Origin: Candidatus Latescibacterota bacterium
Lineage (GTDB): Bacteria > Latescibacterota > UBA2968 > UBA8231
Assembly: GCA_965242865.1 (NCBI GenBank)
Contig: CBDETK010000013.1
Span: 384,001 to 448,000 of the forward strand
Direction: 5' to 3'
Length of the DNA stretch: 64,000 nucleotides
The first letter of the stretch is position 1, and each line of letters opens with the position of its first letter. The notes beneath the pieces are model-generated. The model was not told the origin of the DNA and made no database searches. It was given only the letters and a program-made list of their open reading frames with translations. Below, piece after piece: positions 1-64,000 of this stretch. The translations under genes and the position numbers were made by a program.

Positions 1-510
1 GACCGCCCATAGTGCGGGCTGTAAACTGTTTATTGCCTAGTTTTTGTTGGATAGTAAGCGTCCGACGGTACATTGCTTCCGCCTCGTCAAATTGACCCGT
101 CTGGCTATATACGCCGCCCAAAACGCTGTAATGATGCGCCAACCCCTCGTCGCGCTGGAGCCGCTCTTCGATCTCAACGCCTTTTTTGAGGATGGCTTCG
201 GCTTCGGCCAACCGCTGCTGTCCGAGATAGACCAATCCCAAGCCCTGATAGTGGCCGGAAATACCCGGCAGATCGCCGAGTTCTTGGCACACTTTTAGTC
301 CCTGCTCGAAGTAGGATTCGGCCTCTTCTCGCTTGTTCTGCTGGAGGGCTAACTGCCCCAAGTTGCCGCATTCTTCAGCCCAATAAGCCCTATTCCCCAA
401 CGCTTCGTGGAGCTGCTGAGCGCGGATGTGTAATGCTCGCGCTTCTGCAACTTTTCCCTGTAGATGGGCGACAAAGCCTCTATTGCTATAGCCGACGGCC
501 AGCCCTCGTA
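1..510 (-). pseudogene. TPR-repeat coding segment running off the left edge; no proper 5' end, joined out of frame to the upstream gene
   Basis: Manual translation of the unlisted minus frame gives consecutive TPR units (LAVGYSNRGFVAHLQGKVAEARALH..., ECGNLGQLALQQNKREEAESYFEQGL..., HYQGLGLVYLGQQRLAEAEAILKKG..., HYSVLGGVYSQTGQFDEAEAMYRRTL). It is open to position 1 and overlaps the tail of ORF 349..939. Confidence 0.6.
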
Positions 511-939
511 GTGCCCTTCGAAGGGGCCATCGGTCAGTTCCCAAGACTCCAAGGTCAAAACGCCGGCAACGCGGTCTTCTTTCGGCTCGGTGAGGATGCC
601 AATCAGTAGATCGCGGCAGGTAGCACAGGCAATATCGTGGCGAACGACGACCAGCTTATAGACCAACGCCTCGTCTTCTGTAAGAACGCGATAGGCTGAC
701 AACACCCCGGAACGCGGCGCCGGCACGGCCTGATACACTTCTGTTAGGTGAAGCGAACTCGCGGTGGAATCAAACGCGGCGAGACTACGCAACACGGCTT
801 CTTTTGGCGGAATGGACGGCAGGGACGCTTGGGGGCTGAGGCTCTTTTCATAGAGTCCCATGAGCACAATGATCGCCGGGATCAAGAGCAGGATTAAACC
901 GGAGTAAATCCAGTATAAGGGATGCTTAGGCTGGCTCAT
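349..939 (-). CDS. Membrane-anchored protein with CxxC motif, possibly FMN-binding-like; 3' end probably lost by deletion near 510
   Basis: N-terminal hydrophobic helix (YSGLILLLIPAIIVLMGLY) and HDIACATCRD motif; the last ~55 aa are the out-of-frame reading of the TPR segment. Confidence 0.5.
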   Translation of the reverse strand: MSQPKHPLYWIYSGLILLLIPAIIVLMGLYEKSLSPQASLPSIPPKEAVLRSLAAFDSTASSLHLTEVYQAVPAPRSGVLSAYRVLTEDEALVYKLVVVRHDIACATCRDLLIGILTEPKEDRVAGVLTLESWELTDGPFEGHYEGWPSAIAIEALSPIYREKLQKREHYTSALSSSTKRWGIGLIGLKNAATWGS

Positions 940-985
940 GCCGTCTTATCCTCGTTCAAGTCAAATCGCTCAAAAGAATATCCAC

Positions 986-3190
986 TTACGGCAGCTTGGT
1001 CGTCTTTTTCGCTTCCACCCGCCCGTCCATCTCGACGCGATAGATATACACGCCCGCGGCCACCGCCTTACCTGCCTCGTCGCGCCCATCCCATACAAAC
1101 CGATGGCTGCCCGCCCCCAGCGGCCCCTGCCACACCTGTCGCACCCGACGACCCAACACGTCATGTACCCGTAGCGACACCGCCGCCGCGTCCGTTGCCA
1201 AATCAAGGGGCAGCACCACCGCCGGATTGAACGGATTGGGATAGCTGTCGCCCAGCCGATATTGCGCCGGGCGTGCTGCCGCCGGCGTCTGCACGGCCGT
1301 CGCGGTTGAGGCCAGCGAACTCTTGAGGACATGCACACCGCCCAAGATCGGATCCAACACCACCAAATCGAGGTCGCCGTCGCTGTCCATATCCCCGGAC
1401 AGCACGGTTCTCCCATTGCCCGCCAGCCGATGCCGCTCCCCTTCTTCGGTAGGCTTAACGCTCCCGCCCCATTCGACGAACACGCCAAACCCCGAAGCGC
1501 GATCTCCGCCGACAAATACCCAATCGTCAATTCCATCGGCGTTGAGATCGCGTATCAGCACGGGCGAGCGACGCAACAGCCGATCATCATACAACACCTC
1601 GGCTTCAAGGCGGTCCCCGGCCCCCTTGCGCTGCAAGACGAGCCCCTTGCTCCCTTCGCGTAGATCGGAAGTGGACTCGGTGAGGAAATCCACCTGCCCG
1701 TCGCCATCAAAATCGCCCACCCCTAACAGCGTCGCCTCGTCATCAACTTCAAAAACCTCGCCTCGTTGCAACGCTTCAGGCTCGTTGCTTTGCAACGCCT
1801 TGTCCAAGGGAGACACAATCCACCCTTGCGCTAGATTGCGGATCGGCACCCAGAACACGTCAAGGAGCCCATTGCCGGTAAAGTCGCCGATGTGAATGGG
1901 CGCGTATTTTTCGGAATACGCCACCTCCGCGGACATCCACCCACCTGGTTCAAACTCCCAGACCGCTAACGTGCTAAAAAACTTCGCCGTACCCGCGATC
2001 TTTTCCTCTAAAGTGCCGTAAGCCCCAGCCCCCCCGACAAATAATTCGACCCGGCCGTCGCTATCCCAATCGGCCACACTATGAACCCAGCTATCGATCT
2101 GCGTGAGCACTTCGACTTGGAGGTCCGGGCCGATAGACCACACTTCGGTCTCAGGCTCTCGGTTGCTTCTCGAAAGGACGATTTCGGCTTGACCATCGCC
2201 GGTCAAATCGGCACCAAGCACCTTCAAGGTCACCCCTCTGGCGACTATTGCCACCTCCCCTCCTATGGCGTCCCCTTCCCCCCTCTCTGGGGCGGCTCCT
2301 TCCTCTATAACAGGCCCCCGTTCCAAGACCCCGCGCCCATCATTGAGGGCCATCAGCCAGCCCGATTTTGTCTTAGGAGGCCCATGTTTATTCAATGTTT
2401 TCATTTCCCAGAGGCCGAACAGGTCTAAGTCGCCATCGCCATCCAAGTCCGTCAACACGTTGCGCCCGTTCCGCCCGAGAAACCTGCTTTCACTTGTTTT
2501 CCCGATGCCTAGGGCAATCGGATAGAACACCGGCGGCGCAAAAAGCCCCGTCCCCGCAAAGCGAAAATACTCTACCAGCGGCGGGGAGAGTTCCCCTTGT
2601 AGCACCTCTTCCACGCCAGTCAACTCGATCCAGTCGATCTCAAACGCCTCCACTACCTCAGTATCCAAATCAGAACCCAGCACAAAACTGAGCCGAAGGT
2701 TTCTTAACAGGCCCTCCCAGCCGGCTTGACCCTCCAACGAGACCTCCACTTCCTGCCACTCGGTGGTATAGACTACTTCTTGGATGGGGAGTTCTCCTTC
2801 AAAGAAAAGACTAGAAATATCATGACCTGAAGCGTTGTCCCATTCCATCGAAAAATTACCCTCGGTCGGGCGGTCATGGACGGTGCGGCAGCGGATGCGG
2901 AGCCGGTCAAACAGACTCGAATCATACCCGATGGTCGAAGAAACCACTTCGACACTCGGCCGGGAGGGGTTGAAACTGTTGGTGAAGGCGGGATCGACCC
3001 GGATTCGCCACACGCCCTCGTCAACCTCGCCGGGAAACTGGTGAAATTCACGCGTACGTACCCCACCAATCGATAGATGAGATTCTTTGGCGGTCCACCC
3101 CTGAGTCGTCCCGTCGTCGAACTCCCACCGAATCGCCTCGGCGAGGTTGCTCCACAGCGCAAGCCCTACAACAGCAGCAAACTTCAGCAT
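986..3190 (-). CDS. Secreted FG-GAP/VCBS beta-propeller protein with N-terminal CBM-like domain and C-terminal FlgD-Ig/T9SS-like domain (paralog 1)
   Basis: Start refined to MLKFAAV (AAGGAG RBS); signal peptide ending AEA; repeated DxDGDG motifs; C-terminal LGDSYPNPFNP...WDGRD...GVYIYR. Confidence 0.9.
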   Translation of the reverse strand: MLKFAAVVGLALWSNLAEAIRWEFDDGTTQGWTAKESHLSIGGVRTREFHQFPGEVDEGVWRIRVDPAFTNSFNPSRPSVEVVSSTIGYDSSLFDRLRIRCRTVHDRPTEGNFSMEWDNASGHDISSLFFEGELPIQEVVYTTEWQEVEVSLEGQAGWEGLLRNLRLSFVLGSDLDTEVVEAFEIDWIELTGVEEVLQGELSPPLVEYFRFAGTGLFAPPVFYPIALGIGKTSESRFLGRNGRNVLTDLDGDGDLDLFGLWEMKTLNKHGPPKTKSGWLMALNDGRGVLERGPVIEEGAAPERGEGDAIGGEVAIVARGVTLKVLGADLTGDGQAEIVLSRSNREPETEVWSIGPDLQVEVLTQIDSWVHSVADWDSDGRVELFVGGAGAYGTLEEKIAGTAKFFSTLAVWEFEPGGWMSAEVAYSEKYAPIHIGDFTGNGLLDVFWVPIRNLAQGWIVSPLDKALQSNEPEALQRGEVFEVDDEATLLGVGDFDGDGQVDFLTESTSDLREGSKGLVLQRKGAGDRLEAEVLYDDRLLRRSPVLIRDLNADGIDDWVFVGGDRASGFGVFVEWGGSVKPTEEGERHRLAGNGRTVLSGDMDSDGDLDLVVLDPILGGVHVLKSSLASTATAVQTPAAARPAQYRLGDSYPNPFNPAVVLPLDLATDAAAVSLRVHDVLGRRVRQVWQGPLGAGSHRFVWDGRDEAGKAVAAGVYIYRVEMDGRVEAKKTTKLP

Positions 3191-3259
3191 GATAGCACAA
3201 CTCCTTTCCAACAGGTAACATTCCGCAGACTGCGCCCTATCCTCGTTCGGCCAATCCAC

Positions 3260-5482
3260 TTACGGCAGCTTCGTCGTCTTTTTCGCTTCCACCCGGCCGT
3301 CCATCTCGACGCGATAGATATACACGCCCGCGGCCACGGCCTTACCTGCCTCGTCGCGGCCATCCCAAGTAAAACGATGCTGACCTGCCCCCAGCGGCCC
3401 CTCCCACACCTGCCGCACCCGCCGACCCAACACATCATGCACTCGCAACGACACCGCCGCCGCGTCCTTAGCCAAATCAAGAGGAATCACCACCGCCGGA
3501 TTGAACGGATTGGGATAGCTGTCGCCGAGCGAATGTTGCGCCGGGCGTGCTGCCGCCGACGTCTGCACGGCTGTCGCGGTTGAGGCCAGCGAACTCTTGA
3601 GGACATGCACGCCGCCCAAGATCGGATCCAACACCACCAAATCGAGATCGCCGTCGCCATCCATGTCACCGGACAGCACGTATCGCCCACTGCCAGTCAG
3701 CCGATGCCGCTCCCCGTCTTGGGTCGGATTGATACTCCCTCCCCATTCGATAAATACCCCAAAGCCCGAAGCGCGATCTCCGCCGACAAATACCCAATCG
3801 TCAACCCCATCGGCGTTGAGATCACGCACCAGCACCGGCGAGCGACGCAACAGCCGATCGTCATATAGCACCTCGGCTTCGAGGCGGTCTCCGGCCCCCT
3901 TGCGCTGCAAGGCGATTCCCTTGCTTCCTTCGAGTAGATCGAAGGTGAACTCGGTGAGAAAATCCACCTGCCCATCGCCGTCAAAATCGCCTATCCTTAA
4001 CGGCCTTACCTCTTTATCTACTTCAAAGACCTCGTTGCTCTGCAACGCCTCAGGTTCGTTGCTTTGCAACGCCTTGTCTAAGGGCGTCACAATCCACCCT
4101 TCCGCCAGATTGCGGATCGGCAACCAGAACACATCGAGAATCCCATTGCCGGTAAAGTCGCCGATGTGAATGGGCGCGTATTTTTCGGAATACGCCACCT
4201 CCGCGGACATCCACTCACCCTGTTCAAACTCCCAGACCGCTAACGTGCTAAAAAACTTCGCTGAACCCTCGAGTATTTCCTTTAACGTGCCGTAAGACCC
4301 AGCCCCCCCGACAAATAATTCGACCCGGCCATCGCCATCCCAATCAGCCACACTATGAACCCAGCTATCGATCTGCGCGAGCACCTCCACTTGGAGGTCT
4401 GGGCCGATAGACCACACTTCGGTCTCAGGCTCCCGGTTACTTCTCGATAGGACGATTTCGGCTTGACCATCGCCGGTCAAATCAGCACCAAGCACATCTA
4501 AGACCGGAGTCCCTGAAGCGACTACTACCTCCCCTCCTACGGTGGCTGATTCCCCCCCCCCTGGGGCGGCTCCTTCCTCTATAACAGGCCCCCGTTCCAA
4601 GGCCCCGTGCCCGTCATTAAGGGCCATCAGCCAGCCCGCTTTCTCCTTATGAGCCCCATGCTTATTAGGTATTTTCATTGCCCAGAGGCCAAACAGGTCT
4701 AAGTCCCCATCGCCATCCAAGTCCGTCAACACGCTGTCATCTTCCTTCCCTATCCCTAGATACCTGTTTTGAGAATCTCCAATAGATACTTCCCCGATGC
4801 CCGGCGCAATCGGATAGAACACCGGCGGCGCAAAAAGCCCTGTCCCCGCAAAGCGAAAATACTCTACCAGCGGCGGGGGGAGTTCCCCCTGCAGCACTTC
4901 TTCCACGCCAGTCAACTCGATCCAGTCGATCTCAAACGCCATCACCACCTCAGTATCCAAATCAGAACCCAGCACAAAACTGAGCCGAAGGTTTCTTAAC
5001 AGGCCCTCCCAGCCGGCTTGACCCTCCAACGAGACCTCCACTTCCTGCCACTCGGTGGTATAGACTACTCGTTGGATGGGGACTAGTGCGCCTACGTCGT
5101 TACCAACCAAAATATGACCTAAAGCGTTGTCCCATTGCACGGAAAAAGTACCCTCGGTCGGTCGGTCATGGACGGTGCGGAAGCGGAGGCGAACCCGGTC
5201 GAACAGACTCGAATCATGCCCGATGGTCGAAGAAACCACTTCGACACTCGGCCAGGAGGGGTCGAAACTGTTGGCAACGGCGGGATCGACCCGAATCCGC
5301 CACACGCCCTCGTCAACCTCGCCGGGAAACTGGTGAAATTCACGCGTACCCCCTCCACCCATCGACACATAAGCTTCTTTGGCGGTCCACCCTTGCGTCG
5401 TCCCGTCGTCGAACTCCCACCGAATCGCCGTGGCGGGGATACCCCACAGCACAAACCATGCAACGGCAGCGAACTTCAACAT
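3260..5482 (-). CDS. Secreted FG-GAP/VCBS + FlgD-Ig/T9SS-like protein (paralog 2)
   Basis: Start refined to MLKFAAV at 5482; same architecture and closest to paralog 1. Confidence 0.9.
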   Translation of the reverse strand: MLKFAAVAWFVLWGIPATAIRWEFDDGTTQGWTAKEAYVSMGGGGTREFHQFPGEVDEGVWRIRVDPAVANSFDPSWPSVEVVSSTIGHDSSLFDRVRLRFRTVHDRPTEGTFSVQWDNALGHILVGNDVGALVPIQRVVYTTEWQEVEVSLEGQAGWEGLLRNLRLSFVLGSDLDTEVVMAFEIDWIELTGVEEVLQGELPPPLVEYFRFAGTGLFAPPVFYPIAPGIGEVSIGDSQNRYLGIGKEDDSVLTDLDGDGDLDLFGLWAMKIPNKHGAHKEKAGWLMALNDGHGALERGPVIEEGAAPGGGESATVGGEVVVASGTPVLDVLGADLTGDGQAEIVLSRSNREPETEVWSIGPDLQVEVLAQIDSWVHSVADWDGDGRVELFVGGAGSYGTLKEILEGSAKFFSTLAVWEFEQGEWMSAEVAYSEKYAPIHIGDFTGNGILDVFWLPIRNLAEGWIVTPLDKALQSNEPEALQSNEVFEVDKEVRPLRIGDFDGDGQVDFLTEFTFDLLEGSKGIALQRKGAGDRLEAEVLYDDRLLRRSPVLVRDLNADGVDDWVFVGGDRASGFGVFIEWGGSINPTQDGERHRLTGSGRYVLSGDMDGDGDLDLVVLDPILGGVHVLKSSLASTATAVQTSAAARPAQHSLGDSYPNPFNPAVVIPLDLAKDAAAVSLRVHDVLGRRVRQVWEGPLGAGQHRFTWDGRDEAGKAVAAGVYIYRVEMDGRVEAKKTTKLP

Positions 5483-5555
5483 GACATTACCGATCCTTTC
5501 CAACAGGTAACATTCCGACAGACAGCACCCTATTCGTGAAGTACGAAGGGGAAGG

Positions 5556-5590
5556 GGGGCCGGCTCAATCGCTCCGATCAAACCGGCCCC
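5556..5590 (-). terminator. Stem-loop between peptide gene 1 and the downstream propeller gene
   Basis: Minus strand GGGGCCGGTTTGATCG-gag-CGATTGAGCCGGCCCC pairs fully using G-U wobbles; no clear U-tract. Confidence 0.55.
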
Positions 5591-5647
5591 TTACCACCTT
5601 AACAGGAGAAGCGGTCCTACAGCAGCTAAGGTGGGCTCAGATATACT

Positions 5648-5938
5648 TCAAGCGCAGCAGTAGTTCCCCCCGCACCTTGTATTGCAGTTCGAGTCCAGCC
5701 AACAGTCCTGGCACTTATACGACCTTGCCCCGTTCGAGGCCTCGTCGCAACCTGCGCTGTACCCGAAACTCCTTGTCCACCTTCTTTCGTCGCAATCGCG
5801 ATTATCGGCAGCCGCTTCCTTGGCCCCGAGCAGGATGGTGATCCCCGTCAGGACGCTGATGACCCAACCGAGGGCCAAACCCTGCCGAGCCGGCGCCAAC
5901 CCGCTCGACGACGCGAAAAACTCCCGCAATTTCTGCAT
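5648..5938 (-). CDS. Secreted 8-Cys peptide precursor 1 (44-aa conserved signal/leader + 52-aa variable core)
   Basis: AGGAG RBS; leader nearly identical in four copies; hydrophobic stretch ending in A-x-A; 8 Cys in the core. Confidence 0.88.
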   Translation of the reverse strand: MQKLREFFASSSGLAPARQGLALGWVISVLTGITILLGAKEAAADNRDCDERRWTRSFGYSAGCDEASNGARSYKCQDCWLDSNCNTRCGGNYCCA

Positions 5939-6077
5939 GATTCTCGTCTCCTACGTTGCCCAGTACGCCGGCGGCCCGATACCGCTACGGCACTGGAAGT
6001 GAGGGTTGAAAAGCAGCCGATACGAGTTCGCATCCCCTCCTTTCTTTTTAATCGGCCTTGCTTCTACGGATTATATG

Positions 6078-6094
6078 AGCAAATTGCGTGCCAA
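6078..6094 (-). promoter_or_regulatory. Sigma-54 (-24/-12) promoter, copy 1
   Basis: TTGGCACGCAATTTGCT matches TGGCAC-N5-TTGCW with GG-N10-GC spacing. Confidence 0.88.
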
Positions 6095-6133
6095 AAAGCA
6101 GGGCATGCACAAAAAAATCCTTTAGGATTGCCC

Positions 6134-6146
6134 TAAAGGATTGAAA
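6134..6146 (-). promoter_or_regulatory. IHF-like site between enhancer and promoter; equivalent sites in the other three modules
   Basis: TTTCAATCCTTTA versus consensus WATCAANNNNTTR (1 mismatch), preceded by an A/T tract. Confidence 0.5.
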
Positions 6147-6211
6147 ATATGAGACTTAAAATAATAGACGCGGCTTCTTACGAGCGGCGGCCTCAGCCCG
6201 TGGCGCACGGC

Positions 6212-6289
6212 TTTACACGATTTTCCGTGGATTTTACACGATTTTCCGTGGATTTTACACGATTTTCCGTGGATTTATACGACTTTCCC
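6212..6289. repeat. 21-bp tandem repeat x3 plus a degenerate fourth; putative sigma-54 upstream activator sites, copy 1
   Basis: Unit TTTACACGATTTTCCGTGGAT contains the dyad CACG-N6-CGTG; lies ~120-195 bp upstream of the -24 box. Confidence 0.8.
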
Positions 6290-6343
6290 TTTGGGCCATC
6301 GCGCCGCCAAGATAGGCGATCAAGGGCTGGAGTACGTCCCGCT

Positions 6344-9300
6344 TTACTTGCTGGGTCGGCGCAACCCGTATTTCTGTATGCGGTAACGCAGCTTCTCCGG
6401 GCTCATGCCCAATAGTTTGGCCGCGCCCCGATCGCCATAGATCACCCAGTTGGTCGCATGGAGGGCCGCCACAAGCCGCTGCTTTTCATCATCGCCTTCG
6501 GCCAGCGCTGGCACTTCGTCCCCAGCCTCGGTTTGTCGTGCAGGCGGCGCGAGCGGCTTCCTTGCATCCGCGTCGCCGCCGGCTAGTTGCTCATCCGGCG
6601 GCAACGCCAAATCCTCTACTCGCAACACCCCGTCCTCGCACAGCAAGACCCCTCGGTGGAGCCGATGCGCCAACTCCCGGATGTTCCCCGGCCACGAGTG
6701 CGTCTGCAAGTGCTCGATCACCCCCTCGGCGATCGTCGGCATCGGCTGATTTATCTGGTCGGCAAACCACGCCACAAAATTCACGACCAAATCCGGTATA
6801 TCCTCGGGCCGCTTCCGCAGCGGTAGAACCTCTACCGTGAAGTTGTCCAGCCGATAAAACAGGTCTTGGCGGAACGTACCCGCCTGTACGGCCTGTTTCA
6901 GGTCGCGGTTGGTCGCGGCCACGACTCGCACATCCATGGGGACAGGCCGCTCCCCACCGACGCGGGTCAAGCTCTTCTGCTCTAAGACGTGCAGCAGCAC
7001 CTGCTGGGAGTTTAACGGCAAATCGCCGATCTCGTCCAAAAACAGGGTGCCGCGATGGGCCAGTTCAAAGCGGCCGCGTTGGCGAGTATTGGCGCCGGTA
7101 AAGGACCCTTTCTCGTGGCCGAACAACTCGCTCTCGATTAGGTTGGCGGGGATCGCTGCGCAATTGACTTGGATGAAGGGACGGTCGCGGCGGGGGCTGA
7201 GGTCGTGGACGCTCTGCGCCAGCAAGCTCTTGCCGGTGCCAGTCTCGCCCAGCACCAGCACGGTCATATTGGTCCCAGCGACCCGCTCAATCTGTCGCCT
7301 TATCGTTTGCATGTGCCGAGAGCGGCTCGGCACGACCGAGTTGGCAGACAGCAGGGTCTTTTCGAGGATGCGGGTGTGTTCGACTTGGGGGTCGGGCAGG
7401 ACGTGAACGGCCAAACTGACCACCTCGGACGACAGGCCATCCCGGTCCATGGCCTCCACCTCAAAGCAGTAGTCGCCCACCGGCAAAGTGTGATAGACCA
7501 CCGCATCGGCGGCCGTGAACGCGCTCCACTCTTTGGCCGGATCATGGCCTACCAAGCGATGGCGATAGCACAACTGCCGCGCCCCGCTGCGGAAACTAAT
7601 GCCTTGGAAATGAATGCGGATTTCGGGGATGTCCTCTGAGTAGGACACGGCTTCGGGCATAGTAAAAAGGCGACCGGCCTGCACCTCGCGGATCACCAAG
7701 CGCGGCGGCGTGTCCCCGGGCTGATAGGCCACCAACCCAGCCCGCGTCCCAAACCACAGCCGCCCCTGACGGTCGCACAATACGGCCTCGACGATGTTGC
7801 CCAGCACAGACGACCCCAAGCGGATGTTGCGGAACGTCTCGCCATCATAGCAGAGTACGCCCCCACCACTCGTCCCCAGCCAAACGCGCCCCGCCCGGTC
7901 GGCCGTCAGCCCCAAGATGCCATTGGCCATCAGCCCACTATCCTCCGTGGTAAAGTGGCGCACCTGACCCGCCGAGCGGTCGGCAATGAAAAGCCCCTTG
8001 GCCGTGCCCACCCACAAGACGTCTTGGTGTTCCCACAACACATTGACATAGACGATGGTCTCGGACTCGGCCATCTCCACCGGGCCAAACTGCTCGTCCT
8101 TGTACCAGTACAACGCCGGCACTCGACCGAAGAACCCAATCCAGAACACGCCGTTTTGGTCTTGCAGCAGGGCGCGGCACTCCTCGCCGCTCCACTCCTT
8201 AAAGGGGGTGAAGCGGCCAGCCTCGATCCAGCCGAAGTGGCCCTGGAACGTACCGACCCAGATGCGCCCTTGCCCATCTTCGCACAGTCCGGTAATCGCG
8301 TCGCCGTCGGTCTCGGCCGCCACGGCGATCGCCTGCGGCGTTTGCCCGGCCCACTGGTACACTTGGCCCTGTTCGCCCCCGCTCCAGACCTGCCCCTGTC
8401 CATCCACCATCAGCGCCGACACCGAGTCATCCCTAGTGAGCGGCCGGATGCGGCCTTCTTCCATACAGGCCATGCCGCCTATCGTGCCGATCCAGACCCG
8501 CCCGTCGCCGTCTTCTCCCAAGTGGCACACTTCGTGGTCGGGCAGGCCATCCGCTTCGGTGTACAGCCGCATGCTGACTGGATCGCAAAAAACCAACCCG
8601 CCGCCCCAAAGCCCAACCCAGATATTGCCCTCGCGATCCTCGTAGGTCAGGCGCGTATTGGAAAAGTCAAAGTCCAACAGGTGGGTTGCAAAGGGATGCC
8701 ACGTTTGCCCATCGTAGCAGACTACCCCCCGACGCGCCAGCCAGAGCCGGCCCTGCTCGTCCACCCGCACGTGCCGCACGCCCTGCTGCACCACTCGCTC
8801 GGCCTGATGCTCCACCTCAAGGCAGGCGAACTGCTCGGTGTGCGGATCGTAGCGGCCGATCAAGGCTTCGCTCCCCTCGTAGTGGAAGGCGATCCACAGA
8901 GAGCCGGACGGGTCTTGGGCAAATTTCCAAGGCCAGCGCACCGCCCGATCGCCCAGCTCCATGCGTCGGCCATCCAAACTGAGGACGCCTCGGTCCCACG
9001 TCGCCAGCCAAGTGGTGCCGGCCGCGTCTGTGACCCAATCGTACACCCGCCCCAACGGTTGGCCGTCAATGTGGGTTATGCTCCGGGTGCAGCGGCCTTG
9101 GGCAAACCACGCCACGCCCGCGCCGGTCAGCACCAACACCGACCCATCCGGCTGGGCTTGCAGCCCCACGATCTCATTGGACGGCAAGCCGTGCTCGGTG
9201 GTATGCAGCTCAAAGCCGCGCCCGTCGTACGCGGCCAACCCGCCGCCCAACGTGCCGAACAGCAGCCGGTCGTTGTCGTCCTCGGCAATGGCCATGACCG

Positions 9301-9496
9301 TCAGGTTGGGCAGGCCATCGGCGAGGGCAAACGTATCGAACCGAGCGCTGTCGAACCGGCTGACGCCGCCGTCGGCCGTGGCAACCCAGAGGAACCCTTG
9401 GCGGTCTTGGTAGAGGTCTTCAATGTGCATCCCGCAAAGCCCATCAAAGACTGTGTAGTGATACCCCTGCACGTGCTCAAAGGATAGGGCGCTCAT
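6344..9496 (-). CDS. Sigma-54-dependent activator (bEBP) with N-terminal Reg_prop beta-propellers and Y_Y_Y-type domain, AAA+ domain and Fis-type HTH
   Basis: Repeats such as DGLP...I.ED..G.LW.GT.GG; Walker A GETGTGKS; [15 protein letters not shown]; LFLDEIG; FRQDLFYRL; WPGNIREL; C-terminal [11 protein letters not shown]. Confidence 0.93.
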
Positions 9497-9592
9497 CGTC
9501 GGCCTTTCGGCGATTGGGAGGGAGGTCTTTCCCGGAAGTGGGAAGGAGAAGGAACGCCTAAGATACGACAACCGCCGCCCGAAAACTACCCG

Positions 9593-10930
9593 TCAGTCGG
9601 CCGCGACCAATTGCTGGGCCAAGGATCCTTCTCGCGTCAGGGCGTACACCACCACATTCACCCCCAAATTATAGGCCGACATTTCATCGACGCCGGAATG
9701 AAAAAACGGAGTGTTGCTTATGTTGTTCCGCGCCCCCTCATCCCGGGTCCGCTCGGCGGTTCCCGCCCAAAAATCCGCGTATCCGCGCATCGAATACACC
9801 CCGACCAACTGCTCGCCGACCACAATGCCCTCCAAATAATCCGGGGTGAGCGGGGGGGATTCGCCGCCGGTGGTAAAGTGCATATCGCGCATTCCGCGCG
9901 GCAGGCTTTCGACATCGTAGAAGCTGTGGTAGAGCGGGTGCGTGGTCGCTAAGCGGATAAACTGCCAGTCCTTCCACTCTTGATGGCCGACCGCTTGGAA
10001 GCTGGCCCGAATCAGGGAACGCACCGCCGGAATGTCCAAATCGGCGTCGCTGTAATTGGGCCGCAACGGGCGGACAATCTCCGCAAACAGGAAGCCGCCC
10101 GCAGTCAGATAGGCCCCGAGATTGGCCGCTTCCGCCGCGGTAAACTCAAAGGGCGAGTTGGCCGTAAACAGCACAAAGGGCACCTGCGAAAGCTGGGGAT
10201 CGTCGAGCCGAATCGCGTCGCGGACCTCGACGTGAACCTGCGTCGTGGCGACCATTTTATTGGCCAATCCGTGCAGCATCTGTTTTTCGGCTACTTGGCG
10301 CGTCTGAAGAAATAGGCGCGCCGCTGAGTGGGTGTTTTCCTGTTCAGCCCGTTCGATGGACGGGCTATACACACTGGACAAATAGAGAAAGCCTTTGAGC
10401 TCGCGCCGGTCTTGGGGATCCATCACCACCAGCGCCCGGTGCCGGCCGGTGTCCATGGCCTGCACGTCCATCAGCTCTAGGCCCAAGTCGATCTCGTCGG
10501 CCCCCTGCCGCGTCCCTTCTAACGCCCCCGCCCGCAGCTGCGGACCAATGTGCCGAGCCGGGAAGTCTGGCACCGGCAGCACCAGCCGGTCGGGCAGCGA
10601 CGCCATCGGCAACCGGAGCGACGACGACTTGAACATCGGCAGGGGGCGCATGGCCGAGGGCGCTGGTCGCACCGCGGCGACCGGGGCCGCTTGCAGGGCG
10701 GGGCGGCGCACCAACGGACGCTGCCGGGGGCGTTGCCGACGGGTCAGGGTGCGCTGCGGCGGCGGACGCTTGATAAACTCCACCATGATCGGCTGTAGGA
10801 CGGGGAATTGGCGGATCGGCTCGCGGTGCGTGATGCCGAAGATCACCAACAGATGCAAGGCCAGCGACGCCGCCAAGCAGCCTTGCAGCGTTCTGTTTTT
10901 GCACAGCGGAACTTTCCACGGCCGTCTCAT
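9593..10930 (-). CDS. DUF4159-domain protein with N-terminal membrane anchor and Pro/Arg-rich linker
   Basis: SLALHLLV anchor; motifs AEAANLGAYLTAGGFLFAE, HPLYHSFYD, LEGIVVGEQLVGVYS, LGVNVVVYALT. Confidence 0.75.
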   Translation of the reverse strand: MRRPWKVPLCKNRTLQGCLAASLALHLLVIFGITHREPIRQFPVLQPIMVEFIKRPPPQRTLTRRQRPRQRPLVRRPALQAAPVAAVRPAPSAMRPLPMFKSSSLRLPMASLPDRLVLPVPDFPARHIGPQLRAGALEGTRQGADEIDLGLELMDVQAMDTGRHRALVVMDPQDRRELKGFLYLSSVYSPSIERAEQENTHSAARLFLQTRQVAEKQMLHGLANKMVATTQVHVEVRDAIRLDDPQLSQVPFVLFTANSPFEFTAAEAANLGAYLTAGGFLFAEIVRPLRPNYSDADLDIPAVRSLIRASFQAVGHQEWKDWQFIRLATTHPLYHSFYDVESLPRGMRDMHFTTGGESPPLTPDYLEGIVVGEQLVGVYSMRGYADFWAGTAERTRDEGARNNISNTPFFHSGVDEMSAYNLGVNVVVYALTREGSLAQQLVAAD

Positions 10931-11040
10931 CGGCTCCCATCCCTTCGCAACGGATTAAACCGGAGTAAATCCAGTAAATGCTTAGAAGCGTTCTTAACAC
11001 TCATGTTGCTTTTGGCTCGTCTTGCCTGACGCCTCTAGAT

Positions 11041-11067
11041 GTCATTCCCGCGAACGCGGGAATCCAG
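11041..11067. repeat. REP/dRS3-like palindrome GTCATTCCCGCGAACGCGGGAATCCAG
   Basis: ATTCCC-N8-GGGAAT dyad; an inverted relative lies at 38326-38352. Confidence 0.7.
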
Positions 11068-11097
11068 CAAAGGACCAAGCCGAATCACTAGCTCAAC

Positions 11098-13323
11098 TTA
11101 CGGCAGCTTGGTCGTCTTTTTCGCTTCCACCCGTCCGTCCATCTCGACGCGATAGATGTACACGCCCGCGGCCACGTCTTTACCCGCCTCGTCGCGACCA
11201 TCCCATACAAACCGATGGCTGCCCGCCCTCAGCGGCCCCTCCCACACCTGTCGCACCCGACGACCCAACACGTCATGCACCGTCAGCGACACCCCCGCCG
11301 CGTCCGTCGCCAAATCAAGGGGAATCACCACCGCCGGATTGAACGGATTGGGATAGCTGTCGCCCAGCCGATGTTGCACCGGACGCACATCCGCCAGCGT
11401 CTGCACGGCTGTCGCCTGAGCCGCGACCAAATTCTCGAGCACATATACCCCGTCGGCCGTATGCCCCTCCTCCGAACGATGGCTCAACACGACCAAGTCC
11501 AAGTCGCCATCGCCGTCCACATCTCCAGCCAGCACCTCGCTGCCACTGCCGACCAGCCGATGCCGCTCCACCTCCTTCGCCGGATTAAGGCCCCCGCCCC
11601 ACTCAACGAACACCCCAAACCCCGACGCCCGGTCGCCGCCGATGAACACCCAGTCGTCCGCGCCATCGGCATTCAAGTCGCGCACCACCACCGGCGAGCG
11701 TAGCCACAGCCGCTCGTCATACAGCACCGCCGATTCGACCCCTCCGCCGGCGTCCTGTCGCTGCATCACTAGCCCCTTGACGCCTTCGTTTACGAGGCGT
11801 ATGAACGCCGTGAGCAAATCCACCTGCCCATCGCCATCAAAATCGCCCGCTCGGAACACAGGCCCGGCCAGATTGATCTCAAAAGTGCCGAGGTCGGTCT
11901 GTATAACGGGATTCTCCATGGCGAATTCCATAGCGCCCACTCGGAACACAGGCTTATACGTCTCAAACTCGACGAACTCGTCCCCTTGCAGATCGGCCCC
12001 CAAACCAGCCACCAAGCGCGTGTCCCCCCGGCCGGCGATGGGTTCCCACAACACCTCCAGCCGCCCATCGCCGGTAAAGTCGCCGATCTGAGTGGCTACG
12101 TGGTTGTTGGCGACCGCCACCTCAGAGGACGACCACGCGCCGTTCTCTACATCCCAGACCTCTAACGTGCTGCCCGCAAACGTGGTCTTTCCGACAAATA
12201 GCTCGACCGCGCCGTCGCCATCCCAATCGGCCAAGTCCCGCAGAAAGCGATCCGGGATTTCCGCGAGCACCTCGATTTGGAGTTCCGGCCCCACCGACCA
12301 AACCGCGGTCGCTACTTCACTCGTTCTAGAGAGCACGATCTCGTCGTGGCCATCGCCGGTCAAATCGCCGGCCAGCACCGCAAGGCCCACCTTTTCGGGC
12401 AGATCATCCGGGCCGATCTCGGCCGTACTAACAACCTCCTCTAGGCGCACGGTCTTAAAGACCCCCCGGCCGTCGTTGAGGGCCATCACCCAGCCGCTTG
12501 ACGGCGCGCCCCCCTCGTCCCAATAGTCATAGACCGCGAACAGGTCTAAGTCGCCGTCACCTTCCAAGTCCGTCAAGACGCCGTATCCACCGTCGCGGCC
12601 TCCCCCTAAGCCCCGCGTGATCGGATGGAAAACTGGCGGTGCAAAGTGCTTGGCCCCCTCAAAGCGGACATACTCTACGTAAGGAGGGGCTAATTCCCCC
12701 TGTAACAACTCTTCAACCCCGGTCAACTCGATCCAGTCGATCTCAAACACCCCCACCACATCGCTCACCGGCCGGGGGGGCAGAGTTATATCTTCTATCG
12801 AATCCAAGCCAAAACTGAGCCGAATATCCTTTAACAACCCCTCCCATCGGATTTCGTCTTGGCCAATAAGGGAGAACTCCACTTCCTGCCACTCGGTGGT
12901 GTAAACGAAGTTCGGGGGGCCTCCTGAGAGTGCAAACCGGCTCTCGGGGCCGCCAGAATTTGCAAGGTTGTGCTCGTTGGTCCATTGGAGCCTGCAATAC
13001 CCTACCGTAGGACGATGATGAACGGTGCGGAAGCGAACCCGTACCCGGTCAAACAGGCTCGAATCATAGCCGAGGGTAGAAGAAATCACCTCGACACTCG
13101 GCGCAGGATTTGACTGCCTAGCCACGGAGGGCAAGACATCAATCTGCCACACACCATCTTCGACCCCCCCCGGAAACAGGTCCGCTTCAAACGAACCACC
13201 CCATGCGAGCGCTCTTTTGGCAGCCCACCCTTGCGTCGTCCCATCGTCGAACTCCCACCGAATCGCCGCGGCGGGATCGTTCCACAGCGCAACAGCGACG
13301 ACAACGGCCAATAGCAACGTCAT
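11098..13323 (-). CDS. Secreted FG-GAP/VCBS + FlgD-Ig/T9SS-like protein (paralog 3, 'GAKHF' subtype)
   Basis: Start refined to MTLLLAVV; same architecture as paralogs 1-2. Confidence 0.9.
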   Translation of the reverse strand: MTLLLAVVVAVALWNDPAAAIRWEFDDGTTQGWAAKRALAWGGSFEADLFPGGVEDGVWQIDVLPSVARQSNPAPSVEVISSTLGYDSSLFDRVRVRFRTVHHRPTVGYCRLQWTNEHNLANSGGPESRFALSGGPPNFVYTTEWQEVEFSLIGQDEIRWEGLLKDIRLSFGLDSIEDITLPPRPVSDVVGVFEIDWIELTGVEELLQGELAPPYVEYVRFEGAKHFAPPVFHPITRGLGGGRDGGYGVLTDLEGDGDLDLFAVYDYWDEGGAPSSGWVMALNDGRGVFKTVRLEEVVSTAEIGPDDLPEKVGLAVLAGDLTGDGHDEIVLSRTSEVATAVWSVGPELQIEVLAEIPDRFLRDLADWDGDGAVELFVGKTTFAGSTLEVWDVENGAWSSSEVAVANNHVATQIGDFTGDGRLEVLWEPIAGRGDTRLVAGLGADLQGDEFVEFETYKPVFRVGAMEFAMENPVIQTDLGTFEINLAGPVFRAGDFDGDGQVDLLTAFIRLVNEGVKGLVMQRQDAGGGVESAVLYDERLWLRSPVVVRDLNADGADDWVFIGGDRASGFGVFVEWGGGLNPAKEVERHRLVGSGSEVLAGDVDGDGDLDLVVLSHRSEEGHTADGVYVLENLVAAQATAVQTLADVRPVQHRLGDSYPNPFNPAVVIPLDLATDAAGVSLTVHDVLGRRVRQVWEGPLRAGSHRFVWDGRDEAGKDVAAGVYIYRVEMDGRVEAKKTTKLP

Positions 13324-13373
13324 AGTATAATTCCTTTCCAACAGTAGCGTCTCTGGGGAGTTGAGAGGAGAGG

Positions 13374-13410
13374 AGGGGCTGACTTAATCGCTACTATTAA
13401 GCCAGCCCCT
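13374..13410 (-). terminator. Stem-loop downstream of peptide gene 2
   Basis: Minus strand AGGGGCTGGCTTAAT...ATTAAGTCAGCCCCT. Confidence 0.55.
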
Positions 13411-13468
13411 TAGCACCGTAACCTGAGAAGCAGCCCCATAGCCATTTATCAACAACTTAGGTATTATC

Positions 13469-13759
13469 TCAGGGGCAGGAAGTGGAGGAGCACCAGCAAG
13501 CTATTCTAGAATAGCTGCAATCCGGGGCCCTTTTGTGGGTGCAGTACCGGTAGCCCTCGTCCGTATCCCCCTCTGCACAGTTGGCACTCGTACTGCAGGT
13601 GGTCCAAGTGCGAGGGCACTGGCTGTCGGCTTTCGCTTCCTTGGCCCCGAGCAGGACGGTGATCCCCGTCAGGACGCTGATGACCCAACCGAGGGCCAAA
13701 CCCTGCCGAGCCGGTGCCAACCCGCTCGACGACGCGAAAAACTCCCGCAATTTCTGCAT
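13469..13759 (-). CDS. Secreted 8-Cys peptide precursor 2
   Basis: Same leader; core spacing C-x6-C-x5-C-x11-C-x7-C-x6-C-x-C-x4-C. Confidence 0.88.
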   Translation of the reverse strand: MQKLREFFASSSGLAPARQGLALGWVISVLTGITVLLGAKEAKADSQCPRTWTTCSTSANCAEGDTDEGYRYCTHKRAPDCSYSRIACWCSSTSCP

Positions 13760-13898
13760 GATTCTCGTCTCCTACGTTGCCCAGTACGCCGGCGGCCCGA
13801 TACCGCTACGGCACTGGAAGTGAGGGTTGAAAAACAGCCGATATGAGTTCGCGTCCCCTCCTTTCTTTTTAATCGGCCTTGCTTCTACGGATTATATA

Positions 13899-13915
13899 AG
13901 CAAATTGCGTGCCAA
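13899..13915 (-). promoter_or_regulatory. Sigma-54 promoter, copy 2
   Basis: TTGGCACGCAATTTGCT. Confidence 0.88.
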
Positions 13916-14032
13916 AAAGCAGGGCATGCACAAAAAAATCCTTTAGGATTGCCCTAAAGGATTGAAAATATGAGACTTAAAATAATGGACGCGGCTTCTT
14001 ATGAGCGGCAGCCTCAGCCCGTGGTGCACGGC

Positions 14033-14111
14033 TTTACACGATTTTCCGTGGATTCTACACGATTTTCCGTGGACTGTACACGATTTTCCGTGGATTCTAC
14101 GCGACTTTCCC
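14033..14111. repeat. 21-bp tandem repeat array (putative UAS), copy 2
   Basis: TACACGATTTTCCGTGGA core x3 plus a degenerate fourth. Confidence 0.8.
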
Positions 14112-14213
14112 TTTGGGCTGTCGCGCCGCCAAGATAGGTGCTCAATGGCTGGAGTACGTAAGTACGCGGCACCTACTTTGATTCCGCCTTTTCTGGTATT
14201 CCCACCGCGTCTG

Positions 14214-14265
14214 GGATCGAGGGCGTCCCGCCCTTGACGTGACGAGGGCAAGACGCCCTCGATCC
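14214..14265. repeat. REP-like inverted repeat
   Basis: GGATCGAGGGCGTC...GACGCCCTCGATCC; identical copy at 21898-21949. Confidence 0.65.
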
Positions 14266-14412
14266 TTAGGAAGGTGGGGGCTGATGTCGTGTAGTAAGGA
14301 CCGGAAGTAATTCAGTATCAGTATAATGGACGGTTAGATGGATGGTTAGGCTGTCTCATGCCGTTTCATCCTCGTTCGCGTCAAATAGCTCATAGCTCAA
14401 AAGACGGGCCGT

Positions 14413-16518
14413 TTACGGCAGCTTGGTCGTCTTTTTCGCTTCCACCCGGCCTTCGATTTCGACGCGATAGATATACACCCCAGCGGCCACGTCTTTACCC
14501 GCCTCGTCGCGCCCATCCCATACCAACCGATGGCTGCCCGCCCCCAGCGGCCCCTCCCACACCTGTCGCACCCGACGACCCAACACGTCATGCACTCGCA
14601 ACGACACCACCGCGTCCGTCGCCAAATCAAGGGGCAGCACCACCGCCGGATTGAACGGATTGGGATAGCTGTCGCCCAGCCGGTATTGCGCCGGCCGCGC
14701 ATCCGCCGACATCTGCACGGCCGTCGGCGGCGCACCCAGCGAATTTTTGAGGACATGCACTCCCCCCAAGATCGGATCCAACACCACCAAATCCTCATCG
14801 CCATCGCCGTCCATATCCCCGGACAGCACATGGGTCGCACTGCCGGTCAGCCGGTGACGCTCCCCGTCTTGGGTCGGCTTGACGCTCCCGCCCCATTCGA
14901 CGAACACCCCAAAGCCCGAAGCGCGGTCTCCGCCGATAAACACCCAGTCGTCGATCCCATCGGCGTTGAGATCGCGCATCAGCACCGGCGAGCGTCGAAA
15001 CAGCCGATCATCATACAGCACCGCTTCTGCGCCGCCAGTGCTCTGGCTCCGCCAGACGAGCCCCTTACTCCCTTCAAAGCGATCGCGTGTGAACTCAGTG
15101 AGTACATCCACCTGCCCATCGCCATCAAAATCGCCGACCCCTAACAGCGGCTTCCAAGCCTCGAATTCAAAGACCTCGTTTCGCTGAAACTCATCGTCCA
15201 AGGCTTCCACACTCCACGTGTTCGCCTGCCCGATGATCGGTATCCACACCACGTCAAGCACCCCATCACCGGTAACGTCGCCAACCCGATGGGACACATG
15301 GTGTTGAGCCGAGGCCACCTCCTCGGCCGTCCACACACCTTGTTCCACATCCCAGACCTCTAAGGTGCTCCCCTCAACAAACAGTTCGACCCGGCCATCG
15401 CCATCCCAATCCGCGGCATCCACGATATCTCGATCCTCGATTTGCACCAGCACCTCCACTTGGAGGTCCGGGCCGATAGACCACACTTCTACGGCCTCTC
15501 CCCCCCCGACACTCGCATACAGCACGATTTCGTCTCGACCATCGCCGGTCAAGTCCGCCCCCAGCGCATTTAAGAGCACCCCAGAGACGGTTATCCTTCC
15601 AGTTACCGCATCGGTACTAAGCAGCCTTGCGGCCACTACTTCCTCTATGCGCCCCAGTTCCAAGACCCCGTGTCCGTCGTTGAGGGCCATCAGCCAGCCC
15701 ACTTGATGCCCCGGCTGATCCGCTTCCTCGTGCGGGAAACTCCAGACAGCGAACAGGTCTAGGTCGCCATCGCCCTCCAAGTCCGTCAAGACACCCTGCT
15801 GCGCTCCTCCAGAGCCTTCGCCGTGCCCAATGCCCGGCGCAATCGGATAGAACACTGGCGGCGCAAAAAGCCCCGCCGCATCCCAACGAAGATACTCTAC
15901 CAGCGGCGGCGGCCGTTCCCCCTGTAGCAACTCTTCCACGCCGGTCAACTCGATCCAATCGATCTCGAACCACTCAACCACATCGGACGCCGATTCAACT
16001 TCCGAATCCAAGTTAAAACCGAGCCGAATATCTTTTAACAGGCCCTCCCATCTCTTCTCGTCGCGACCGGCCAAGACAAGCACCACTTCCTGCCACTCGG
16101 TCGTATAGACTATATCTTGGGCGAAAATTGCAAACGCATGATCCCAACCTGAGGGCAGGGCGTTGTGCTCACTGGTCCAAGCGACCGAAAAATTACCGAT
16201 TGTAGGGCGGTGATGGACGGTGCGGCAGCGGATGCGAACGTGGTCGAACAGACCCGAATCATACCCGATGGTCGGCGAAATCAACTCGACCATCGGATTG
16301 GAGTAGTTCCCCTTGGTGACGGCCGGATCGACCTCGATCCGCCACACGCTATCTTCAACCCCCCCCGGAAACTGGTGAAATTCAAGCGAACCACCCCATG
16401 TAGCAGCTTCTTTGGCGGACCACCCTTGCGTCGTCCCATCGTCAAACTCCCACTTGATCGCCGTGGCGGGACCGTCCCACAGCACAATACCGACGACAAC
16501 GGCGAATAGCAGCATCAT
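14413..16518 (-). CDS. Secreted FG-GAP/VCBS + FlgD-Ig/T9SS-like protein (paralog 4)
   Basis: AAGGAG RBS, signal peptide, DxDGDG repeats, YPNPFNP tail. Confidence 0.9.
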   Translation of the reverse strand: MMLLFAVVVGIVLWDGPATAIKWEFDDGTTQGWSAKEAATWGGSLEFHQFPGGVEDSVWRIEVDPAVTKGNYSNPMVELISPTIGYDSGLFDHVRIRCRTVHHRPTIGNFSVAWTSEHNALPSGWDHAFAIFAQDIVYTTEWQEVVLVLAGRDEKRWEGLLKDIRLGFNLDSEVESASDVVEWFEIDWIELTGVEELLQGERPPPLVEYLRWDAAGLFAPPVFYPIAPGIGHGEGSGGAQQGVLTDLEGDGDLDLFAVWSFPHEEADQPGHQVGWLMALNDGHGVLELGRIEEVVAARLLSTDAVTGRITVSGVLLNALGADLTGDGRDEIVLYASVGGGEAVEVWSIGPDLQVEVLVQIEDRDIVDAADWDGDGRVELFVEGSTLEVWDVEQGVWTAEEVASAQHHVSHRVGDVTGDGVLDVVWIPIIGQANTWSVEALDDEFQRNEVFEFEAWKPLLGVGDFDGDGQVDVLTEFTRDRFEGSKGLVWRSQSTGGAEAVLYDDRLFRRSPVLMRDLNADGIDDWVFIGGDRASGFGVFVEWGGSVKPTQDGERHRLTGSATHVLSGDMDGDGDEDLVVLDPILGGVHVLKNSLGAPPTAVQMSADARPAQYRLGDSYPNPFNPAVVLPLDLATDAVVSLRVHDVLGRRVRQVWEGPLGAGSHRLVWDGRDEAGKDVAAGVYIYRVEIEGRVEAKKTTKLP

Positions 16519-16556
16519 AGCCTAGCTCCTTGCAACAGGCATAAAAGAAGGTCCGC

Positions 16557-18698
16557 TTACGGTAGCTTGGTCGTCTTTTTGGCTTCCACCCGGCCGTCCA
16601 TCTCGACGCGATAGATATACACGCCCGCGGCCACCGCCTTGCCTGTCTCGTCGCGCCCATCCCATACCAACCGATGGCTGCCTGCCCCCAGCGGCCCCTG
16701 CCACACCTGACGCACCCGACGACCCAACACGTCATGCACTCGCAACGACACCACCGCGTCCGTCGCCAAATCAAGGGGAATCACCACCGCCGGATTGAAC
16801 GGATTGGGATAGCTGTCGCCCAGCCGGTATTGCGCCGGCCGCGCATCCGCCGGCGTCAACACGACCGTCGCGGTCGAGGCCAGCGAACTCTTGAGCAGAT
16901 GCACACCGCCCAAGATCGGATCCAATACCACCAAATCCTCATCGCCGTCGCCATCCATATCCCCGGACAGCACGTGGGTCGCACTGCCCGTCAGCCGATG
17001 CCGCTCCCCGTCTTGGGTCGGATTGACGCTCCCGCCCCATTCGACGAACACCCCAAAGCCCGAAGCGCGGTCTCCGCCAATAAACACCCAGTCGTCGATC
17101 CCATCGGCGTTGAGATCGCGCATCAGCACCGGCGAGCGACGAAACAGCCGATCATCATACAGCACCGCTTCTGCGCCGCCAGTGCTCTGGCTCCGCCAGA
17201 CGAGCCCCTTGCTCCCTTCAAATTCATCGCGTGTGAGCTCGGTGAGTACATCCACCTGTCCATCGCCATCAAAATCGCCCACCCCTAACAGCGGCTTCCA
17301 AGCCTCATTGCCGACCCCTAACAGCGGCTTCCAAGCCTCGAATTCAAAGACCTCGTTCCGCTGAAACTCATCGCCCAAGGCACCCACCCCCCACGTGTTC
17401 GCCTGTCCGATAATCGGTATCCACACCACGTCGAGCACCCCATCGCCAGTAACGTCGCCAACCCGATGGGACGCATGGTGTTGAGCCGAGGCCACCTCCT
17501 CGGCCGTCCACATGCCCTGTTCCACATCCCAGACTTCTAAAGCGATGCGCCCATCGACGAATAATTCGACCCGACCATCGCCATCCCAATCCGCTGCACC
17601 CACGAGCCTTCGATCCTCGATTTGCACCAGCACCTCCACTTGGAGGTCCGGGCCGATAGACCACACTTCTACGGCCGATCCAGCATTGCTTACATACAGC
17701 GCGATTTCGTCTCGACCATCACCAGTCAAGTCCGCACCCAGTGCCTCTAAGGACACCCCGGAGACGGTCATCACGCCCGTTTCCGCATCGGTACTCGTCC
17801 CCCCTGCGATCGCTACTCCCTCTATGCGTCCCCGTTCCAAGACCCCGTGTCCGTCGTTGAGGGCCATCAGCCAGCCTACTCTAGACCCCGGCTGATCCAT
17901 TTTCCTGTATGGGGACCTCCAGATGGCGAACAGGTCTAGGTCGCCATCGCCCTCCAAGTCCGTCAAAATACCCTGCTGCTGTCCTCTAGAGACTCCGCCG
18001 TGCCCAATACCCGGCGCAATCGGATAGAACACTGGCGGCGCAAAAAGCCCCGCCGCATCCCAACGAAGATACTCTACCAGCGGCGGCGGTCGTTCCCCCT
18101 GTAGCAACTCTTCCACGCCGGTCAACTCGATCCAATCGATCTCGAACCACTCAACCGCATCGGACGCCGATTCAACTTCCGAATGATCCAAGTTAAAACC
18201 GAGCCGAATATCTTTTAACAGGCCCTCCCATCTCTTCTCGTCGCGACCGGCCAAGACAAGCACCACTTCCTGCCACTCGGTCGTATAGACTATGTCTTGT
18301 AGGAGGATTGCAAACGCACGATCCCAACCTCTGGGCAGGGCGTTGTGCTCACTGGTCCAAGCGACCGAAAAATTACCGATTGTAGGGCGGTGATGGACGG
18401 TGCGGCAGCGGATGCGAACGTGGTCGAACAGACTCGAATCATACCCGATAGTCGAAGAAATCAATTCGACCCTCGGCGTAGAGTAGTTCCCCTTGGTGAC
18501 GGCCGGATCGACCGCGATCCGCCACACGCTGTCTTCAACCATCCCCGGAAACTGGTGAAATTCACGCGAACCACCCCATATAGCAGCTTCTTTGGCAGAC
18601 CACCCTTGCGTCGTCCCATCGTCGAACTCCCACTTGATCGCCGTGGCGGGACCGTCCCACAGCACCACAGCGACGACAACGGCGAATAGCAACGTCAT
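16557..18698 (-). CDS. Secreted FG-GAP/VCBS + FlgD-Ig/T9SS-like protein (paralog 5)
   Basis: Same architecture; carries an internal EAWKPLLGVG duplication. Confidence 0.9.
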   Translation of the reverse strand: MTLLFAVVVAVVLWDGPATAIKWEFDDGTTQGWSAKEAAIWGGSREFHQFPGMVEDSVWRIAVDPAVTKGNYSTPRVELISSTIGYDSSLFDHVRIRCRTVHHRPTIGNFSVAWTSEHNALPRGWDRAFAILLQDIVYTTEWQEVVLVLAGRDEKRWEGLLKDIRLGFNLDHSEVESASDAVEWFEIDWIELTGVEELLQGERPPPLVEYLRWDAAGLFAPPVFYPIAPGIGHGGVSRGQQQGILTDLEGDGDLDLFAIWRSPYRKMDQPGSRVGWLMALNDGHGVLERGRIEGVAIAGGTSTDAETGVMTVSGVSLEALGADLTGDGRDEIALYVSNAGSAVEVWSIGPDLQVEVLVQIEDRRLVGAADWDGDGRVELFVDGRIALEVWDVEQGMWTAEEVASAQHHASHRVGDVTGDGVLDVVWIPIIGQANTWGVGALGDEFQRNEVFEFEAWKPLLGVGNEAWKPLLGVGDFDGDGQVDVLTELTRDEFEGSKGLVWRSQSTGGAEAVLYDDRLFRRSPVLMRDLNADGIDDWVFIGGDRASGFGVFVEWGGSVNPTQDGERHRLTGSATHVLSGDMDGDGDEDLVVLDPILGGVHLLKSSLASTATVVLTPADARPAQYRLGDSYPNPFNPAVVIPLDLATDAVVSLRVHDVLGRRVRQVWQGPLGAGSHRLVWDGRDETGKAVAAGVYIYRVEMDGRVEAKKTTKLP

Positions 18699-18792
18699 AG
18701 CCTAGCTCCTTTGCAATAATTTCAGCCCCAGTCCGGTATAGATGATTTAGGCGGTCTCATGCCGTCTCATCGGCTCGCGTTTCTACCACTTC

Positions 18793-21018
18793 TTACGGCA
18801 GCTTGGTCGTCTTTTTCGCTTCCACCCGGCCTTCGATTTCGACCCGATAGATGTACACCCCAGCGGCCACGGCCCTACCTTCCTCGTCGCGACCATCCCA
18901 TACCAACCGATGCTGACCCGCCCCCAGCGGCCTGTCCCACACCTGACGCACCCGACGACCTAACACGTCATGTACCGCCAGCGACACTTCCGCCGCGTCC
19001 GTCGCCAAATCAAGGGGAATCACCACCGCCGGATTGAACGGGTTGGGATAGCTGTTGCCGAGCCGGTATTGCGCCGGTTGCGCATCCGCTAGCATCTGCA
19101 CGGCCGTCGCCTGATCCGCGACCAAATTCTCGAGCACATACACCCCGTCGGCCGTATGCCCCTCCTCCGAAAGATGGCTCAACACGACCAAGTCCAGATC
19201 GCCATCGCCGTCCACATCTCCAGCCAGCACTTCGCTGCCATTGCCGACCAACCGATGCCGCTCCACTTCCTTCGCCGGATTAAGGCCCCCGCCCCACTCA
19301 ACGAACACCCCAAAGCCTGACGCCCGGTCGCCGCCGATGAACACCCAATCGTCCGCGCCATCGGCATTCAAGTCGCGCACCACCACCGGCGAGCGCAGCC
19401 ACAGCCGCTCGTCATACAGCACCGCCGATTCGACCCCTCCGCCGACTCCCGGTCGCTGCACCACTAGCCCCTTGACGCCTTCGCTTTGGACCCGTATGAA
19501 CGCCGTGAGCAAGTCCACCTGCCCATCGCCATCAAAATCGCCCACTCGCAAAACAGGGCCTGCCAGATAAACTTCATCAGACTCCGAGTATGATGTATCC
19601 ACCTCAAATTCCACATCGCCTACCTGTAAAACAGGCTTATACGCCTCGAACTCAACCAAATCGCCCCCCTGAAGATCGTTACCCAAACCAGCCACCACCC
19701 GCGGAGCTGCCTGTCCGGCGATGGGTTCCCACAGCACCTCCAGCACCCCATCGCCGGTAAAGTCGCCGATCTGGGAGGCCACATAGTTTTTGGAGACCGC
19801 CACCTCAGAGGACGACCACGCGCCGTTCTCTACATCCCAAACCTCCAACGTGCTGCCCTCAAGCGTCGTCTCTCCGACAAATAACTCAACATCCCCATCG
19901 CCATCCCAATCGGCCAAGTCCCGCAGCCAGCGAGCGGGGATTTCCGCGAGTACCTCGACTTGGAGTTCCGGCCCCACCGACCAAACCGCGGTCGCTAATT
20001 CACTCGTTCTAGAGAGCACGATCTCGTCGTGGCCATCGCCGGTCAAATCGCCGGCCAGCACCGCTAGGAGCACCCCTTCGATCGGCTCATCCGGGCCGGC
20101 CTCCACCGTGCTAACAACCTGCTCGGCGCGCACGGTCTTAAAGGCTCCCCTACCATCATTGAGGGCCATCACCCAGCCCGTTTTGGGGGTTGACTCGCTT
20201 ACTTTATAGTCCCAAACAGCGAACAGGTCTAAGTCGCCGTCTCCCTCCAAGTCCGTCAAGACGCCGACGTGATCTCTATGCGATCTTCCCCCGATGCCCG
20301 GGGTAATCGGATAGAAAACCGGCGGCGCAAAGTGCTTGGCCCCCTCAAAGCGGAAATACTCTACGTAAGGAGGGGCTAGTTCCCCCTGTAAGAGCTCTTC
20401 AACCCCGGTCAACTCGATCCAGTCGATCTCAAACTCTCTAACCACTTCGCTCACGGCCAAGGGAGGCTGAGTTATATCAGGTGCCTGCAAGACAAAACCC
20501 AGCCGAATATCCCGCAGTAGCCCCTCCCACATTTTCTCGCCTTGGCCGACGAGGGCGAACTCCACCTCCTGCCACTCGGTGGTGTAAACGAAGTCCCGTT
20601 GTCCCGGGAGCCTAAACCTGCCTCCGGCATCCCAACTTGGATTTGCCCCTGGATTTGTAAGGTTATACTCGTTCGTCCAAGTCAGCCAAAAAGAGCCTAA
20701 CGTAGGACTGCGATGGACCGTGCGAACCCGGGCTCGGACCCGATCAAAAAGCCCCGAATCGTAGCCTATGGTCGAAGAAACCACTTCGACTTTCGGCGCA
20801 GGATAGGCACTCGCGGGCACGGAGGGCAAGACATCGATCCGCCACACGCCGTCTTCAACCACCCCCGGGAATAAGTAAAACTCACCCGTCCCACCCCACG
20901 CAAGCGCTCTTTTGGCAGCCCACCCTTGCGTCGTCCCATCGTCGAACTCCCACCGAATCGCCGCGGCGGGACCGCTCCACAGCACAATACCGACGACAAC
21001 GGCCAATAGCAGCAGCAT
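18793..21018 (-). CDS. Secreted FG-GAP/VCBS + FlgD-Ig/T9SS-like protein (paralog 6, 'GAKHF' subtype)
   Basis: Same architecture; closest to paralog 3. Confidence 0.9.
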   Translation of the reverse strand: MLLLLAVVVGIVLWSGPAAAIRWEFDDGTTQGWAAKRALAWGGTGEFYLFPGVVEDGVWRIDVLPSVPASAYPAPKVEVVSSTIGYDSGLFDRVRARVRTVHRSPTLGSFWLTWTNEYNLTNPGANPSWDAGGRFRLPGQRDFVYTTEWQEVEFALVGQGEKMWEGLLRDIRLGFVLQAPDITQPPLAVSEVVREFEIDWIELTGVEELLQGELAPPYVEYFRFEGAKHFAPPVFYPITPGIGGRSHRDHVGVLTDLEGDGDLDLFAVWDYKVSESTPKTGWVMALNDGRGAFKTVRAEQVVSTVEAGPDEPIEGVLLAVLAGDLTGDGHDEIVLSRTSELATAVWSVGPELQVEVLAEIPARWLRDLADWDGDGDVELFVGETTLEGSTLEVWDVENGAWSSSEVAVSKNYVASQIGDFTGDGVLEVLWEPIAGQAAPRVVAGLGNDLQGGDLVEFEAYKPVLQVGDVEFEVDTSYSESDEVYLAGPVLRVGDFDGDGQVDLLTAFIRVQSEGVKGLVVQRPGVGGGVESAVLYDERLWLRSPVVVRDLNADGADDWVFIGGDRASGFGVFVEWGGGLNPAKEVERHRLVGNGSEVLAGDVDGDGDLDLVVLSHLSEEGHTADGVYVLENLVADQATAVQMLADAQPAQYRLGNSYPNPFNPAVVIPLDLATDAAEVSLAVHDVLGRRVRQVWDRPLGAGQHRLVWDGRDEEGRAVAAGVYIYRVEIEGRVEAKKTTKLP

Positions 21019-21075
21019 AGCCTAGCTCCTTGCAACAGGTAGAATTCCGGCAGATAGCATCTCTGGGAAGTTGAG

Positions 21076-21117
21076 AAGAGGAGCCCGGCTCAATCGTACG
21101 AGCGAGCCGGGCCTCTT
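21076..21117 (-). terminator. Stem-loop downstream of peptide gene 3
   Basis: Minus strand AAGAGGCCCGGCTC...GAGCCGGGCTCCTCTT. Confidence 0.55.
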
Positions 21118-21164
21118 AGCCTGAGAAATGGCATTGTGGCTAGTTCTCGATAGCTAGTGTTGTC

Positions 21165-21443
21165 TCAGGGGCAGGAGGAAACGCAGTCGCAGATTGTATG
21201 AGTCTTTCTGCAATACGAGTCCCAGTAACTGGTGCATTCCCGGTACGGCGTTCTGGAGTTATAGTCCGCGCAGTCGGCGGAGTAGCCACAAGTGGTCTTG
21301 TCTTTGGGGCAAGCACCGGCTTCCTTGGCCCCGAGCAGGATGGTGATCCCCGTGAGAGCACTGATGACCCAACCGAGGGCCAAACCCTGCCGAGCCGGTG
21401 CCAACCCGCTCGACGACGCGAAAAACTCCCTCAAGTTCTGCAT
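21165..21443 (-). CDS. Secreted 8-Cys peptide precursor 3
   Basis: Same leader; core spacing C-x6-C-x5-C-x11-C-x7-C-x6-C-x-C-x3-C. Confidence 0.88.
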   Translation of the reverse strand: MQNLREFFASSSGLAPARQGLALGWVISALTGITILLGAKEAGACPKDKTTCGYSADCADYNSRTPYRECTSYWDSYCRKTHTICDCVSSCP

Positions 21444-21582
21444 GATTCTCGTCTCCTACGTTGCCCAGTACGCCAGCGGCCCGATACCGCGATGGCACTG
21501 GAAGTGAGGGTTGAAAGACAGCCGATACGAGTTCGCGTCCCCTCCTTTCTTTTTAATCGGCCTTGCTTCTACGGATTATATA

Positions 21583-21599
21583 AGCAAATTGCGTGCCAA
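21583..21599 (-). promoter_or_regulatory. Sigma-54 promoter, copy 3
   Basis: TTGGCACGCAATTTGCT. Confidence 0.88.
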
Positions 21600-21716
21600 A
21601 AAGCAGGGCATGCACAAAAAAATCCTTTAGAATTGCCCTAAAGAATTGAAAATATGAGACTTAAAATAATGGAGGAGGCTTCTTATGAGCGGCAGCCTCA
21701 GCCCGTGGCGCAAGGC

Positions 21717-21795
21717 TTTACACGATTTTCCGTGGATTCTACACGATTTTCCGTGGACTGTACACGATTTTCCGTGGATTCTACGCGACTTTCCC
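21717..21795. repeat. 21-bp tandem repeat array (putative UAS), copy 3
   Basis: Same sequence as copy 2. Confidence 0.8.
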
Positions 21796-21897
21796 TTTGG
21801 GCTGTCGCGCCGCCAAGATAGGTGCTCGATGGCTGGAGTACGTAAGTACGCGGCACCTACTTTGATTCCGCCTTTTCTGGTATTCCCACCGCGTCTG

Positions 21898-21949
21898 GGA
21901 TCGAGGGCGTCCCGCCCTTGACGTGACGAGGGCAAGACGCCCTCGATCC
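21898..21949. repeat. REP-like inverted repeat (duplicate)
   Basis: Identical to 14214-14265. Confidence 0.65.
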
Positions 21950-22096
21950 TTAGGAAGGTGGGGGCTGATGTCGTGTAGTAAGGACCGGAAGTAATTCAGT
22001 ATCAGTATAATGGACGGTTAGATGGATGGTTAGGCTGTCTCATGCCGTTTCATCCTCGTTCGCGTCAAATAGCTCATAGCTCAAAAGACGGGCCGT

Positions 22097-24250
22097 TTAC
22101 GGCAGCTTGGTCGTCTTTTTCGCTTCCACCCGGCCTTCGATTTCGACGCGATAGATATACACCCCAGCGGCCACGTCTTTACCCGCCTCGTCGCGCCCAT
22201 CCCATACCAACCGATGGCTGCCCGCCCCCAGCGGCCCCTCCCACACCTGCCGCACCCGCCGACCCAACACGTCATGTACCCGTAGCGACACCGCCATCGC
22301 GTCCGTCGCCAAATCAAGGGGAATCACCACCGCCGGATTGAACGGGTTGGGATAGCTGTCGCCCAGCCGGTACTGCGCCGGCCGCGCATCCAGCGGCGTC
22401 AGCACAGCTGTCGCGGTCGAGGCCAGCGAACTCTTGAGAACATGCACACCGCCCAAGATCGGATCCAATACCACCAAATCCTCATCGCCGTCGCCATCCA
22501 TATCCCCGGACAGCACGTGGGTCGCACTGCCCGTCAGCCGGTGACGCTCCCCGTCTTGGGTCGGCTTGACACTCCCGCCCCACTCGACAAACACCCCAAA
22601 CCCCGACGCACGGTTGCCGCCGATAAACACCCAGTCGTCGATCCCATCGGCGTTGAGATCGCGCATCAGCACCGACGAGCGCAGAAACAGCCGATCATCA
22701 TACAGCACCGCCGATTCTACGCCGCCACCGGCGCTCCTGCTCTGCAAGGCCAAGCCCTTGAGACCTTCAATTTGATCCCTTATGAACCTCGTGAGTAAAT
22801 CCACCTGCCCATCGCCATCAAAATCGCCCACCTCTAACAGATCCTTCCACAACAGCCGGTTCCCTTCGTCGAATTCAAAGGACTCGCCAGTCTGCAACTC
22901 GTCGTCCAAAGGTCCCACAATCCACGTGTGCGACCGCCCGGCGATTGGTCCCCACAACGCATTGAGAACCCCATCGCCGGTAAAGTCGCCAATCCGACTA
23001 ACCACATGACGTTCGGCCACGGCCACCTCCTCGGCGGTCCACCCGCCCTGTTCGACCTCCCAGACCGCTAAAATGCTCCCTTCCAACGAAGACGATCCGA
23101 CAAATAATTCGGCCTTGCCATCGCCGTCCCAATCCGCCACATCCCCAAGCCAGCGATCCTCGATCTGCACGAGCACCTCGACTTGGAGGTCCGCCCCGAT
23201 AGACCACACTTCTACTACCTGCCCAGCATTGCTTACATACAGCGCGATTTCGTCTCGACCATCGCCGGTCAAGTCCGCACCCAGCATCTCTAAGGCGACC
23301 AAGGAGGCGGTCGTCCTGCCCGTTGCCGCATCGGTACTCGACTGCCCTGTGGCCGCTACTTCCTCTATGCGCTTGAGTTCCAAGACCCCGTATCCATCGT
23401 TGAGGGCCATCAGCCAGCCCACTTTATCCCCCGGCTGATTCTTTTGCTTTTGCCGAGCTTCCCAGACAGCAGACAGGTCTAAGTCGCCATCGCCATCCAA
23501 GTCCGTCAAGACGCCGCTGTGATCTCTATAAGACCTTCCCCCGATGCCCGGGGCAATCGGATAGAACACCGGCGGCGCAAAAAGCCCAACTCCATCCAAG
23601 CTAAGGAACTCTACGGGCGGCGGCGGCCGTTCTCCTTGTAATAGCTCTTCCACGCCGGTCAACTCGATCCAGTCGATCTCAAACCACCCAATCACCGCGT
23701 CTTGATCCTCGATGTCCAAGTTAAAACTGAGCTGAATATCTTTTAACAGGCCCTCCCATATCGTCTCGTCTGAACCCGCCAAGAAAAGCTCCACTTCCTG
23801 CCACTCGGTGGTATAGACTACCTCTTGGGGGAAGAAGAGCTTAAACCGGCTTCCAGACGGTGGCTCGGCTGGGTCCCAACCGGACGACAGGGCGTTGTGC
23901 TCGTTGGTCCACTCCATTGAAAACGTACCGATCGTCGGGCGGTCATGGACGGTGCGGAACCGGATGCGGACCCGGTCAAACAGGCTCGAATCGTACCCGA
24001 TAGTCGAAGAAATCACTTCGACACTCTGGCCAGAATAATTGCCTTTGACGACCGCGGGATCGACCGCGATCCGCCACACGCCGCCTTCAACCACCCCGGG
24101 AAACTGGTTAAATTCATACCAACTACCCCATACACCAGCTTCTTTGGCGGACCACCCTTGCGTCGTCCCATCGTCGAACTCCCACCGAATCGCCGCGGCG
24201 GGACCGTTCCATAGCGCAATACCGACGACAACGGCGAATAGCAGCAGCAT
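22097..24250 (-). CDS. Secreted FG-GAP/VCBS + FlgD-Ig/T9SS-like protein (paralog 7, mosaic)
   Basis: Same architecture. Confidence 0.9.
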   Translation of the reverse strand: MLLLFAVVVGIALWNGPAAAIRWEFDDGTTQGWSAKEAGVWGSWYEFNQFPGVVEGGVWRIAVDPAVVKGNYSGQSVEVISSTIGYDSSLFDRVRIRFRTVHDRPTIGTFSMEWTNEHNALSSGWDPAEPPSGSRFKLFFPQEVVYTTEWQEVELFLAGSDETIWEGLLKDIQLSFNLDIEDQDAVIGWFEIDWIELTGVEELLQGERPPPPVEFLSLDGVGLFAPPVFYPIAPGIGGRSYRDHSGVLTDLDGDGDLDLSAVWEARQKQKNQPGDKVGWLMALNDGYGVLELKRIEEVAATGQSSTDAATGRTTASLVALEMLGADLTGDGRDEIALYVSNAGQVVEVWSIGADLQVEVLVQIEDRWLGDVADWDGDGKAELFVGSSSLEGSILAVWEVEQGGWTAEEVAVAERHVVSRIGDFTGDGVLNALWGPIAGRSHTWIVGPLDDELQTGESFEFDEGNRLLWKDLLEVGDFDGDGQVDLLTRFIRDQIEGLKGLALQSRSAGGGVESAVLYDDRLFLRSSVLMRDLNADGIDDWVFIGGNRASGFGVFVEWGGSVKPTQDGERHRLTGSATHVLSGDMDGDGDEDLVVLDPILGGVHVLKSSLASTATAVLTPLDARPAQYRLGDSYPNPFNPAVVIPLDLATDAMAVSLRVHDVLGRRVRQVWEGPLGAGSHRLVWDGRDEAGKDVAAGVYIYRVEIEGRVEAKKTTKLP

Positions 24251-24288
24251 AGCCTATCTCCTTGCAATAGGCGAAAAAGAAGGTCCGC

Positions 24289-26433
24289 TTACGGCAGCTT
24301 GGTCGTCTTTTTCGCTTCCACCTGTCCGTCCATCTCGACGCGATAGATATACACGCCCGCGGCCACCGCCTTACCTGCCTCGTCGCGACCATCCCATACA
24401 AACCGATGGCTACCCGCCCTCAGCGGCCCCTCCCACACCTGCCGCACCCGACGACCCAACACGTCATGCACTCGCAACGACACCACCGCGTCCGTCGCCA
24501 AATCGAGGGGAATCACCACCGCCGGATTGAACGGGTTGGGATAGCTGTCGCCCAGCCGGTATTGCACCGGGTGCGCATCCGCTGGCGTCTGCACGACCGT
24601 CGCGGTCGAAGCCAGCGAACTCTTGAGGACATGCACACCGCCCAAGATCGGATCCAATACCACCAAATCCTCATCGCCATCGCCATCCATATCCCCAGAC
24701 AGCACGTGGGTCGCACTGCCCGTCAGCCGATGCCGCTCCCCTTCTTCGGTCGGCTTGACACTCCCGCCCCATTCGACGAACACCCCAAACCCCGAAGCGC
24801 GGTCTCCGCCGATAAACACCCAGTCGTCGATCCCATCGGCGTTGAGATCGCGCATCAGCACCGGCGAGCGTCGAAACAGCCGATCATCATACAACACCGC
24901 TTCTGCGCCGCCAGTACTCTGGCTCCGCCAGACGAGCCCCTTGCTCCCTTCAAATTCATCGCGTGTGAGCTCGGTGAGTACATCCACCTGTCCATCGCCA
25001 TCAAAATCGCCCACCCCTAACAGCGGCTTCCAGGCCTCATTGCCGACCCCTAACAGCGGCTTCCAAGCCTCGAATTCAAAGATCTCGTTTCGCTGAAACT
25101 CGTCGCCCAAGGCTTCCACACTCCACGTGTTCGCCTGCCCGATCTTCGGTATCCACACCACGTCGAGCACCCCATCGCCGGTAACGTCGCCAACCCGATG
25201 GGACACATGGTGTTGAGCCGAGGCCACCTCCTCGGCCGTCCACACACCTTGTTCCACATCCCAGACCTCTAACGCGGTGCGCCCCTTGACGAATAATTCG
25301 GCCTGACCATCGCCATCCCAATCCGCGGCATCCGTGATCCATCGATCTGCGATCTGCACGAGCACCTTGACTTGGAGGTCCGCCCCGATAGACCACACTT
25401 CGATTACCCTGCCCTCCCCGTCGCTTGCATACAGCGCGATTTCGTCGCGACCATTGCCGGTCAAGTCCGCACCAAGCACCCCTAAGGACACCCCGTAGAT
25501 GGTTATACTTCCGGTTGCCGCGTCGGTACTCGTCCCCCCTGCGGTCGCTACTTCCTCTACGCGCCCCCGTTCCAAGGCCCCGTGCCCGTCATTGAGAGCC
25601 ATCAGCCAGCCCACTTTAGCCCCCATCTTCCCCTTCCCACTTTGACGATACTCCCAGATGGCGAACAGATCTAAATCGCCATCGCCCTCCAAGTCCGTCA
25701 AGATACCCTCCTGCGCTCCTGCAAAGCCGTAGCCGGTCCCAATGCCCGGTGCAATCGGATAGAATATCGGCGGCGCAAAAAGCCCCGCCGCATCCCAGCG
25801 AAGGTACTCTACGGGGGGCGGTGACCGTTCCCCCTGTAGCAACTCTTCCACGCCGGTCAACTCGATCCAATCGATCTCAAACCACTCAACCACATCGGAC
25901 GCCGATTCAACTTCCGAACGATCGAGTGAAAAACTGAGCCGAATATCTTTTAACAGGCCCTCCCATCTCTTCTCGTCGCGACCTGCCAAGACAAGCACCT
26001 CTTCCTGCCACTCGGTGGTATAGACTATATCTTGGGCGAAAATTGTAAACGCGAAATCCCGACCTGACGGCAGGGCGTTGTGCTCACTGGTCCAAGCGAC
26101 CGAAAAATTACCGATTGTAGGGCGGTGATGGACGGTGCGGCAGCGGATGCGAACGTGGTCAAACAGACCCGAATCGTATCCGATGGTCGGCGAAATCAAT
26201 TCGACTGCCGGCTCGGAGTAGAACCCCTTGGTGACGGCCGGATCGACCGCGATCCGCCACACGCTGTCTTCAACCATCCCCGGAAACTGGTGAAATTCAC
26301 GCGAACCACCCCATATAGCAGCTTCTTTGGCAGACCACCCTTGCGTCGTCCCATCGTCGAACTCCCACTTGATCGCCGTGGCGGGATCGTCCCACAGCAC
26401 CACAGCGACGACAACGGCGAATAGCAACATCAT
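24289..26433 (-). CDS. Secreted FG-GAP/VCBS + FlgD-Ig/T9SS-like protein (paralog 8)
   Basis: Same architecture; shares the EAWKPLLGVG duplication with paralog 5. Confidence 0.9.
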   Translation of the reverse strand: MMLLFAVVVAVVLWDDPATAIKWEFDDGTTQGWSAKEAAIWGGSREFHQFPGMVEDSVWRIAVDPAVTKGFYSEPAVELISPTIGYDSGLFDHVRIRCRTVHHRPTIGNFSVAWTSEHNALPSGRDFAFTIFAQDIVYTTEWQEEVLVLAGRDEKRWEGLLKDIRLSFSLDRSEVESASDVVEWFEIDWIELTGVEELLQGERSPPPVEYLRWDAAGLFAPPIFYPIAPGIGTGYGFAGAQEGILTDLEGDGDLDLFAIWEYRQSGKGKMGAKVGWLMALNDGHGALERGRVEEVATAGGTSTDAATGSITIYGVSLGVLGADLTGNGRDEIALYASDGEGRVIEVWSIGADLQVKVLVQIADRWITDAADWDGDGQAELFVKGRTALEVWDVEQGVWTAEEVASAQHHVSHRVGDVTGDGVLDVVWIPKIGQANTWSVEALGDEFQRNEIFEFEAWKPLLGVGNEAWKPLLGVGDFDGDGQVDVLTELTRDEFEGSKGLVWRSQSTGGAEAVLYDDRLFRRSPVLMRDLNADGIDDWVFIGGDRASGFGVFVEWGGSVKPTEEGERHRLTGSATHVLSGDMDGDGDEDLVVLDPILGGVHVLKSSLASTATVVQTPADAHPVQYRLGDSYPNPFNPAVVIPLDLATDAVVSLRVHDVLGRRVRQVWEGPLRAGSHRFVWDGRDEAGKAVAAGVYIYRVEMDGQVEAKKTTKLP

Positions 26434-26501
26434 AGCCTAGCTCCTTTGCAATAATGCAGCACCGGCAGATAGCGTCTTCGGAACGTTGAGAAGCGAGGCG
26501 G

Positions 26502-26534
26502 GAGCTGGCTCAATCGCGACGATTAAGCCAGCTC
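26502..26534 (-). terminator. Stem-loop downstream of peptide gene 4
   Basis: Minus strand GAGCTGGCTTAATCG-tcg-CGATTGAGCCAGCTC, 15-bp stem. Confidence 0.55.
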
Positions 26535-26595
26535 ACTGCACACCTTAGCCTACCTCAGTAACACCCCTACAGCTTTGGTCAGTAGCTGTAGGGGT

Positions 26596-26877
26596 TTAAG
26601 CCGCGCAGTAACAAGGGTATCTCCTAAAGCTGCAGTCAGGGTACTCTCGAACTGGGCAGCAACTGAACGGCTTGTTCGCGTCTTTAGACGCGCAATAAGC
26701 ACTGTACTCGCAGTCTTCATAAGTGCGGTCACTGCACTCGTCGCCTGCCTCGCCTTCCTTGGCCCCGAGCAGGACGGTGATCCCCGTGAGGACGCTGATG
26801 ACCCAGCCCAGTGCCAAACCCTGCCGAGCCGGCACCAACCCGCTCGACGACGCGAAAAACTCCCGCAAGTTCTGCAT
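26596..26877 (-). CDS. Secreted 8-Cys peptide precursor 4
   Basis: Same leader; core spacing C-x7-C-x5-C-x10-CC-x7-C-x6-C-x-C. Confidence 0.88.
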   Translation of the reverse strand: MQNLREFFASSSGLVPARQGLALGWVISVLTGITVLLGAKEGEAGDECSDRTYEDCEYSAYCASKDANKPFSCCPVREYPDCSFRRYPCYCAA

Positions 26878-27016
26878 GATTCTCGTCTCCTACGTTGCCC
26901 AGTACGCCAGCGGCTCGATACCGCTACGGCACTGGAAGTGAGGGTTGAAAGACAGCCGATACGAGTTCGCATCCCCTCCTTTCTTTGCAATCGGCCTTGC
27001 TTCTACGGATTATATG

Positions 27017-27033
27017 AGCAAATTGCGTGCCAA
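27017..27033 (-). promoter_or_regulatory. Sigma-54 promoter, copy 4
   Basis: TTGGCACGCAATTTGCT. Confidence 0.88.
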
Positions 27034-27151
27034 AAAGCAGGGCATGCACAAAAAAATCCTTTAGGATTGCCCTAAAGGATTGAAAAATATGAGACTTAAA
27101 ATAATAGACGCGGCTTCTTACGAGCGGCGGCGTCAGCCCGTGGCGCACGGC

Positions 27152-27230
27152 TTTACACGATTTTCCGTGGATTATACACGACTTTCCGTGGACTGTACAC
27201 GATTTTCCGTGGGTTCTACGCGACTTTCCC
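27152..27230. repeat. 21-bp tandem repeat array (putative UAS), copy 4
   Basis: TACACGA(T/C)TTTCCGTGG x3 plus a degenerate fourth. Confidence 0.8.
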
Positions 27231-27277
27231 CTTGGGCTGTCGCGCCGCCAAGATAGGTGATCAAGGGCTGGAGTACG

Positions 27278-27618
27278 CCTTGGCCGGATTAAGGCCCCCG
27301 CCCCACTCGACAAACACCCCAAAGCCTGACGCCCGGTCGCCGCCGATGAACACCCAATCGTCCGCGCCATCGGCATTCAAGTCGCGCACCACTACTGGCG
27401 ACCGCCACCTCAGAGGACGACCACGCGCCGTTCTCTACATCCCAGACCTCTAACGTGCTGCCCGCAAACGTGGTCTTTCCGACAAATAGCTCGACCGCGC
27501 CGTCGCCATCCCAATCGGCCAAGTCCCGCAGAAAGCGATCCGGGAGTTCCGCGAGCACCTCGATTTGGAGTTCCGGCCCCACCGACCAAACCGCGGTCGC
27601 TAATTCACTCGTTCTAGC
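27278..27618 (-). pseudogene. Internally deleted remnant of a ninth FG-GAP paralog ('GAKHF' subtype)
   Basis: Two non-contiguous fragments (RTSELATAVWSVGPELQIEV...SSEVAVA and VVVRDLNADGADDWVF...GLNPAK) nearly identical to paralogs 3/6; no start and no C-terminal domain. Confidence 0.85.
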
Positions 27619-27801
27619 GAGCCTGCCTCGTGCTCGACACGGGGACATTGGGGGTGGTCGATAGCTATGGCATTGGCCGCCGTAGGGCTGGCCCTCGGCA
27701 CGTTCAGAGTGCTTCTTAGGTAGGGGATGCTTCGTTTGCGCTCCACAAGACAAGGTAAATGCCAATCGCGGAAAAAGACAATAGCTGAGGAGGAGTACAC
27801 G

Positions 27802-29619
27802 ATGTACGAGCAATTAGCGGTACACTACGAAGGGCCGACGGAATTCGTCGCCACGGATCAGCAGCCCAAGCCCTTGCGGCTGTTCGTCACTTGTCCGGCG
27901 GGCTTGGAAGCAGGAGCGGATGTGCGCGTTTCGATCAGCACGTTCCATTCTCATTCTCGCCAGTGGACGCTGGCCGATCCCTTTGTCGAGGGCGGCGACG
28001 GCGTGGTGGTGCTCGGGCACGGGCTGCCCCGCGACTGGACCGATATGACGCGCGGTGGCGACGGCCCGGCCGGCGGCGGATTGGTGGGCCGGCCAATCAA
28101 CGAGCTCTACTTGTGTACCATCCAAGTCACCCAGTCGCTGAGCGCGGGAGCGCGACTAGTCTTTCCCTTGGGCGTGGTGCCGTCGCCACACGCGGATATA
28201 AGCGGCGCCCTGCAAGTGCGGGTGCGGCGACCCAAAGCCGAGGTTTTTGAGAAGGTGGGAGACCCCATTCCGCTGCACAATGCCCCCGGCCCGCTGACGC
28301 GGCTGGAAGGGCGCGTCTCTGCTACGGCGGATGCGGAGGGAAAGCACCGGGTCGTAGTGTTCGCGACGGACGATCATCTCAATCCAATACCTTCCTACCG
28401 AGGGACGGTGGCGGTGCAGGCCGATGGCGCGGTCGCCGGGCTGCCCGATGCGGTAGCCATCGGGGCCGATGGGCGCGGCGTGGTCGAGGGCGTTGACGTG
28501 CAGGCCGACCGTCCAGTCCGCATCACCGTGCGCGATGTAGAACGCGGTTTAGCCGCCCAGAGCGGCCCGACGCAAGCGGCCTGCGAGCGCGGCCACTATT
28601 TCGGCGGCATCCACTTCCACACGCGGCTTTCCGTAGATGGCGACCGGGAGCCGTGCGCCGCGTATGCCTATGCCCGCGACGTGCTCAACCTCGACGTGGT
28701 TGCGATGACGGATCACGCGCCGATTGGCCCCGGATGGGCCGAATGCTTGGCGGTCAATGAGGAGTTTTACCAGCCGGGCCGCTTTGTGACGATCCCCGCA
28801 TGGGAAAGCTCCAATGCCTACGGGCACGCCAACCTCTACCTGCGTACGCCCGAAGTTGACGGCGGCACTTGGCACTGGAAACCAGAGCGGTGCCCGTCGG
28901 AAGTGGTTTGGGCCGAGGACGTGGTCATGGTGCCGCACCATCCCAACTGCGGCCAACCCATTGAATACGGCCAGCACCGCGCGGTCATGGGCAAGACGTT
29001 TTACTGGTCGCAATACCACTGGGAGTTTCCCAACGAGCGCGCTCGGTTGGTGGAAATCGTCCAAGGGCGGAGCAATTTTGAAGCCGACGCGCTCGACGAG
29101 TACTGGGGCATTCGCATGGGCGGGTTGGGGGCTTCGGTGCAGGATGCCTTTGCCCAAGGCTGGCGCTTGGGGTTTGTCGCCGGAACCGACAACCACCAAG
29201 GACATCCGACGCAAAAGCCGGGGGCCTATGTGGGGATGACCTGTTTCCGGGCGACGGAATTGACCCGCGAGGCCGTGTGGCAGGCCATGGACGAGCGGCG
29301 GACCTATGCGACATCGGGCGTGCCCATCGTCTGCGACTACGCGGTCAACGGCATCCGCTCGGGCGCGGAGGGCGCGTGGGCCGCGGGCGATCCCGTGCAT
29401 TTCTCGGCCCGCCTGCACGGCACCGCGCCGATTGAGCGGGTGGAGATCGTGGCCAACGGGCAGTGCGTCTGGCAGGACGCGCCCAACGCTTGGGATGTGG
29501 AAATCGACGGAGCCGAGTTGCCCGCACCGACCGGCGAATGGGCCTATTACTACCTGCGGCTGCGGCAACGGGATGGGCACCGGGCGTGGCTAAGCCCGGT
29601 GTGGCTGGACCGGGCATGA
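27802..29619 (+). CDS. PHP-fold metallohydrolase (DUF3604 / CehA-McbA-like)
   Basis: GGAGGAG RBS; motifs HFHT..S.DG, TDH, GTDNH; C-terminal YYYLRLRQ.DGHRAWLSPVW. Confidence 0.75.
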   Translation: MYEQLAVHYEGPTEFVATDQQPKPLRLFVTCPAGLEAGADVRVSISTFHSHSRQWTLADPFVEGGDGVVVLGHGLPRDWTDMTRGGDGPAGGGLVGRPINELYLCTIQVTQSLSAGARLVFPLGVVPSPHADISGALQVRVRRPKAEVFEKVGDPIPLHNAPGPLTRLEGRVSATADAEGKHRVVVFATDDHLNPIPSYRGTVAVQADGAVAGLPDAVAIGADGRGVVEGVDVQADRPVRITVRDVERGLAAQSGPTQAACERGHYFGGIHFHTRLSVDGDREPCAAYAYARDVLNLDVVAMTDHAPIGPGWAECLAVNEEFYQPGRFVTIPAWESSNAYGHANLYLRTPEVDGGTWHWKPERCPSEVVWAEDVVMVPHHPNCGQPIEYGQHRAVMGKTFYWSQYHWEFPNERARLVEIVQGRSNFEADALDEYWGIRMGGLGASVQDAFAQGWRLGFVAGTDNHQGHPTQKPGAYVGMTCFRATELTREAVWQAMDERRTYATSGVPIVCDYAVNGIRSGAEGAWAAGDPVHFSARLHGTAPIERVEIVANGQCVWQDAPNAWDVEIDGAELPAPTGEWAYYYLRLRQRDGHRAWLSPVWLDRA

Positions 29620-29828
29620 ACGGAACGAGACGGGCCGACATAGAGCGCGGAAGCCGCGTTGCCATCGTGCAAAAGCAGGACCAGCGCACAGGGCGGCTGA
29701 CCGAGGGCGTGGTACAGACTATTCTAACCCGGTCCGCGACGCACCCGCACGGAATTAAGGTCCGCTTGGCGACCGGCGAAATAGGCCGGGTCAAACGGGT
29801 GGGACAGCTAGCAGGAATCAGCCCGTAG
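29616..29828 (+). CDS. YwbE family (DUF2196) protein
   Basis: V.IVQKQDQRTG.LTEG.V..ILT.S.THPHGIKVRL..G.IGRV signature; ATGA overlap with the upstream stop. Confidence 0.85.
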   Translation: MNGTRRADIERGSRVAIVQKQDQRTGRLTEGVVQTILTRSATHPHGIKVRLATGEIGRVKRVGQLAGISP

Positions 29829-29877
29829 CGCGGCAGCCCCCGTGCTGCCGCACAGGATAGGTCAACCGGCTGGACAG

Positions 29878-31776
29878 CTAGAAATAATAGAACGAATAAA
29901 CCAACGACGCCCCCCCCACGCCGACGCAGGCCCCCACGATAAACCCCAAAAAGAGCGGCCGCACCTTCCGATAGAGCAGGACCCCTCCGTAGCCAATCAA
30001 GATCGACTTGACGAGCCAAGCGAGGAACATCCCAAACCAGTCACCGCGCACGGTATTGGTCAGGGCCACGGCCAGCCCCACCGGATGCAGGGGCCAGCCG
30101 GCGAGGCGGTGCTGGGCAAAGGAAAGCAGCCCGGCGAGTCCCGCGCCGATGCCGGTGAACAGGGTGGTCAGGTGTTGGGGCGGGTGCGGGTTGTTGACCG
30201 TTTTGGCGACCCAGCCCCACTTGCTCAGGGGCGAGGCAATGTAGTACCAGCGGAAGCCGTGCATCATGCCGTGCTGATAGCCCAGCCAGATATAGACCGC
30301 AACCGTGGTGACCGCGCTGACCACGAGGGCCGAGGCGAGAAAAAACAGCAACTTGCGGGCGCTGATCTTTTCCTTGACCTCCTCGCAGACCTTGAGCGCG
30401 TGGGCCATCGTGCCCATGAAGAACAATTGCACGTCGGCGGCCCACACCATGTTGAGGCCCATGGCCGTCAGGCCCTTCGCGCCAAAATAGGCCGTGCCGA
30501 ACACATTGGTAAAAAGCGGCGGAATCGAATGGGGGGCGCGCAGCCGCCCCAAGCCGGTTTGCACTAGCAAGCGCGCCGTGCCCAAAAAGACTAAGAGCGC
30601 GACCAGCAGAAAGGCCACGCTCCAGCCGAGGGAGAGGCCGGTGGCGTGGAGGAAAAACGCCATGTAGCCCAAGCCGACGACGCCCAGCAGGGCCGAGGTG
30701 CGCGGCGCGGGCAGGTGGGCGTCCAAGCCTTTTGTGCCGCGGACGATGGCGCGCCACTGGGCTTTGAGGAAGTCGCGCGACATCCACAGCGACGAGACGA
30801 GCAGGAAGAGGAGCGCGCCCATCTGCTGGTGCGACATCAGCACCGAGACCTGCTGGTGCGGCTGGGCCGGGAGGTTGACGGCCACCCCGAAAAAGCCCAA
30901 CAGGCCGTGTTCGAGATAGACGAGCAGGTGAAAGAGCCAGACGCTCAAGAGCACGTGGAGGTTGAGCAGATAGCCGAGGCCGACGACGAGGAAGTTGACG
31001 TTGAGCGAGTAGGAAATGCCGAGGCGGCGCAAAAAGATGCGCGTGGAGGGGATGCCGAAGTTGTGGATGGTTTCAAAGTCGAACACTTGGTCGAGCATGT
31101 TGACGGTTGGGATGAGCGAGGCGATAAAAAACCCGGCCCAAAACAGGGGACTCGTAAAGAGGCTTTTGGCGGGGTTTTCCACGCTTTCGACCAGCGCTGT
31201 CGGCACGGCGGCCAAGGGATAGACCAAGCGCTCGCCGTGTGCCCATTGGTGGTGCAGCAGGGCGACGAGCGAAAAGCTCACTAAGAAGAAGGCGACCATG
31301 AAAAGGCCCCAGAACACACAAGGGCCGACCCAAGCCTCCCACGGCAGCGGCGTCCCTGCGGGAGCGCCCTCGAAAAGGTGGCGAATCATCGTCAGGTCGT
31401 GCGGGGCGGCCCAGTCCGGGATGTGGTCCCAGAGCAGTTCGCGCCAGTTGTTTTCCGGGGTGGCGTAGTAGAAGACGCCGGCGAGCAAGGGGATAAAATA
31501 GCCGCCAAAGCCCATAGTCGGCAGGACGGTGGCCACCATCAGCGCGGCGTAGATCAGGGCAAACGTCGAAGTCGGCAGCCGCAGGAAGGGGCGCAGCAGC
31601 GCGAGCAGCAAGGCGGTAAGCGCGACCCAGAACAGGGCGAAGATGACGCCGACCGTGTTGAAGTGATCGGCGTAGCCCGAATAGTGGTCGAGCAATAGGT
31701 AGCTCCGCACCCCGATGAAGTTGTGGGCGACGCACAGCGCCATGGCCAGCGTCCATTCGAGGGCCGAGCGGATCAT
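29878..31776 (-). CDS. Polytopic membrane protein, DUF6785 / putative peptide-transporter-like
   Basis: Many hydrophobic helices; motifs YYATPENNW, QW...ERLVYPL, WPLHPVG, PLFLGFIVG. Confidence 0.65.
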   Translation of the reverse strand: MIRSALEWTLAMALCVAHNFIGVRSYLLLDHYSGYADHFNTVGVIFALFWVALTALLLALLRPFLRLPTSTFALIYAALMVATVLPTMGFGGYFIPLLAGVFYYATPENNWRELLWDHIPDWAAPHDLTMIRHLFEGAPAGTPLPWEAWVGPCVFWGLFMVAFFLVSFSLVALLHHQWAHGERLVYPLAAVPTALVESVENPAKSLFTSPLFWAGFFIASLIPTVNMLDQVFDFETIHNFGIPSTRIFLRRLGISYSLNVNFLVVGLGYLLNLHVLLSVWLFHLLVYLEHGLLGFFGVAVNLPAQPHQQVSVLMSHQQMGALLFLLVSSLWMSRDFLKAQWRAIVRGTKGLDAHLPAPRTSALLGVVGLGYMAFFLHATGLSLGWSVAFLLVALLVFLGTARLLVQTGLGRLRAPHSIPPLFTNVFGTAYFGAKGLTAMGLNMVWAADVQLFFMGTMAHALKVCEEVKEKISARKLLFFLASALVVSAVTTVAVYIWLGYQHGMMHGFRWYYIASPLSKWGWVAKTVNNPHPPQHLTTLFTGIGAGLAGLLSFAQHRLAGWPLHPVGLAVALTNTVRGDWFGMFLAWLVKSILIGYGGVLLYRKVRPLFLGFIVGACVGVGGASLVYSFYYF

Positions 31777-31924
31777 TTGCAGGCGACGAGGGATGTAGCA
31801 CGGGGCATGGATTGGCGTCCTCTAGCGGTCCGGCCCTTGACGAAGCGGCGCGGCATGGCAAGATAGAGTATAGGGAGGGGCCGCGACAAGACCGCGCTCG
31901 CGGCAAACGATCAATGAGGATCCC

Positions 31925-32830
31925 ATGAGCGAAGTACTAATCCAGTTCCGCAGGCACAAGGGGCTGTTGCTGCTGGTCGCGCCGGGACTGGCCTTTTTCC
32001 TGGTCTTTCACTACCTGCCCATGTTCGGGCTGGTGCTGGCCTTTAAGGAGTTTCGCCTGAGTGCGGGCATCTTGGGCAGCGAGTGGAGCGGGTTGGAGAA
32101 TTTCTCGCGCCTCTTTGGCGGGGCGGACTTTCCCAATGCCCTGCGCAACACGGTCGTCATCAGCTTCTTGCGCTTGCTCTTTGGCTTCTTCGCGCCGATC
32201 GCGCTGGCACTGATGCTCAACGAGGTCCGCGTCTCTTGGTACAAGCGCACCGTGCAGACGGTGACGTACATCCCCTACTTCCTCTCGTGGGTCATCTTGG
32301 GCGGCATTTTCCTGATGATTTTCTCGCAGAGCGGGCCGGTCAACCAGCTAGCCCAGCTCTTCGGGGTCTCGGCCATTGAGTTCCTCACCGACGACTTTTG
32401 GTTTATCGCAGTGGTCATCGCCACCGGAATCTGGCAGGCGGCCGGGTACGGGGCGGTGATTTACTTGGCCGCGCTGGCCGGGATTTCTCCCGACTTGTAC
32501 GAGACCGCCGTCGTCGATGGGGCCGGGCGCTGGAAGCAGACCTTGCACATCACCATTCCGGGGCTGGTGCCGACGATTATCACGCTTTTCATCCTCAATC
32601 TCGGGCACGTGCTCAACGCGGGCTTTGACCAGATTTACAACATGTACAATCCCATGGTGTACGACGCGGCCGACATTATCGACACGTACGTCCTGCGGCG
32701 GATCGTGCTAATGGACTTTGGGCTGGCCACCGGGGCCGGGCTTTTCAAGTCCGTGGTCGGCTTGGTGATGGTGGTGTTGGCCAACTCGCTGGCTCGCCGG
32801 CTCAGCCGAGGGGAGCAGGGAATATGGTAA
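31925..32830 (+). CDS. Carbohydrate ABC transporter permease (LplB-like)
   Basis: YLAALAGISPDLYETAVVDGAGRWKQ EAA-type loop; TM helices. Confidence 0.9.
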   Translation: MSEVLIQFRRHKGLLLLVAPGLAFFLVFHYLPMFGLVLAFKEFRLSAGILGSEWSGLENFSRLFGGADFPNALRNTVVISFLRLLFGFFAPIALALMLNEVRVSWYKRTVQTVTYIPYFLSWVILGGIFLMIFSQSGPVNQLAQLFGVSAIEFLTDDFWFIAVVIATGIWQAAGYGAVIYLAALAGISPDLYETAVVDGAGRWKQTLHITIPGLVPTIITLFILNLGHVLNAGFDQIYNMYNPMVYDAADIIDTYVLRRIVLMDFGLATGAGLFKSVVGLVMVVLANSLARRLSRGEQGIW

Positions 32831-33702
32831 GCCGCACCCGAGGCGAGAAGGTGTTCAACGTCGTCAACCTGACGCTGTTGGGCTTGGTCGGGCTGATGGC
32901 GCTCTATCCCTTTGCGTACACGCTCTCGATGTCGTTGAGCAGCGCGGCCGAGGCCATGCGCGCCAGCCTGCACCTGTACCCGCGGGAGATTTCCCTGACC
33001 TCGTACCGCATGGTGCTGTCCAACCCCGAGATCGTCGCCGGGTTTACCAACTCCATCCTGCGCACGGTCTTGGGCACGGCCCTGACCCTCTTTTTCACGT
33101 GCCTGACGGCCTACCCGCTGGCGCGGCGCGAAATGCCCCACCGCAGTGCCCTGCTGTTCTTGGTGCTCTTCACCATGCTCTTCAGCGGCGGCATCGTACC
33201 CAGCTACTTGCTGGTTAAGAACTTGGGCCTGATGGACTCAATCTGGGCCCTGGTGCTGCCGCAGATGCTGACGGCCTTTAACATCATCGTGGTCAAGAAC
33301 TTTTTTCAAGCCATTCCCGAAAGCCTCGCCGAGTCCGCCAAGATCGACGGGGCCAGCGAGTTTAACATCCTCTTTCGGATTTACGTGCCCCTGTCCAAGC
33401 CGGTGCTGGCGACGATTGGGCTGTGGACGGCGGTGGCGCACTGGAACCACTGGTTCGACGCCATGCTCTACATTGCGTCGGACGAGAATCAGGTCTTGCA
33501 GACCTTTTTACAGCGGATCGTCATCGAAAACAGCGTCGAGCTCATTGAGCAGGGGTTGGTCGATCCGAACATCACCGAGTTCACGCCCGAGACGATCAAG
33601 GCGGCGACCGTGATCGTCACCATCTTGCCGATGCTGTTGGTCTATCCGTTTGTGCAGAAGTACTTCGTGCGCGGGATCATGCTGGGGAGCGTCAAGGAGT
33701 AA
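32824..33702 (+). CDS. Carbohydrate ABC transporter permease (LplC-like)
   Basis: IPESLAESAKIDGASE EAA loop; YPFVQKYFVRG...GSVKE end. Confidence 0.9.
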   Translation: MVSRTRGEKVFNVVNLTLLGLVGLMALYPFAYTLSMSLSSAAEAMRASLHLYPREISLTSYRMVLSNPEIVAGFTNSILRTVLGTALTLFFTCLTAYPLARREMPHRSALLFLVLFTMLFSGGIVPSYLLVKNLGLMDSIWALVLPQMLTAFNIIVVKNFFQAIPESLAESAKIDGASEFNILFRIYVPLSKPVLATIGLWTAVAHWNHWFDAMLYIASDENQVLQTFLQRIVIENSVELIEQGLVDPNITEFTPETIKAATVIVTILPMLLVYPFVQKYFVRGIMLGSVKE

Positions 33703-33715
33703 ACGCGCCCGGGCT

Positions 33716-34543
33716 TCACATCTGAAAGCCGCCGGCCACCACCAGCGACGCCCCGGTGATGTAATCGGCTTCGCCCGAAGCGAGAAAGGCCACGGCGCGC
33801 GCCACGTCTTCGGGGGTGCCGACGCGGCCCCAAGGCGTTTGCGCTTCGAGGTCGTGGACGAGGGCGGCCGTAGCGGCCGCGTCTGGCTCGGTGCGCTCGG
33901 CGAGGCCGGCGGCAATGTAGTGGGTGCGCTCGGTGAGCGTGTTGCCCGGGCAGACCGCGTTGACATTGATGCGGTGGGGAGCCAGCTCGCCGGCGAGGGA
34001 TTGGGTAAAGCCGATGATCGCGAATTTGGACGCGCAGTACGCGGCGTACCGCGGCAATCCTTGGCGACCGGCCGTTGAGGCCATGTTGATGATCTTGCCG
34101 CCGTCGCCGCGGTCAATTAGGTGCCGGGCTACGGCCCGCGCGCAGAGAAAGGTGCCCTTGACGTTGACGCTTTGCACTTGGTCCCAAGCAGCTTCGCTCA
34201 GCTCGACGACCGGGACGCGGTCCGGCCCGGGGCGCGAGCCAGCGTTGTTGACCAACAGGTCGATGCGGCCAAAACGGGCGAGCGCGTCTTGCACCAGGCC
34301 CTCGACTTGGGCGGCGTCGGCCACGTCGGCCTCCACCGCGAGGGCCTGCCGGCCGACAGCTTCGACTTCGGCGACGAGGGCTGGCAGGCCGCCCCAGCCC
34401 GCCGCGCCATAGGGCCGAGCGCGCAAGTCATTGACTACGAGGTCGCACCCTTCGCGCGCTAGACGCTGGCAGATGGCGCGGCCAATGCCGTGTTCGCCGC
34501 CAGTGCCGGTGACCAGGGCGACTTTGCCGTTGAGATTGTACAT
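33716..34543 (-). CDS. SDR family oxidoreductase
   Basis: TG...GIG, NNAG, YCASK catalytic motif, VNAVCPG. Confidence 0.92.
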
Positions 34544-34692
34544 GAGATGGTCCTAAACACGACGAGCAAAGGAACAAAAAAGGGGTCGTTTTTGCCTTCG
34601 GCTCGCTTAAAAAACCGGTACACAATTTCTACTTGTTTTTTGTCATCCCGGACGAGAAAGCGAACGAGCACATTGGTGTCTAATGCTTTCAC
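34459..34692 (-). pseudogene. Truncated PIN-domain (VapC-like) toxin
   Basis: [14 protein letters not shown] start; similarity ends after ~45 aa and the ORF runs out of frame into the SDR gene. Confidence 0.7.
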
Positions 34693-34943
34693 TTAAAACG
34701 GACCTTCATTTTTTGCTTAATTGCAGACTTCATTTGGTGAACCGAAACAGGCTTGCGGCCCGCTTTATATAACTTCCCGAAAATTTCATCTACTTTTACT
34801 TTTTTGGCCGTAGGTTTTAGAAGTGCTTCACCATTTTCTGTGAGCATAAAATCGACTGTATCGCCTTCGCGGAGCTGTAGCGCATCGCGCACGGTTTTGG
34901 GAATTGTGATTTGCCCTTTGCTCGTTAGCGTTGCTGTTGCCAT
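34689..34943 (-). CDS. AbrB/MazE/SpoVT-family antitoxin
   Basis: [24 protein letters not shown] signature; overlaps the PIN gene start. Confidence 0.9.
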
Positions 34944-34968
34944 GCCGTGCTCCTGTTATTGAAGGTTG

Positions 34969-34990
34969 TTCCTTACTTAAGAGTAAGGAA
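34969..34990. promoter_or_regulatory. Palindromic operator upstream of the antitoxin gene
   Basis: TTCCTTACT-TAAG-AGTAAGGAA perfect 9-bp dyad. Confidence 0.65.
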
Positions 34991-35074
34991 AACGATCTTT
35001 GAGCGCGAATGCCCCTTAGGGCCTCGACCCGCGTCTTGAGGTGGATTCTCGGCGAGAAGAATCGTAGGGACCGT

Positions 35075-36598
35075 TCACTGCTGCGCGGCGGGCGGGCGGA
35101 ATTTTGCGATGGCTTGGGCGGCTGCGGCCGAGTCTCCGGCCTGCCGGTACGCGAGCACGAGCCCGCGCTGGGCCGCTGGCCGATCGGGAGCTTGGACTAG
35201 TGCCTGTTCGTATCGCTGGGCGGCCGCGTGGGCATCGCCTTGCTGCAACTCGAGATTCCCCAGCGCAATGAGGATGTCCGCCAAATGCTCGGACCACTCC
35301 AGAGCCTGGTTGTACGCCTCGCGGCTTAGGTCAATGTAGCCGCCGGTGGCGTAGGCCGTGCCCAAGTTGTACCAAGCCAAGCCATAGTCTGGCCTGAGAT
35401 TCAGAGCTTGGCGGTACGCGGCGATCGCTTCGCCGGAGCGGCCCAAGCGGATGTGGGCATTGCCGAGGTTTTGCCACGCTCGGGCGTTGTCTGGCTGGAG
35501 GGCCAAGCCGGCGCGCAGGTGTCTTACGGCCCCCGCGTCGTGCCCGAGGCGGGCGTAGAGGCGGGCGAGGTCAAAGTGTGCGCTGGGATTGCGGCCCGGC
35601 TGGGCCAGTGCCCGCAGCTGCTCAATCTGGGCCACGTGTGGCTCGATGCGCCGCTGGGCCGCGTCCTGCGCTTCGGCGTCTCGGCTGCGCCCCAGATGGC
35701 GGTACGCGGAAGCCAATTGCAATCGGACCGCGGGATGCACCGGGTCGAGCGCGAGGGCCCGCTCAAGAGCAGTGGCCGCCTCAACGTACTGCTCCAGCTT
35801 GGCTCGGGACACGCCGAGGCCAATGTGGGCCTCCACCGCAAAGGGGTCGAGATGGACGGCGGTCGAAAACGCCTGTAGGGCCGGGCGGCCCCGTCCCACC
35901 TGTAGGAGGGCGCGGCCGGTCGCCACCTCGTAGCGGACGCTGTCCGGGGCCAAGGCGACCGCGCGTTGGAGGAGTGCCAAACCTTCTGCACAACGCCCTA
36001 GCCGCTCGCACTGGAGAACACCCAATGCAAAGCTGGCCTCGTGAGATGCGGGATCCAATTCCACCGCCCGCTCCAGCGAAATCTGCGCGGCCGCTACATC
36101 CCCTCGCGCCCCTTGCACCGCGCCCATCAACTCGTGCAGCGTAGGGCGGGCCGGTTCCAGCGCGATCGCTTCGGCGAGTGCGAGTTGGGCGTTCTCAAGT
36201 TGCCCGAGCCCGAGCCACGCCCCTGCTAGCCGCTCCAATGTCTCGGCATCGCGCTTGGCCGCGACGGCTCGCTGCGCTAGGGCGAGTGCTGTCGCGTGGT
36301 CGCGGACCCGGGCCATAACCTCGCTAAGCCCCAGCAGTGCTCCCACGTGCAGACTGTCTGACCGGAGAATCCGCTCGAACTGGTCCATGGACCGATCGGT
36401 GTGTCCCAAGTCGAGCAGCACGTGGGCCAGCGCCAGCCGCGTCTCGCGATCGGCGGGCCGCTCGCGCAGTTGTTTTTCGTAGGTTAGCTGCAACCGCCCC
36501 AACTCGTCGGCCGTGGGCGGCGTGGCCGCCTTATCGCACCCCACGAGCACCGCGATCAGGATGAGGCCCCGCGCAGACGCGCTCACAGCGGCGTCCAT
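35075..36598 (-). CDS. TPR-repeat protein, probable lipoprotein
   Basis: LVGC lipobox-like motif; many TPR units (AWQNLGNA, AWYNLGTA). Confidence 0.85.
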   Translation of the reverse strand: MDAAVSASARGLILIAVLVGCDKAATPPTADELGRLQLTYEKQLRERPADRETRLALAHVLLDLGHTDRSMDQFERILRSDSLHVGALLGLSEVMARVRDHATALALAQRAVAAKRDAETLERLAGAWLGLGQLENAQLALAEAIALEPARPTLHELMGAVQGARGDVAAAQISLERAVELDPASHEASFALGVLQCERLGRCAEGLALLQRAVALAPDSVRYEVATGRALLQVGRGRPALQAFSTAVHLDPFAVEAHIGLGVSRAKLEQYVEAATALERALALDPVHPAVRLQLASAYRHLGRSRDAEAQDAAQRRIEPHVAQIEQLRALAQPGRNPSAHFDLARLYARLGHDAGAVRHLRAGLALQPDNARAWQNLGNAHIRLGRSGEAIAAYRQALNLRPDYGLAWYNLGTAYATGGYIDLSREAYNQALEWSEHLADILIALGNLELQQGDAHAAAQRYEQALVQAPDRPAAQRGLVLAYRQAGDSAAAAQAIAKFRPPAAQQ

Positions 36599-38295
36599 GG
36601 CTCGCCCTCGACGATGCGGACGAAGCGGCCGGCCGGCACCGTCCCCACAGTCTGCAATTCACCCGAGGGCCAACGAATTAGGATGCTGTCCACCGCTGTC
36701 CTGCGCCCGAGCCCGAAGTGTAAGCGCAGGTCGTTGTGCGACAGGTAACTGCTGCCGCCCCGCACCTCGGCCATCTGCCGCAGAGCAGCGGCAACCACGG
36801 TGACCCGCGCCCCGATCCCGCTGCGATTGCTCCGCGTACCTTCGACCTCGACGGAGATCCAGTTGGATCGATTGCCGCCGTCGTTTCTGAGCAGGTGCGG
36901 GGGCTGGTTGTTGTTCGACACGAATAGATCGACATCGCCGTCGTTGTCGTAGTCGGCCGCAGCCGATCCTCGCCCCACACCCGGTGAGAACGCCGTCAGC
37001 CCGCTGGCCACGGTCGCATCGGTGAACGTGCCGTCGCGATTGTTCAGGAAGAGCTGGTCGTGCTGGGCATAGCGCGGGCCGGCGCTGTCGAGAATCTCGA
37101 TGTTGGGCTCGACATGGCCGTTGGCGAGAAACAGATCGGGGTAGCCATCGTTGTCGATGTCGATGAAATCGGTCCCAAAGGTGAGGGTCTGATAGGTCGG
37201 CCCACCCAGTCCGCTCTGGGCGGTGTGGTCTGCGAATTGACCCGCCCCGGCATTGTGCAGCAGCCGGCAAGGCTCCCACTGAAAATTGCACACGCTTAGG
37301 TCGAGGCGGCCGTCGCGATCGTAGTCGGCCCAATCAGTGCCCATGCCCGCTTCCGGGACGCCATCGGGGCTGGTCGCGACGCTGGCGGCGACCCCGACTT
37401 CGGCAAATCGGGACCCGTCGTTGCGGAACAGGAAATTCGGCTCGTGGTCGTTGGCGACGTAGAGATCGAAATCGCCGTCGCTGTCGTAGTCGGCAAATCC
37501 CACGCCGAGCTGGCGGCCTTCTTCGGTCCAGAGTCCCATTGAGGCGGTGATGTCCGTGAAGCGGAGGTCGCCATCGTTGCGGAACAGCACCCCGGAATCG
37601 CCGGGATAGGCTCCAGGGCCGCAGTAAATCTGAATCGGCCCACTCCGGCACTCCGGGTGCTCGTCCCCGACGATCCGCACATCGTTGGCGACATACAGAT
37701 CCAAATCGCTGTCGAGATCGATATCGGCGAAGGCCGCGCTCGTGGACACCCGGAGGTCGCCGGTTCCCGCCCGGGCGGTCACGTCCGCAAAGCGGCCGTT
37801 GCCCAAGTTGCGATAGAGCCGGTTGGCGCCCCAGTTGGTGACGTAGAGATCCGCATGGCCATCGTTGTCAATGTCCCCAACGCCGACCCCCATGCCAAAG
37901 CTGGTGTCGGCGACCCCTGCTTCGGCTGCTCTATCGACAAACGTTCCGTCGGTCTGATTCGCAAACAGGGCGTTGGCCGGCGGGTCAGCGGTGCGTCCGC
38001 CGTGAATAGCCGCGCTGTTCACGACGTAGAGATCGGGAAAGCTGTCGCCGTTGAAGTCGGCAAATGCGGCGCCCGAGCCGTGGGTTTCGGGATAGTAATA
38101 GGACCCGGCCGCGCCGTTGAAGTGGCGGAATTCGATCCCAGCCTCGGCGGCGACCTCGCTGAAGCGAGGGAGGGGCCGCGCCGATTTTCCACCGTCGCTG
38201 CAACCCGACAAAACGAGCGCGGTCGCCAAAGCAACTCCCAGCACCCGACGTGGACGATTTGGGGCGTTGAATCGCTGCTGTACCCTATACATCAT
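36583..38295 (-). CDS. CRTAC1 / ASPIC-UnbV family FG-GAP protein
   Basis: LSGC lipobox; GMG..DYD.DG repeats; C-terminal SNRSGIGARV...GGSSYLS....LHFGLG...IRWPSG. Confidence 0.9.
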   Translation of the reverse strand: MMYRVQQRFNAPNRPRRVLGVALATALVLSGCSDGGKSARPLPRFSEVAAEAGIEFRHFNGAAGSYYYPETHGSGAAFADFNGDSFPDLYVVNSAAIHGGRTADPPANALFANQTDGTFVDRAAEAGVADTSFGMGVGVGDIDNDGHADLYVTNWGANRLYRNLGNGRFADVTARAGTGDLRVSTSAAFADIDLDSDLDLYVANDVRIVGDEHPECRSGPIQIYCGPGAYPGDSGVLFRNDGDLRFTDITASMGLWTEEGRQLGVGFADYDSDGDFDLYVANDHEPNFLFRNDGSRFAEVGVAASVATSPDGVPEAGMGTDWADYDRDGRLDLSVCNFQWEPCRLLHNAGAGQFADHTAQSGLGGPTYQTLTFGTDFIDIDNDGYPDLFLANGHVEPNIEILDSAGPRYAQHDQLFLNNRDGTFTDATVASGLTAFSPGVGRGSAAADYDNDGDVDLFVSNNNQPPHLLRNDGGNRSNWISVEVEGTRSNRSGIGARVTVVAAALRQMAEVRGGSSYLSHNDLRLHFGLGRRTAVDSILIRWPSGELQTVGTVPAGRFVRIVEGEPWTPL

Positions 38296-38325
38296 AATTA
38301 TAGCAATCCTACATCATTTTCAAGA

Positions 38326-38352
38326 CTGGATTCCCGCTTGTGCGGGAATGAC
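38326..38352. repeat. REP/dRS3-like palindrome CTGGATTCCCGCTTGTGCGGGAATGAC
   Basis: Reverse-orientation relative of 11041-11067. Confidence 0.7.
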
Positions 38353-38467
38353 GGAGACCGGCTCTACGGCTTGTTCAACATGACCCAAGGGGGATTTTTC
38401 AGACCGCCTCTAAGGAGGGTTGCTGTGAGGTCAGAGGCGAGTTGGTCGCAAGCGGGCGGCGGGCCGC

Positions 38468-39523
38468 TTAGTCCACCGCGGGATTTTCCAAATACGCCAG
38501 CAGCAACCGCGCCGCGTTGACGATGCCGTCCCACGCGCAGATTTCGTACCCGTGCGTGTTGTCGCCCGGGTAGCCAATCAGCGCCGCGCGCCCAATGGCA
38601 CCGGACGTTTTGGCAATGGACGAGTCGCTGGAGTACGAAGTGAGGACGGCCGGTTGGATGCCGAACCCGCCGACCGCGGCGAGGGCGTCAAAGCGGTCGA
38701 TGATGCGTGCGTCGTACAGGCCGCGGCTGTCGCGGACGCCGATGATAGGGTCGCCGCTGTTGGCCGTGCCATACTCAGCCGCGACCGGCGCAATGTCGAT
38801 GGCAACAGCCGCTTCTACCGGCAGCCGCCCGAGCGCGTACAGCGCGCCGTGCCCGCCGATTTCTTCGCTGGAACTGGCCACGAGATATACGTCTTGGGCC
38901 GGCCGGTTCGCCCGCAAGTGCAAGCCCACTTCAAGCATGATGGCCAAGCCGGCGCGGCAATCGAGGTTGTAGCCGCAGACGCAATCGCCTAGCCGCCAGA
39001 GTGCCTTGTGCCTACCGGCGATGACCACCCGGGTGCCGGCGCGCACCCCGCGCTGGGCCAACTCCTCGGGCGCGAGCCTCGTTTCAATCCACATCTGTTC
39101 CCATTTGAGGGGGTGGTCGTCTTTGAGCCGCCCGGCCGGACTCTCGGTGGAGACGTGCTTGGCGCCGATGGAGAGCACGCCCGGGCACAGACCGTCCCGC
39201 GCCATGATCTCGACCGGGCTTTCCCCGAGTGCCCAAGGGTGCAAACCGCCCAAGGGCTGCACCCGGATTTTGCCATCGGCTTCAACGCGCTTGACGATGA
39301 GGGCGATCTCGTCCTTGTGGGCGAGGGCTGCCACGGGCTGATCGCAGCGTTGGCCCTTGACGTGGATGATGATGTTGTCGGCCGCATCCTGCCAGACAGC
39401 GTCGCCGATGGGGGCGGCGAGCTCGGTGACGAGGGCGTCCATCGCGGCTTCCGCGCCCGAAGGCGCGTGTGCGGCGAGCAGCTGCTCGACAAAGCCGTAA
39501 AGGCGTTGGGCATCAATGGTCAT
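38468..39523 (-). CDS. M42-family metallopeptidase
   Basis: APSGAE, AHKDEI, LDCRAG, SEEIG, D, THGYE metal-ligand motifs. Confidence 0.85.
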   Translation of the reverse strand: MTIDAQRLYGFVEQLLAAHAPSGAEAAMDALVTELAAPIGDAVWQDAADNIIIHVKGQRCDQPVAALAHKDEIALIVKRVEADGKIRVQPLGGLHPWALGESPVEIMARDGLCPGVLSIGAKHVSTESPAGRLKDDHPLKWEQMWIETRLAPEELAQRGVRAGTRVVIAGRHKALWRLGDCVCGYNLDCRAGLAIMLEVGLHLRANRPAQDVYLVASSSEEIGGHGALYALGRLPVEAAVAIDIAPVAAEYGTANSGDPIIGVRDSRGLYDARIIDRFDALAAVGGFGIQPAVLTSYSSDSSIAKTSGAIGRAALIGYPGDNTHGYEICAWDGIVNAARLLLAYLENPAVD

Positions 39524-39527
39524 CGGG

Positions 39528-40457
39528 TCATTCTGCTTCCAGAACGTCCGGGTCGAGTTGATACCAAAACACCGTGCCGGATTTAATGAGGTCCTGTATC
39601 CGATCATCGCGGCGCAGGCCAGCGACCGCAGGGTATGAACGCCTACCTGTGAACTCGGTCAGCAACTCGGCGTTGCGCATGGCTCGACGGGTATCCCGTC
39701 CATTGGCGGTGAAGGAGATTTCTACGGCAATGTAACAAGGATCGCCATCCGAGTCCGTGGCCTCCATAATCAGGTCGGCCCGGCGGTAGCTTTTCAACTC
39801 GTTTGCGGGAATGATCGACGTGTTGGCTTGGTCGGTCATCATCCACAGATCATCTTGAGTGAGGGTTTTTGTCCGCCGCAGGCCCATTTCCCTAGCGATG
39901 CTAGTGGCTTCTCTGAGAGCGGCGGTGCGGGCGTGGCTGCCTTTGAGTATGCCGAGATCCGTTTGGATAGACCTCACTTGGGTTTTGAGCGTGCCGACAT
40001 CTTCTTTGAGTATGCTGACGTCTTTTTTGAGCGTACTGACCTCTTCTTTAAGCGTACTGACGTCTTCTTTAAGCGTACTGACGTCTTTTTTAAGTATGCT
40101 GACGTCTTTTTTAAGTATGCTGACGTCTTTTTTGAGCGTACTGACGTCTTCTTTAAGCGTACTGACGTCTTTTTTAAGTATGCTGACGTCTTTTTTAAGA
40201 ACGCCGACATCTTTTTTGAGAGCCTCTACTTGGGTTTCAAGGGCATCAAAACGTCGGTTCGTGGCCTCGACGAAGCTGTGCATCTCGGCGACGAAGCTGT
40301 GCATCTCGGCGACGAACTGAGTGAACTTTTGGGGCAGTTCGAGCAATTCGCGCGACAGCAGCCGAGTGCGCAGGGCCTCAACCCAATCGGGGTTTTCGTC
40401 CAGTGCGTGAAGCAGGTCTTCTATGGTATGGATCGTGGTCATTAAGTTCCCGCCCAT
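39528..40457 (-). CDS. Coiled-coil heptad-repeat protein with C-terminal PD-(D/E)XK-like domain
   Basis: 11 LK(K/E)DV(S/G)x heptads; ADL...YIAVEIS......D..RA motif. Confidence 0.7.
   Translation of the reverse strand: MGGNLMTTIHTIEDLLHALDENPDWVEALRTRLLSRELLELPQKFTQFVAEMHSFVAEMHSFVEATNRRFDALETQVEALKKDVGVLKKDVSILKKDVSTLKEDVSTLKKDVSILKKDVSILKKDVSTLKEDVSTLKEEVSTLKKDVSILKEDVGTLKTQVRSIQTDLGILKGSHARTAALREATSIAREMGLRRTKTLTQDDLWMMTDQANTSIIPANELKSYRRADLIMEATDSDGDPCYIAVEISFTANGRDTRRAMRNAELLTEFTGRRSYPAVAGLRRDDRIQDLIKSGTVFWYQLDPDVLEAE
39990..40220. repeat. Coding 21-bp tandem repeat (~11 units)
   Basis: GACGTCTT(T/C)TTTAAG(TATG/CGTA)CT-type units encoding the heptads. Confidence 0.9.
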
Positions 40458-40557
40458 TTTGCGTTTTGGAGCCTACGAATTTGTTTGATCTAAATAGACA
40501 GAAAGGCCCCGTCAAGCGCAAGTCTCGGGCGATCGCTCGGGCCGCGCAGAAAAGCGA

Positions 40558-41166
40558 TCAGGCCGGTGCGGCGAGCGGCCCAATCACTTCTTCGGCCAGC
40601 CCGCGCAAGGTCTTTTGCAGCCGCAGGCGGCCCCGGTTGACGCGCGATTTGACCGTGCCCACGGGGCAATTAATGATCTGGGCAATTTCCTCATACGAGA
40701 GCCCATTCATATCGCGGAGGAGCACGGCGGCGCGAAACTCTGTCGGCAGCCCCTCAATGGCATGGACGACGAGGGACTTGACGCGGGTGCCATCGGTCTG
40801 TTCGCCGGGCAGGGGGTCTTTGGCCACCGGCTCGTAAAAGGCGGCGGGCTGGTCGTCGTCACTGGGGCTGATCGGAACCCAATGCCAGCGCTTGCGGCGG
40901 CGCAGTTCGGTCTTGGCCAAATTGCCGGCAATGGTGTAGAGCCAAGTGGAAACCTGTTCGATGGCTGGGTACTGGTGGCTGTGGCGCAGGCAGCGGAGAA
41001 AAGTCTCTTGGACGATGTCCTCGGCCGTTTCCCTATCGCCGACAAAGCGATAGACGAAATTGTACAAAGGGGTGCGGTAGCGTTTGACCAGTATGCCGAG
41101 GTGGCCTTGGTCCTCAGCGGCCCGCAGCAAAACTTCCCTATCTGTGAGCTCCTTCGTCGCTTCCAT
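40558..41166 (-). CDS. ECF-family sigma-70 factor (RpoE/SigW-like)
   Basis: AAAGGAG RBS; [29 protein letters not shown]...[13 protein letters not shown]. Confidence 0.92.
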
Positions 41167-41262
41167 GGTTGTGCTCCTTTTGGGTGACGTGCGCCGCTTG
41201 CTGAAGGCAAGGCGACACAACTCAAGCGATTATCGTCGTGGCTATACGGCTAACGTAAACTT

Positions 41263-41278
41263 AGCAAGAACCGTGCCA
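41263..41278 (-). promoter_or_regulatory. Sigma-54 promoter upstream of the ECF sigma gene
   Basis: TGGCACGGTTCTTGCT, consensus -24/-12. Confidence 0.8.
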
Positions 41279-41354
41279 TTGCTCGCGGAGGCGAAAATAG
41301 GCCCCTTTTCGCCCGTTTTTAGGGGGTATTGGCCACAAAAAACCGAATGCAGCA

Positions 41355-41387
41355 CTCAGAAATCTGAGGGTCCTCAGAAATCTGAGG
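41355..41387. promoter_or_regulatory. Tandem palindromes CTCAGAAATCTGAG x2 (putative activator sites)
   Basis: Two dyads with 18-bp period, ~80-110 bp upstream of the -24 box. Confidence 0.6.
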
Positions 41388-41470
41388 CTCGTCTTTTGAC
41401 AGATTTTGGGGCAAACAGTAGATTTCGCGCCGGTAAAATTCGCGTAATTGCTGGCGATGGAGGGGTGCTC

Positions 41471-42076
41471 GTGCAAGAGTTGACCACGCGCTTGGCGGCC
41501 TTGTGCCAAGCCAAGGGGGCCGAGAAATTCTCGGCCGAAGAAATAGTCGAGCTATTGACCGACGGCGAAGAGGTCGATTGGATCGTCGATCAAGTGCTAC
41601 CGGCCGCGGCGGAGGCCGATCGCCGCGAAATGGGCCAAGTACTGGCCGAAATAGCCGATGCGGTGGCACCGGCTCCCGCCCCCGGTGCCGAGGAACCGGG
41701 GGCCGTGGAGGAGGTGGACTTGTTCCTGCAAGCTCTGCCGGCCGGGGTTGACGTGCAGCAGGTCGAGGACCTGTTGCGCTCGCCGCAAGGGGCTTTGCTG
41801 GCCGATTTTAGTGCTTTTTGCCAAGAGCGCGGGTTTGAGGACGAGGGGGACGAAGCGGCGACGAGCGAAGCCGTAATGGAATTGCACGAGGAATGGCTAC
41901 AGACGCCACGGCCGGCGCTAGAAGGCGAAAAACCGGCCGCCGTGCTGGAGGGCGGTCGGCTCTTTCCCAGCAAGGTCGAGCCCTTCCGCCGCCAAACCCC
42001 CAAGGTCGGCCGCAACGATCCGTGCTCCTGCGGCAGCGGCAAGAAATTCAAAAGATGCTGCGGCCGGGCCGCTTGA
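41471..42076 (+). CDS. SEC-C motif protein
   Basis: C-terminal [21 protein letters not shown]; GTG start after GGAGG. Confidence 0.8.
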
Positions 42077-42077
42077 G

Positions 42078-42617
42078 ATGACCCAGCTCCACCCCTCTAC
42101 GGTCATTGAAGGCGTTTATGTCGCCGAGCTGCAATCGCACGGCGACGAGCGGGGCCGCTTTACCGAGGTGTATCGCAAGGAGTGGTTTCCCCAGCACAGC
42201 TCCGCCCTACAGTGGAACCGTTCGGACTCGCAACGGGGCGTGCTGCGCGGCCTGCACTATCACCACCGCCAAGTTGACTACTGGCACTGCGGCCTGGGCG
42301 CGTTGCGCGTCGGGCTGCTCGATTTGCGCCGCAGCTCGCCGACCTGCGGTCGGGGGCAGGTCATCGGATTGGGTCAAGAGCTATTGCAAGGCGTCTTTAT
42401 TCCGGCGGGGGTCGCGCACGGCTTTTACGCCGTTACCGACGCCATGCTTTTTTACTTGGTCGATGCTTACTACGACGGCACGGACGAGTGGGGGGTGGCT
42501 TGGGACGATCCCGACGGGGGATTGGACTGGGGCATTGCAGAGGGGCCGATTCTCTCTCCGCGCGATCGGGCGAACCCGCGACTGCGAGACATTCCCGCCG
42601 AGGATCTGCCGGGCTAG
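42078..42617 (+). CDS. rfbC: dTDP-4-dehydrorhamnose 3,5-epimerase family protein
   Basis: DERG.F.E, GVLRGLHYH, DLR..SPT, IP.GVAHGF, WDDP motifs. Confidence 0.85.
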   Translation: MTQLHPSTVIEGVYVAELQSHGDERGRFTEVYRKEWFPQHSSALQWNRSDSQRGVLRGLHYHHRQVDYWHCGLGALRVGLLDLRRSSPTCGRGQVIGLGQELLQGVFIPAGVAHGFYAVTDAMLFYLVDAYYDGTDEWGVAWDDPDGGLDWGIAEGPILSPRDRANPRLRDIPAEDLPG

Positions 42618-42665
42618 GATACGTTGTTCGACAGCCGGGTACAAGGTTACAAAGGAGGTTACCGA

Positions 42666-43535
42666 ATGATTGCAGAGACGAGCACCGTAGTCTATCGAGC
42701 CATCAGCTTGGGTGCAGGAGCCCAGAGTTCAGTCCTAGCACTTCTCTTGTCTCGGTCTAACGCTCGCTTGGTCGAACTTGGGTATCCCAAGCCGGACGTC
42801 GCTATATTCGCCGACACCGGATGGGAGCCAGACTATGTGTACCGTCACTTGGACTGGCTCGAGGAGCAACTTGAGTATCCATTGCTTCGAGTGTCAGATG
42901 GCGACCTGAAGACCAACTTGAAAAAAGGACGCACGGTATCGAACCATCGCTTTGTCGATGTCCCTTTGTTCATGGTCAATCAGGATGGCAAGAAGGGCAT
43001 GCTGCGACGACAATGCACCAACCACTACAAGATCAGACCTATCTATCGGCGGATCAGGGAACTTGCAGGTGGACAGCGTGGACGGCCATTCCCGAAGGGT
43101 ACGCATGCCGAAATGTGGCTTGGGATTTCACTAGACGAGGTAGGCCGCATGAAACCGAGTAGGGAACCTTGGGTTGAGCATCGCTGGCCGCTTGTGGACC
43201 TCGGCATGTCGCGCCGCGATTGCGTTGAGTGGTTCGCCGCGGAGTATCCAAGCCGCCACTTGCCTAGGTCGGCCTGTGTAATATGCCCGTATCGGTCCGA
43301 CGAACATTGGCTCGAACTAAAGCGGTCGGAACCAGCCAGCTACGACGAAGCTGTAGAGTTCGACCGTTGGCTCCGACGAAGCAAAAAGACCCCTGTACGC
43401 AAGTTGCTGAATGGTCGCCCATACCTTCATGCCGCACGGCGGCCTCTTAGCAGCATCATAGAAGAACGGGAGATGGAAGGCGCGAACGAGATCAACAACT
43501 TCAATAACGAGTGCGAGGGCCTCTGCGGTGTCTGA
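42666..43535 (+). CDS. PAPS-reductase-like / PP-loop adenine nucleotide alpha-hydrolase with Cys clusters
   Basis: ISLGAGAQSS PP-loop variant, IFADTGWEP, RQCT..YKI.P, SAC..CPY, terminal ECEGLCGV. Confidence 0.7.
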   Translation: MIAETSTVVYRAISLGAGAQSSVLALLLSRSNARLVELGYPKPDVAIFADTGWEPDYVYRHLDWLEEQLEYPLLRVSDGDLKTNLKKGRTVSNHRFVDVPLFMVNQDGKKGMLRRQCTNHYKIRPIYRRIRELAGGQRGRPFPKGTHAEMWLGISLDEVGRMKPSREPWVEHRWPLVDLGMSRRDCVEWFAAEYPSRHLPRSACVICPYRSDEHWLELKRSEPASYDEAVEFDRWLRRSKKTPVRKLLNGRPYLHAARRPLSSIIEEREMEGANEINNFNNECEGLCGV

Positions 43536-44775
43536 AACAGGGCTGATAACGGTCAGTCCTAAGTTCCCGCTATATCCCTATCAGCGGCAGGTGCTGACTG
43601 ACATCGTCCGTGCCCTATCATCTCCTGAGCGTCGAGCTGTGGCTCATCTTCCCACCGGTGCCGGAAAGACCAGAATCGCAGCTCATATAGCCTGCCACTT
43701 GCTGAATGAGAAAGATACCAACGATTCCCTCGTCATCTGGTTGGCGGCTACAGAGGAACTTTGCGAACAGGCGGCAGACCAACTCTCAGAGGCTTGGACT
43801 CATCTGGGACGACGAGATGCCTGCATTCATCGACACTGGGGAAGCCGGTCGCTTGATCTAAGGCGTCTCCCAGCTGGGTTCTTGGTGACAGGTCTTGCCA
43901 AACTGCGCTCCGCTGCATTCCAAGACAACACCCTTCTTGCCCACCTTGCCCACTGTGTCGCGGCCATCATCTTTGACGAAGCTCATCAGGCAGTTGCGAA
44001 AACCTACTCCTTTATAACTGAGCAGCTATGCAGTGTAAGGCCGCCACTTCTCGGTCTTACGGCCACGCCGGGCCGCTCAGCGAATCTGACTGAGGACGAC
44101 TATCGACTTGCCGGCATGTTCAATCACAACAAAGTTTCGATAGACCCACGAGGCCACGCCAATCCCGTCACCTATCTCATCCAAAACCGCTACTTGGCCG
44201 ACCCGCGCTTTGTGCCAGTCAGCTTCGAGTCTGATGCTGCCATCGCAGACCCGCAACCCGGCATGGATTACAGCAAGGATGATCTTGACCATATAGGCCA
44301 CAACCGCGAACGTACTGGCAGAATCGTCGAACTCGCTGAGGCCGCGGCTGCACGACACCTTCGCACCCTTGTGTTCTGCCCGTCGGTAGAAAGTGCCTTG
44401 GAATGCAACAAAATTCTGCGAGAAAAAGGGGTCGTAGCTAACGTCATTACCGCCAATACTCCCGGTGAAGACCGGCGAGTTATCATCGACGGTTTCAAAA
44501 GTGCCAGCAGGGATCATATCGTGTTGTTTAACTACGGCGTACTCACCGCCGGTTTCGACGCACCCCGGACGCGATGCGTCATCATCGCTCGCCCGACTAC
44601 TTCTCTAGTGCTTTACTCGCAAATGGCGGGACGAGCGATGCGCGGCCCTAGGGCAGGTGGAAATTCAAAAGCTGAGATACTCACCGTTGCCGACACGAAT
44701 CTCCCGGGATTCGGGTCTGTGACTGATGCCTTCACAAATTGGGAGGAACTATGGTCGACCAACTCGCCGAACTAA
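43528..44775 (+). CDS. SF2 DEAD/DEAH-box helicase (restriction Res-like)
   Basis: LPTGAGKT, DEAH, GLTATP, QMAGRAMRG. Confidence 0.9.
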   Translation: MSETGLITVSPKFPLYPYQRQVLTDIVRALSSPERRAVAHLPTGAGKTRIAAHIACHLLNEKDTNDSLVIWLAATEELCEQAADQLSEAWTHLGRRDACIHRHWGSRSLDLRRLPAGFLVTGLAKLRSAAFQDNTLLAHLAHCVAAIIFDEAHQAVAKTYSFITEQLCSVRPPLLGLTATPGRSANLTEDDYRLAGMFNHNKVSIDPRGHANPVTYLIQNRYLADPRFVPVSFESDAAIADPQPGMDYSKDDLDHIGHNRERTGRIVELAEAAAARHLRTLVFCPSVESALECNKILREKGVVANVITANTPGEDRRVIIDGFKSASRDHIVLFNYGVLTAGFDAPRTRCVIIARPTTSLVLYSQMAGRAMRGPRAGGNSKAEILTVADTNLPGFGSVTDAFTNWEELWSTNSPN

Positions 44776-46604
44776 AAGACGCCGATCGCAGCCTCTTTCC
44801 AAGCGATTTAACCATACGTGCTCTACGAGATAGTCGGTATCACAACACCGCCTATGCCATTGCCGAACTCATCGACAACTCGATAGAGGCAAATGCTGGA
44901 CAGATTGACCTCCTCTGCATGGAAGAGCCTCAGAGAGTAAGGGCGCGGACTCAGCGACGAGTTTCCGAAGTGGCGGTCCTTGACAACGGCGATGGGATGG
45001 ACGTAAAGACCCTCCTTGACGCCCTCAAATTTGGCGGGGGAACCCGTCATAATTCGGATAGAGGAGTAGGGAAATACGGCATGGGCCTCCCCACCTCGTC
45101 GATGTCGCAATGCAAAAGGGTGGATGTATGGACGTGGCAGGATGGCCTAGATTCGGTATGGCACTCCAGCATAGACGCTGACGACATCGAGCAAGGGGAC
45201 CATGAGGTTCCCATTCCCGATCAAGAGACGCCTATACCCGAGGTCTGGAGAGAGGCCGGCAGCGACAAAATATATGAACATCGCTCGGGTACGCTTGTCG
45301 TTTGGAGCAAACTGGACAAAATTCAGTGGAGAACCGGCAGCACGATCCTCAGACACACAGCCCGAGAGGTCGGTCGGATCCATCGGCACTGGATTGATGC
45401 GGAGATGACAAAAATACGAGTCGGCTTTTTTCTCAAAAACCGCCCTACCGAAATTGAGAGCGAGGACTGTATTGTCGCAAACGATCCTCTCTACCTGATG
45501 AATCCTTCCTCTACTCCTGTGCCTTGGAGTAACGAACCGATGTTTAGAGAATGGGCCAAGAAAGAATATACGCCTACCGTGGAGGGCAAAGAGGTCACTA
45601 TTGAAGTGAAGTATTCAATCGTTAAGCCTGAAGCCTTGCAGACGAGCAGAGTTACGCAGAATCCCGGTGCTGAAAAGCATGGTACTCACGCCAGACACAA
45701 CATCGGCGTATCGGTCGTTCGGGAGGACAGGGAGATTGTGCTCGAAGACGCCTTTCTTAGGGAAGGTGGCAGTGCTGAGAATCCACAGAACCGCTGGTGG
45801 GGTTGCGAGGTGCATTTCCCTCGCAGTTGCGATGAGTTGTTTGGCGTAGATCACAACAAGCAGATGGCTGCAAATTTCACACATGCTGCGAAGACCCTCG
45901 CTCGTGACGACCGTCCCAATCAGGCAATACTAGACGAGATGGGAATCGACGACGACATCATCTATACCATAGTAGGAGATATCCGAGACCAAACACGTGC
46001 CATGATGCGTGAAATAAGGCAGATGTTTGATCAGAGATGGGACTCACAGAATGGGAGTGGCAGAAAAAGCCCCGAAAAGAAAGCCGCGAAGACCGCTACT
46101 GACGCAGACAGAGACGCTATAGAAGCCGGTAAAGAGACGCCGACTAAGACTGATAGAGACCGTGAGCAAATTCCGCCCCAAGAGCGGGAGGCTCGCCTTA
46201 CGGAACAGTTCAAAGCATCTGGTCGGGCCGATCAAGATGCCCAACAACTCGCGAAGCAGTTGGTAGAGGAAGACCTCTCGTACCAGTTCAACTCGGATCA
46301 GCTCGACGGATCCCAGATTTTTAACGTGCGCTCGAACCAAGGAGTTCTGCACATCAATCTCAACACCGACCACCCGATCTATAACCTCCTCAAGCACATT
46401 GAAGACGACCTTCCAGAAGATATAGACGAGAGCAACCCTGCATTCCAAGCCAGCGTTGCGATCAGATTATTGTTGTCGTCGTGGGCTCGAATGGAAGATC
46501 AGACCGAATCACGTGAGGAGCGAATACGCATTCAGGACATTGCCATAAACTGGGGTCGTCAGGTAGATAAGGCCATCAATCAACTGCGCGATAGAGAGGG
46601 CTAG
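44751..46604 (+). CDS. GHKL ATPase of the MORC/HATPase_c_3 type
   Basis: AIAELIDNS, DNGDGM, GVGKYGMGL, SGT.V.W motifs; GGAGG RBS. Confidence 0.85.
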   Translation: MVDQLAELKDADRSLFPSDLTIRALRDSRYHNTAYAIAELIDNSIEANAGQIDLLCMEEPQRVRARTQRRVSEVAVLDNGDGMDVKTLLDALKFGGGTRHNSDRGVGKYGMGLPTSSMSQCKRVDVWTWQDGLDSVWHSSIDADDIEQGDHEVPIPDQETPIPEVWREAGSDKIYEHRSGTLVVWSKLDKIQWRTGSTILRHTAREVGRIHRHWIDAEMTKIRVGFFLKNRPTEIESEDCIVANDPLYLMNPSSTPVPWSNEPMFREWAKKEYTPTVEGKEVTIEVKYSIVKPEALQTSRVTQNPGAEKHGTHARHNIGVSVVREDREIVLEDAFLREGGSAENPQNRWWGCEVHFPRSCDELFGVDHNKQMAANFTHAAKTLARDDRPNQAILDEMGIDDDIIYTIVGDIRDQTRAMMREIRQMFDQRWDSQNGSGRKSPEKKAAKTATDADRDAIEAGKETPTKTDRDREQIPPQEREARLTEQFKASGRADQDAQQLAKQLVEEDLSYQFNSDQLDGSQIFNVRSNQGVLHINLNTDHPIYNLLKHIEDDLPEDIDESNPAFQASVAIRLLLSSWARMEDQTESREERIRIQDIAINWGRQVDKAINQLRDREG

Positions 46605-46606
46605 GA

Positions 46607-47452
46607 ATGTACGGGCGGCCCGGAGACCTGTTGAGCAATGTTTGTTCAGGTGCCCAACATCTCATCATGGCGGCACCGTACATCAAGGCTGATGCTCTCA
46701 CTAAAGTTCTGGCCGCCGTTAGCCCGGCAGCATCCCTTATATGCATTACGCGGTGGAATCTGCACGACCTCGCGGTGGGTGCTTCCGACACCGAATGCCG
46801 CACTATTGTCACTGAACGTGGAGGCTCATTCAGGCTCCACCCCTCTCTTCACGCCAAATACTATCGAGTCGATAACGTGGTCCTCATCGGGTCTGCTAAT
46901 CTGACCTCTTCCGCATTGGGCTGGTCGCGCCAGCCTAATCTGGAAATTCTCTGTCGTCCAAGAGACGACTTTGACGCGGACGCCTTTCAGCAGTTTCTGT
47001 TTGAAGGAGCAAGAGAAATCGGCGCTGAGGAATTCGCACATTGGGAATCCATAGCTAAAATCGGTGCGCGAGAGGCGGGAAAGGCAGCTAGCGGCCAACC
47101 CCGGCTTGACACTTGGCGACCGGCAACTCGCGACTTTAGGAACTTAGAACTCGCCTATCAGGGTAGAGAAGATGAGATCGCTTCATTCGACGAGCAGCGA
47201 GCGGCGCAGCGCGACATCCACACGCTCCTAATCCCGCCGAGCTCAACCGCTGAACAGGTCCGAATGTGGGCATCGGCTTGTCTGCTTGCTGCTCCCTTTA
47301 CCAACGCCGTGATACGGCTGCATGGTATAGAGGAACCAGATGCTTCCCGCTCGCTTGCTGCGGCCTATAATCTCGGAAGAGCTGAGGCTCGCAGAGACAT
47401 GGAAACTGTCCAGAACTGGCTCGCATTCCTCATGCCAGAATTACTGAACTGA
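46607..47452 (+). CDS. Phospholipase-D-like nuclease domain protein
   Basis: APYI; LHAKYYRVD...IGSANLT...NLE single HKD motif. Confidence 0.8.
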   Translation: MYGRPGDLLSNVCSGAQHLIMAAPYIKADALTKVLAAVSPAASLICITRWNLHDLAVGASDTECRTIVTERGGSFRLHPSLHAKYYRVDNVVLIGSANLTSSALGWSRQPNLEILCRPRDDFDADAFQQFLFEGAREIGAEEFAHWESIAKIGAREAGKAASGQPRLDTWRPATRDFRNLELAYQGREDEIASFDEQRAAQRDIHTLLIPPSSTAEQVRMWASACLLAAPFTNAVIRLHGIEEPDASRSLAAAYNLGRAEARRDMETVQNWLAFLMPELLN

Positions 47453-47530
47453 AAGGACGCCGATTCTATCGCCGTGCGATCGGGCGAATCCGCGTTGAGG
47501 GATATTCCACAGAGAGGAGATGCCGACCTA

Positions 47531-48394
47531 ATGACATTTGATTTGATAAAAGCCCTCTTAGACACGCAAGCCCTGCGCCTCGCCCCACCGGGCGAAGTCT
47601 TTTGGTACACCTCGGGTACGGTAGGGCCCTACTACCTCAACGCGCACTATCTCTACGGCGGCCCGGCCGCGGCGACCGAATTGCTATCCTTCATCGACGC
47701 GGCCAAAGAGCAGGAGAGCTTCCCCCAGTGCTTGCGGGAGCGCGTCTTAAAGCAGTGCGCTGAGGACGCCATCTATCGCCAAGTCATCGACGCCTTGGTC
47801 GCACAAGCGCGGGCCAGCCGAGCGCGGTTCGACGCAGTGTCCGGTGGCGAGCGCCGCGACTGGTTTTTTTCACTGGCCGTGGCCGAGCGGTTGGGCAAGC
47901 CCGCATTGCTAATTTACAAGGATCGGCGCACCGCGTTATTGGAGGGGGACGCGCTGCGCCCGATAGCGGCCAACGAAATGGACGCGCTGCACGTGGCCGA
48001 TATGGTGACCGAAGCGTCGAGTTACCTCCGCGCTTGGATTCCGGCGATCGCGGCCGGTGGCGGGCGAATCGCCTATGCGGCCAATGTGGTCGATCGCGGG
48101 CAAGGCGGCCTAGAAGTGCTCAAAGCCGAGGGCGTGGCGGCCGGAGCCCTTATGAGGGTGGATGAGGCGTTCTTTGGGCGCCTAGGCGAACTGGGGCAGG
48201 TAGATGAGGCGCAACGGGCGAGGCTGATTGAGTACTACCGCGATCCGTACGGAGCGATGCGGGCCTTCTTGGCGGCGCATCCCGAGTTTTTGCGGAACGC
48301 ACTCCGCGGCGGCGATGCCCGGGCAGCGCAACGCGCCCGCTTGCTCCTCGCCGAAAACCCCTACGCGCTCAACGAGGCCCTCTGGCGGGGCTGA
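47531..48394 (+). CDS. Orotate phosphoribosyltransferase-like (type I PRTase) protein
   Basis: FWYTSG..GPYY.N, SGGERRD, HVADMVTEASS PRPP-loop-like motif, VVDR.QGG. Confidence 0.7.
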   Translation: MTFDLIKALLDTQALRLAPPGEVFWYTSGTVGPYYLNAHYLYGGPAAATELLSFIDAAKEQESFPQCLRERVLKQCAEDAIYRQVIDALVAQARASRARFDAVSGGERRDWFFSLAVAERLGKPALLIYKDRRTALLEGDALRPIAANEMDALHVADMVTEASSYLRAWIPAIAAGGGRIAYAANVVDRGQGGLEVLKAEGVAAGALMRVDEAFFGRLGELGQVDEAQRARLIEYYRDPYGAMRAFLAAHPEFLRNALRGGDARAAQRARLLLAENPYALNEALWRG

Positions 48395-48395
48395 C

Positions 48396-51300
48396 CTAGC
48401 CGGCGGCCGCTTCCAATTCCTCGCCCTCGACCCGCACTGAAACGAGCTGCGAAACCCCTTCCTCGGGCATGGTGACGCCGTGCAGGGCGTCGGCTGCCGC
48501 CATGGTGATCTTGTTATGAGTCACCACGACGAATTGCGTTTCTCGGGCAAACTCCTTGAGCACGCGCACGAAGCGGTTGATGTTGGCGTCGTCGAGCGGG
48601 GCATCGACCTCGTCGAGGATGCAGAACGGGCTGGGCTTGACTTGGTAGATGGCAAAGAGCAACGAGATGGCCGTCAGCGCCCGCTCGCCGCCCGACAGCA
48701 GGGCAATGTTTTGCAGACGCTTGCCGCGAGGGCGGGCGATGATGTCGATGCGGGCCTCTAGGGCATCGACGTTTTCTTCGAGGCGGAGGTCGGCTTCGCC
48801 GCCGGGGAAAAAGCGGACAAAGGTCCCCTTAAACTGCTCGCGGATCTGCTCGAAAGACTGGAGAAACATCCGCCGCGCCCGGCGGTCGATCAGGCTGAGG
48901 GTCTTCTTCAGGTCCTCGGCCGCGATCACCAGGTCGTCGCGCTGGTGGCGGAGAAAGTCGTAGCGCTCCTTTTGTTCCCGGTGTTCTTCCAATACGCCTA
49001 AATGTACCGAACCCAAGCGGTGTAGGGACTGACGCAGTTGGTCGAGGCGCTGTTGGGCCGCTTCCTCGTCAAGGGCTTCGTCGAGAGGCCCCATGGCCGC
49101 GACATCGCAGTGATGCTCCTCCTGCAAGCGCGTGCGAATGTGCTCGGTCTGTAGCTGCAACTCGGAGACGCGCACTTCGAGGCTTGCTCGCCGCTCGCGC
49201 TGGTCGTTGAGCTGCCGCTGTAGGTGGCTGATGTTTTCCTGCAACTCGCGGTTTTGGGCATTGGCCGCGGCCCAGTGCTGGCGGCGTTGGTCTTGCTCGG
49301 CGGCCAAGGTCTCGCGGCCCTGATGCAGCCCCTTGAGCTCGTCGGCCAAGGCGGTGCTGCGCGTACTGCATTCGACCTGCTGGCGCTCGGCCTCGGTCCC
49401 TTCAGCCGCTAGACGCTCCATGTTGTTGTGCAGGTTGGCGTCGATGCTTTTTAAGCGAGCGGCGTCTCGCTCTAGTCCTTGGATTATTTCGGTGGTGCGG
49501 GCGTGTTCCACCTGCAGCTCGCCCAGTGCTTCGCGCTGTGCGTGCCGGCGGGTTTCGCTCTGCTTGAGCTCCTCTTCCAAGGCACTGCTTTCCTCGCTGA
49601 GGCGGGTGCTTGCGGCCTCGTTGTGGCGCAGGCGCTCGGCTCGTTCGGCAATGCTTTGGTCGAGGGCTTGGCGGCGCTGGGCCAAGCGGGTGCTCTCGCT
49701 GTGGAGCTGCTCGAGGCGGGCGGCCAGTCGCTCGGCGTCCGCGCCGGCGCGTTGGTGTTGGTGGGCCTGCTCGCGCTCGTTGGCTCGCTCCGTTTCGCTC
49801 TCGGCGGCCAAGGTCTCTAGGCGGTGGGCGAGCGCGTCGAGGTGCTCGGTGAGCGCGTCGAGTCGGGGGCCTAAGGCCGCATGGCGCGCGGTTTGGTGAG
49901 CCACGAGCGAGCGCAGGGCGCGGATTTCCCGGCCGCGCCCGAGGACTCCCGAATCCTCGGCTTGGCTCTGGCCGCCCGAGGCGAGGCCAAACAGATCGAT
50001 GGCTTCGCCGTCCATTGTGACACAGCGCATGTACGCACTCGGATAGCGGCGCGTCAGGGCCAGCGCGGTTTGCAGGTCGTCAACGAGAAAGGTGTTGTGC
50101 AAGAGGCCGGCGATCAGTGGGGCGATGGAGGCGTCGGGCCGCACGCAATTGAGCAGCGGGCCGTGCAGCCCGGGCATGGGGTCGGGGACCAAAACCGGGC
50201 CGAGGGGGCGCGGAGGGGCCTCTAGCGAGAGGATGCCGACGCGCCCAGAACGCGCCCGGAGATGGGCAATGCCTTTGAGCAAGCCGCGGTCCGAATGGGC
50301 GATCAGCGCCTGAAGGGCCTCGCCGAGAGCGACCTCGACCGCCCGGGCGCGGGCGGGTTCGACTTCGACTAGGTCGCCGAGGACGCCGCGGAACAGGGCC
50401 GTATGCGGCGATTCAAGCATCAAGGTCCGCACCCCACTCTGATAGCCTTCGTAGCCGGCGCGAACTTTTTCGAGGGCTTGGAGCCGCGCTTGGTTGGCCT
50501 CGGCCGCGCGCCGCGCCCCGTCGCGTTGGACGCCGAGTTCGCGGAGGTCCTGCTCGATTTGGTCGCGCTCGGCGCGGGCCGCGGTGCGCTGGTGCTGGCA
50601 GCGGGATAGTTGCTGCCGAGTTGCGGCTAGGGCGGCTTCGGCTTCGGCCGCCGCTTGCAGGGCTTGGTCGCGCTCGGCCACGACCGTGGACTCTTCGCCG
50701 CGCATGGCAACGACGCGCTCGTCGAGCGCGTCGCGCTCGGCCTGATGACGCTCGAGTGCCCGGCTTATTTCGCCGCCTTGGCGCAGGTGCTCCATGCGCC
50801 CGCGCTGGCGTTGGGCCAACTCGGCGCGGTAGCGGTTGTATTCCTCTTCGGCCTGAGCGGCGCGCTGCTGGTGTTCCTGCAAGGCGCGCTCTACGCGCAC
50901 AAAGGCGGTCCGCACTTGGTCGCGGTGCGCGGTATTGTCGCGGCGCTGCTGCTGCACGGCTTCGAGCTGGCTTTTGTAATCCGCGTGTTCACGGGCCGTG
51001 CGCTCGCGGATTTGTTCGGCCGCCTCGCCCCGCTCGCGCACGGCGACGAGGAGCTGTTCGCGCTCGTGGATGGCCTCGATGCGGCGATTGAGTTCGAGGC
51101 CGGCTTGCTGCATGGCCTTCTCGGCTTCGGTCAGCGCGAGGCGCACCTTTTCGAGCTCGGCCTCGCGGGCGGTAAAGCGGGTATAGCCGGCTTCGGTGGC
51201 TTGGCTGAGGGCGGCAAATTCGTCTTGCAGGGGGGAGATTTGGGCGCTGAGGGCGAAGAAACGCTGGCGGCCCAAGCGCACATCGAGCTGGTCGAGCTCC

Positions 51301-51959
51301 TCTTTGAGCTCGCGGTAGCGGCGCGCCCGGCCAACTTGGCGGCCGAGATGGTCCACTTGGCGCTTGACCTCGACGATGATGTCCTCAATCCGCTGTAAAT
51401 CGGCTTGGGCAGCCTCAATGCGGTTCCAGGTGGAGCGCCGCTGAACTTTGTACTTGGTGATGCCGGCGGCCTCTTCGAGGATGCGGCGGCGGTTGTCGGT
51501 CTTGTCGCTGATGATTTCATCGACCATGCCCTGCTCCATTACGGCATAAGCGCCTTGGCCCAAGCCGGTGTCCATGAGCAGGTTGGTGATGTCTAAGAGG
51601 CGACAGGGGATTTTGTTGAGGAGATAATCGCTTTCGCCGGAGCGGAAAAGCCGTCGGGTGAGCACGACCTCGGCGAATTCGATGGGCAGCGCGTTATCGC
51701 GGTTGGCGATTTTTAGCGCGACTTCGGCCATGCCGAGGGCCTTGCGCTGGCGGGTGCCGGCAAATATCACGTCCTCCATGCGCTGGCTGCGGAAAGCGCC
51801 GGCGCGCTGTTCGCCTAAAACCCAGCGGATGGCCTCCACCACGTTGGACTTGCCGCAGCCGTTGGGGCCGACGATGGCCGTAATGCCCGGCTCAAAGGGA
51901 ATGACGATTTTTTGGGCAAAGGACTTAAAACCGAAAATCTCGAGTTGATTGAGGCGCAC
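48396..51959 (-). CDS. smc: Chromosome segregation protein SMC
   Basis: GFKSF, GPNGCGKSN, coiled coils with hinge, LSGGE, ILDEVDAPLD. Confidence 0.96.
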   Translation of the reverse strand: MRLNQLEIFGFKSFAQKIVIPFEPGITAIVGPNGCGKSNVVEAIRWVLGEQRAGAFRSQRMEDVIFAGTRQRKALGMAEVALKIANRDNALPIEFAEVVLTRRLFRSGESDYLLNKIPCRLLDITNLLMDTGLGQGAYAVMEQGMVDEIISDKTDNRRRILEEAAGITKYKVQRRSTWNRIEAAQADLQRIEDIIVEVKRQVDHLGRQVGRARRYRELKEELDQLDVRLGRQRFFALSAQISPLQDEFAALSQATEAGYTRFTAREAELEKVRLALTEAEKAMQQAGLELNRRIEAIHEREQLLVAVRERGEAAEQIRERTAREHADYKSQLEAVQQQRRDNTAHRDQVRTAFVRVERALQEHQQRAAQAEEEYNRYRAELAQRQRGRMEHLRQGGEISRALERHQAERDALDERVVAMRGEESTVVAERDQALQAAAEAEAALAATRQQLSRCQHQRTAARAERDQIEQDLRELGVQRDGARRAAEANQARLQALEKVRAGYEGYQSGVRTLMLESPHTALFRGVLGDLVEVEPARARAVEVALGEALQALIAHSDRGLLKGIAHLRARSGRVGILSLEAPPRPLGPVLVPDPMPGLHGPLLNCVRPDASIAPLIAGLLHNTFLVDDLQTALALTRRYPSAYMRCVTMDGEAIDLFGLASGGQSQAEDSGVLGRGREIRALRSLVAHQTARHAALGPRLDALTEHLDALAHRLETLAAESETERANEREQAHQHQRAGADAERLAARLEQLHSESTRLAQRRQALDQSIAERAERLRHNEAASTRLSEESSALEEELKQSETRRHAQREALGELQVEHARTTEIIQGLERDAARLKSIDANLHNNMERLAAEGTEAERQQVECSTRSTALADELKGLHQGRETLAAEQDQRRQHWAAANAQNRELQENISHLQRQLNDQRERRASLEVRVSELQLQTEHIRTRLQEEHHCDVAAMGPLDEALDEEAAQQRLDQLRQSLHRLGSVHLGVLEEHREQKERYDFLRHQRDDLVIAAEDLKKTLSLIDRRARRMFLQSFEQIREQFKGTFVRFFPGGEADLRLEENVDALEARIDIIARPRGKRLQNIALLSGGERALTAISLLFAIYQVKPSPFCILDEVDAPLDDANINRFVRVLKEFARETQFVVVTHNKITMAAADALHGVTMPEEGVSQLVSVRVEGEELEAAAG

Positions 51960-52222
51960 GGTTGAGCTCCTGCCGGGCGCTGGGGAGGGCGCGCTCCGCT
52001 GGGGAGAAGGTGAGGGGCGGGCAATGCTAGGGGAGTGCGAAATGGCTTGGGGGAGCCACTGTCGTGCGGCAAAGTATAGGCATTGAGCGGGCGCGCTACA
52101 AGCCCTTGCGCCACTTTTGGCGATGCGTGATATTTAACCCTGTTTTGCGGGGCGGAAGGGGTCGGCGCAGCCAGCCCCGTCTTTTTTTGCTTTTACTCCA
52201 TCAATCAAAATCAACGTTCATC

Positions 52223-52510
52223 ATGGCGGTTACTACAAAAGATGTCCACGAGGTCGCCGAGTTGGCGCGGTTGCGCTTTTCGCCGGCCGCGGAGGAAAGG
52301 CTGGCCAAGGAGCTCAACCGCATCTTGCAGTACATGGACACGCTCAACGAGCTAGACACCGCTGGCGTAGAGCCTACGTCCCACATCCTGCCCCTCGCCA
52401 ACGCCTTTCGCCGCGACGAGGCAACGCCCTCTCCCGCCGCGGCCGAAATCGCCGCGGCCGCCCCGCAGCGCCAAGGGGATTACTTCAAGGTTCCGAGAAT
52501 CATCGATTGA
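52223..52510 (+). CDS. gatC: Asp/Glu-tRNA amidotransferase subunit C
   Basis: VAELARL...LNELDTAGVEPT.H...AP....YFKVPRII. Confidence 0.92.
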   Translation: MAVTTKDVHEVAELARLRFSPAAEERLAKELNRILQYMDTLNELDTAGVEPTSHILPLANAFRRDEATPSPAAAEIAAAAPQRQGDYFKVPRIID

Positions 52511-52533
52511 CGCCGGATAAGGAGCGCGCCACC

Positions 52534-54321
52534 GTGGCCGAAGAATACAAAGGCCCCAAATACGTCGTCGTGACCGGCGGCGTGATCAGCGGGGTAGGCA
52601 AGGGCCTGACCACCGCTTCCATCGGCAAGATCCTGCAGCAATACGGGTACAGCACCACAGCCGTCAAAATCGATCCGTACATCAACTACGACGCCGGCAC
52701 CATGCGGCCCACCGAGCACGGCGAGGTGTGGGTGACGGACGACGGCGGCGAAATAGATCAAGACTTGGGCAATTACGAGCGCTTCTTGGGGTTGGATCTG
52801 CCGCGTTCCAACAACCTGACCACCGGGCAGATTTATCACGCGGTCATCGAGCGCGAGCGGCGCGGCGAGTACCTCGGCGAGACCGTGCAGCCAATCCCCC
52901 ACATTACGGATGAGATCACCAGCCGCTTGCAGGAGGCGGGCGCCGGCTACGACATCGTGCTGGTCGAGATCGGCGGCATCGTCGGCGACTACGAGAACGA
53001 GCCGTTCCTCTTCGCCGTCAAGACCTTGGAACGCGACTTGGGCAAGGAGCACTTTGCCCACGCCCTGATTACCTATCTCCCGATACCGCCGCACGTCGGC
53101 GAGATGAAGACCAAGCCCACCCAGCAGGCCATTCGCATGCTCAGCGAGCACGGCATTTTCCCCGATTTCATCGTCTGTCGCGCCGAGACCGCCACCGACG
53201 AGGTGCGCAAGAAAAAGATCCAGATCGGCGCCAACGTGCCCAACGACCACATCATTTCGGCCCCGGACTCAGAGACCATTTACAACATCCCGCTGGTTTT
53301 GGAAGAAGAAGGGCTGGGCGCAAAAATCCTCAGCCGGCTCGGCTGTACGCCCAAAAAGACTCCAGATTGGCGGCCTTGGCGCGAACTAGTCCAGCGCAGT
53401 CGGCAGCCGCGCCAGCGCGTCCGCGTGGCCATGGTCGGCAAGTACGTGGGCACGGGCGATTTTCAGCTCACGGATTCGTACATTTCGGTCAATCAATCGC
53501 TGCTGCACGCTGGCGTGGCAGCGGATGCACAGGTCGAGATCACTTGGATCGACGGCCACCAGTTTGAGCGCGGCACAATGGAGCTAGCCCAGCTCGACGG
53601 CTTCGACGGCATCATCGTCCCCGGGGCCTTTGGCGCCGGCGGGGCCGAAGGCGTACTCGCGGCCATTCGCTACGCCCGCGAGCGCGACATCCCCTATTTG
53701 GGCCTGTGCTACGGCTTGCAGCTCGCGGTGATCGAATTCGCCCGCCACGTCGCTGGAATCGCCGAGGCCACTTCCGAAGAGTTCGATGCCGATTCCGAGT
53801 GGCAGGTCATCTGCGCCCAACAAGCCCAGAAAGACCTTCTAGCGGAAAATCGCTACGGCGGCAGCATGCGCTTGGGGGCCTACGCGGCCGTGTTCAAAAA
53901 CGACAGCCGCGTCCTCCAGCTCTACGCGGCCTCGGGCCGCCTCCGCGAAGACGCCCGTCGCATCGAGCAACTGCTGGCCAATCCCGACCAAGCCTTCCGC
54001 GTGGGCTTGGTCATGCTGGAGCGCGACAAAGTGGCCTTAGAGCGCCACCGCCATCGCTACGAGGTCGCGCCCCGCTTCATCGAGCTCCTCGAGGAGGAGG
54101 GACTGGTCTTTTCCGGGTATCACCGCCGCGTCGATGGCACCCGCTTAATGGAATTTATCGAGCTGCCCGAGCACCGCTTCTTCATCGCCACCCAAGCCCA
54201 TCCCGAGTTCAAGTCGCGGATGGACAATCCCTCGCCCTTGTTTGCCGGGTTTGTCGAGGCTGCATTGGCCTACCAACAGGAGGTTGCCAGCCATGCGGAG
54301 GAGCAGGCCGCGGCCTCCTAA
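52534..54321 (+). CDS. pyrG: CTP synthase
   Basis: TGGVISGVGKG, KIDPYIN, HGEV.VTDDG, GLCYGLQ, ERHRHRYE, QAHPEFKS. Confidence 0.96.
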   Translation: MAEEYKGPKYVVVTGGVISGVGKGLTTASIGKILQQYGYSTTAVKIDPYINYDAGTMRPTEHGEVWVTDDGGEIDQDLGNYERFLGLDLPRSNNLTTGQIYHAVIERERRGEYLGETVQPIPHITDEITSRLQEAGAGYDIVLVEIGGIVGDYENEPFLFAVKTLERDLGKEHFAHALITYLPIPPHVGEMKTKPTQQAIRMLSEHGIFPDFIVCRAETATDEVRKKKIQIGANVPNDHIISAPDSETIYNIPLVLEEEGLGAKILSRLGCTPKKTPDWRPWRELVQRSRQPRQRVRVAMVGKYVGTGDFQLTDSYISVNQSLLHAGVAADAQVEITWIDGHQFERGTMELAQLDGFDGIIVPGAFGAGGAEGVLAAIRYARERDIPYLGLCYGLQLAVIEFARHVAGIAEATSEEFDADSEWQVICAQQAQKDLLAENRYGGSMRLGAYAAVFKNDSRVLQLYAASGRLREDARRIEQLLANPDQAFRVGLVMLERDKVALERHRHRYEVAPRFIELLEEEGLVFSGYHRRVDGTRLMEFIELPEHRFFIATQAHPEFKSRMDNPSPLFAGFVEAALAYQQEVASHAEEQAAAS

Positions 54322-54325
54322 TCGG

Positions 54326-56152
54326 ATGGGCGGTACAATCGCCTCAGAGGGCCGCGCTTTCCCGAGGGGAGCGCGGCTTTTTCGCGTTTGCTGCGGGGCC
54401 ATGCTCTGGGCCTGCGGCGCGGAAGCCCCCCCGGAAGAGCCGCTGCAGATCCCCGCCGTCGATGGGGAAGCATGGGACGCGCACATCGAGCTGGGACGGC
54501 CCGGCCATCGCATCCAGATCCGCGCCGCTTACTGGCGCGAATTTTCCAAGTCTCAGCACGTCATCGCCACCGGCGGCGTAGAGGTTGCCTTGCGCGGGAG
54601 CGAAGCCGGTTCAACGCTGCGGGCCGAGCGCTTGGTGCTAGAACACCAGCGCGACCGCTTTGGTTTGGCTGGCGGCGTGGTGTTGCGCGCTGGGGATGGC
54701 CTAGCGATGCAGGCCGACACCCTAGTGTGGGATGGCGCGCACGAGCAGTTGCGCGTTCCGGGCGCCGTGCAGGTGGAGCTCGACGAGGGCCAAGAGAGGG
54801 GCCGCAATCTCACGAGCAATTTCGCCGTGGATGCGTGGTCCTTGGAAGCCGTTGAGGGCCGCTGGCGCGGCCGGGACGGCGCAGTCGTGGAGGTGCGCGC
54901 CAAGCGCGAGGAAAGCCGGCGCGTCGCCGGGGTACAGGAGATCGCCTACGACAGCGTGGAGGTGCGCTACGACGGAGTGCAATTGACCGGGCCGCACGCC
55001 GCATTCCTCCCCCAAAGCGGCCGCTTCGACCTCAGCGGCGGGGTTGAGGGCACTGACTCGCTAACTCAGTTTGCGGCCGACGAGGTCGCGGTGGATGCAC
55101 AAAGGCAGCGGCTGGTGGCGCGGGGCGCGGTCTGCTACCGAGAGGAGGAGGCCGAGTTGCGGGCCGACGAGGTCGCGGAGGACCGCAGCGCAACGCAATG
55201 GCAGGCCCGCGGGGCGCCGGCGACCTTTGTGCAGGGCGAGCGGCAGATCGAGGCCAGTCAGTTGATTTATGCGCGCTCCGAGCGCACGCTCACAGCGCAA
55301 GGCGGGGTGGTCTTGCGCGCCGGGGAACGTGTGCTGACGGCCCAAACCCTTCGCTATACGCGCCCCGGCCAAGTCCAAGCCGAGGGTGCGATTGCGCTCA
55401 AAGCCCCTGAATTGGCTGGCTCGCTCGCCGGCGATTCGCTCGCTCTCGACTTGGAGCAGGAGGCCGGGTGGGTGCGAGGGGGGGCCTCGCTGCGTCGGCA
55501 CGACGTCGCCCTCTCGGCCCCGGTGTTGCGCTTCGATCTCGCGCAGGGTCGGTTGGCCGGAACCGGCGGGTTTGCCCTACGCGCCGATGGGCTGGAGATC
55601 GCGGCCGAGCGCGGTGCGTACCAAGCGGATTCCACGCGGGTACAGGTGGCCGAAGGCGTGGTGTTGGACGAGCGAGACGACGAGCGCACGTACCACAGCC
55701 GGTTGATGGCCGACTCCATGGTCGTCGCCTTGGCCGACAACCGAGTCGAATGGATCGCCATACCCGGCCCCGTGCACGGTGAAATCGAGGTCGGCGACCG
55801 CCACAGCTATATTGAGGGGCGGGACGGGCAAGTCTTTATGGCCGATGGGCGCTTGGAGCGGGTTGAGGTGCGGGCCGAGGCCGACGTGACGCACGGCCGA
55901 GCCGACGACGAAGCGATCAATCGCTTTCGCGGGCAGCAGATGACCCTGTACTTTGACTCGACCGGATTGCGCCGGGCCTTGGTAACGGGCGCGGCCGAGC
56001 TGGTCTCGCGGCTGCAAGAGGACGACGCGGTCTCCGTCAACGAGGTCGCCGGTGCCGAATTGGACATTCGCTTTGCCGATGGGGTGCTGACCGAGGTGGG
56101 CGTCGGCCCGGACATTGAAGGCCGCTACTATCCGCCGGCCGAGGAGCCGTAA
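54326..56152 (+). CDS. LptC/LptA (OstA)-like beta-jellyroll repeat protein
   Basis: Repeated A.G.V.....L.A..L.Y beta units; directly upstream of lptB-rpoN. Confidence 0.65.
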   Translation: MGGTIASEGRAFPRGARLFRVCCGAMLWACGAEAPPEEPLQIPAVDGEAWDAHIELGRPGHRIQIRAAYWREFSKSQHVIATGGVEVALRGSEAGSTLRAERLVLEHQRDRFGLAGGVVLRAGDGLAMQADTLVWDGAHEQLRVPGAVQVELDEGQERGRNLTSNFAVDAWSLEAVEGRWRGRDGAVVEVRAKREESRRVAGVQEIAYDSVEVRYDGVQLTGPHAAFLPQSGRFDLSGGVEGTDSLTQFAADEVAVDAQRQRLVARGAVCYREEEAELRADEVAEDRSATQWQARGAPATFVQGERQIEASQLIYARSERTLTAQGGVVLRAGERVLTAQTLRYTRPGQVQAEGAIALKAPELAGSLAGDSLALDLEQEAGWVRGGASLRRHDVALSAPVLRFDLAQGRLAGTGGFALRADGLEIAAERGAYQADSTRVQVAEGVVLDERDDERTYHSRLMADSMVVALADNRVEWIAIPGPVHGEIEVGDRHSYIEGRDGQVFMADGRLERVEVRAEADVTHGRADDEAINRFRGQQMTLYFDSTGLRRALVTGAAELVSRLQEDDAVSVNEVAGAELDIRFADGVLTEVGVGPDIEGRYYPPAEEP

Positions 56153-56153
56153 C

Positions 56154-56885
56154 ATGGCCCTAGAAACGCGCGCATTGAGCAAGTACTACGGGGGGCGGGC
56201 CGTCGTCGACGAGGTCAGCATCCGCGTCGAGCCAGGGGAGGTCGTCGGCCTGTTGGGGCCCAATGGCGCGGGCAAGACCACGACCTTTCACAGCATCGTC
56301 GGCTTTGCCGCCCCGGACGGGGGGCACATCGTGCTCGACGATGCGGACATTACCGGGCTGCCCATGTATCGCCGCGCCCAACTCGGCATTGGCTACCTGC
56401 CGCAGGAGACTTCCATTTTTCGCAAGCTGAGCGTGGCCGACAACATCCGCGCCGTATTGGAAGTGCGCGGGGTCACCAAAGCGCGCATCGCCGCGCACCA
56501 ACGGCAGCTCCTGACCGAGCTACACTTGCTCGCACGAGCCGACCAACGCGCGGATACGCTTTCCGGCGGCGAGACGCGCCGCGTCGAAATCGCCCGGGCC
56601 TTAGCCTGCGAGCCGCACTACATGCTCCTCGACGAGCCTTTTGCCGGCATTGATCCGCGCACGGTCGAAGACATCCAAAACATCATCGCCGAGCTGAGAA
56701 GCCGGGGCCTCGGCGTGTTGATTACCGATCACAACGTCCGCGAGACCTTGGAGATCGCCGATCGGGCCTATATCCTCGTGGATGGCAAAATTTTAACGGC
56801 GGGCACGGCCGAGGAGCTCATTGCCAACGAACAGGTGCGGCGCATCTACCTCGGCGAGCGCTTTAGCTGGCGGGTCAATCGGTAG
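56154..56885 (+). CDS. lptB: LPS export ABC ATPase
   Basis: GLLGPNGAGKTT, LPMYRRA, LSGGE.RR.EIARAL, LDEPFAG.DP, ITDHNVRETL. Confidence 0.95.
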   Translation: MALETRALSKYYGGRAVVDEVSIRVEPGEVVGLLGPNGAGKTTTFHSIVGFAAPDGGHIVLDDADITGLPMYRRAQLGIGYLPQETSIFRKLSVADNIRAVLEVRGVTKARIAAHQRQLLTELHLLARADQRADTLSGGETRRVEIARALACEPHYMLLDEPFAGIDPRTVEDIQNIIAELRSRGLGVLITDHNVRETLEIADRAYILVDGKILTAGTAEELIANEQVRRIYLGERFSWRVNR

Positions 56886-56941
56886 GCGTGCGCCGCGCTT
56901 GCACCTTGACTTTTCTCTCTGCACGGGCTTGAATTTATCCG

Positions 56942-58408
56942 ATGTTTCGCGCCGAGCCAAATAACAGCTTGCGCCTCCAGCAAAAGCTGGCCCCGCAGCT
57001 AATCCAATCGCTGCGGGTGTTGCAGATGTCCACCTTTGATTTGGTGCAGGAGGTCAAGCAGCAGGTCGAACTCAATCCCTTGCTCGAAGAGGACTTTGAT
57101 ATACGCGAAGAATGGGACGAGGAACGGCGCGAGCAGGAGGAGGGGATCGCGGCCGAGGAGGAACTGCCCGAGGACCCGGAGGAGGTCCATTGGGACGCGG
57201 TGCTCAGCGACCAGTTCGACGCCGGCGCGTACAATACCGAGCGCACGGAGTACGATCCCAACTGGGAGGCCAATCGCGAGCCACAGGCCAACCGCATCAC
57301 CGCGATGCCCCCCCTCTTAGAGCCGCTTTACGAGCAGGTGTTGTTCAGCGACTTGGGGCCGGAAGAGCGCGTCATTGCCGAGTACATCTTGGGCAATATC
57401 GACGAGCGCGGGTACGTGGGCTGCTCGGCCGCCGAGATCGCCGCAGGTCTAAAAATTGAAGCCGCGGCCGTGCAAAAGGTGCTGCGCGTCATTCAGACGT
57501 TTGACCCGCCCGGGGTCGGCGCCCGCGATTTGCGCGAGTGCCTGATGATCCAGTTGCGCCGGCTCGACGACCCGCTCAGCAAGCTGGCCCTACGGGTGGT
57601 GCGCGACCACTTAGAGGACTTGGCCCGGCGGCGTCTGCGGCGCATTACCCGCGCCTTGGGCATCTCCGACGAGAAGCTCAAAGAGGTTGCGCAAGTAATC
57701 GAGCAATTACAGCCGCAGCCGAACCTGTCGGCGAGCAGCGACCCTAACAAGCTCTTGGCGCTCGATACCGAGGTGTCGTACATCACGCCGGACTTGATCG
57801 TCCAAAAAATTGGCGCGGAGTGGGTTGCAGCGCTGGCCGACGGGTCTGTGCCGTCCATAAAGATCAACGCGGCGTACCTGCATCTGCTCAACAACTCCCG
57901 CGGCGACATCAAGGACGCGGCCGACGACTACGTGGCCAAAAACCTCGACGACGCCCGCTGGTTCATCAACGCCATCGACCAGCGCCGCACCACCATGCTC
58001 AAGGTGGCCAATTACCTATTGCAGGCGCAGTTGCCCTTTTTCGAGGAGGGGCCGACGCGGCTGCGGCCCATGGTCTTGCAGGACTTGGCTGACGCGATCG
58101 GAATGCACGTCTCGACGATTAGCCGCGTCAGCAACGGCAAGTACATGCAGACGCCGCACGGGGTTTTTGAGCTGAAGTACTTCTTCGACAACAAGCTCAA
58201 CACAGACGAGGGCGAAGCAGTGTCGGTGCGCTCGGTGAAGGAGAAAATTTCCCAGCTCGTCGCCGCCGAGGACAAAGTCCAGCCGCTTTCGGATCAACAG
58301 CTCGTCGAGGAGTTGAACAAGGGCGGGTTGAAAATTGCGCGGCGAACAGTGGCCAAATACCGTGATCAGCTAAAAATCCCCGCGCAGCGATACCGCAGAG
58401 CGTTGTAG
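56942..58408 (+). CDS. rpoN: RNA polymerase sigma-54 factor
   Basis: Gln/Leu-rich region I, P.GVGARDL.ECL, H.STISR, RpoN box ARRTVAKYR. Confidence 0.97.
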   Translation: MFRAEPNNSLRLQQKLAPQLIQSLRVLQMSTFDLVQEVKQQVELNPLLEEDFDIREEWDEERREQEEGIAAEEELPEDPEEVHWDAVLSDQFDAGAYNTERTEYDPNWEANREPQANRITAMPPLLEPLYEQVLFSDLGPEERVIAEYILGNIDERGYVGCSAAEIAAGLKIEAAAVQKVLRVIQTFDPPGVGARDLRECLMIQLRRLDDPLSKLALRVVRDHLEDLARRRLRRITRALGISDEKLKEVAQVIEQLQPQPNLSASSDPNKLLALDTEVSYITPDLIVQKIGAEWVAALADGSVPSIKINAAYLHLLNNSRGDIKDAADDYVAKNLDDARWFINAIDQRRTTMLKVANYLLQAQLPFFEEGPTRLRPMVLQDLADAIGMHVSTISRVSNGKYMQTPHGVFELKYFFDNKLNTDEGEAVSVRSVKEKISQLVAAEDKVQPLSDQQLVEELNKGGLKIARRTVAKYRDQLKIPAQRYRRAL

Positions 58409-58476
58409 AGGGCCGAGCCAGAATCGCGTTACCCGCGTACCCGCGACCTCCTCCTTCAAGTACAACACGCGCCGCG

Positions 58477-58598
58477 CCGAACATCCATTGGAAAAAGGAC
58501 CGCGGCAAGATCAGTTCCCATGGTTCTGGAACAACGGCAATGTGCATTGGACCAAAGAGCAGAAACTCACGGCCCGAGACCGGGCGGAGGGCGCATGA
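58477..58598 (+). pseudogene. Probable fragmentary 3' end of a deleted DNA methyltransferase/restriction-type gene
   Basis: Frame-broken pieces PNIHWKKDRGK / DQFPWFW / HWTKEQKLTARDRAEGA*, with the stop overlapping the next ATG; family recalled from memory, not searched. Confidence 0.35.
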
Positions 58599-61420
58599 CG
58601 ATGACAAGCACACAGCAAAATTGGCCTTATCCCGGGTCGCGTTGGTGGAAGTTCGACTTCCACACGCATACGCCGGCGTCCGTTGATACCTACTGGGCTC
58701 GATCGGGTGACGCCCCATCCCCTGAATCATGGCTGCTCCGATACATGGCCGCCGAAATCGATTGTGTGGCAATCACGGACCACAATAGCGGTGCTTGGGT
58801 TGATCGCCTTAAAGCAGCTTACGAGGCGATGAAGGGGCAAGCCGATGAGGGATCGCCACCGGAAGGGTTTCGAGAACTGACGCTATTTCCGGGGGTCGAG
58901 ATTTCGGTACAGGGGGGATTCCACCTGCTCGCCATCCTAGATCCCGATACCACTACAAGCGACATCGATAAATTGCTGGGGCAGGTGGGTTACGACGGAA
59001 CCAAAGGATCCAGCGACGGAGTGACCCACAAGGGTGCCGCCGAGGTGGTCTGTGAAATTAGGGACGCCGGAGGCATTCCGATCCCAGCCCATGCCGACCG
59101 ACAAGGTGAAAATGGCAACGGCAAGGGCCTTCTCGCTGTACGTACAGATACCCGTAAACTCCAACTCGACGCCAACACGGTTCGCCAAGTGCTTGACACT
59201 GAATATCTACTGGCGATGGAGTGGGAAGACATGGCGAAACTTCTTCCTAAGTATGTTGAGAAACAAGCCAAAAAACTGACGCGGGTGCTCGGTAGCGACT
59301 GCCACAGCTTCCAAGGAACGGGTATTCACGGATCCCGTTTCACTTGGGTCAAGATGGCAAAACCTACATTGGAAGGGCTGCGTCTCGCGCTCTTAGATGG
59401 CAACGAAATCTCGATTCGACGGAGCGACGACGAGGGGGAGTTCGACCCATTCCAGAAGCCCACGCACTTCATCACCAGCGTTGCGGTCGAGTCTGCTCGA
59501 TTTATGGGTGTAAGGACCACGACACGACTTGTCCTCACACCGTACTACAACGCGCTGATTGGCGGGCGCGGAACCGGCAAGTCCACAATTGTTCATGCGT
59601 TGCGCCTTGCCTATCGGCGCGATAAAGAGTTACAGCATTTGGGCGAAAAAACAGAGCCCTATCGCCAGTTCAGAAGTTTTTCCCAATCTGTCAAGGGACG
59701 CAGCGGGGATGGTGGGTTGCGCGATGACACGGAAATTCGCGTGGAGCTGATGCGCGACGAGGTAGAGCACATCTTACGTTGGCGACACGATGGACAAAAG
59801 ACGGTTGTCGAAGAACGAGACACGGACGGCCAGTGGCAGCCCACTGCAAGCCAAGCGGTGAACTCCGAGCGTTTCCCAATCCGGCTGCTTTCGCAGGGCC
59901 AGATTGCGGCCATGGCCGGAGAGAATCGGCAGGCTTTGCTCGATGTCATTGACGACGCGGCTGATGTGGCCAAGTTACATCGCGCCTTTGACGAGACGAA
60001 GACCTCCTATTTAGCGCAGCGAGCTAGGCTGCGCGAACTGGAGGAAAAGTTAGCTAGGCGACCAGAGTTGGAACGCAGGCTCGCAGATTTGACCCGCAAG
60101 CTCGCAACGTTCACACAATCACATCACGCTGAAGTCCTGAAGGCTCATCAACAGGCACTGCGTCAACGCCGGGAGATCGATACGACTGCGGAACAATTGC
60201 GAGAAATGCCCGGACGCGTCACGGCGTTGGCCGAGGACTTGCTTCTCGACGACTGGCCAGATGGTGTCTTCAATGCCGCACAGGACAGCGATGCTCTCGC
60301 TTGGAGGAGCGAAGCCGAGCGGCTCGTGGCGGCAATGCAAGAGGCACTCACTCGTAGTGCCGACACATTTACGGACAAGGTGCAGGAGTGGCAAAAGGAC
60401 GAAAGATTCAGCCAGTGGCAACAGCGTGCCGAGAAGGCCGGATCGGACTACAAGGATCTTCAAGCGGTGCTCGCCGATCAGGGAGTGACCGATCCGCAAG
60501 CCTTTGGGCGGTTAGAACAGGAGCGCCAGAACCTCGAAGCGCAACTGAAGCAACTCGACTTGTTGAATCAGGATTGGGATCGCCTTGACGAGGAGAACAA
60601 AAACCAGTGGCAACGAGTGCTTGAAGCGCGTAAGGCCATCACTCGAAAGCGTGCCGAGTTTGTTGCGAAAACGCTGGAGACCAACCCCTTTGTGAAAATT
60701 GAGGTCGTCGGATTCGGCTTTGAGCCTCGTCATATCGAGCACAGCCTACGTAGAATTATCGAGGTGCCAGATGATCGTTTTGAATACGACATTCTGCGAG
60801 AGAAAGATGGCAAACCCGTTGGCGGCTTGGCCTTTGACATCGCGCAGGACGAAAATCGCGAAGTGAAGCTAGAGGATGCGAAACGACGCCTGATAGAAAT
60901 CTGCCCTAACTTCCGCGGCCAATTTCGCAACTACCTTGAACGCAAGCACGAGAAGCTGGAGTTCACCGATTACATCCAGTGCTGGTTTCCAGAGGACGAC
61001 CTGCGGATTGAGTACAGCCGCCAAGGGGACGGCAGCGATTGGACGTCCATCACCCAAGGCTCGCAAGGACAGCGTTCAGCCGCACTACTGGCATTCCTGC
61101 TTGCATTCGGCGATGAGCCCCTTGTATTGGATCAGCCCGAGGACGATCTGGACAATCACCTGATTTACGACTTGGTCGTACGACAGATTCGCGAGAACAA
61201 ATTGCGGCGACAACTGATCATAGTCACCCACAACCCCAACGTGATGATCAACGGAGACGCGGAAATGGTCCATGCCTTCAATTTTAGTGGCGGTCAATGC
61301 AGAGTCATTGAGCACGGTGCCCTACAGGAAAAAGCAGTCCGTGAAGAAGTCTGCCGGGTCATGGAGGGCGGACGAGAGGCGTTCGCTCGGCGCTGGGAAC
61401 GCTTGGGACGAGAAAGCTGA
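58595..61420 (+). CDS. PHP-domain + ABC/AAA ATPase fusion (TrlF/Ppl-like anti-phage protein)
   Basis: WWKFDFHTHTPAS, ITDHN, GSDCH; GGRGTGKST; S.GQR, LDQPEDDLD, VTHN. Confidence 0.88.
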   Translation: MTMTSTQQNWPYPGSRWWKFDFHTHTPASVDTYWARSGDAPSPESWLLRYMAAEIDCVAITDHNSGAWVDRLKAAYEAMKGQADEGSPPEGFRELTLFPGVEISVQGGFHLLAILDPDTTTSDIDKLLGQVGYDGTKGSSDGVTHKGAAEVVCEIRDAGGIPIPAHADRQGENGNGKGLLAVRTDTRKLQLDANTVRQVLDTEYLLAMEWEDMAKLLPKYVEKQAKKLTRVLGSDCHSFQGTGIHGSRFTWVKMAKPTLEGLRLALLDGNEISIRRSDDEGEFDPFQKPTHFITSVAVESARFMGVRTTTRLVLTPYYNALIGGRGTGKSTIVHALRLAYRRDKELQHLGEKTEPYRQFRSFSQSVKGRSGDGGLRDDTEIRVELMRDEVEHILRWRHDGQKTVVEERDTDGQWQPTASQAVNSERFPIRLLSQGQIAAMAGENRQALLDVIDDAADVAKLHRAFDETKTSYLAQRARLRELEEKLARRPELERRLADLTRKLATFTQSHHAEVLKAHQQALRQRREIDTTAEQLREMPGRVTALAEDLLLDDWPDGVFNAAQDSDALAWRSEAERLVAAMQEALTRSADTFTDKVQEWQKDERFSQWQQRAEKAGSDYKDLQAVLADQGVTDPQAFGRLEQERQNLEAQLKQLDLLNQDWDRLDEENKNQWQRVLEARKAITRKRAEFVAKTLETNPFVKIEVVGFGFEPRHIEHSLRRIIEVPDDRFEYDILREKDGKPVGGLAFDIAQDENREVKLEDAKRRLIEICPNFRGQFRNYLERKHEKLEFTDYIQCWFPEDDLRIEYSRQGDGSDWTSITQGSQGQRSAALLAFLLAFGDEPLVLDQPEDDLDNHLIYDLVVRQIRENKLRRQLIIVTHNPNVMINGDAEMVHAFNFSGGQCRVIEHGALQEKAVREEVCRVMEGGREAFARRWERLGRES

Positions 61421-61421
61421 G

Positions 61422-62678
61422 ATGTTTGAAACACGCGAAGAACTACTAGAGAAGATCCACCTAGGCGAAGACAGCTTTCTCGAACTGAAGGAGGTGCGCT
61501 TTGCCGGAGGCAAAATCCGCGGCCCAAGGAGAGAAGACCTCGCCGATGAGTTGGCGTCCTTCGCCAACAGTCACGGCGGCGTCCTCGTCCTAGGCGTCCA
61601 AGACACACCGCGTGAGATTCTGGGTATCGCTCTCAGCGACCTCAGTAGAGCCGAGCTTGCCGTACGCGAGATTTGCCGCGATGCGATCGAGCCACCGCTG
61701 GCACCCGTAATAGAGCGCCTCTGGCTGCCAACAACCGGCGGGGATGTAGCCGTCATCAAAATTGATGTGGCCCAAAGTTTGTTCGTCCACCAAAGCCCCG
61801 GAGGGTTTATTTACCGAATCGGCAGCGAGAAACGTCGCATGTCGACCGAATATATCGCCCGGTTAATATCGCAGCGTTCGCAGACGCGAATGATTCGCTT
61901 CGACGAAGATGTCGTTACCGGAAGTACGCTGAACGATTTGCAGCCCGATCTATTTGAACGATTTCGCACCACCCGATCGGCCAGAGACCTTCGGCGCTTC
62001 TTGTCCAATTTGCACATGGTGCGCTCGGACGAAAAAGGTGAACTCAGACCCACCGTAGCCGGCGTACTGATCGGCACATCCGATGCGCGACCTTGGTTGC
62101 CTAATGCATACATCCAAGCGGTGGCCTATCGAGGAACAAGAATTAGGGCGGGATCGGACGATCCGTACCAAATCGATGCGGAAGATCTGGTCGGCCCCTT
62201 AGATCAGCAAATTGAGGACGCTTGCCGGTTCGTCGCAAAGAACATGAAGACAGCAGCTTTCAAGAACATGGGGAGATCGGACAGACCGCAGTTCGATATG
62301 TCGGCGGTCTTTGAAGCAGTCGTCAACGCAGTAGCGCATCGCGATTACTCAATCTACAGCTCGAAAATTCGGATGCGACTTTTTGAGGATCGCCTAGAAC
62401 TTTATTCTCCCGGTTCGATCCCGAATTCCATGTCCGTAGAAGCTCTAAGCGATATCCAAGCTACGAGAAACGAAGTGGTCACGAGCTTACTGGCCAAAAT
62501 TCCGGTCCCGGATCGACCTTGGCTGACCACTGATCGCTCGACCCTGATGGACCGGCGGGGCGAAGGTGTAAGCGTCATCTTGGACAACAGCGAGCAACTC
62601 TCCGGGAAGACGCCGGAGTATCGAATGATCGGTGGCGAAGAACTCCTTCTGACAATTTGGGCCGCGCATGGATCGTGA
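61422..62678 (+). CDS. Schlafen AlbA_2 + HATPase_c_4 domain protein
   Basis: GED..LELKE, FANSHGGVLVLGV.D, EAVVNAVAHRDY, DRLELYSPG, RGEG. Confidence 0.85.
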   Translation: MFETREELLEKIHLGEDSFLELKEVRFAGGKIRGPRREDLADELASFANSHGGVLVLGVQDTPREILGIALSDLSRAELAVREICRDAIEPPLAPVIERLWLPTTGGDVAVIKIDVAQSLFVHQSPGGFIYRIGSEKRRMSTEYIARLISQRSQTRMIRFDEDVVTGSTLNDLQPDLFERFRTTRSARDLRRFLSNLHMVRSDEKGELRPTVAGVLIGTSDARPWLPNAYIQAVAYRGTRIRAGSDDPYQIDAEDLVGPLDQQIEDACRFVAKNMKTAAFKNMGRSDRPQFDMSAVFEAVVNAVAHRDYSIYSSKIRMRLFEDRLELYSPGSIPNSMSVEALSDIQATRNEVVTSLLAKIPVPDRPWLTTDRSTLMDRRGEGVSVILDNSEQLSGKTPEYRMIGGEELLLTIWAAHGS

Positions 62679-62696
62679 ACTCGGGTTAGCCGCGAC

Positions 62697-63941
62697 TTAG
62701 CGCAAGCGCCCTGCGCCGTCAAAAGCCATCTCGGCCAGTGCGCCGGTTTGCGCTAAATCGGGATGGTCGCCGCATTCTCGCAGCAGGCTGGCGGATAGGT
62801 GAATGTGGCCGAGGTCGAGCGTGTTTTTGATGCGGACGATGCGCGCCTGTTCGGGGCGAGCGAGGTTTTGCACGGCCAGCGCGGCCTCAATGGCGGCGCG
62901 GTCGGTTTCCATGACGACCGGGACGTACGCGCGATTGAGGAAGGTGGTGGTCAATGCGTTGGCGTACGTGGACTTGAAGTCGATGCGCTCGTACAGGCGG
63001 CGGGTGATGATGTCGGCGAGGCCGACGCCGTTGGCGTTGCCGTGGGTTTCGTCGGTCAGGTCGAGCACCACGATGCGAGCCGTGCCCGGCACCTCCGGCT
63101 CCTTGACCCCGGGGAGGAGCATGCGGCCGACGACGTTGGTGTCCATGCCCGTGCCCGAGATGTTCTTGCCAATTTGATCGATGATTAGCAGATCGATGCC
63201 TTGGGCTAAGATGCGGGGCATGGCGCGCCGCGCTTCCTCCAAAAGCTGGGGCTCGCGGCTTTGGAACTGCCCGGGTTGCAGGGCCTCAACGCGGAGGGTC
63301 TCTTCATAAGCGTTTTCCACGAGGGCCACCCCGAGAAGGATCGGTGCTTGGTCGAGGATGCAGCGGCCCCAAGCCGGAATCAGGCGGGCGAGGCTGTCGG
63401 CTCCTCCGGCGTGGGCGATGGTCGCGCCGCGATGGCTGCCCAAGCCAATGGTCATCATCTTCATCAGGCCGCTTTCAAACTGGCCGCGGAAGGAGGTGTG
63501 CGGCTTGACGCGGTTGATGAGCACCACGCCATCGGCTTCGGTCGCGAGCCGGTTGAGCAGCACCGGAGTGCCGTCGCTGAGTTGGCCCACCTCGACGACG
63601 TCCATGGTCGCCTCGACCGGGCAGCCCATGCTTTCGGCGTCGAGCCCGTAACCGGCCAGCACCTGCTTTTGGCCCTCGGCCGTGGCGCCGCCGTGGCTGC
63701 CCATCGCCGGCAGCAAGAAGGGCGCGCCACCAGCCTCCTTGACGCAATCGACGACGGTGCGGGTGATGAGCGGGATATTGGCGATGCCCCGGCTGCCGCC
63801 GGTGACGGCAATCCGGGCGCCGGGGGCGCTGGCGTCGGCGAGCCCGGCGTGCGCTAGCTGGCGGCGCACCTCGCCAGCCACGTCCGCGAGCGAGTCGCGG
63901 GCAAAGCGCTGCTCGACCGGGGCCATTTGCGGTAGTTGCAC
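62697..63941 (-). CDS. Lactate-racemase-domain (LarA_N / DUF362-like) protein
   Basis: GSRGIANI, PAMGSHGGATAEGQ, INRVKPHT.F, GKNISGTGMDTNVVGR. Confidence 0.8.
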   Translation of the reverse strand: MQLPQMAPVEQRFARDSLADVAGEVRRQLAHAGLADASAPGARIAVTGGSRGIANIPLITRTVVDCVKEAGGAPFLLPAMGSHGGATAEGQKQVLAGYGLDAESMGCPVEATMDVVEVGQLSDGTPVLLNRLATEADGVVLINRVKPHTSFRGQFESGLMKMMTIGLGSHRGATIAHAGGADSLARLIPAWGRCILDQAPILLGVALVENAYEETLRVEALQPGQFQSREPQLLEEARRAMPRILAQGIDLLIIDQIGKNISGTGMDTNVVGRMLLPGVKEPEVPGTARIVVLDLTDETHGNANGVGLADIITRRLYERIDFKSTYANALTTTFLNRAYVPVVMETDRAAIEAALAVQNLARPEQARIVRIKNTLDLGHIHLSASLLRECGDHPDLAQTGALAEMAFDGAGRLR

Positions 63942-64000
63942 GGTGCGTACCTCTATCCCTCGCCGACCAAGGCCGCGCGCAAACGCTGGGCGCGCTCGAG

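Follow-up and report, generated by a model that had tools for sequence, protein, structure and literature searches.

What kind of product is made by an array in which a small gene with a nearly constant beginning and a changing end recurs several times, each time ahead of genes for large propeller proteins? The question is raised by the window, the whole 64,000-nucleotide stretch analyzed here, for which an earlier note had described a four-repeat array with an embedded activator gene; every element of that description was recovered at its position (Table 1). The four units of this putatively sigma-54-switched small-protein/propeller array all lie on the minus strand and follow one order: three activator-type sites at 21-bp spacing, a predicted sigma-54 promoter, the small gene, a hairpin, and one to three genes for proteins with a CBM-like domain, FG-GAP repeats and a T9SS sorting tail. 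The first 44 residues of the four small proteins are almost invariant, while the cores diverge and carry 8 Cys each. At the DNA level, identity between the seven units of the genome is ∼0.9 from −80 to +130 relative to the ATG and drops to 0.3–0.5 exactly at codon 44. Three of the four folded stretches 3′ of the peptide genes gave hairpin z values of −1.95, −1.90 and −5.43; the fourth, whose folded sequence was shortened by an adjoining ORF call, gave +0.56. Two boundaries drawn earlier had to be moved. The array does not start at 986, since three further peptide units and five further FG-GAP genes lie upstream of the window, giving totals of 7 peptides and 13 FG-GAP genes for this array (array 1), and the supposed intergenic spacer at its other edge is the remnant of an FG-GAP gene. 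A second array of 55 kb, diverged from the first, is found elsewhere in the same genome (array 2).

Table 1. Positions of the array elements and adjoining genes in the window.
Feature	Position	Strand	Remarks
TPR protein gene, 3′ part	2..544	-	TPR_12 and other TPR families; continues upstream of window
p196, truncated gene, membrane-anchored CxxC protein	349..939	-	no Pfam family
CBM-like/FG-GAP/T9SS-tail protein, class 1	986..3259	-	likely true start Met near 3190 (from paralogue alignment)
CBM-like/FG-GAP/T9SS-tail protein, class 1	3260..5581	-	likely true start near 5482
Small protein P0001: 44-aa leader and 8-Cys core, class 1	5648..5938	-	
Sigma-54 -24/-12 promoter element TGGCACGCAATTTGCT	6078..6093	-	pattern match
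Palindrome TCCTTTAGG-N5-CCTAAAGGA and T run, between activator sites and promoter	6111..6140	-	
Activator-type sites, three in tandem, 21-bp period	6214..6273	-	
Sigma-54 activator, 1075 aa	6344..9571	-	Reg_prop propellers, Y_Y_Y, AAA+ (Sigma54_activat), HTH_8
DUF4159 protein	9593..10930	-	co-amplified with units in both arrays
CBM-like/FG-GAP/T9SS-tail protein, class 5	11098..13341	-	
Small protein P0002: leader and 8-Cys core, class 3	13469..13759	-	
Sigma-54 promoter element	13899..13914	-	
Activator-type sites, three in tandem	14035..14094	-	
CBM-like/FG-GAP/T9SS-tail protein, structure modelled	14413..16518	-	beta-sandwich 20-195, propeller 222-595, tail 624-701
CBM-like/FG-GAP/T9SS-tail protein	16557..18698	-	
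CBM-like/FG-GAP/T9SS-tail protein, class 5	18793..21018	-	
Small protein P0003: leader and 8-Cys core, class 4	21165..21443	-	
Sigma-54 promoter element	21583..21598	-	
Activator-type sites, three in tandem	21719..21778	-	
CBM-like/FG-GAP/T9SS-tail protein	22097..24250	-	
CBM-like/FG-GAP/T9SS-tail protein, class 3	24289..26433	-	chain of complex model
Small protein P0004: leader and 8-Cys core, class 5	26596..26877	-	partner in complex model
Sigma-54 promoter element	27017..27032	-	
Activator-type sites, three in tandem	27154..27213	-	one mismatch in two of the sites
FG-GAP gene remnant, two-piece, array edge	27278..27622	-	98.7% identity to 12108-12334, 93% to 11574-11700

To judge from sequence patterns, the peptide genes are preceded by sigma-54 promoters and tandem activator sites. 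The pattern TGGCAC-N5-TTGCW has five matches in the window, compared with 0.05 expected, and four of these precede the four peptide genes. Of the 21-bp repeat, the 18-nt core was counted 12 times, three per promoter, compared with 0.03 expected. The palindrome and T run between sites and promoter recur with few changes in most of 25 promoters from relatives and array 2, where the promoter layout is the same, and the palindromes of the activator sites vary by genome (CCACG..CGTGG, ATACG..CGTAT, CCACA..TGTGG). The embedded activator matches Sigma54_activat with 233.8 bits and HTH_8 with 25.5 bits (Pfam); its GSFTGA loop is readable, and no membrane segment is visible in its sequence. An rpoN gene also lies inside the window (Sigma54_DBD match at C13:441926-442399).

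Each small ORF in the window is followed by one to three genes for proteins of 701–773 aa with Pfam matches to FG-GAP_3 (54–73 bits) and FlgD_ig. The tail previously read as FlgD-Ig is a T9SS type A sorting domain, three propeller proteins scoring 25.3, 25.2 and 26.0 bits with TIGR04183 (cut-off 23). The T9SS parts searched for in the genome were PorU and SprA, and both are encoded (NF033707, 624 bits, cut-off 420; TIGR04189, above cut-off with 482 and 114 bits). In the model of one propeller protein (14413..16518; mean pLDDT 78.4), region 222–595 is all-beta, and Foldseek matches of the propeller include ITFG2, integrin alpha and BBS propellers. By sequence, the N-terminal domain belongs to no Pfam family, and its best PDB profile match, 4xuo, is weak (E = 0.28). 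Its predicted structure is a beta-sandwich of the CBM4/22/27/28 kind, with Z 11.9 to CBM28 1uww (rmsd 2.8, 143 residues aligned) and Z 10–11 to CBM15, CBM22 and CBM27.

The earlier note had proposed a diversified repertoire of peptides and partners, and the gene pairs bear this out. An FG-GAP gene directly follows the small peptide in 34 of 37 cases, and in all 34 pairs, from 13 genomes, the class of the peptide agrees with that of the next FG-GAP gene. In Mantel comparisons with parts of the propeller protein, peptides gave rho values of 0.44 for the N-terminal domain, 0.52 for the propeller and 0.06 for the tail. Within the same 14 cases, however, rho was 0.49 for the downstream FG-GAP gene and 0.39 for the upstream, non-cognate one, so that part of the pairing signal comes from common descent of entire stretches of array. 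A predicted complex of P0004 with the protein encoded at 24289..26433 passed its controls, scoring 0.78 (0.78, 0.01 and 0.82 in three runs) against 0.00 for the best of 3 controls; in the run that scored 0.01, the partner's own fold was uncertain. When the tool was calibrated, 58 of 80 solved complexes attained that score level, as did 2 of 110 mismatched pairs; the counts apply only roughly here because the alignments were self-made. The three runs have at least 2% of contacts in common, and partner pLDDT is at least 35. Majority frequency is 0.43 at the 63 residues of the predicted interface and 0.76 at the other 522, and the two groups also differ among loops (0.45 versus 0.74) and among strands (0.38 versus 0.79); as modelled, the pocket is the propeller protein's most variable surface.

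We favor, at roughly even chances, the view that the small proteins are exported subunits, folded oxidatively and bound to cognate T9SS carriers, in one arm of a conserved sigma-54-switched system of a Latescibacterota lineage. Among the roles suggested earlier, small/large subunit or ligand/receptor is preferred, and toxin-immunity found no direct support. Alternatively, peptides and propellers could be separate products of one regulon that make no contact, with class agreement arising from duplication of whole units. This is unlikely: two of three complex runs scored high where controls scored nil, the predicted pocket matches variable patches also inside secondary-structure classes, and the small peptides lack the outer-membrane export tail that their fused forms possess. 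It would nonetheless account for the nearly equal correlation with the upstream neighbor, for the excess of FG-GAP genes in array 1, which counts against our favored view, for the peptides found alone in other lineages and for the failed run. A second alternative starts from the model itself, in which the peptide lies across the propeller's top face and against the CBM-like domain, contacting blades all round. Propeller enzymes and integrins bind ligands at the propeller top face. The small protein might then serve in the periplasm as an immunity-like plug or keeper, whether inhibitor or pro-peptide in trans, that covers the working face and is shed after export, leaving the propeller/CBM protein as the effector, an enzyme or adhesin. 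Peptide-first gene order and matched classes fit this equally well as cognate carriage, but the propeller has only FG-GAP repeats by Pfam, with no catalytic family and generic fold matches, sorting tails are also found fused to Cys modules of these classes, which are thus presumably exported themselves, and distant lineages have the peptides without propellers. We regard a plug as improbable, too.

The constant leader defines a family matched by 165 of 175 candidates at E ≤ 0.01, and a set of 1.84 billion proteins contains 126 cluster representatives of it at E ≤ 0.001; none of the Pfam and NCBIfam models matched the 14 members scanned. It contains an invariant S-G (S12 and G13 in 28 diverse members), a P-R-x-G-L-x3-W stretch, a hydrophobic segment and a small-x-small site abutting the Cys-rich core. 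A Tat signal is absent as a rule, with R-Q in most members, R-E in array 2 and R-R in a minority. Core variation is not free, since the cores sort into a few classes, each kept from genome to genome. In long forms, of which 15 were found in 10 regions, the same leader is followed by one to three Cys modules and a T9SS sorting tail, which was present at the end of all 11 examined and scored 29.7 bits with TIGR04183 (cut-off 23) in the one long protein tested. These long forms mark the leader as a very probable export signal, and their Cys modules would be exported in their own right.

A dedicated peptidase does belong to the system, for array 2 and the relatives contain A24 and redox/glycosyltransferase genes. 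Of 12 related genomes fetched, 8 have an array that ends with genes for a CxxC/flavin-motif protein, an A24 peptidase, two ResA-like thioredoxins, a TPR protein, a GT1-transglutaminase, a GT2 and a DUF4159 protein; the order of genes in these 8, as also in array 2, is activator, peptide/FG-GAP units, CxxC protein, A24, thioredoxin, thioredoxin, TPR, GT1-transglutaminase. Within 986-27618 there is indeed no gene for a peptidase or modifying enzyme, but at its border remnants of this maturation block adjoin at window positions 2-939 and beyond. In array 1 the block is partly deleted: the peptidase and thioredoxin genes are lost and the GT1-transglutaminase gene is split, which counts against the favored view. 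A deletion of ∼2.3 kb fuses the truncated p196 gene out of frame to the TPR gene, which is itself 5′-truncated relative to the 401 aa of its relatives (78–86% identical). The first ∼141 aa and last ∼50 aa of p196 match two separate ORFs of relatives lying 2.3 kb apart, and the stretch deleted here encodes in relatives a C-terminal flavinylation-type motif, the A24 peptidase and two thioredoxins. The A24 peptidase (PF01478, cut-off 26.5) scored 36.8 bits, and 30.7 bits in this genome, and D...IPN and G/P-G-D-A-K-L, which we take to be its catalytic motifs, are readable in the sequences. The CxxC accessory protein has no Pfam or PDB match and contains G-I-T-G-A-T and G-I-S-G-A-T; PMC8238504 gives the ApbE flavinylation motif as [S/T]GA[S/T] in an FMN_bind domain.

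The earlier expectation that the leader and FG-GAP genes are linked elsewhere held in three genera of one family. Outside these, an A24 and/or thioredoxin block stands beside the peptide, without FG-GAP genes, in 14 of 18 distant loci. In other genera and families the peptide thus has no FG-GAP gene nearby, so that the propeller cannot be essential to what the peptide primarily does. What accompanies the peptide genes across genera and families is an A24 peptidase, two ResA-like thioredoxins and a CxxC protein. The leader family is an unnamed module tightly linked to the A24 peptidase and thioredoxins, even if propeller binding fails.

The block also bears on whether the small genes are RiPP precursors, whose leader would guide cytoplasmic tailoring by GT2, a GT1-transglutaminase fusion and the TPR protein until a protease removes it. 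GT2, a TPR protein and a fusion of a GT1-like with a Transglut_core domain are indeed encoded in arrays of this genus, and the leader is far better conserved than the core, yet all three genes are missing from 18 of 18 distant loci that retain the peptide. Moreover, the leader, which also heads T9SS cargo, combines a small-x-small site with a hydrophobic segment of membrane type, the peptides match no RiPP family, and no radical-SAM, lanthipeptide, cyclodehydratase or peptidase-ABC gene was seen among the window's ORFs, all of which makes RiPP precursors very unlikely.

Even harder to sustain is that the small proteins are pilin-like subunits, whose class III leader A24 would cut at S-G, leaving the hydrophobic helix to build a filament with a Cys-rich head. 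The likeness to type IV prepilin peptidase systems lies in a co-inherited A24 membrane peptidase beside small proteins with an invariant Gly, a short segment and a hydrophobic helix, and pilin genes in several bacteria are sigma-54 dependent. However, N_methyl (PF07963) matches only three ORFs, all on a separate 41-kb contig (C1), with none in the arrays or on the main chromosome. At +5 after the Gly, where pilins have Glu, most of the 28 aligned members have Arg or Lys and none has Glu. Unlike pilins, these proteins have a signal-peptidase-type site after the helix and are Cys-rich, some with T9SS tails, and the leader also heads cargo that must become soluble. The sole T2SSE ATPase of the genome is likewise on the separate 41-kb contig, and this assembly ATPase is absent in 4 of 5 complete, single-contig relatives, all five of which have A24 genes in their arrays; in those four, the peptidase has no pilus machinery to serve. 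That the array is an assembly artefact stacking strain variants is hardly credible, although unit flanks are ∼93% identical and short-read contigs from four runs break throughout the array with alternative joints, given that the window sits in a 5.6-Mb contig, that a dozen other genomes, many assembled as single contigs, contain arrays of the same build with other unit numbers and orders, and that the units differ in core and propeller class, unlike allelic variants.

If small subunits do ride on cognate T9SS carriers, the leader would take the peptide through the inner membrane, signal peptidase would cleave at the small-x-small site and release the core, the A24 peptidase may cut at S-G, and the thioredoxin set may form or shuffle the disulfides. 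In the periplasm the folded core would sit in the cleft that the CBM-like domain forms with the top face of the cognate FG-GAP propeller, and the pair would exit via T9SS on the propeller's tail, to stay on or come off the cell surface. Duplication of pairs and divergence at the interface would yield a repertoire of matched surfaces, which most likely bind something outside the cell. We know of no precedent for a non-covalent ride of a tailless protein on T9SS cargo. More tentatively, this may be a new export and maturation route, in which a GxGD peptidase and a private thiol-redox set serve non-pilin, disulfide-rich proteins with a two-site leader that in one lineage reach the cell surface docked non-covalently into polymorphic, T9SS-tailed propeller carriers. 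Such docking would amount to ligand-on-integrin pairing in a bacterium that encodes both partners itself, expanded to a matched repertoire. Possibly, the cytoplasmic Reg_prop activator also receives feedback from the strongly conserved N-terminal leader piece released at the membrane.

As the earlier note held, no named system matches; the combination of array, propellers and maturation genes fits none. Like T9SS type A cargo, the propeller and long Cys-module proteins exceed the TIGR04183 cut-off in a genome with PorU and SprA, but the small peptides are tailless. In methylamine dehydrogenase, a small disulfide-rich subunit lies on a seven-bladed propeller subunit, and the thioredoxin-like MauD is among the maturation genes. 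The system described here similarly joins a small multi-disulfide protein, a propeller partner and a ResA/MauD-like thiol oxidoreductase, with weak MauD matches (31.6 and 45.7 bits versus a cut-off of 188.6). Membership in that family was rejected, as the cores are hypervariable and without conserved cofactor-forming residues, the propeller has FG-GAP repeats and comes with a CBM-like domain and a secretion tail, and no MauG- or MauE-type genes were seen. Integrin alpha and disintegrins, the latter described in PMC6116119 as small cysteine-rich integrin binders, share the predicted hold of an FG-GAP propeller on a small Cys-rich ligand at its top face; here, in contrast, both partners come from adjoining genes of one bacterium, and there is no beta subunit. 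Conotoxins and nodule cysteine-rich peptides likewise join a constant export signal to a sharply diverging Cys-rich core, whereas the classes here are few, conserved across genomes and each tied to a partner protein.

If our reading is true, prepilin-type peptidases would have a new job in bacteria without type IV filament machinery, the small peptides could be the first tailless cargo to exit by T9SS on a partner, and a single array would hold a natural library of matched small-protein/propeller interfaces, with at least 7 peptides and 13 propellers. Matched pairs could serve protein engineering as compact, disulfide-stabilised binder/scaffold pairs. The stretch occurs in DNA runs labelled as sponge metagenome, and the diversified surface repertoire is therefore a candidate for recognition of host or neighbors.

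The runs containing the stretch are all DNA, with no RNA run among them, and their label is the only hint of habitat, suggesting that this uncultured bacterium is sponge-associated. Propeller-family members are still present in 5 of 10 peptide-negative genomes of the genus, which also counts against the favored view; leader matches number up to 20 in one related genome.

On the minus strand, window positions 986-27622 hold four units of one common build, in each of which activator sites and a sigma-54 promoter precede a small peptide gene of 92–96 codons, a strong hairpin that lacks a T run (z = -1.95, -1.90 and -5.43 in three of the four stretches folded, the fourth being cut short) and 1–3 large genes of 701–773 codons, the propeller genes. 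The four-unit array described in the earlier note is borne out and can be extended: the array runs upstream of the window, where 3 further peptide units and 5 further propeller genes follow directly, giving array 1 a total of 7 peptides and 13 propeller genes. Contigs from four public sequencing runs of two studies cover all 30 bins of an assembly check, but they are short, break inside repeats and speak neither for nor against the unit order. None of the public runs listed for the stretch is an RNA run, a result that says nothing for or against expression.

The promoter layout is common to array 1, its counterparts in related genomes and a second, diverged array elsewhere in the same genome (array 2). 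The 18-nt core of the three tandem sites, which have a 21-bp period, is present 12 times in the window, where 0.03 occurrences are expected. These sites are inverted repeats whose half-sites vary among genomes yet remain complementary, as expected of a site co-evolving with its own activator. The -24/-12 element of the units is TGGCACGCAATTTGCT, and TGGCAC-N5-TTGCW has 5 matches in the window (0.05 expected), 4 of them the unit promoters. The fifth, TGGCAC-N5-TTGCT at 41263-41278 (-), sits just ahead of the gene at 40558-41220, which encodes an ECF-type member of the sigma-70 family, and is unrelated to the array. Between the tandem sites and the -24/-12 element the DNA is AT-rich and includes the palindrome TCCTTTAGG-N5-CCTAAAGGA, with a T run. 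This palindrome lies ~20–60 bp ahead of the -24 element, keeps its position with respect to the promoter, and recurs with few changes in most of 25 promoters from relatives and array 2. It resembles a terminator hairpin and might be a site for a protein or insulate against read-through. The rpoN gene that presumably serves the array lies ~30 kb from it.

Features of the two arrays and of the conserved gene block (positions refer to the window unless a contig is named; G000:C13 is the window's contig in its own genome, with the window at C13:384001-448000)
Feature	Position	Strand	Description
Palindrome TCCTTTAGG-N5-CCTAAAGGA followed by T7	6111-6140, and equivalent place in the other three units		
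Activator	between units 1 and 2		1075 aa; Reg_prop propellers, Y_Y_Y, sigma-54 AAA+ domain, HTH_8; no membrane segment
DUF4159 gene	between units 1 and 2		
Propeller-gene remnant	27278-27622		in two pieces
rpoN	~56942-58408	+	Sigma54_DBD, 201 bits
Lone peptide gene with promoter	2.27 Mb in the genome		outside the window
Array 2	G000:C13:3149146-3205137 (3.15-3.21 Mb)		~55 kb; outside the window
CxxC protein	block		membrane-anchored; C-terminal G-I-T/S-G-A-T motif
A24 peptidase	block		385 aa; PF01478, 36.8 bits (cut-off 26.5)
Two thiol-disulfide oxidoreductases	block		ResA-like
Other block genes	block		TPR protein; GT1-like domain fused to transglutaminase-like domain; GT2; DUF4159

The four window peptides are near-identical over their first 44 residues, the leader, and then diverge into a core, with 8 Cys retained in each. 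Among the genome's seven units DNA identity is ~0.9 from -80 to +130 and falls to 0.3–0.5 at codon 44. Over all pairs the leader codons carry 89 synonymous and 50 non-synonymous differences, which indicates that the leader is maintained by selection and not by copying alone. In 28 diverse members only L4, S12 and G13 are invariant after the Met, with F7, S10, L21 and W25 near-invariant. Within the regions examined, 15 longer proteins also begin with this leader; the 11 inspected have 1–3 Cys modules, belonging to the small-peptide classes, short acidic linkers and a C-terminal T9SS sorting tail. Before a protein can serve as T9SS cargo it has to pass the inner membrane and become soluble, and we therefore read the leader as an export signal. 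A Tat signal is excluded, the leaders having R-Q in most cases and R-E in deep paralogues. Directly before the Cys-rich part is a small-x-small site, likely a signal-peptidase site; by a crude count with a loose criterion, which carries little weight, such a site precedes the first Cys in 232 of 233 cases. An export signal alone does not account for an N-region that is long, conserved and marked by an invariant S-G, and because this region is co-inherited with a GxGD peptidase it is likely the target of that enzyme.

A synteny set of 20 stretches from 12 related genomes places the units in a wider context. Eight of the 12 have the activator first, next the peptide/propeller units and then a fixed block of genes (see table). 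Array 2 carries this block too, with an activator and a promoter of its own at the head. The CxxC protein of the block has no Pfam or PDB match; its C-terminal motif was compared to the flavinylation motif given in PMC8238504. The block of array 1 is damaged: a ~2.3-kb deletion fuses the CxxC gene to the TPR gene, with loss of the A24 peptidase and both thioredoxins, and the GT1/transglutaminase gene is split into two pieces that overlap. The statement that no peptidase or modifying enzyme lies in the array is correct for the segment to which it was applied, but does not hold for the system, since the block is present in relatives and in array 2, and in damaged form in array 1.

The peptide family is broad. 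A profile built from the four window peptides matched 165 of 175 candidates at E <= 0.01; a single protein name, 'hypothetical', occurs among the 120 matches listed, and none of 10 clusters of distant members bears a name. Pfam and NCBIfam gave nothing above cut-off for the window peptides (4 and 4 members) or for 10 distant members, where the best match was AtDEF-like (18.3 bits, cut-off 25). The close profile finds members in 26 of 168 genomes of the phylum set, including 20 of 30 in the window's genus, while a broader one finds them in 37 of the 168, reaches two further families and, among 1.84 billion proteins, retrieves 126 cluster representatives at E <= 0.001, mostly of 70–140 aa.

At 18 loci of other genera and families, A24 peptidase and/or thioredoxin/CxxC genes lie directly beside the peptide in 14, propeller genes flank it in only 1, and GT, TPR and DUF4159 genes are found in none; at two other short loci, from two genera, propeller genes adjoin the peptide. 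We conclude that the ancient, stable unit consists of peptide, A24 peptidase and redox set, and that propeller partners and glycosyltransferase genes were added later in one family. That the small proteins are RiPP precursors is improbable, as tailoring-type genes do not accompany the peptide at these distant loci. A MacB_PCD/FtsX permease is encoded near the peptide in 5 of the 18 loci (locus L072, positions 5154-7649, and four others), all without propeller genes, and is a possible alternative exit from the periplasm in those lineages.

We also considered a pilus as the A24 peptidase's task, and rejected it on the absence of assembly ATPases. No T2SSE ATPase was found in 4 of 5 single-contig relatives and A24 genes lie inside the arrays of all 5, which leaves the peptidase no other obvious task. 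The window's genome has its sole T2SSE ATPase and its three sole N_methyl pilin-type ORFs on a separate 41-kb contig (G000:C1:26570-29874). This contig may be foreign to the organism (bin contamination 6.84%).

Four segments make up the large proteins: a short signal, a CBM-kind beta-sandwich (model pLDDT 84; Z 11.9 to CBM28 and 10–11 to CBM15, CBM22 and CBM27), a propeller that is FG-GAP by Pfam (pLDDT 78 in the model; matched by Foldseek to ITFG2, integrin alpha and BBS propellers) and a C-terminal domain scoring above threshold with the T9SS type A sorting-domain model (25.2–26.0 bits, cut-off 23). The CBM-like domain family has 33 matches in the 6.0-Mb genome. A propeller gene directly follows 34 of 37 small peptides in 13 genomes. 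When cores and propellers were clustered separately, their classes agreed in 34/34 pairs, for instance class-1 cores preceding class-1 propellers (14/14) and class-5 cores preceding class 2 or 3 (13/13). Similarity among cores goes with similarity among CBM-like domains (rho 0.44) and among propellers (rho 0.52), values that none of 2000 permutations reached; no such relation is seen for the sorting tail (rho 0.06). There is a correlation with the upstream, non-cognate propeller too: over one set of 14 cases its rho is 0.39 and that of the cognate propeller 0.49, so descent of array segments contributes.

We modelled one pair, the core of P0004 (the small protein of window 26596-26877, minus strand) with its downstream propeller protein minus signal and tail. 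The complex scored 0.78 (runs 0.78, 0.01 and 0.82) against 0.00 for the best control, a level that 58 of 80 solved complexes attained in the tool's calibration and 2 of 110 mismatched pairs did, these figures being rough here given the custom alignments used. At least 2% of contacts agreed between runs and partner pLDDT was at least 35, the partner fold being uncertain in one run. The peptide is predicted to sit with the CBM-like domain on one side and the propeller's top face on the other. The 63 predicted interface residues are the variable ones, their majority frequency being 0.43 against 0.76 elsewhere (0.45 vs 0.74 within loops, 0.38 vs 0.79 within strands). Since each Cys module either carries a sorting tail itself or has a tailed propeller encoded beside it, and PorU and SprA are encoded in the genome, riding the partner through the T9SS would be the simplest exit for untailed peptides.

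Taken as a whole, the mechanism best supported, which we consider about as likely to be right as wrong, is one in which a sigma-54 switch would turn on exported small proteins, a private peptidase/redox set would mature them, and each peptide, as small subunit or ligand, would bind the variable cleft of its own T9SS-borne CBM-propeller carrier. The components are familiar; we found neither a description of the combination nor a family model for the peptides. Full-text literature searches (supplements apart) returned no paper describing such a system and none on Latescibacterota together with type IX secretion, and passages of PMC12993501 make no mention of one.

Array 2 begins with an activator, a sigma-54 promoter, the A24 peptidase, the CxxC protein, two thioredoxins and a 6-Cys peptide, and continues with five propeller genes, DUF4159, GT1-TGase, GT2 and further promoter/peptide/propeller groups. 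Identity between its propeller proteins and those of array 1 is only ~32%, the leader of its 6-Cys peptides has diverged, and it also encodes a 290-aa two-module protein with a T9SS tail. About 40 kb past the window end, sigma-54-type promoters accompany 3 more propeller genes and one for DUF4159 (G000:C13:488964-497537); no leader peptide was detected there. Just past the upstream end of array 1, G000:C13:359447-365161 encodes a PP2C phosphatase and two Ser/Thr-kinase-like ORFs with near-identical N-termini.
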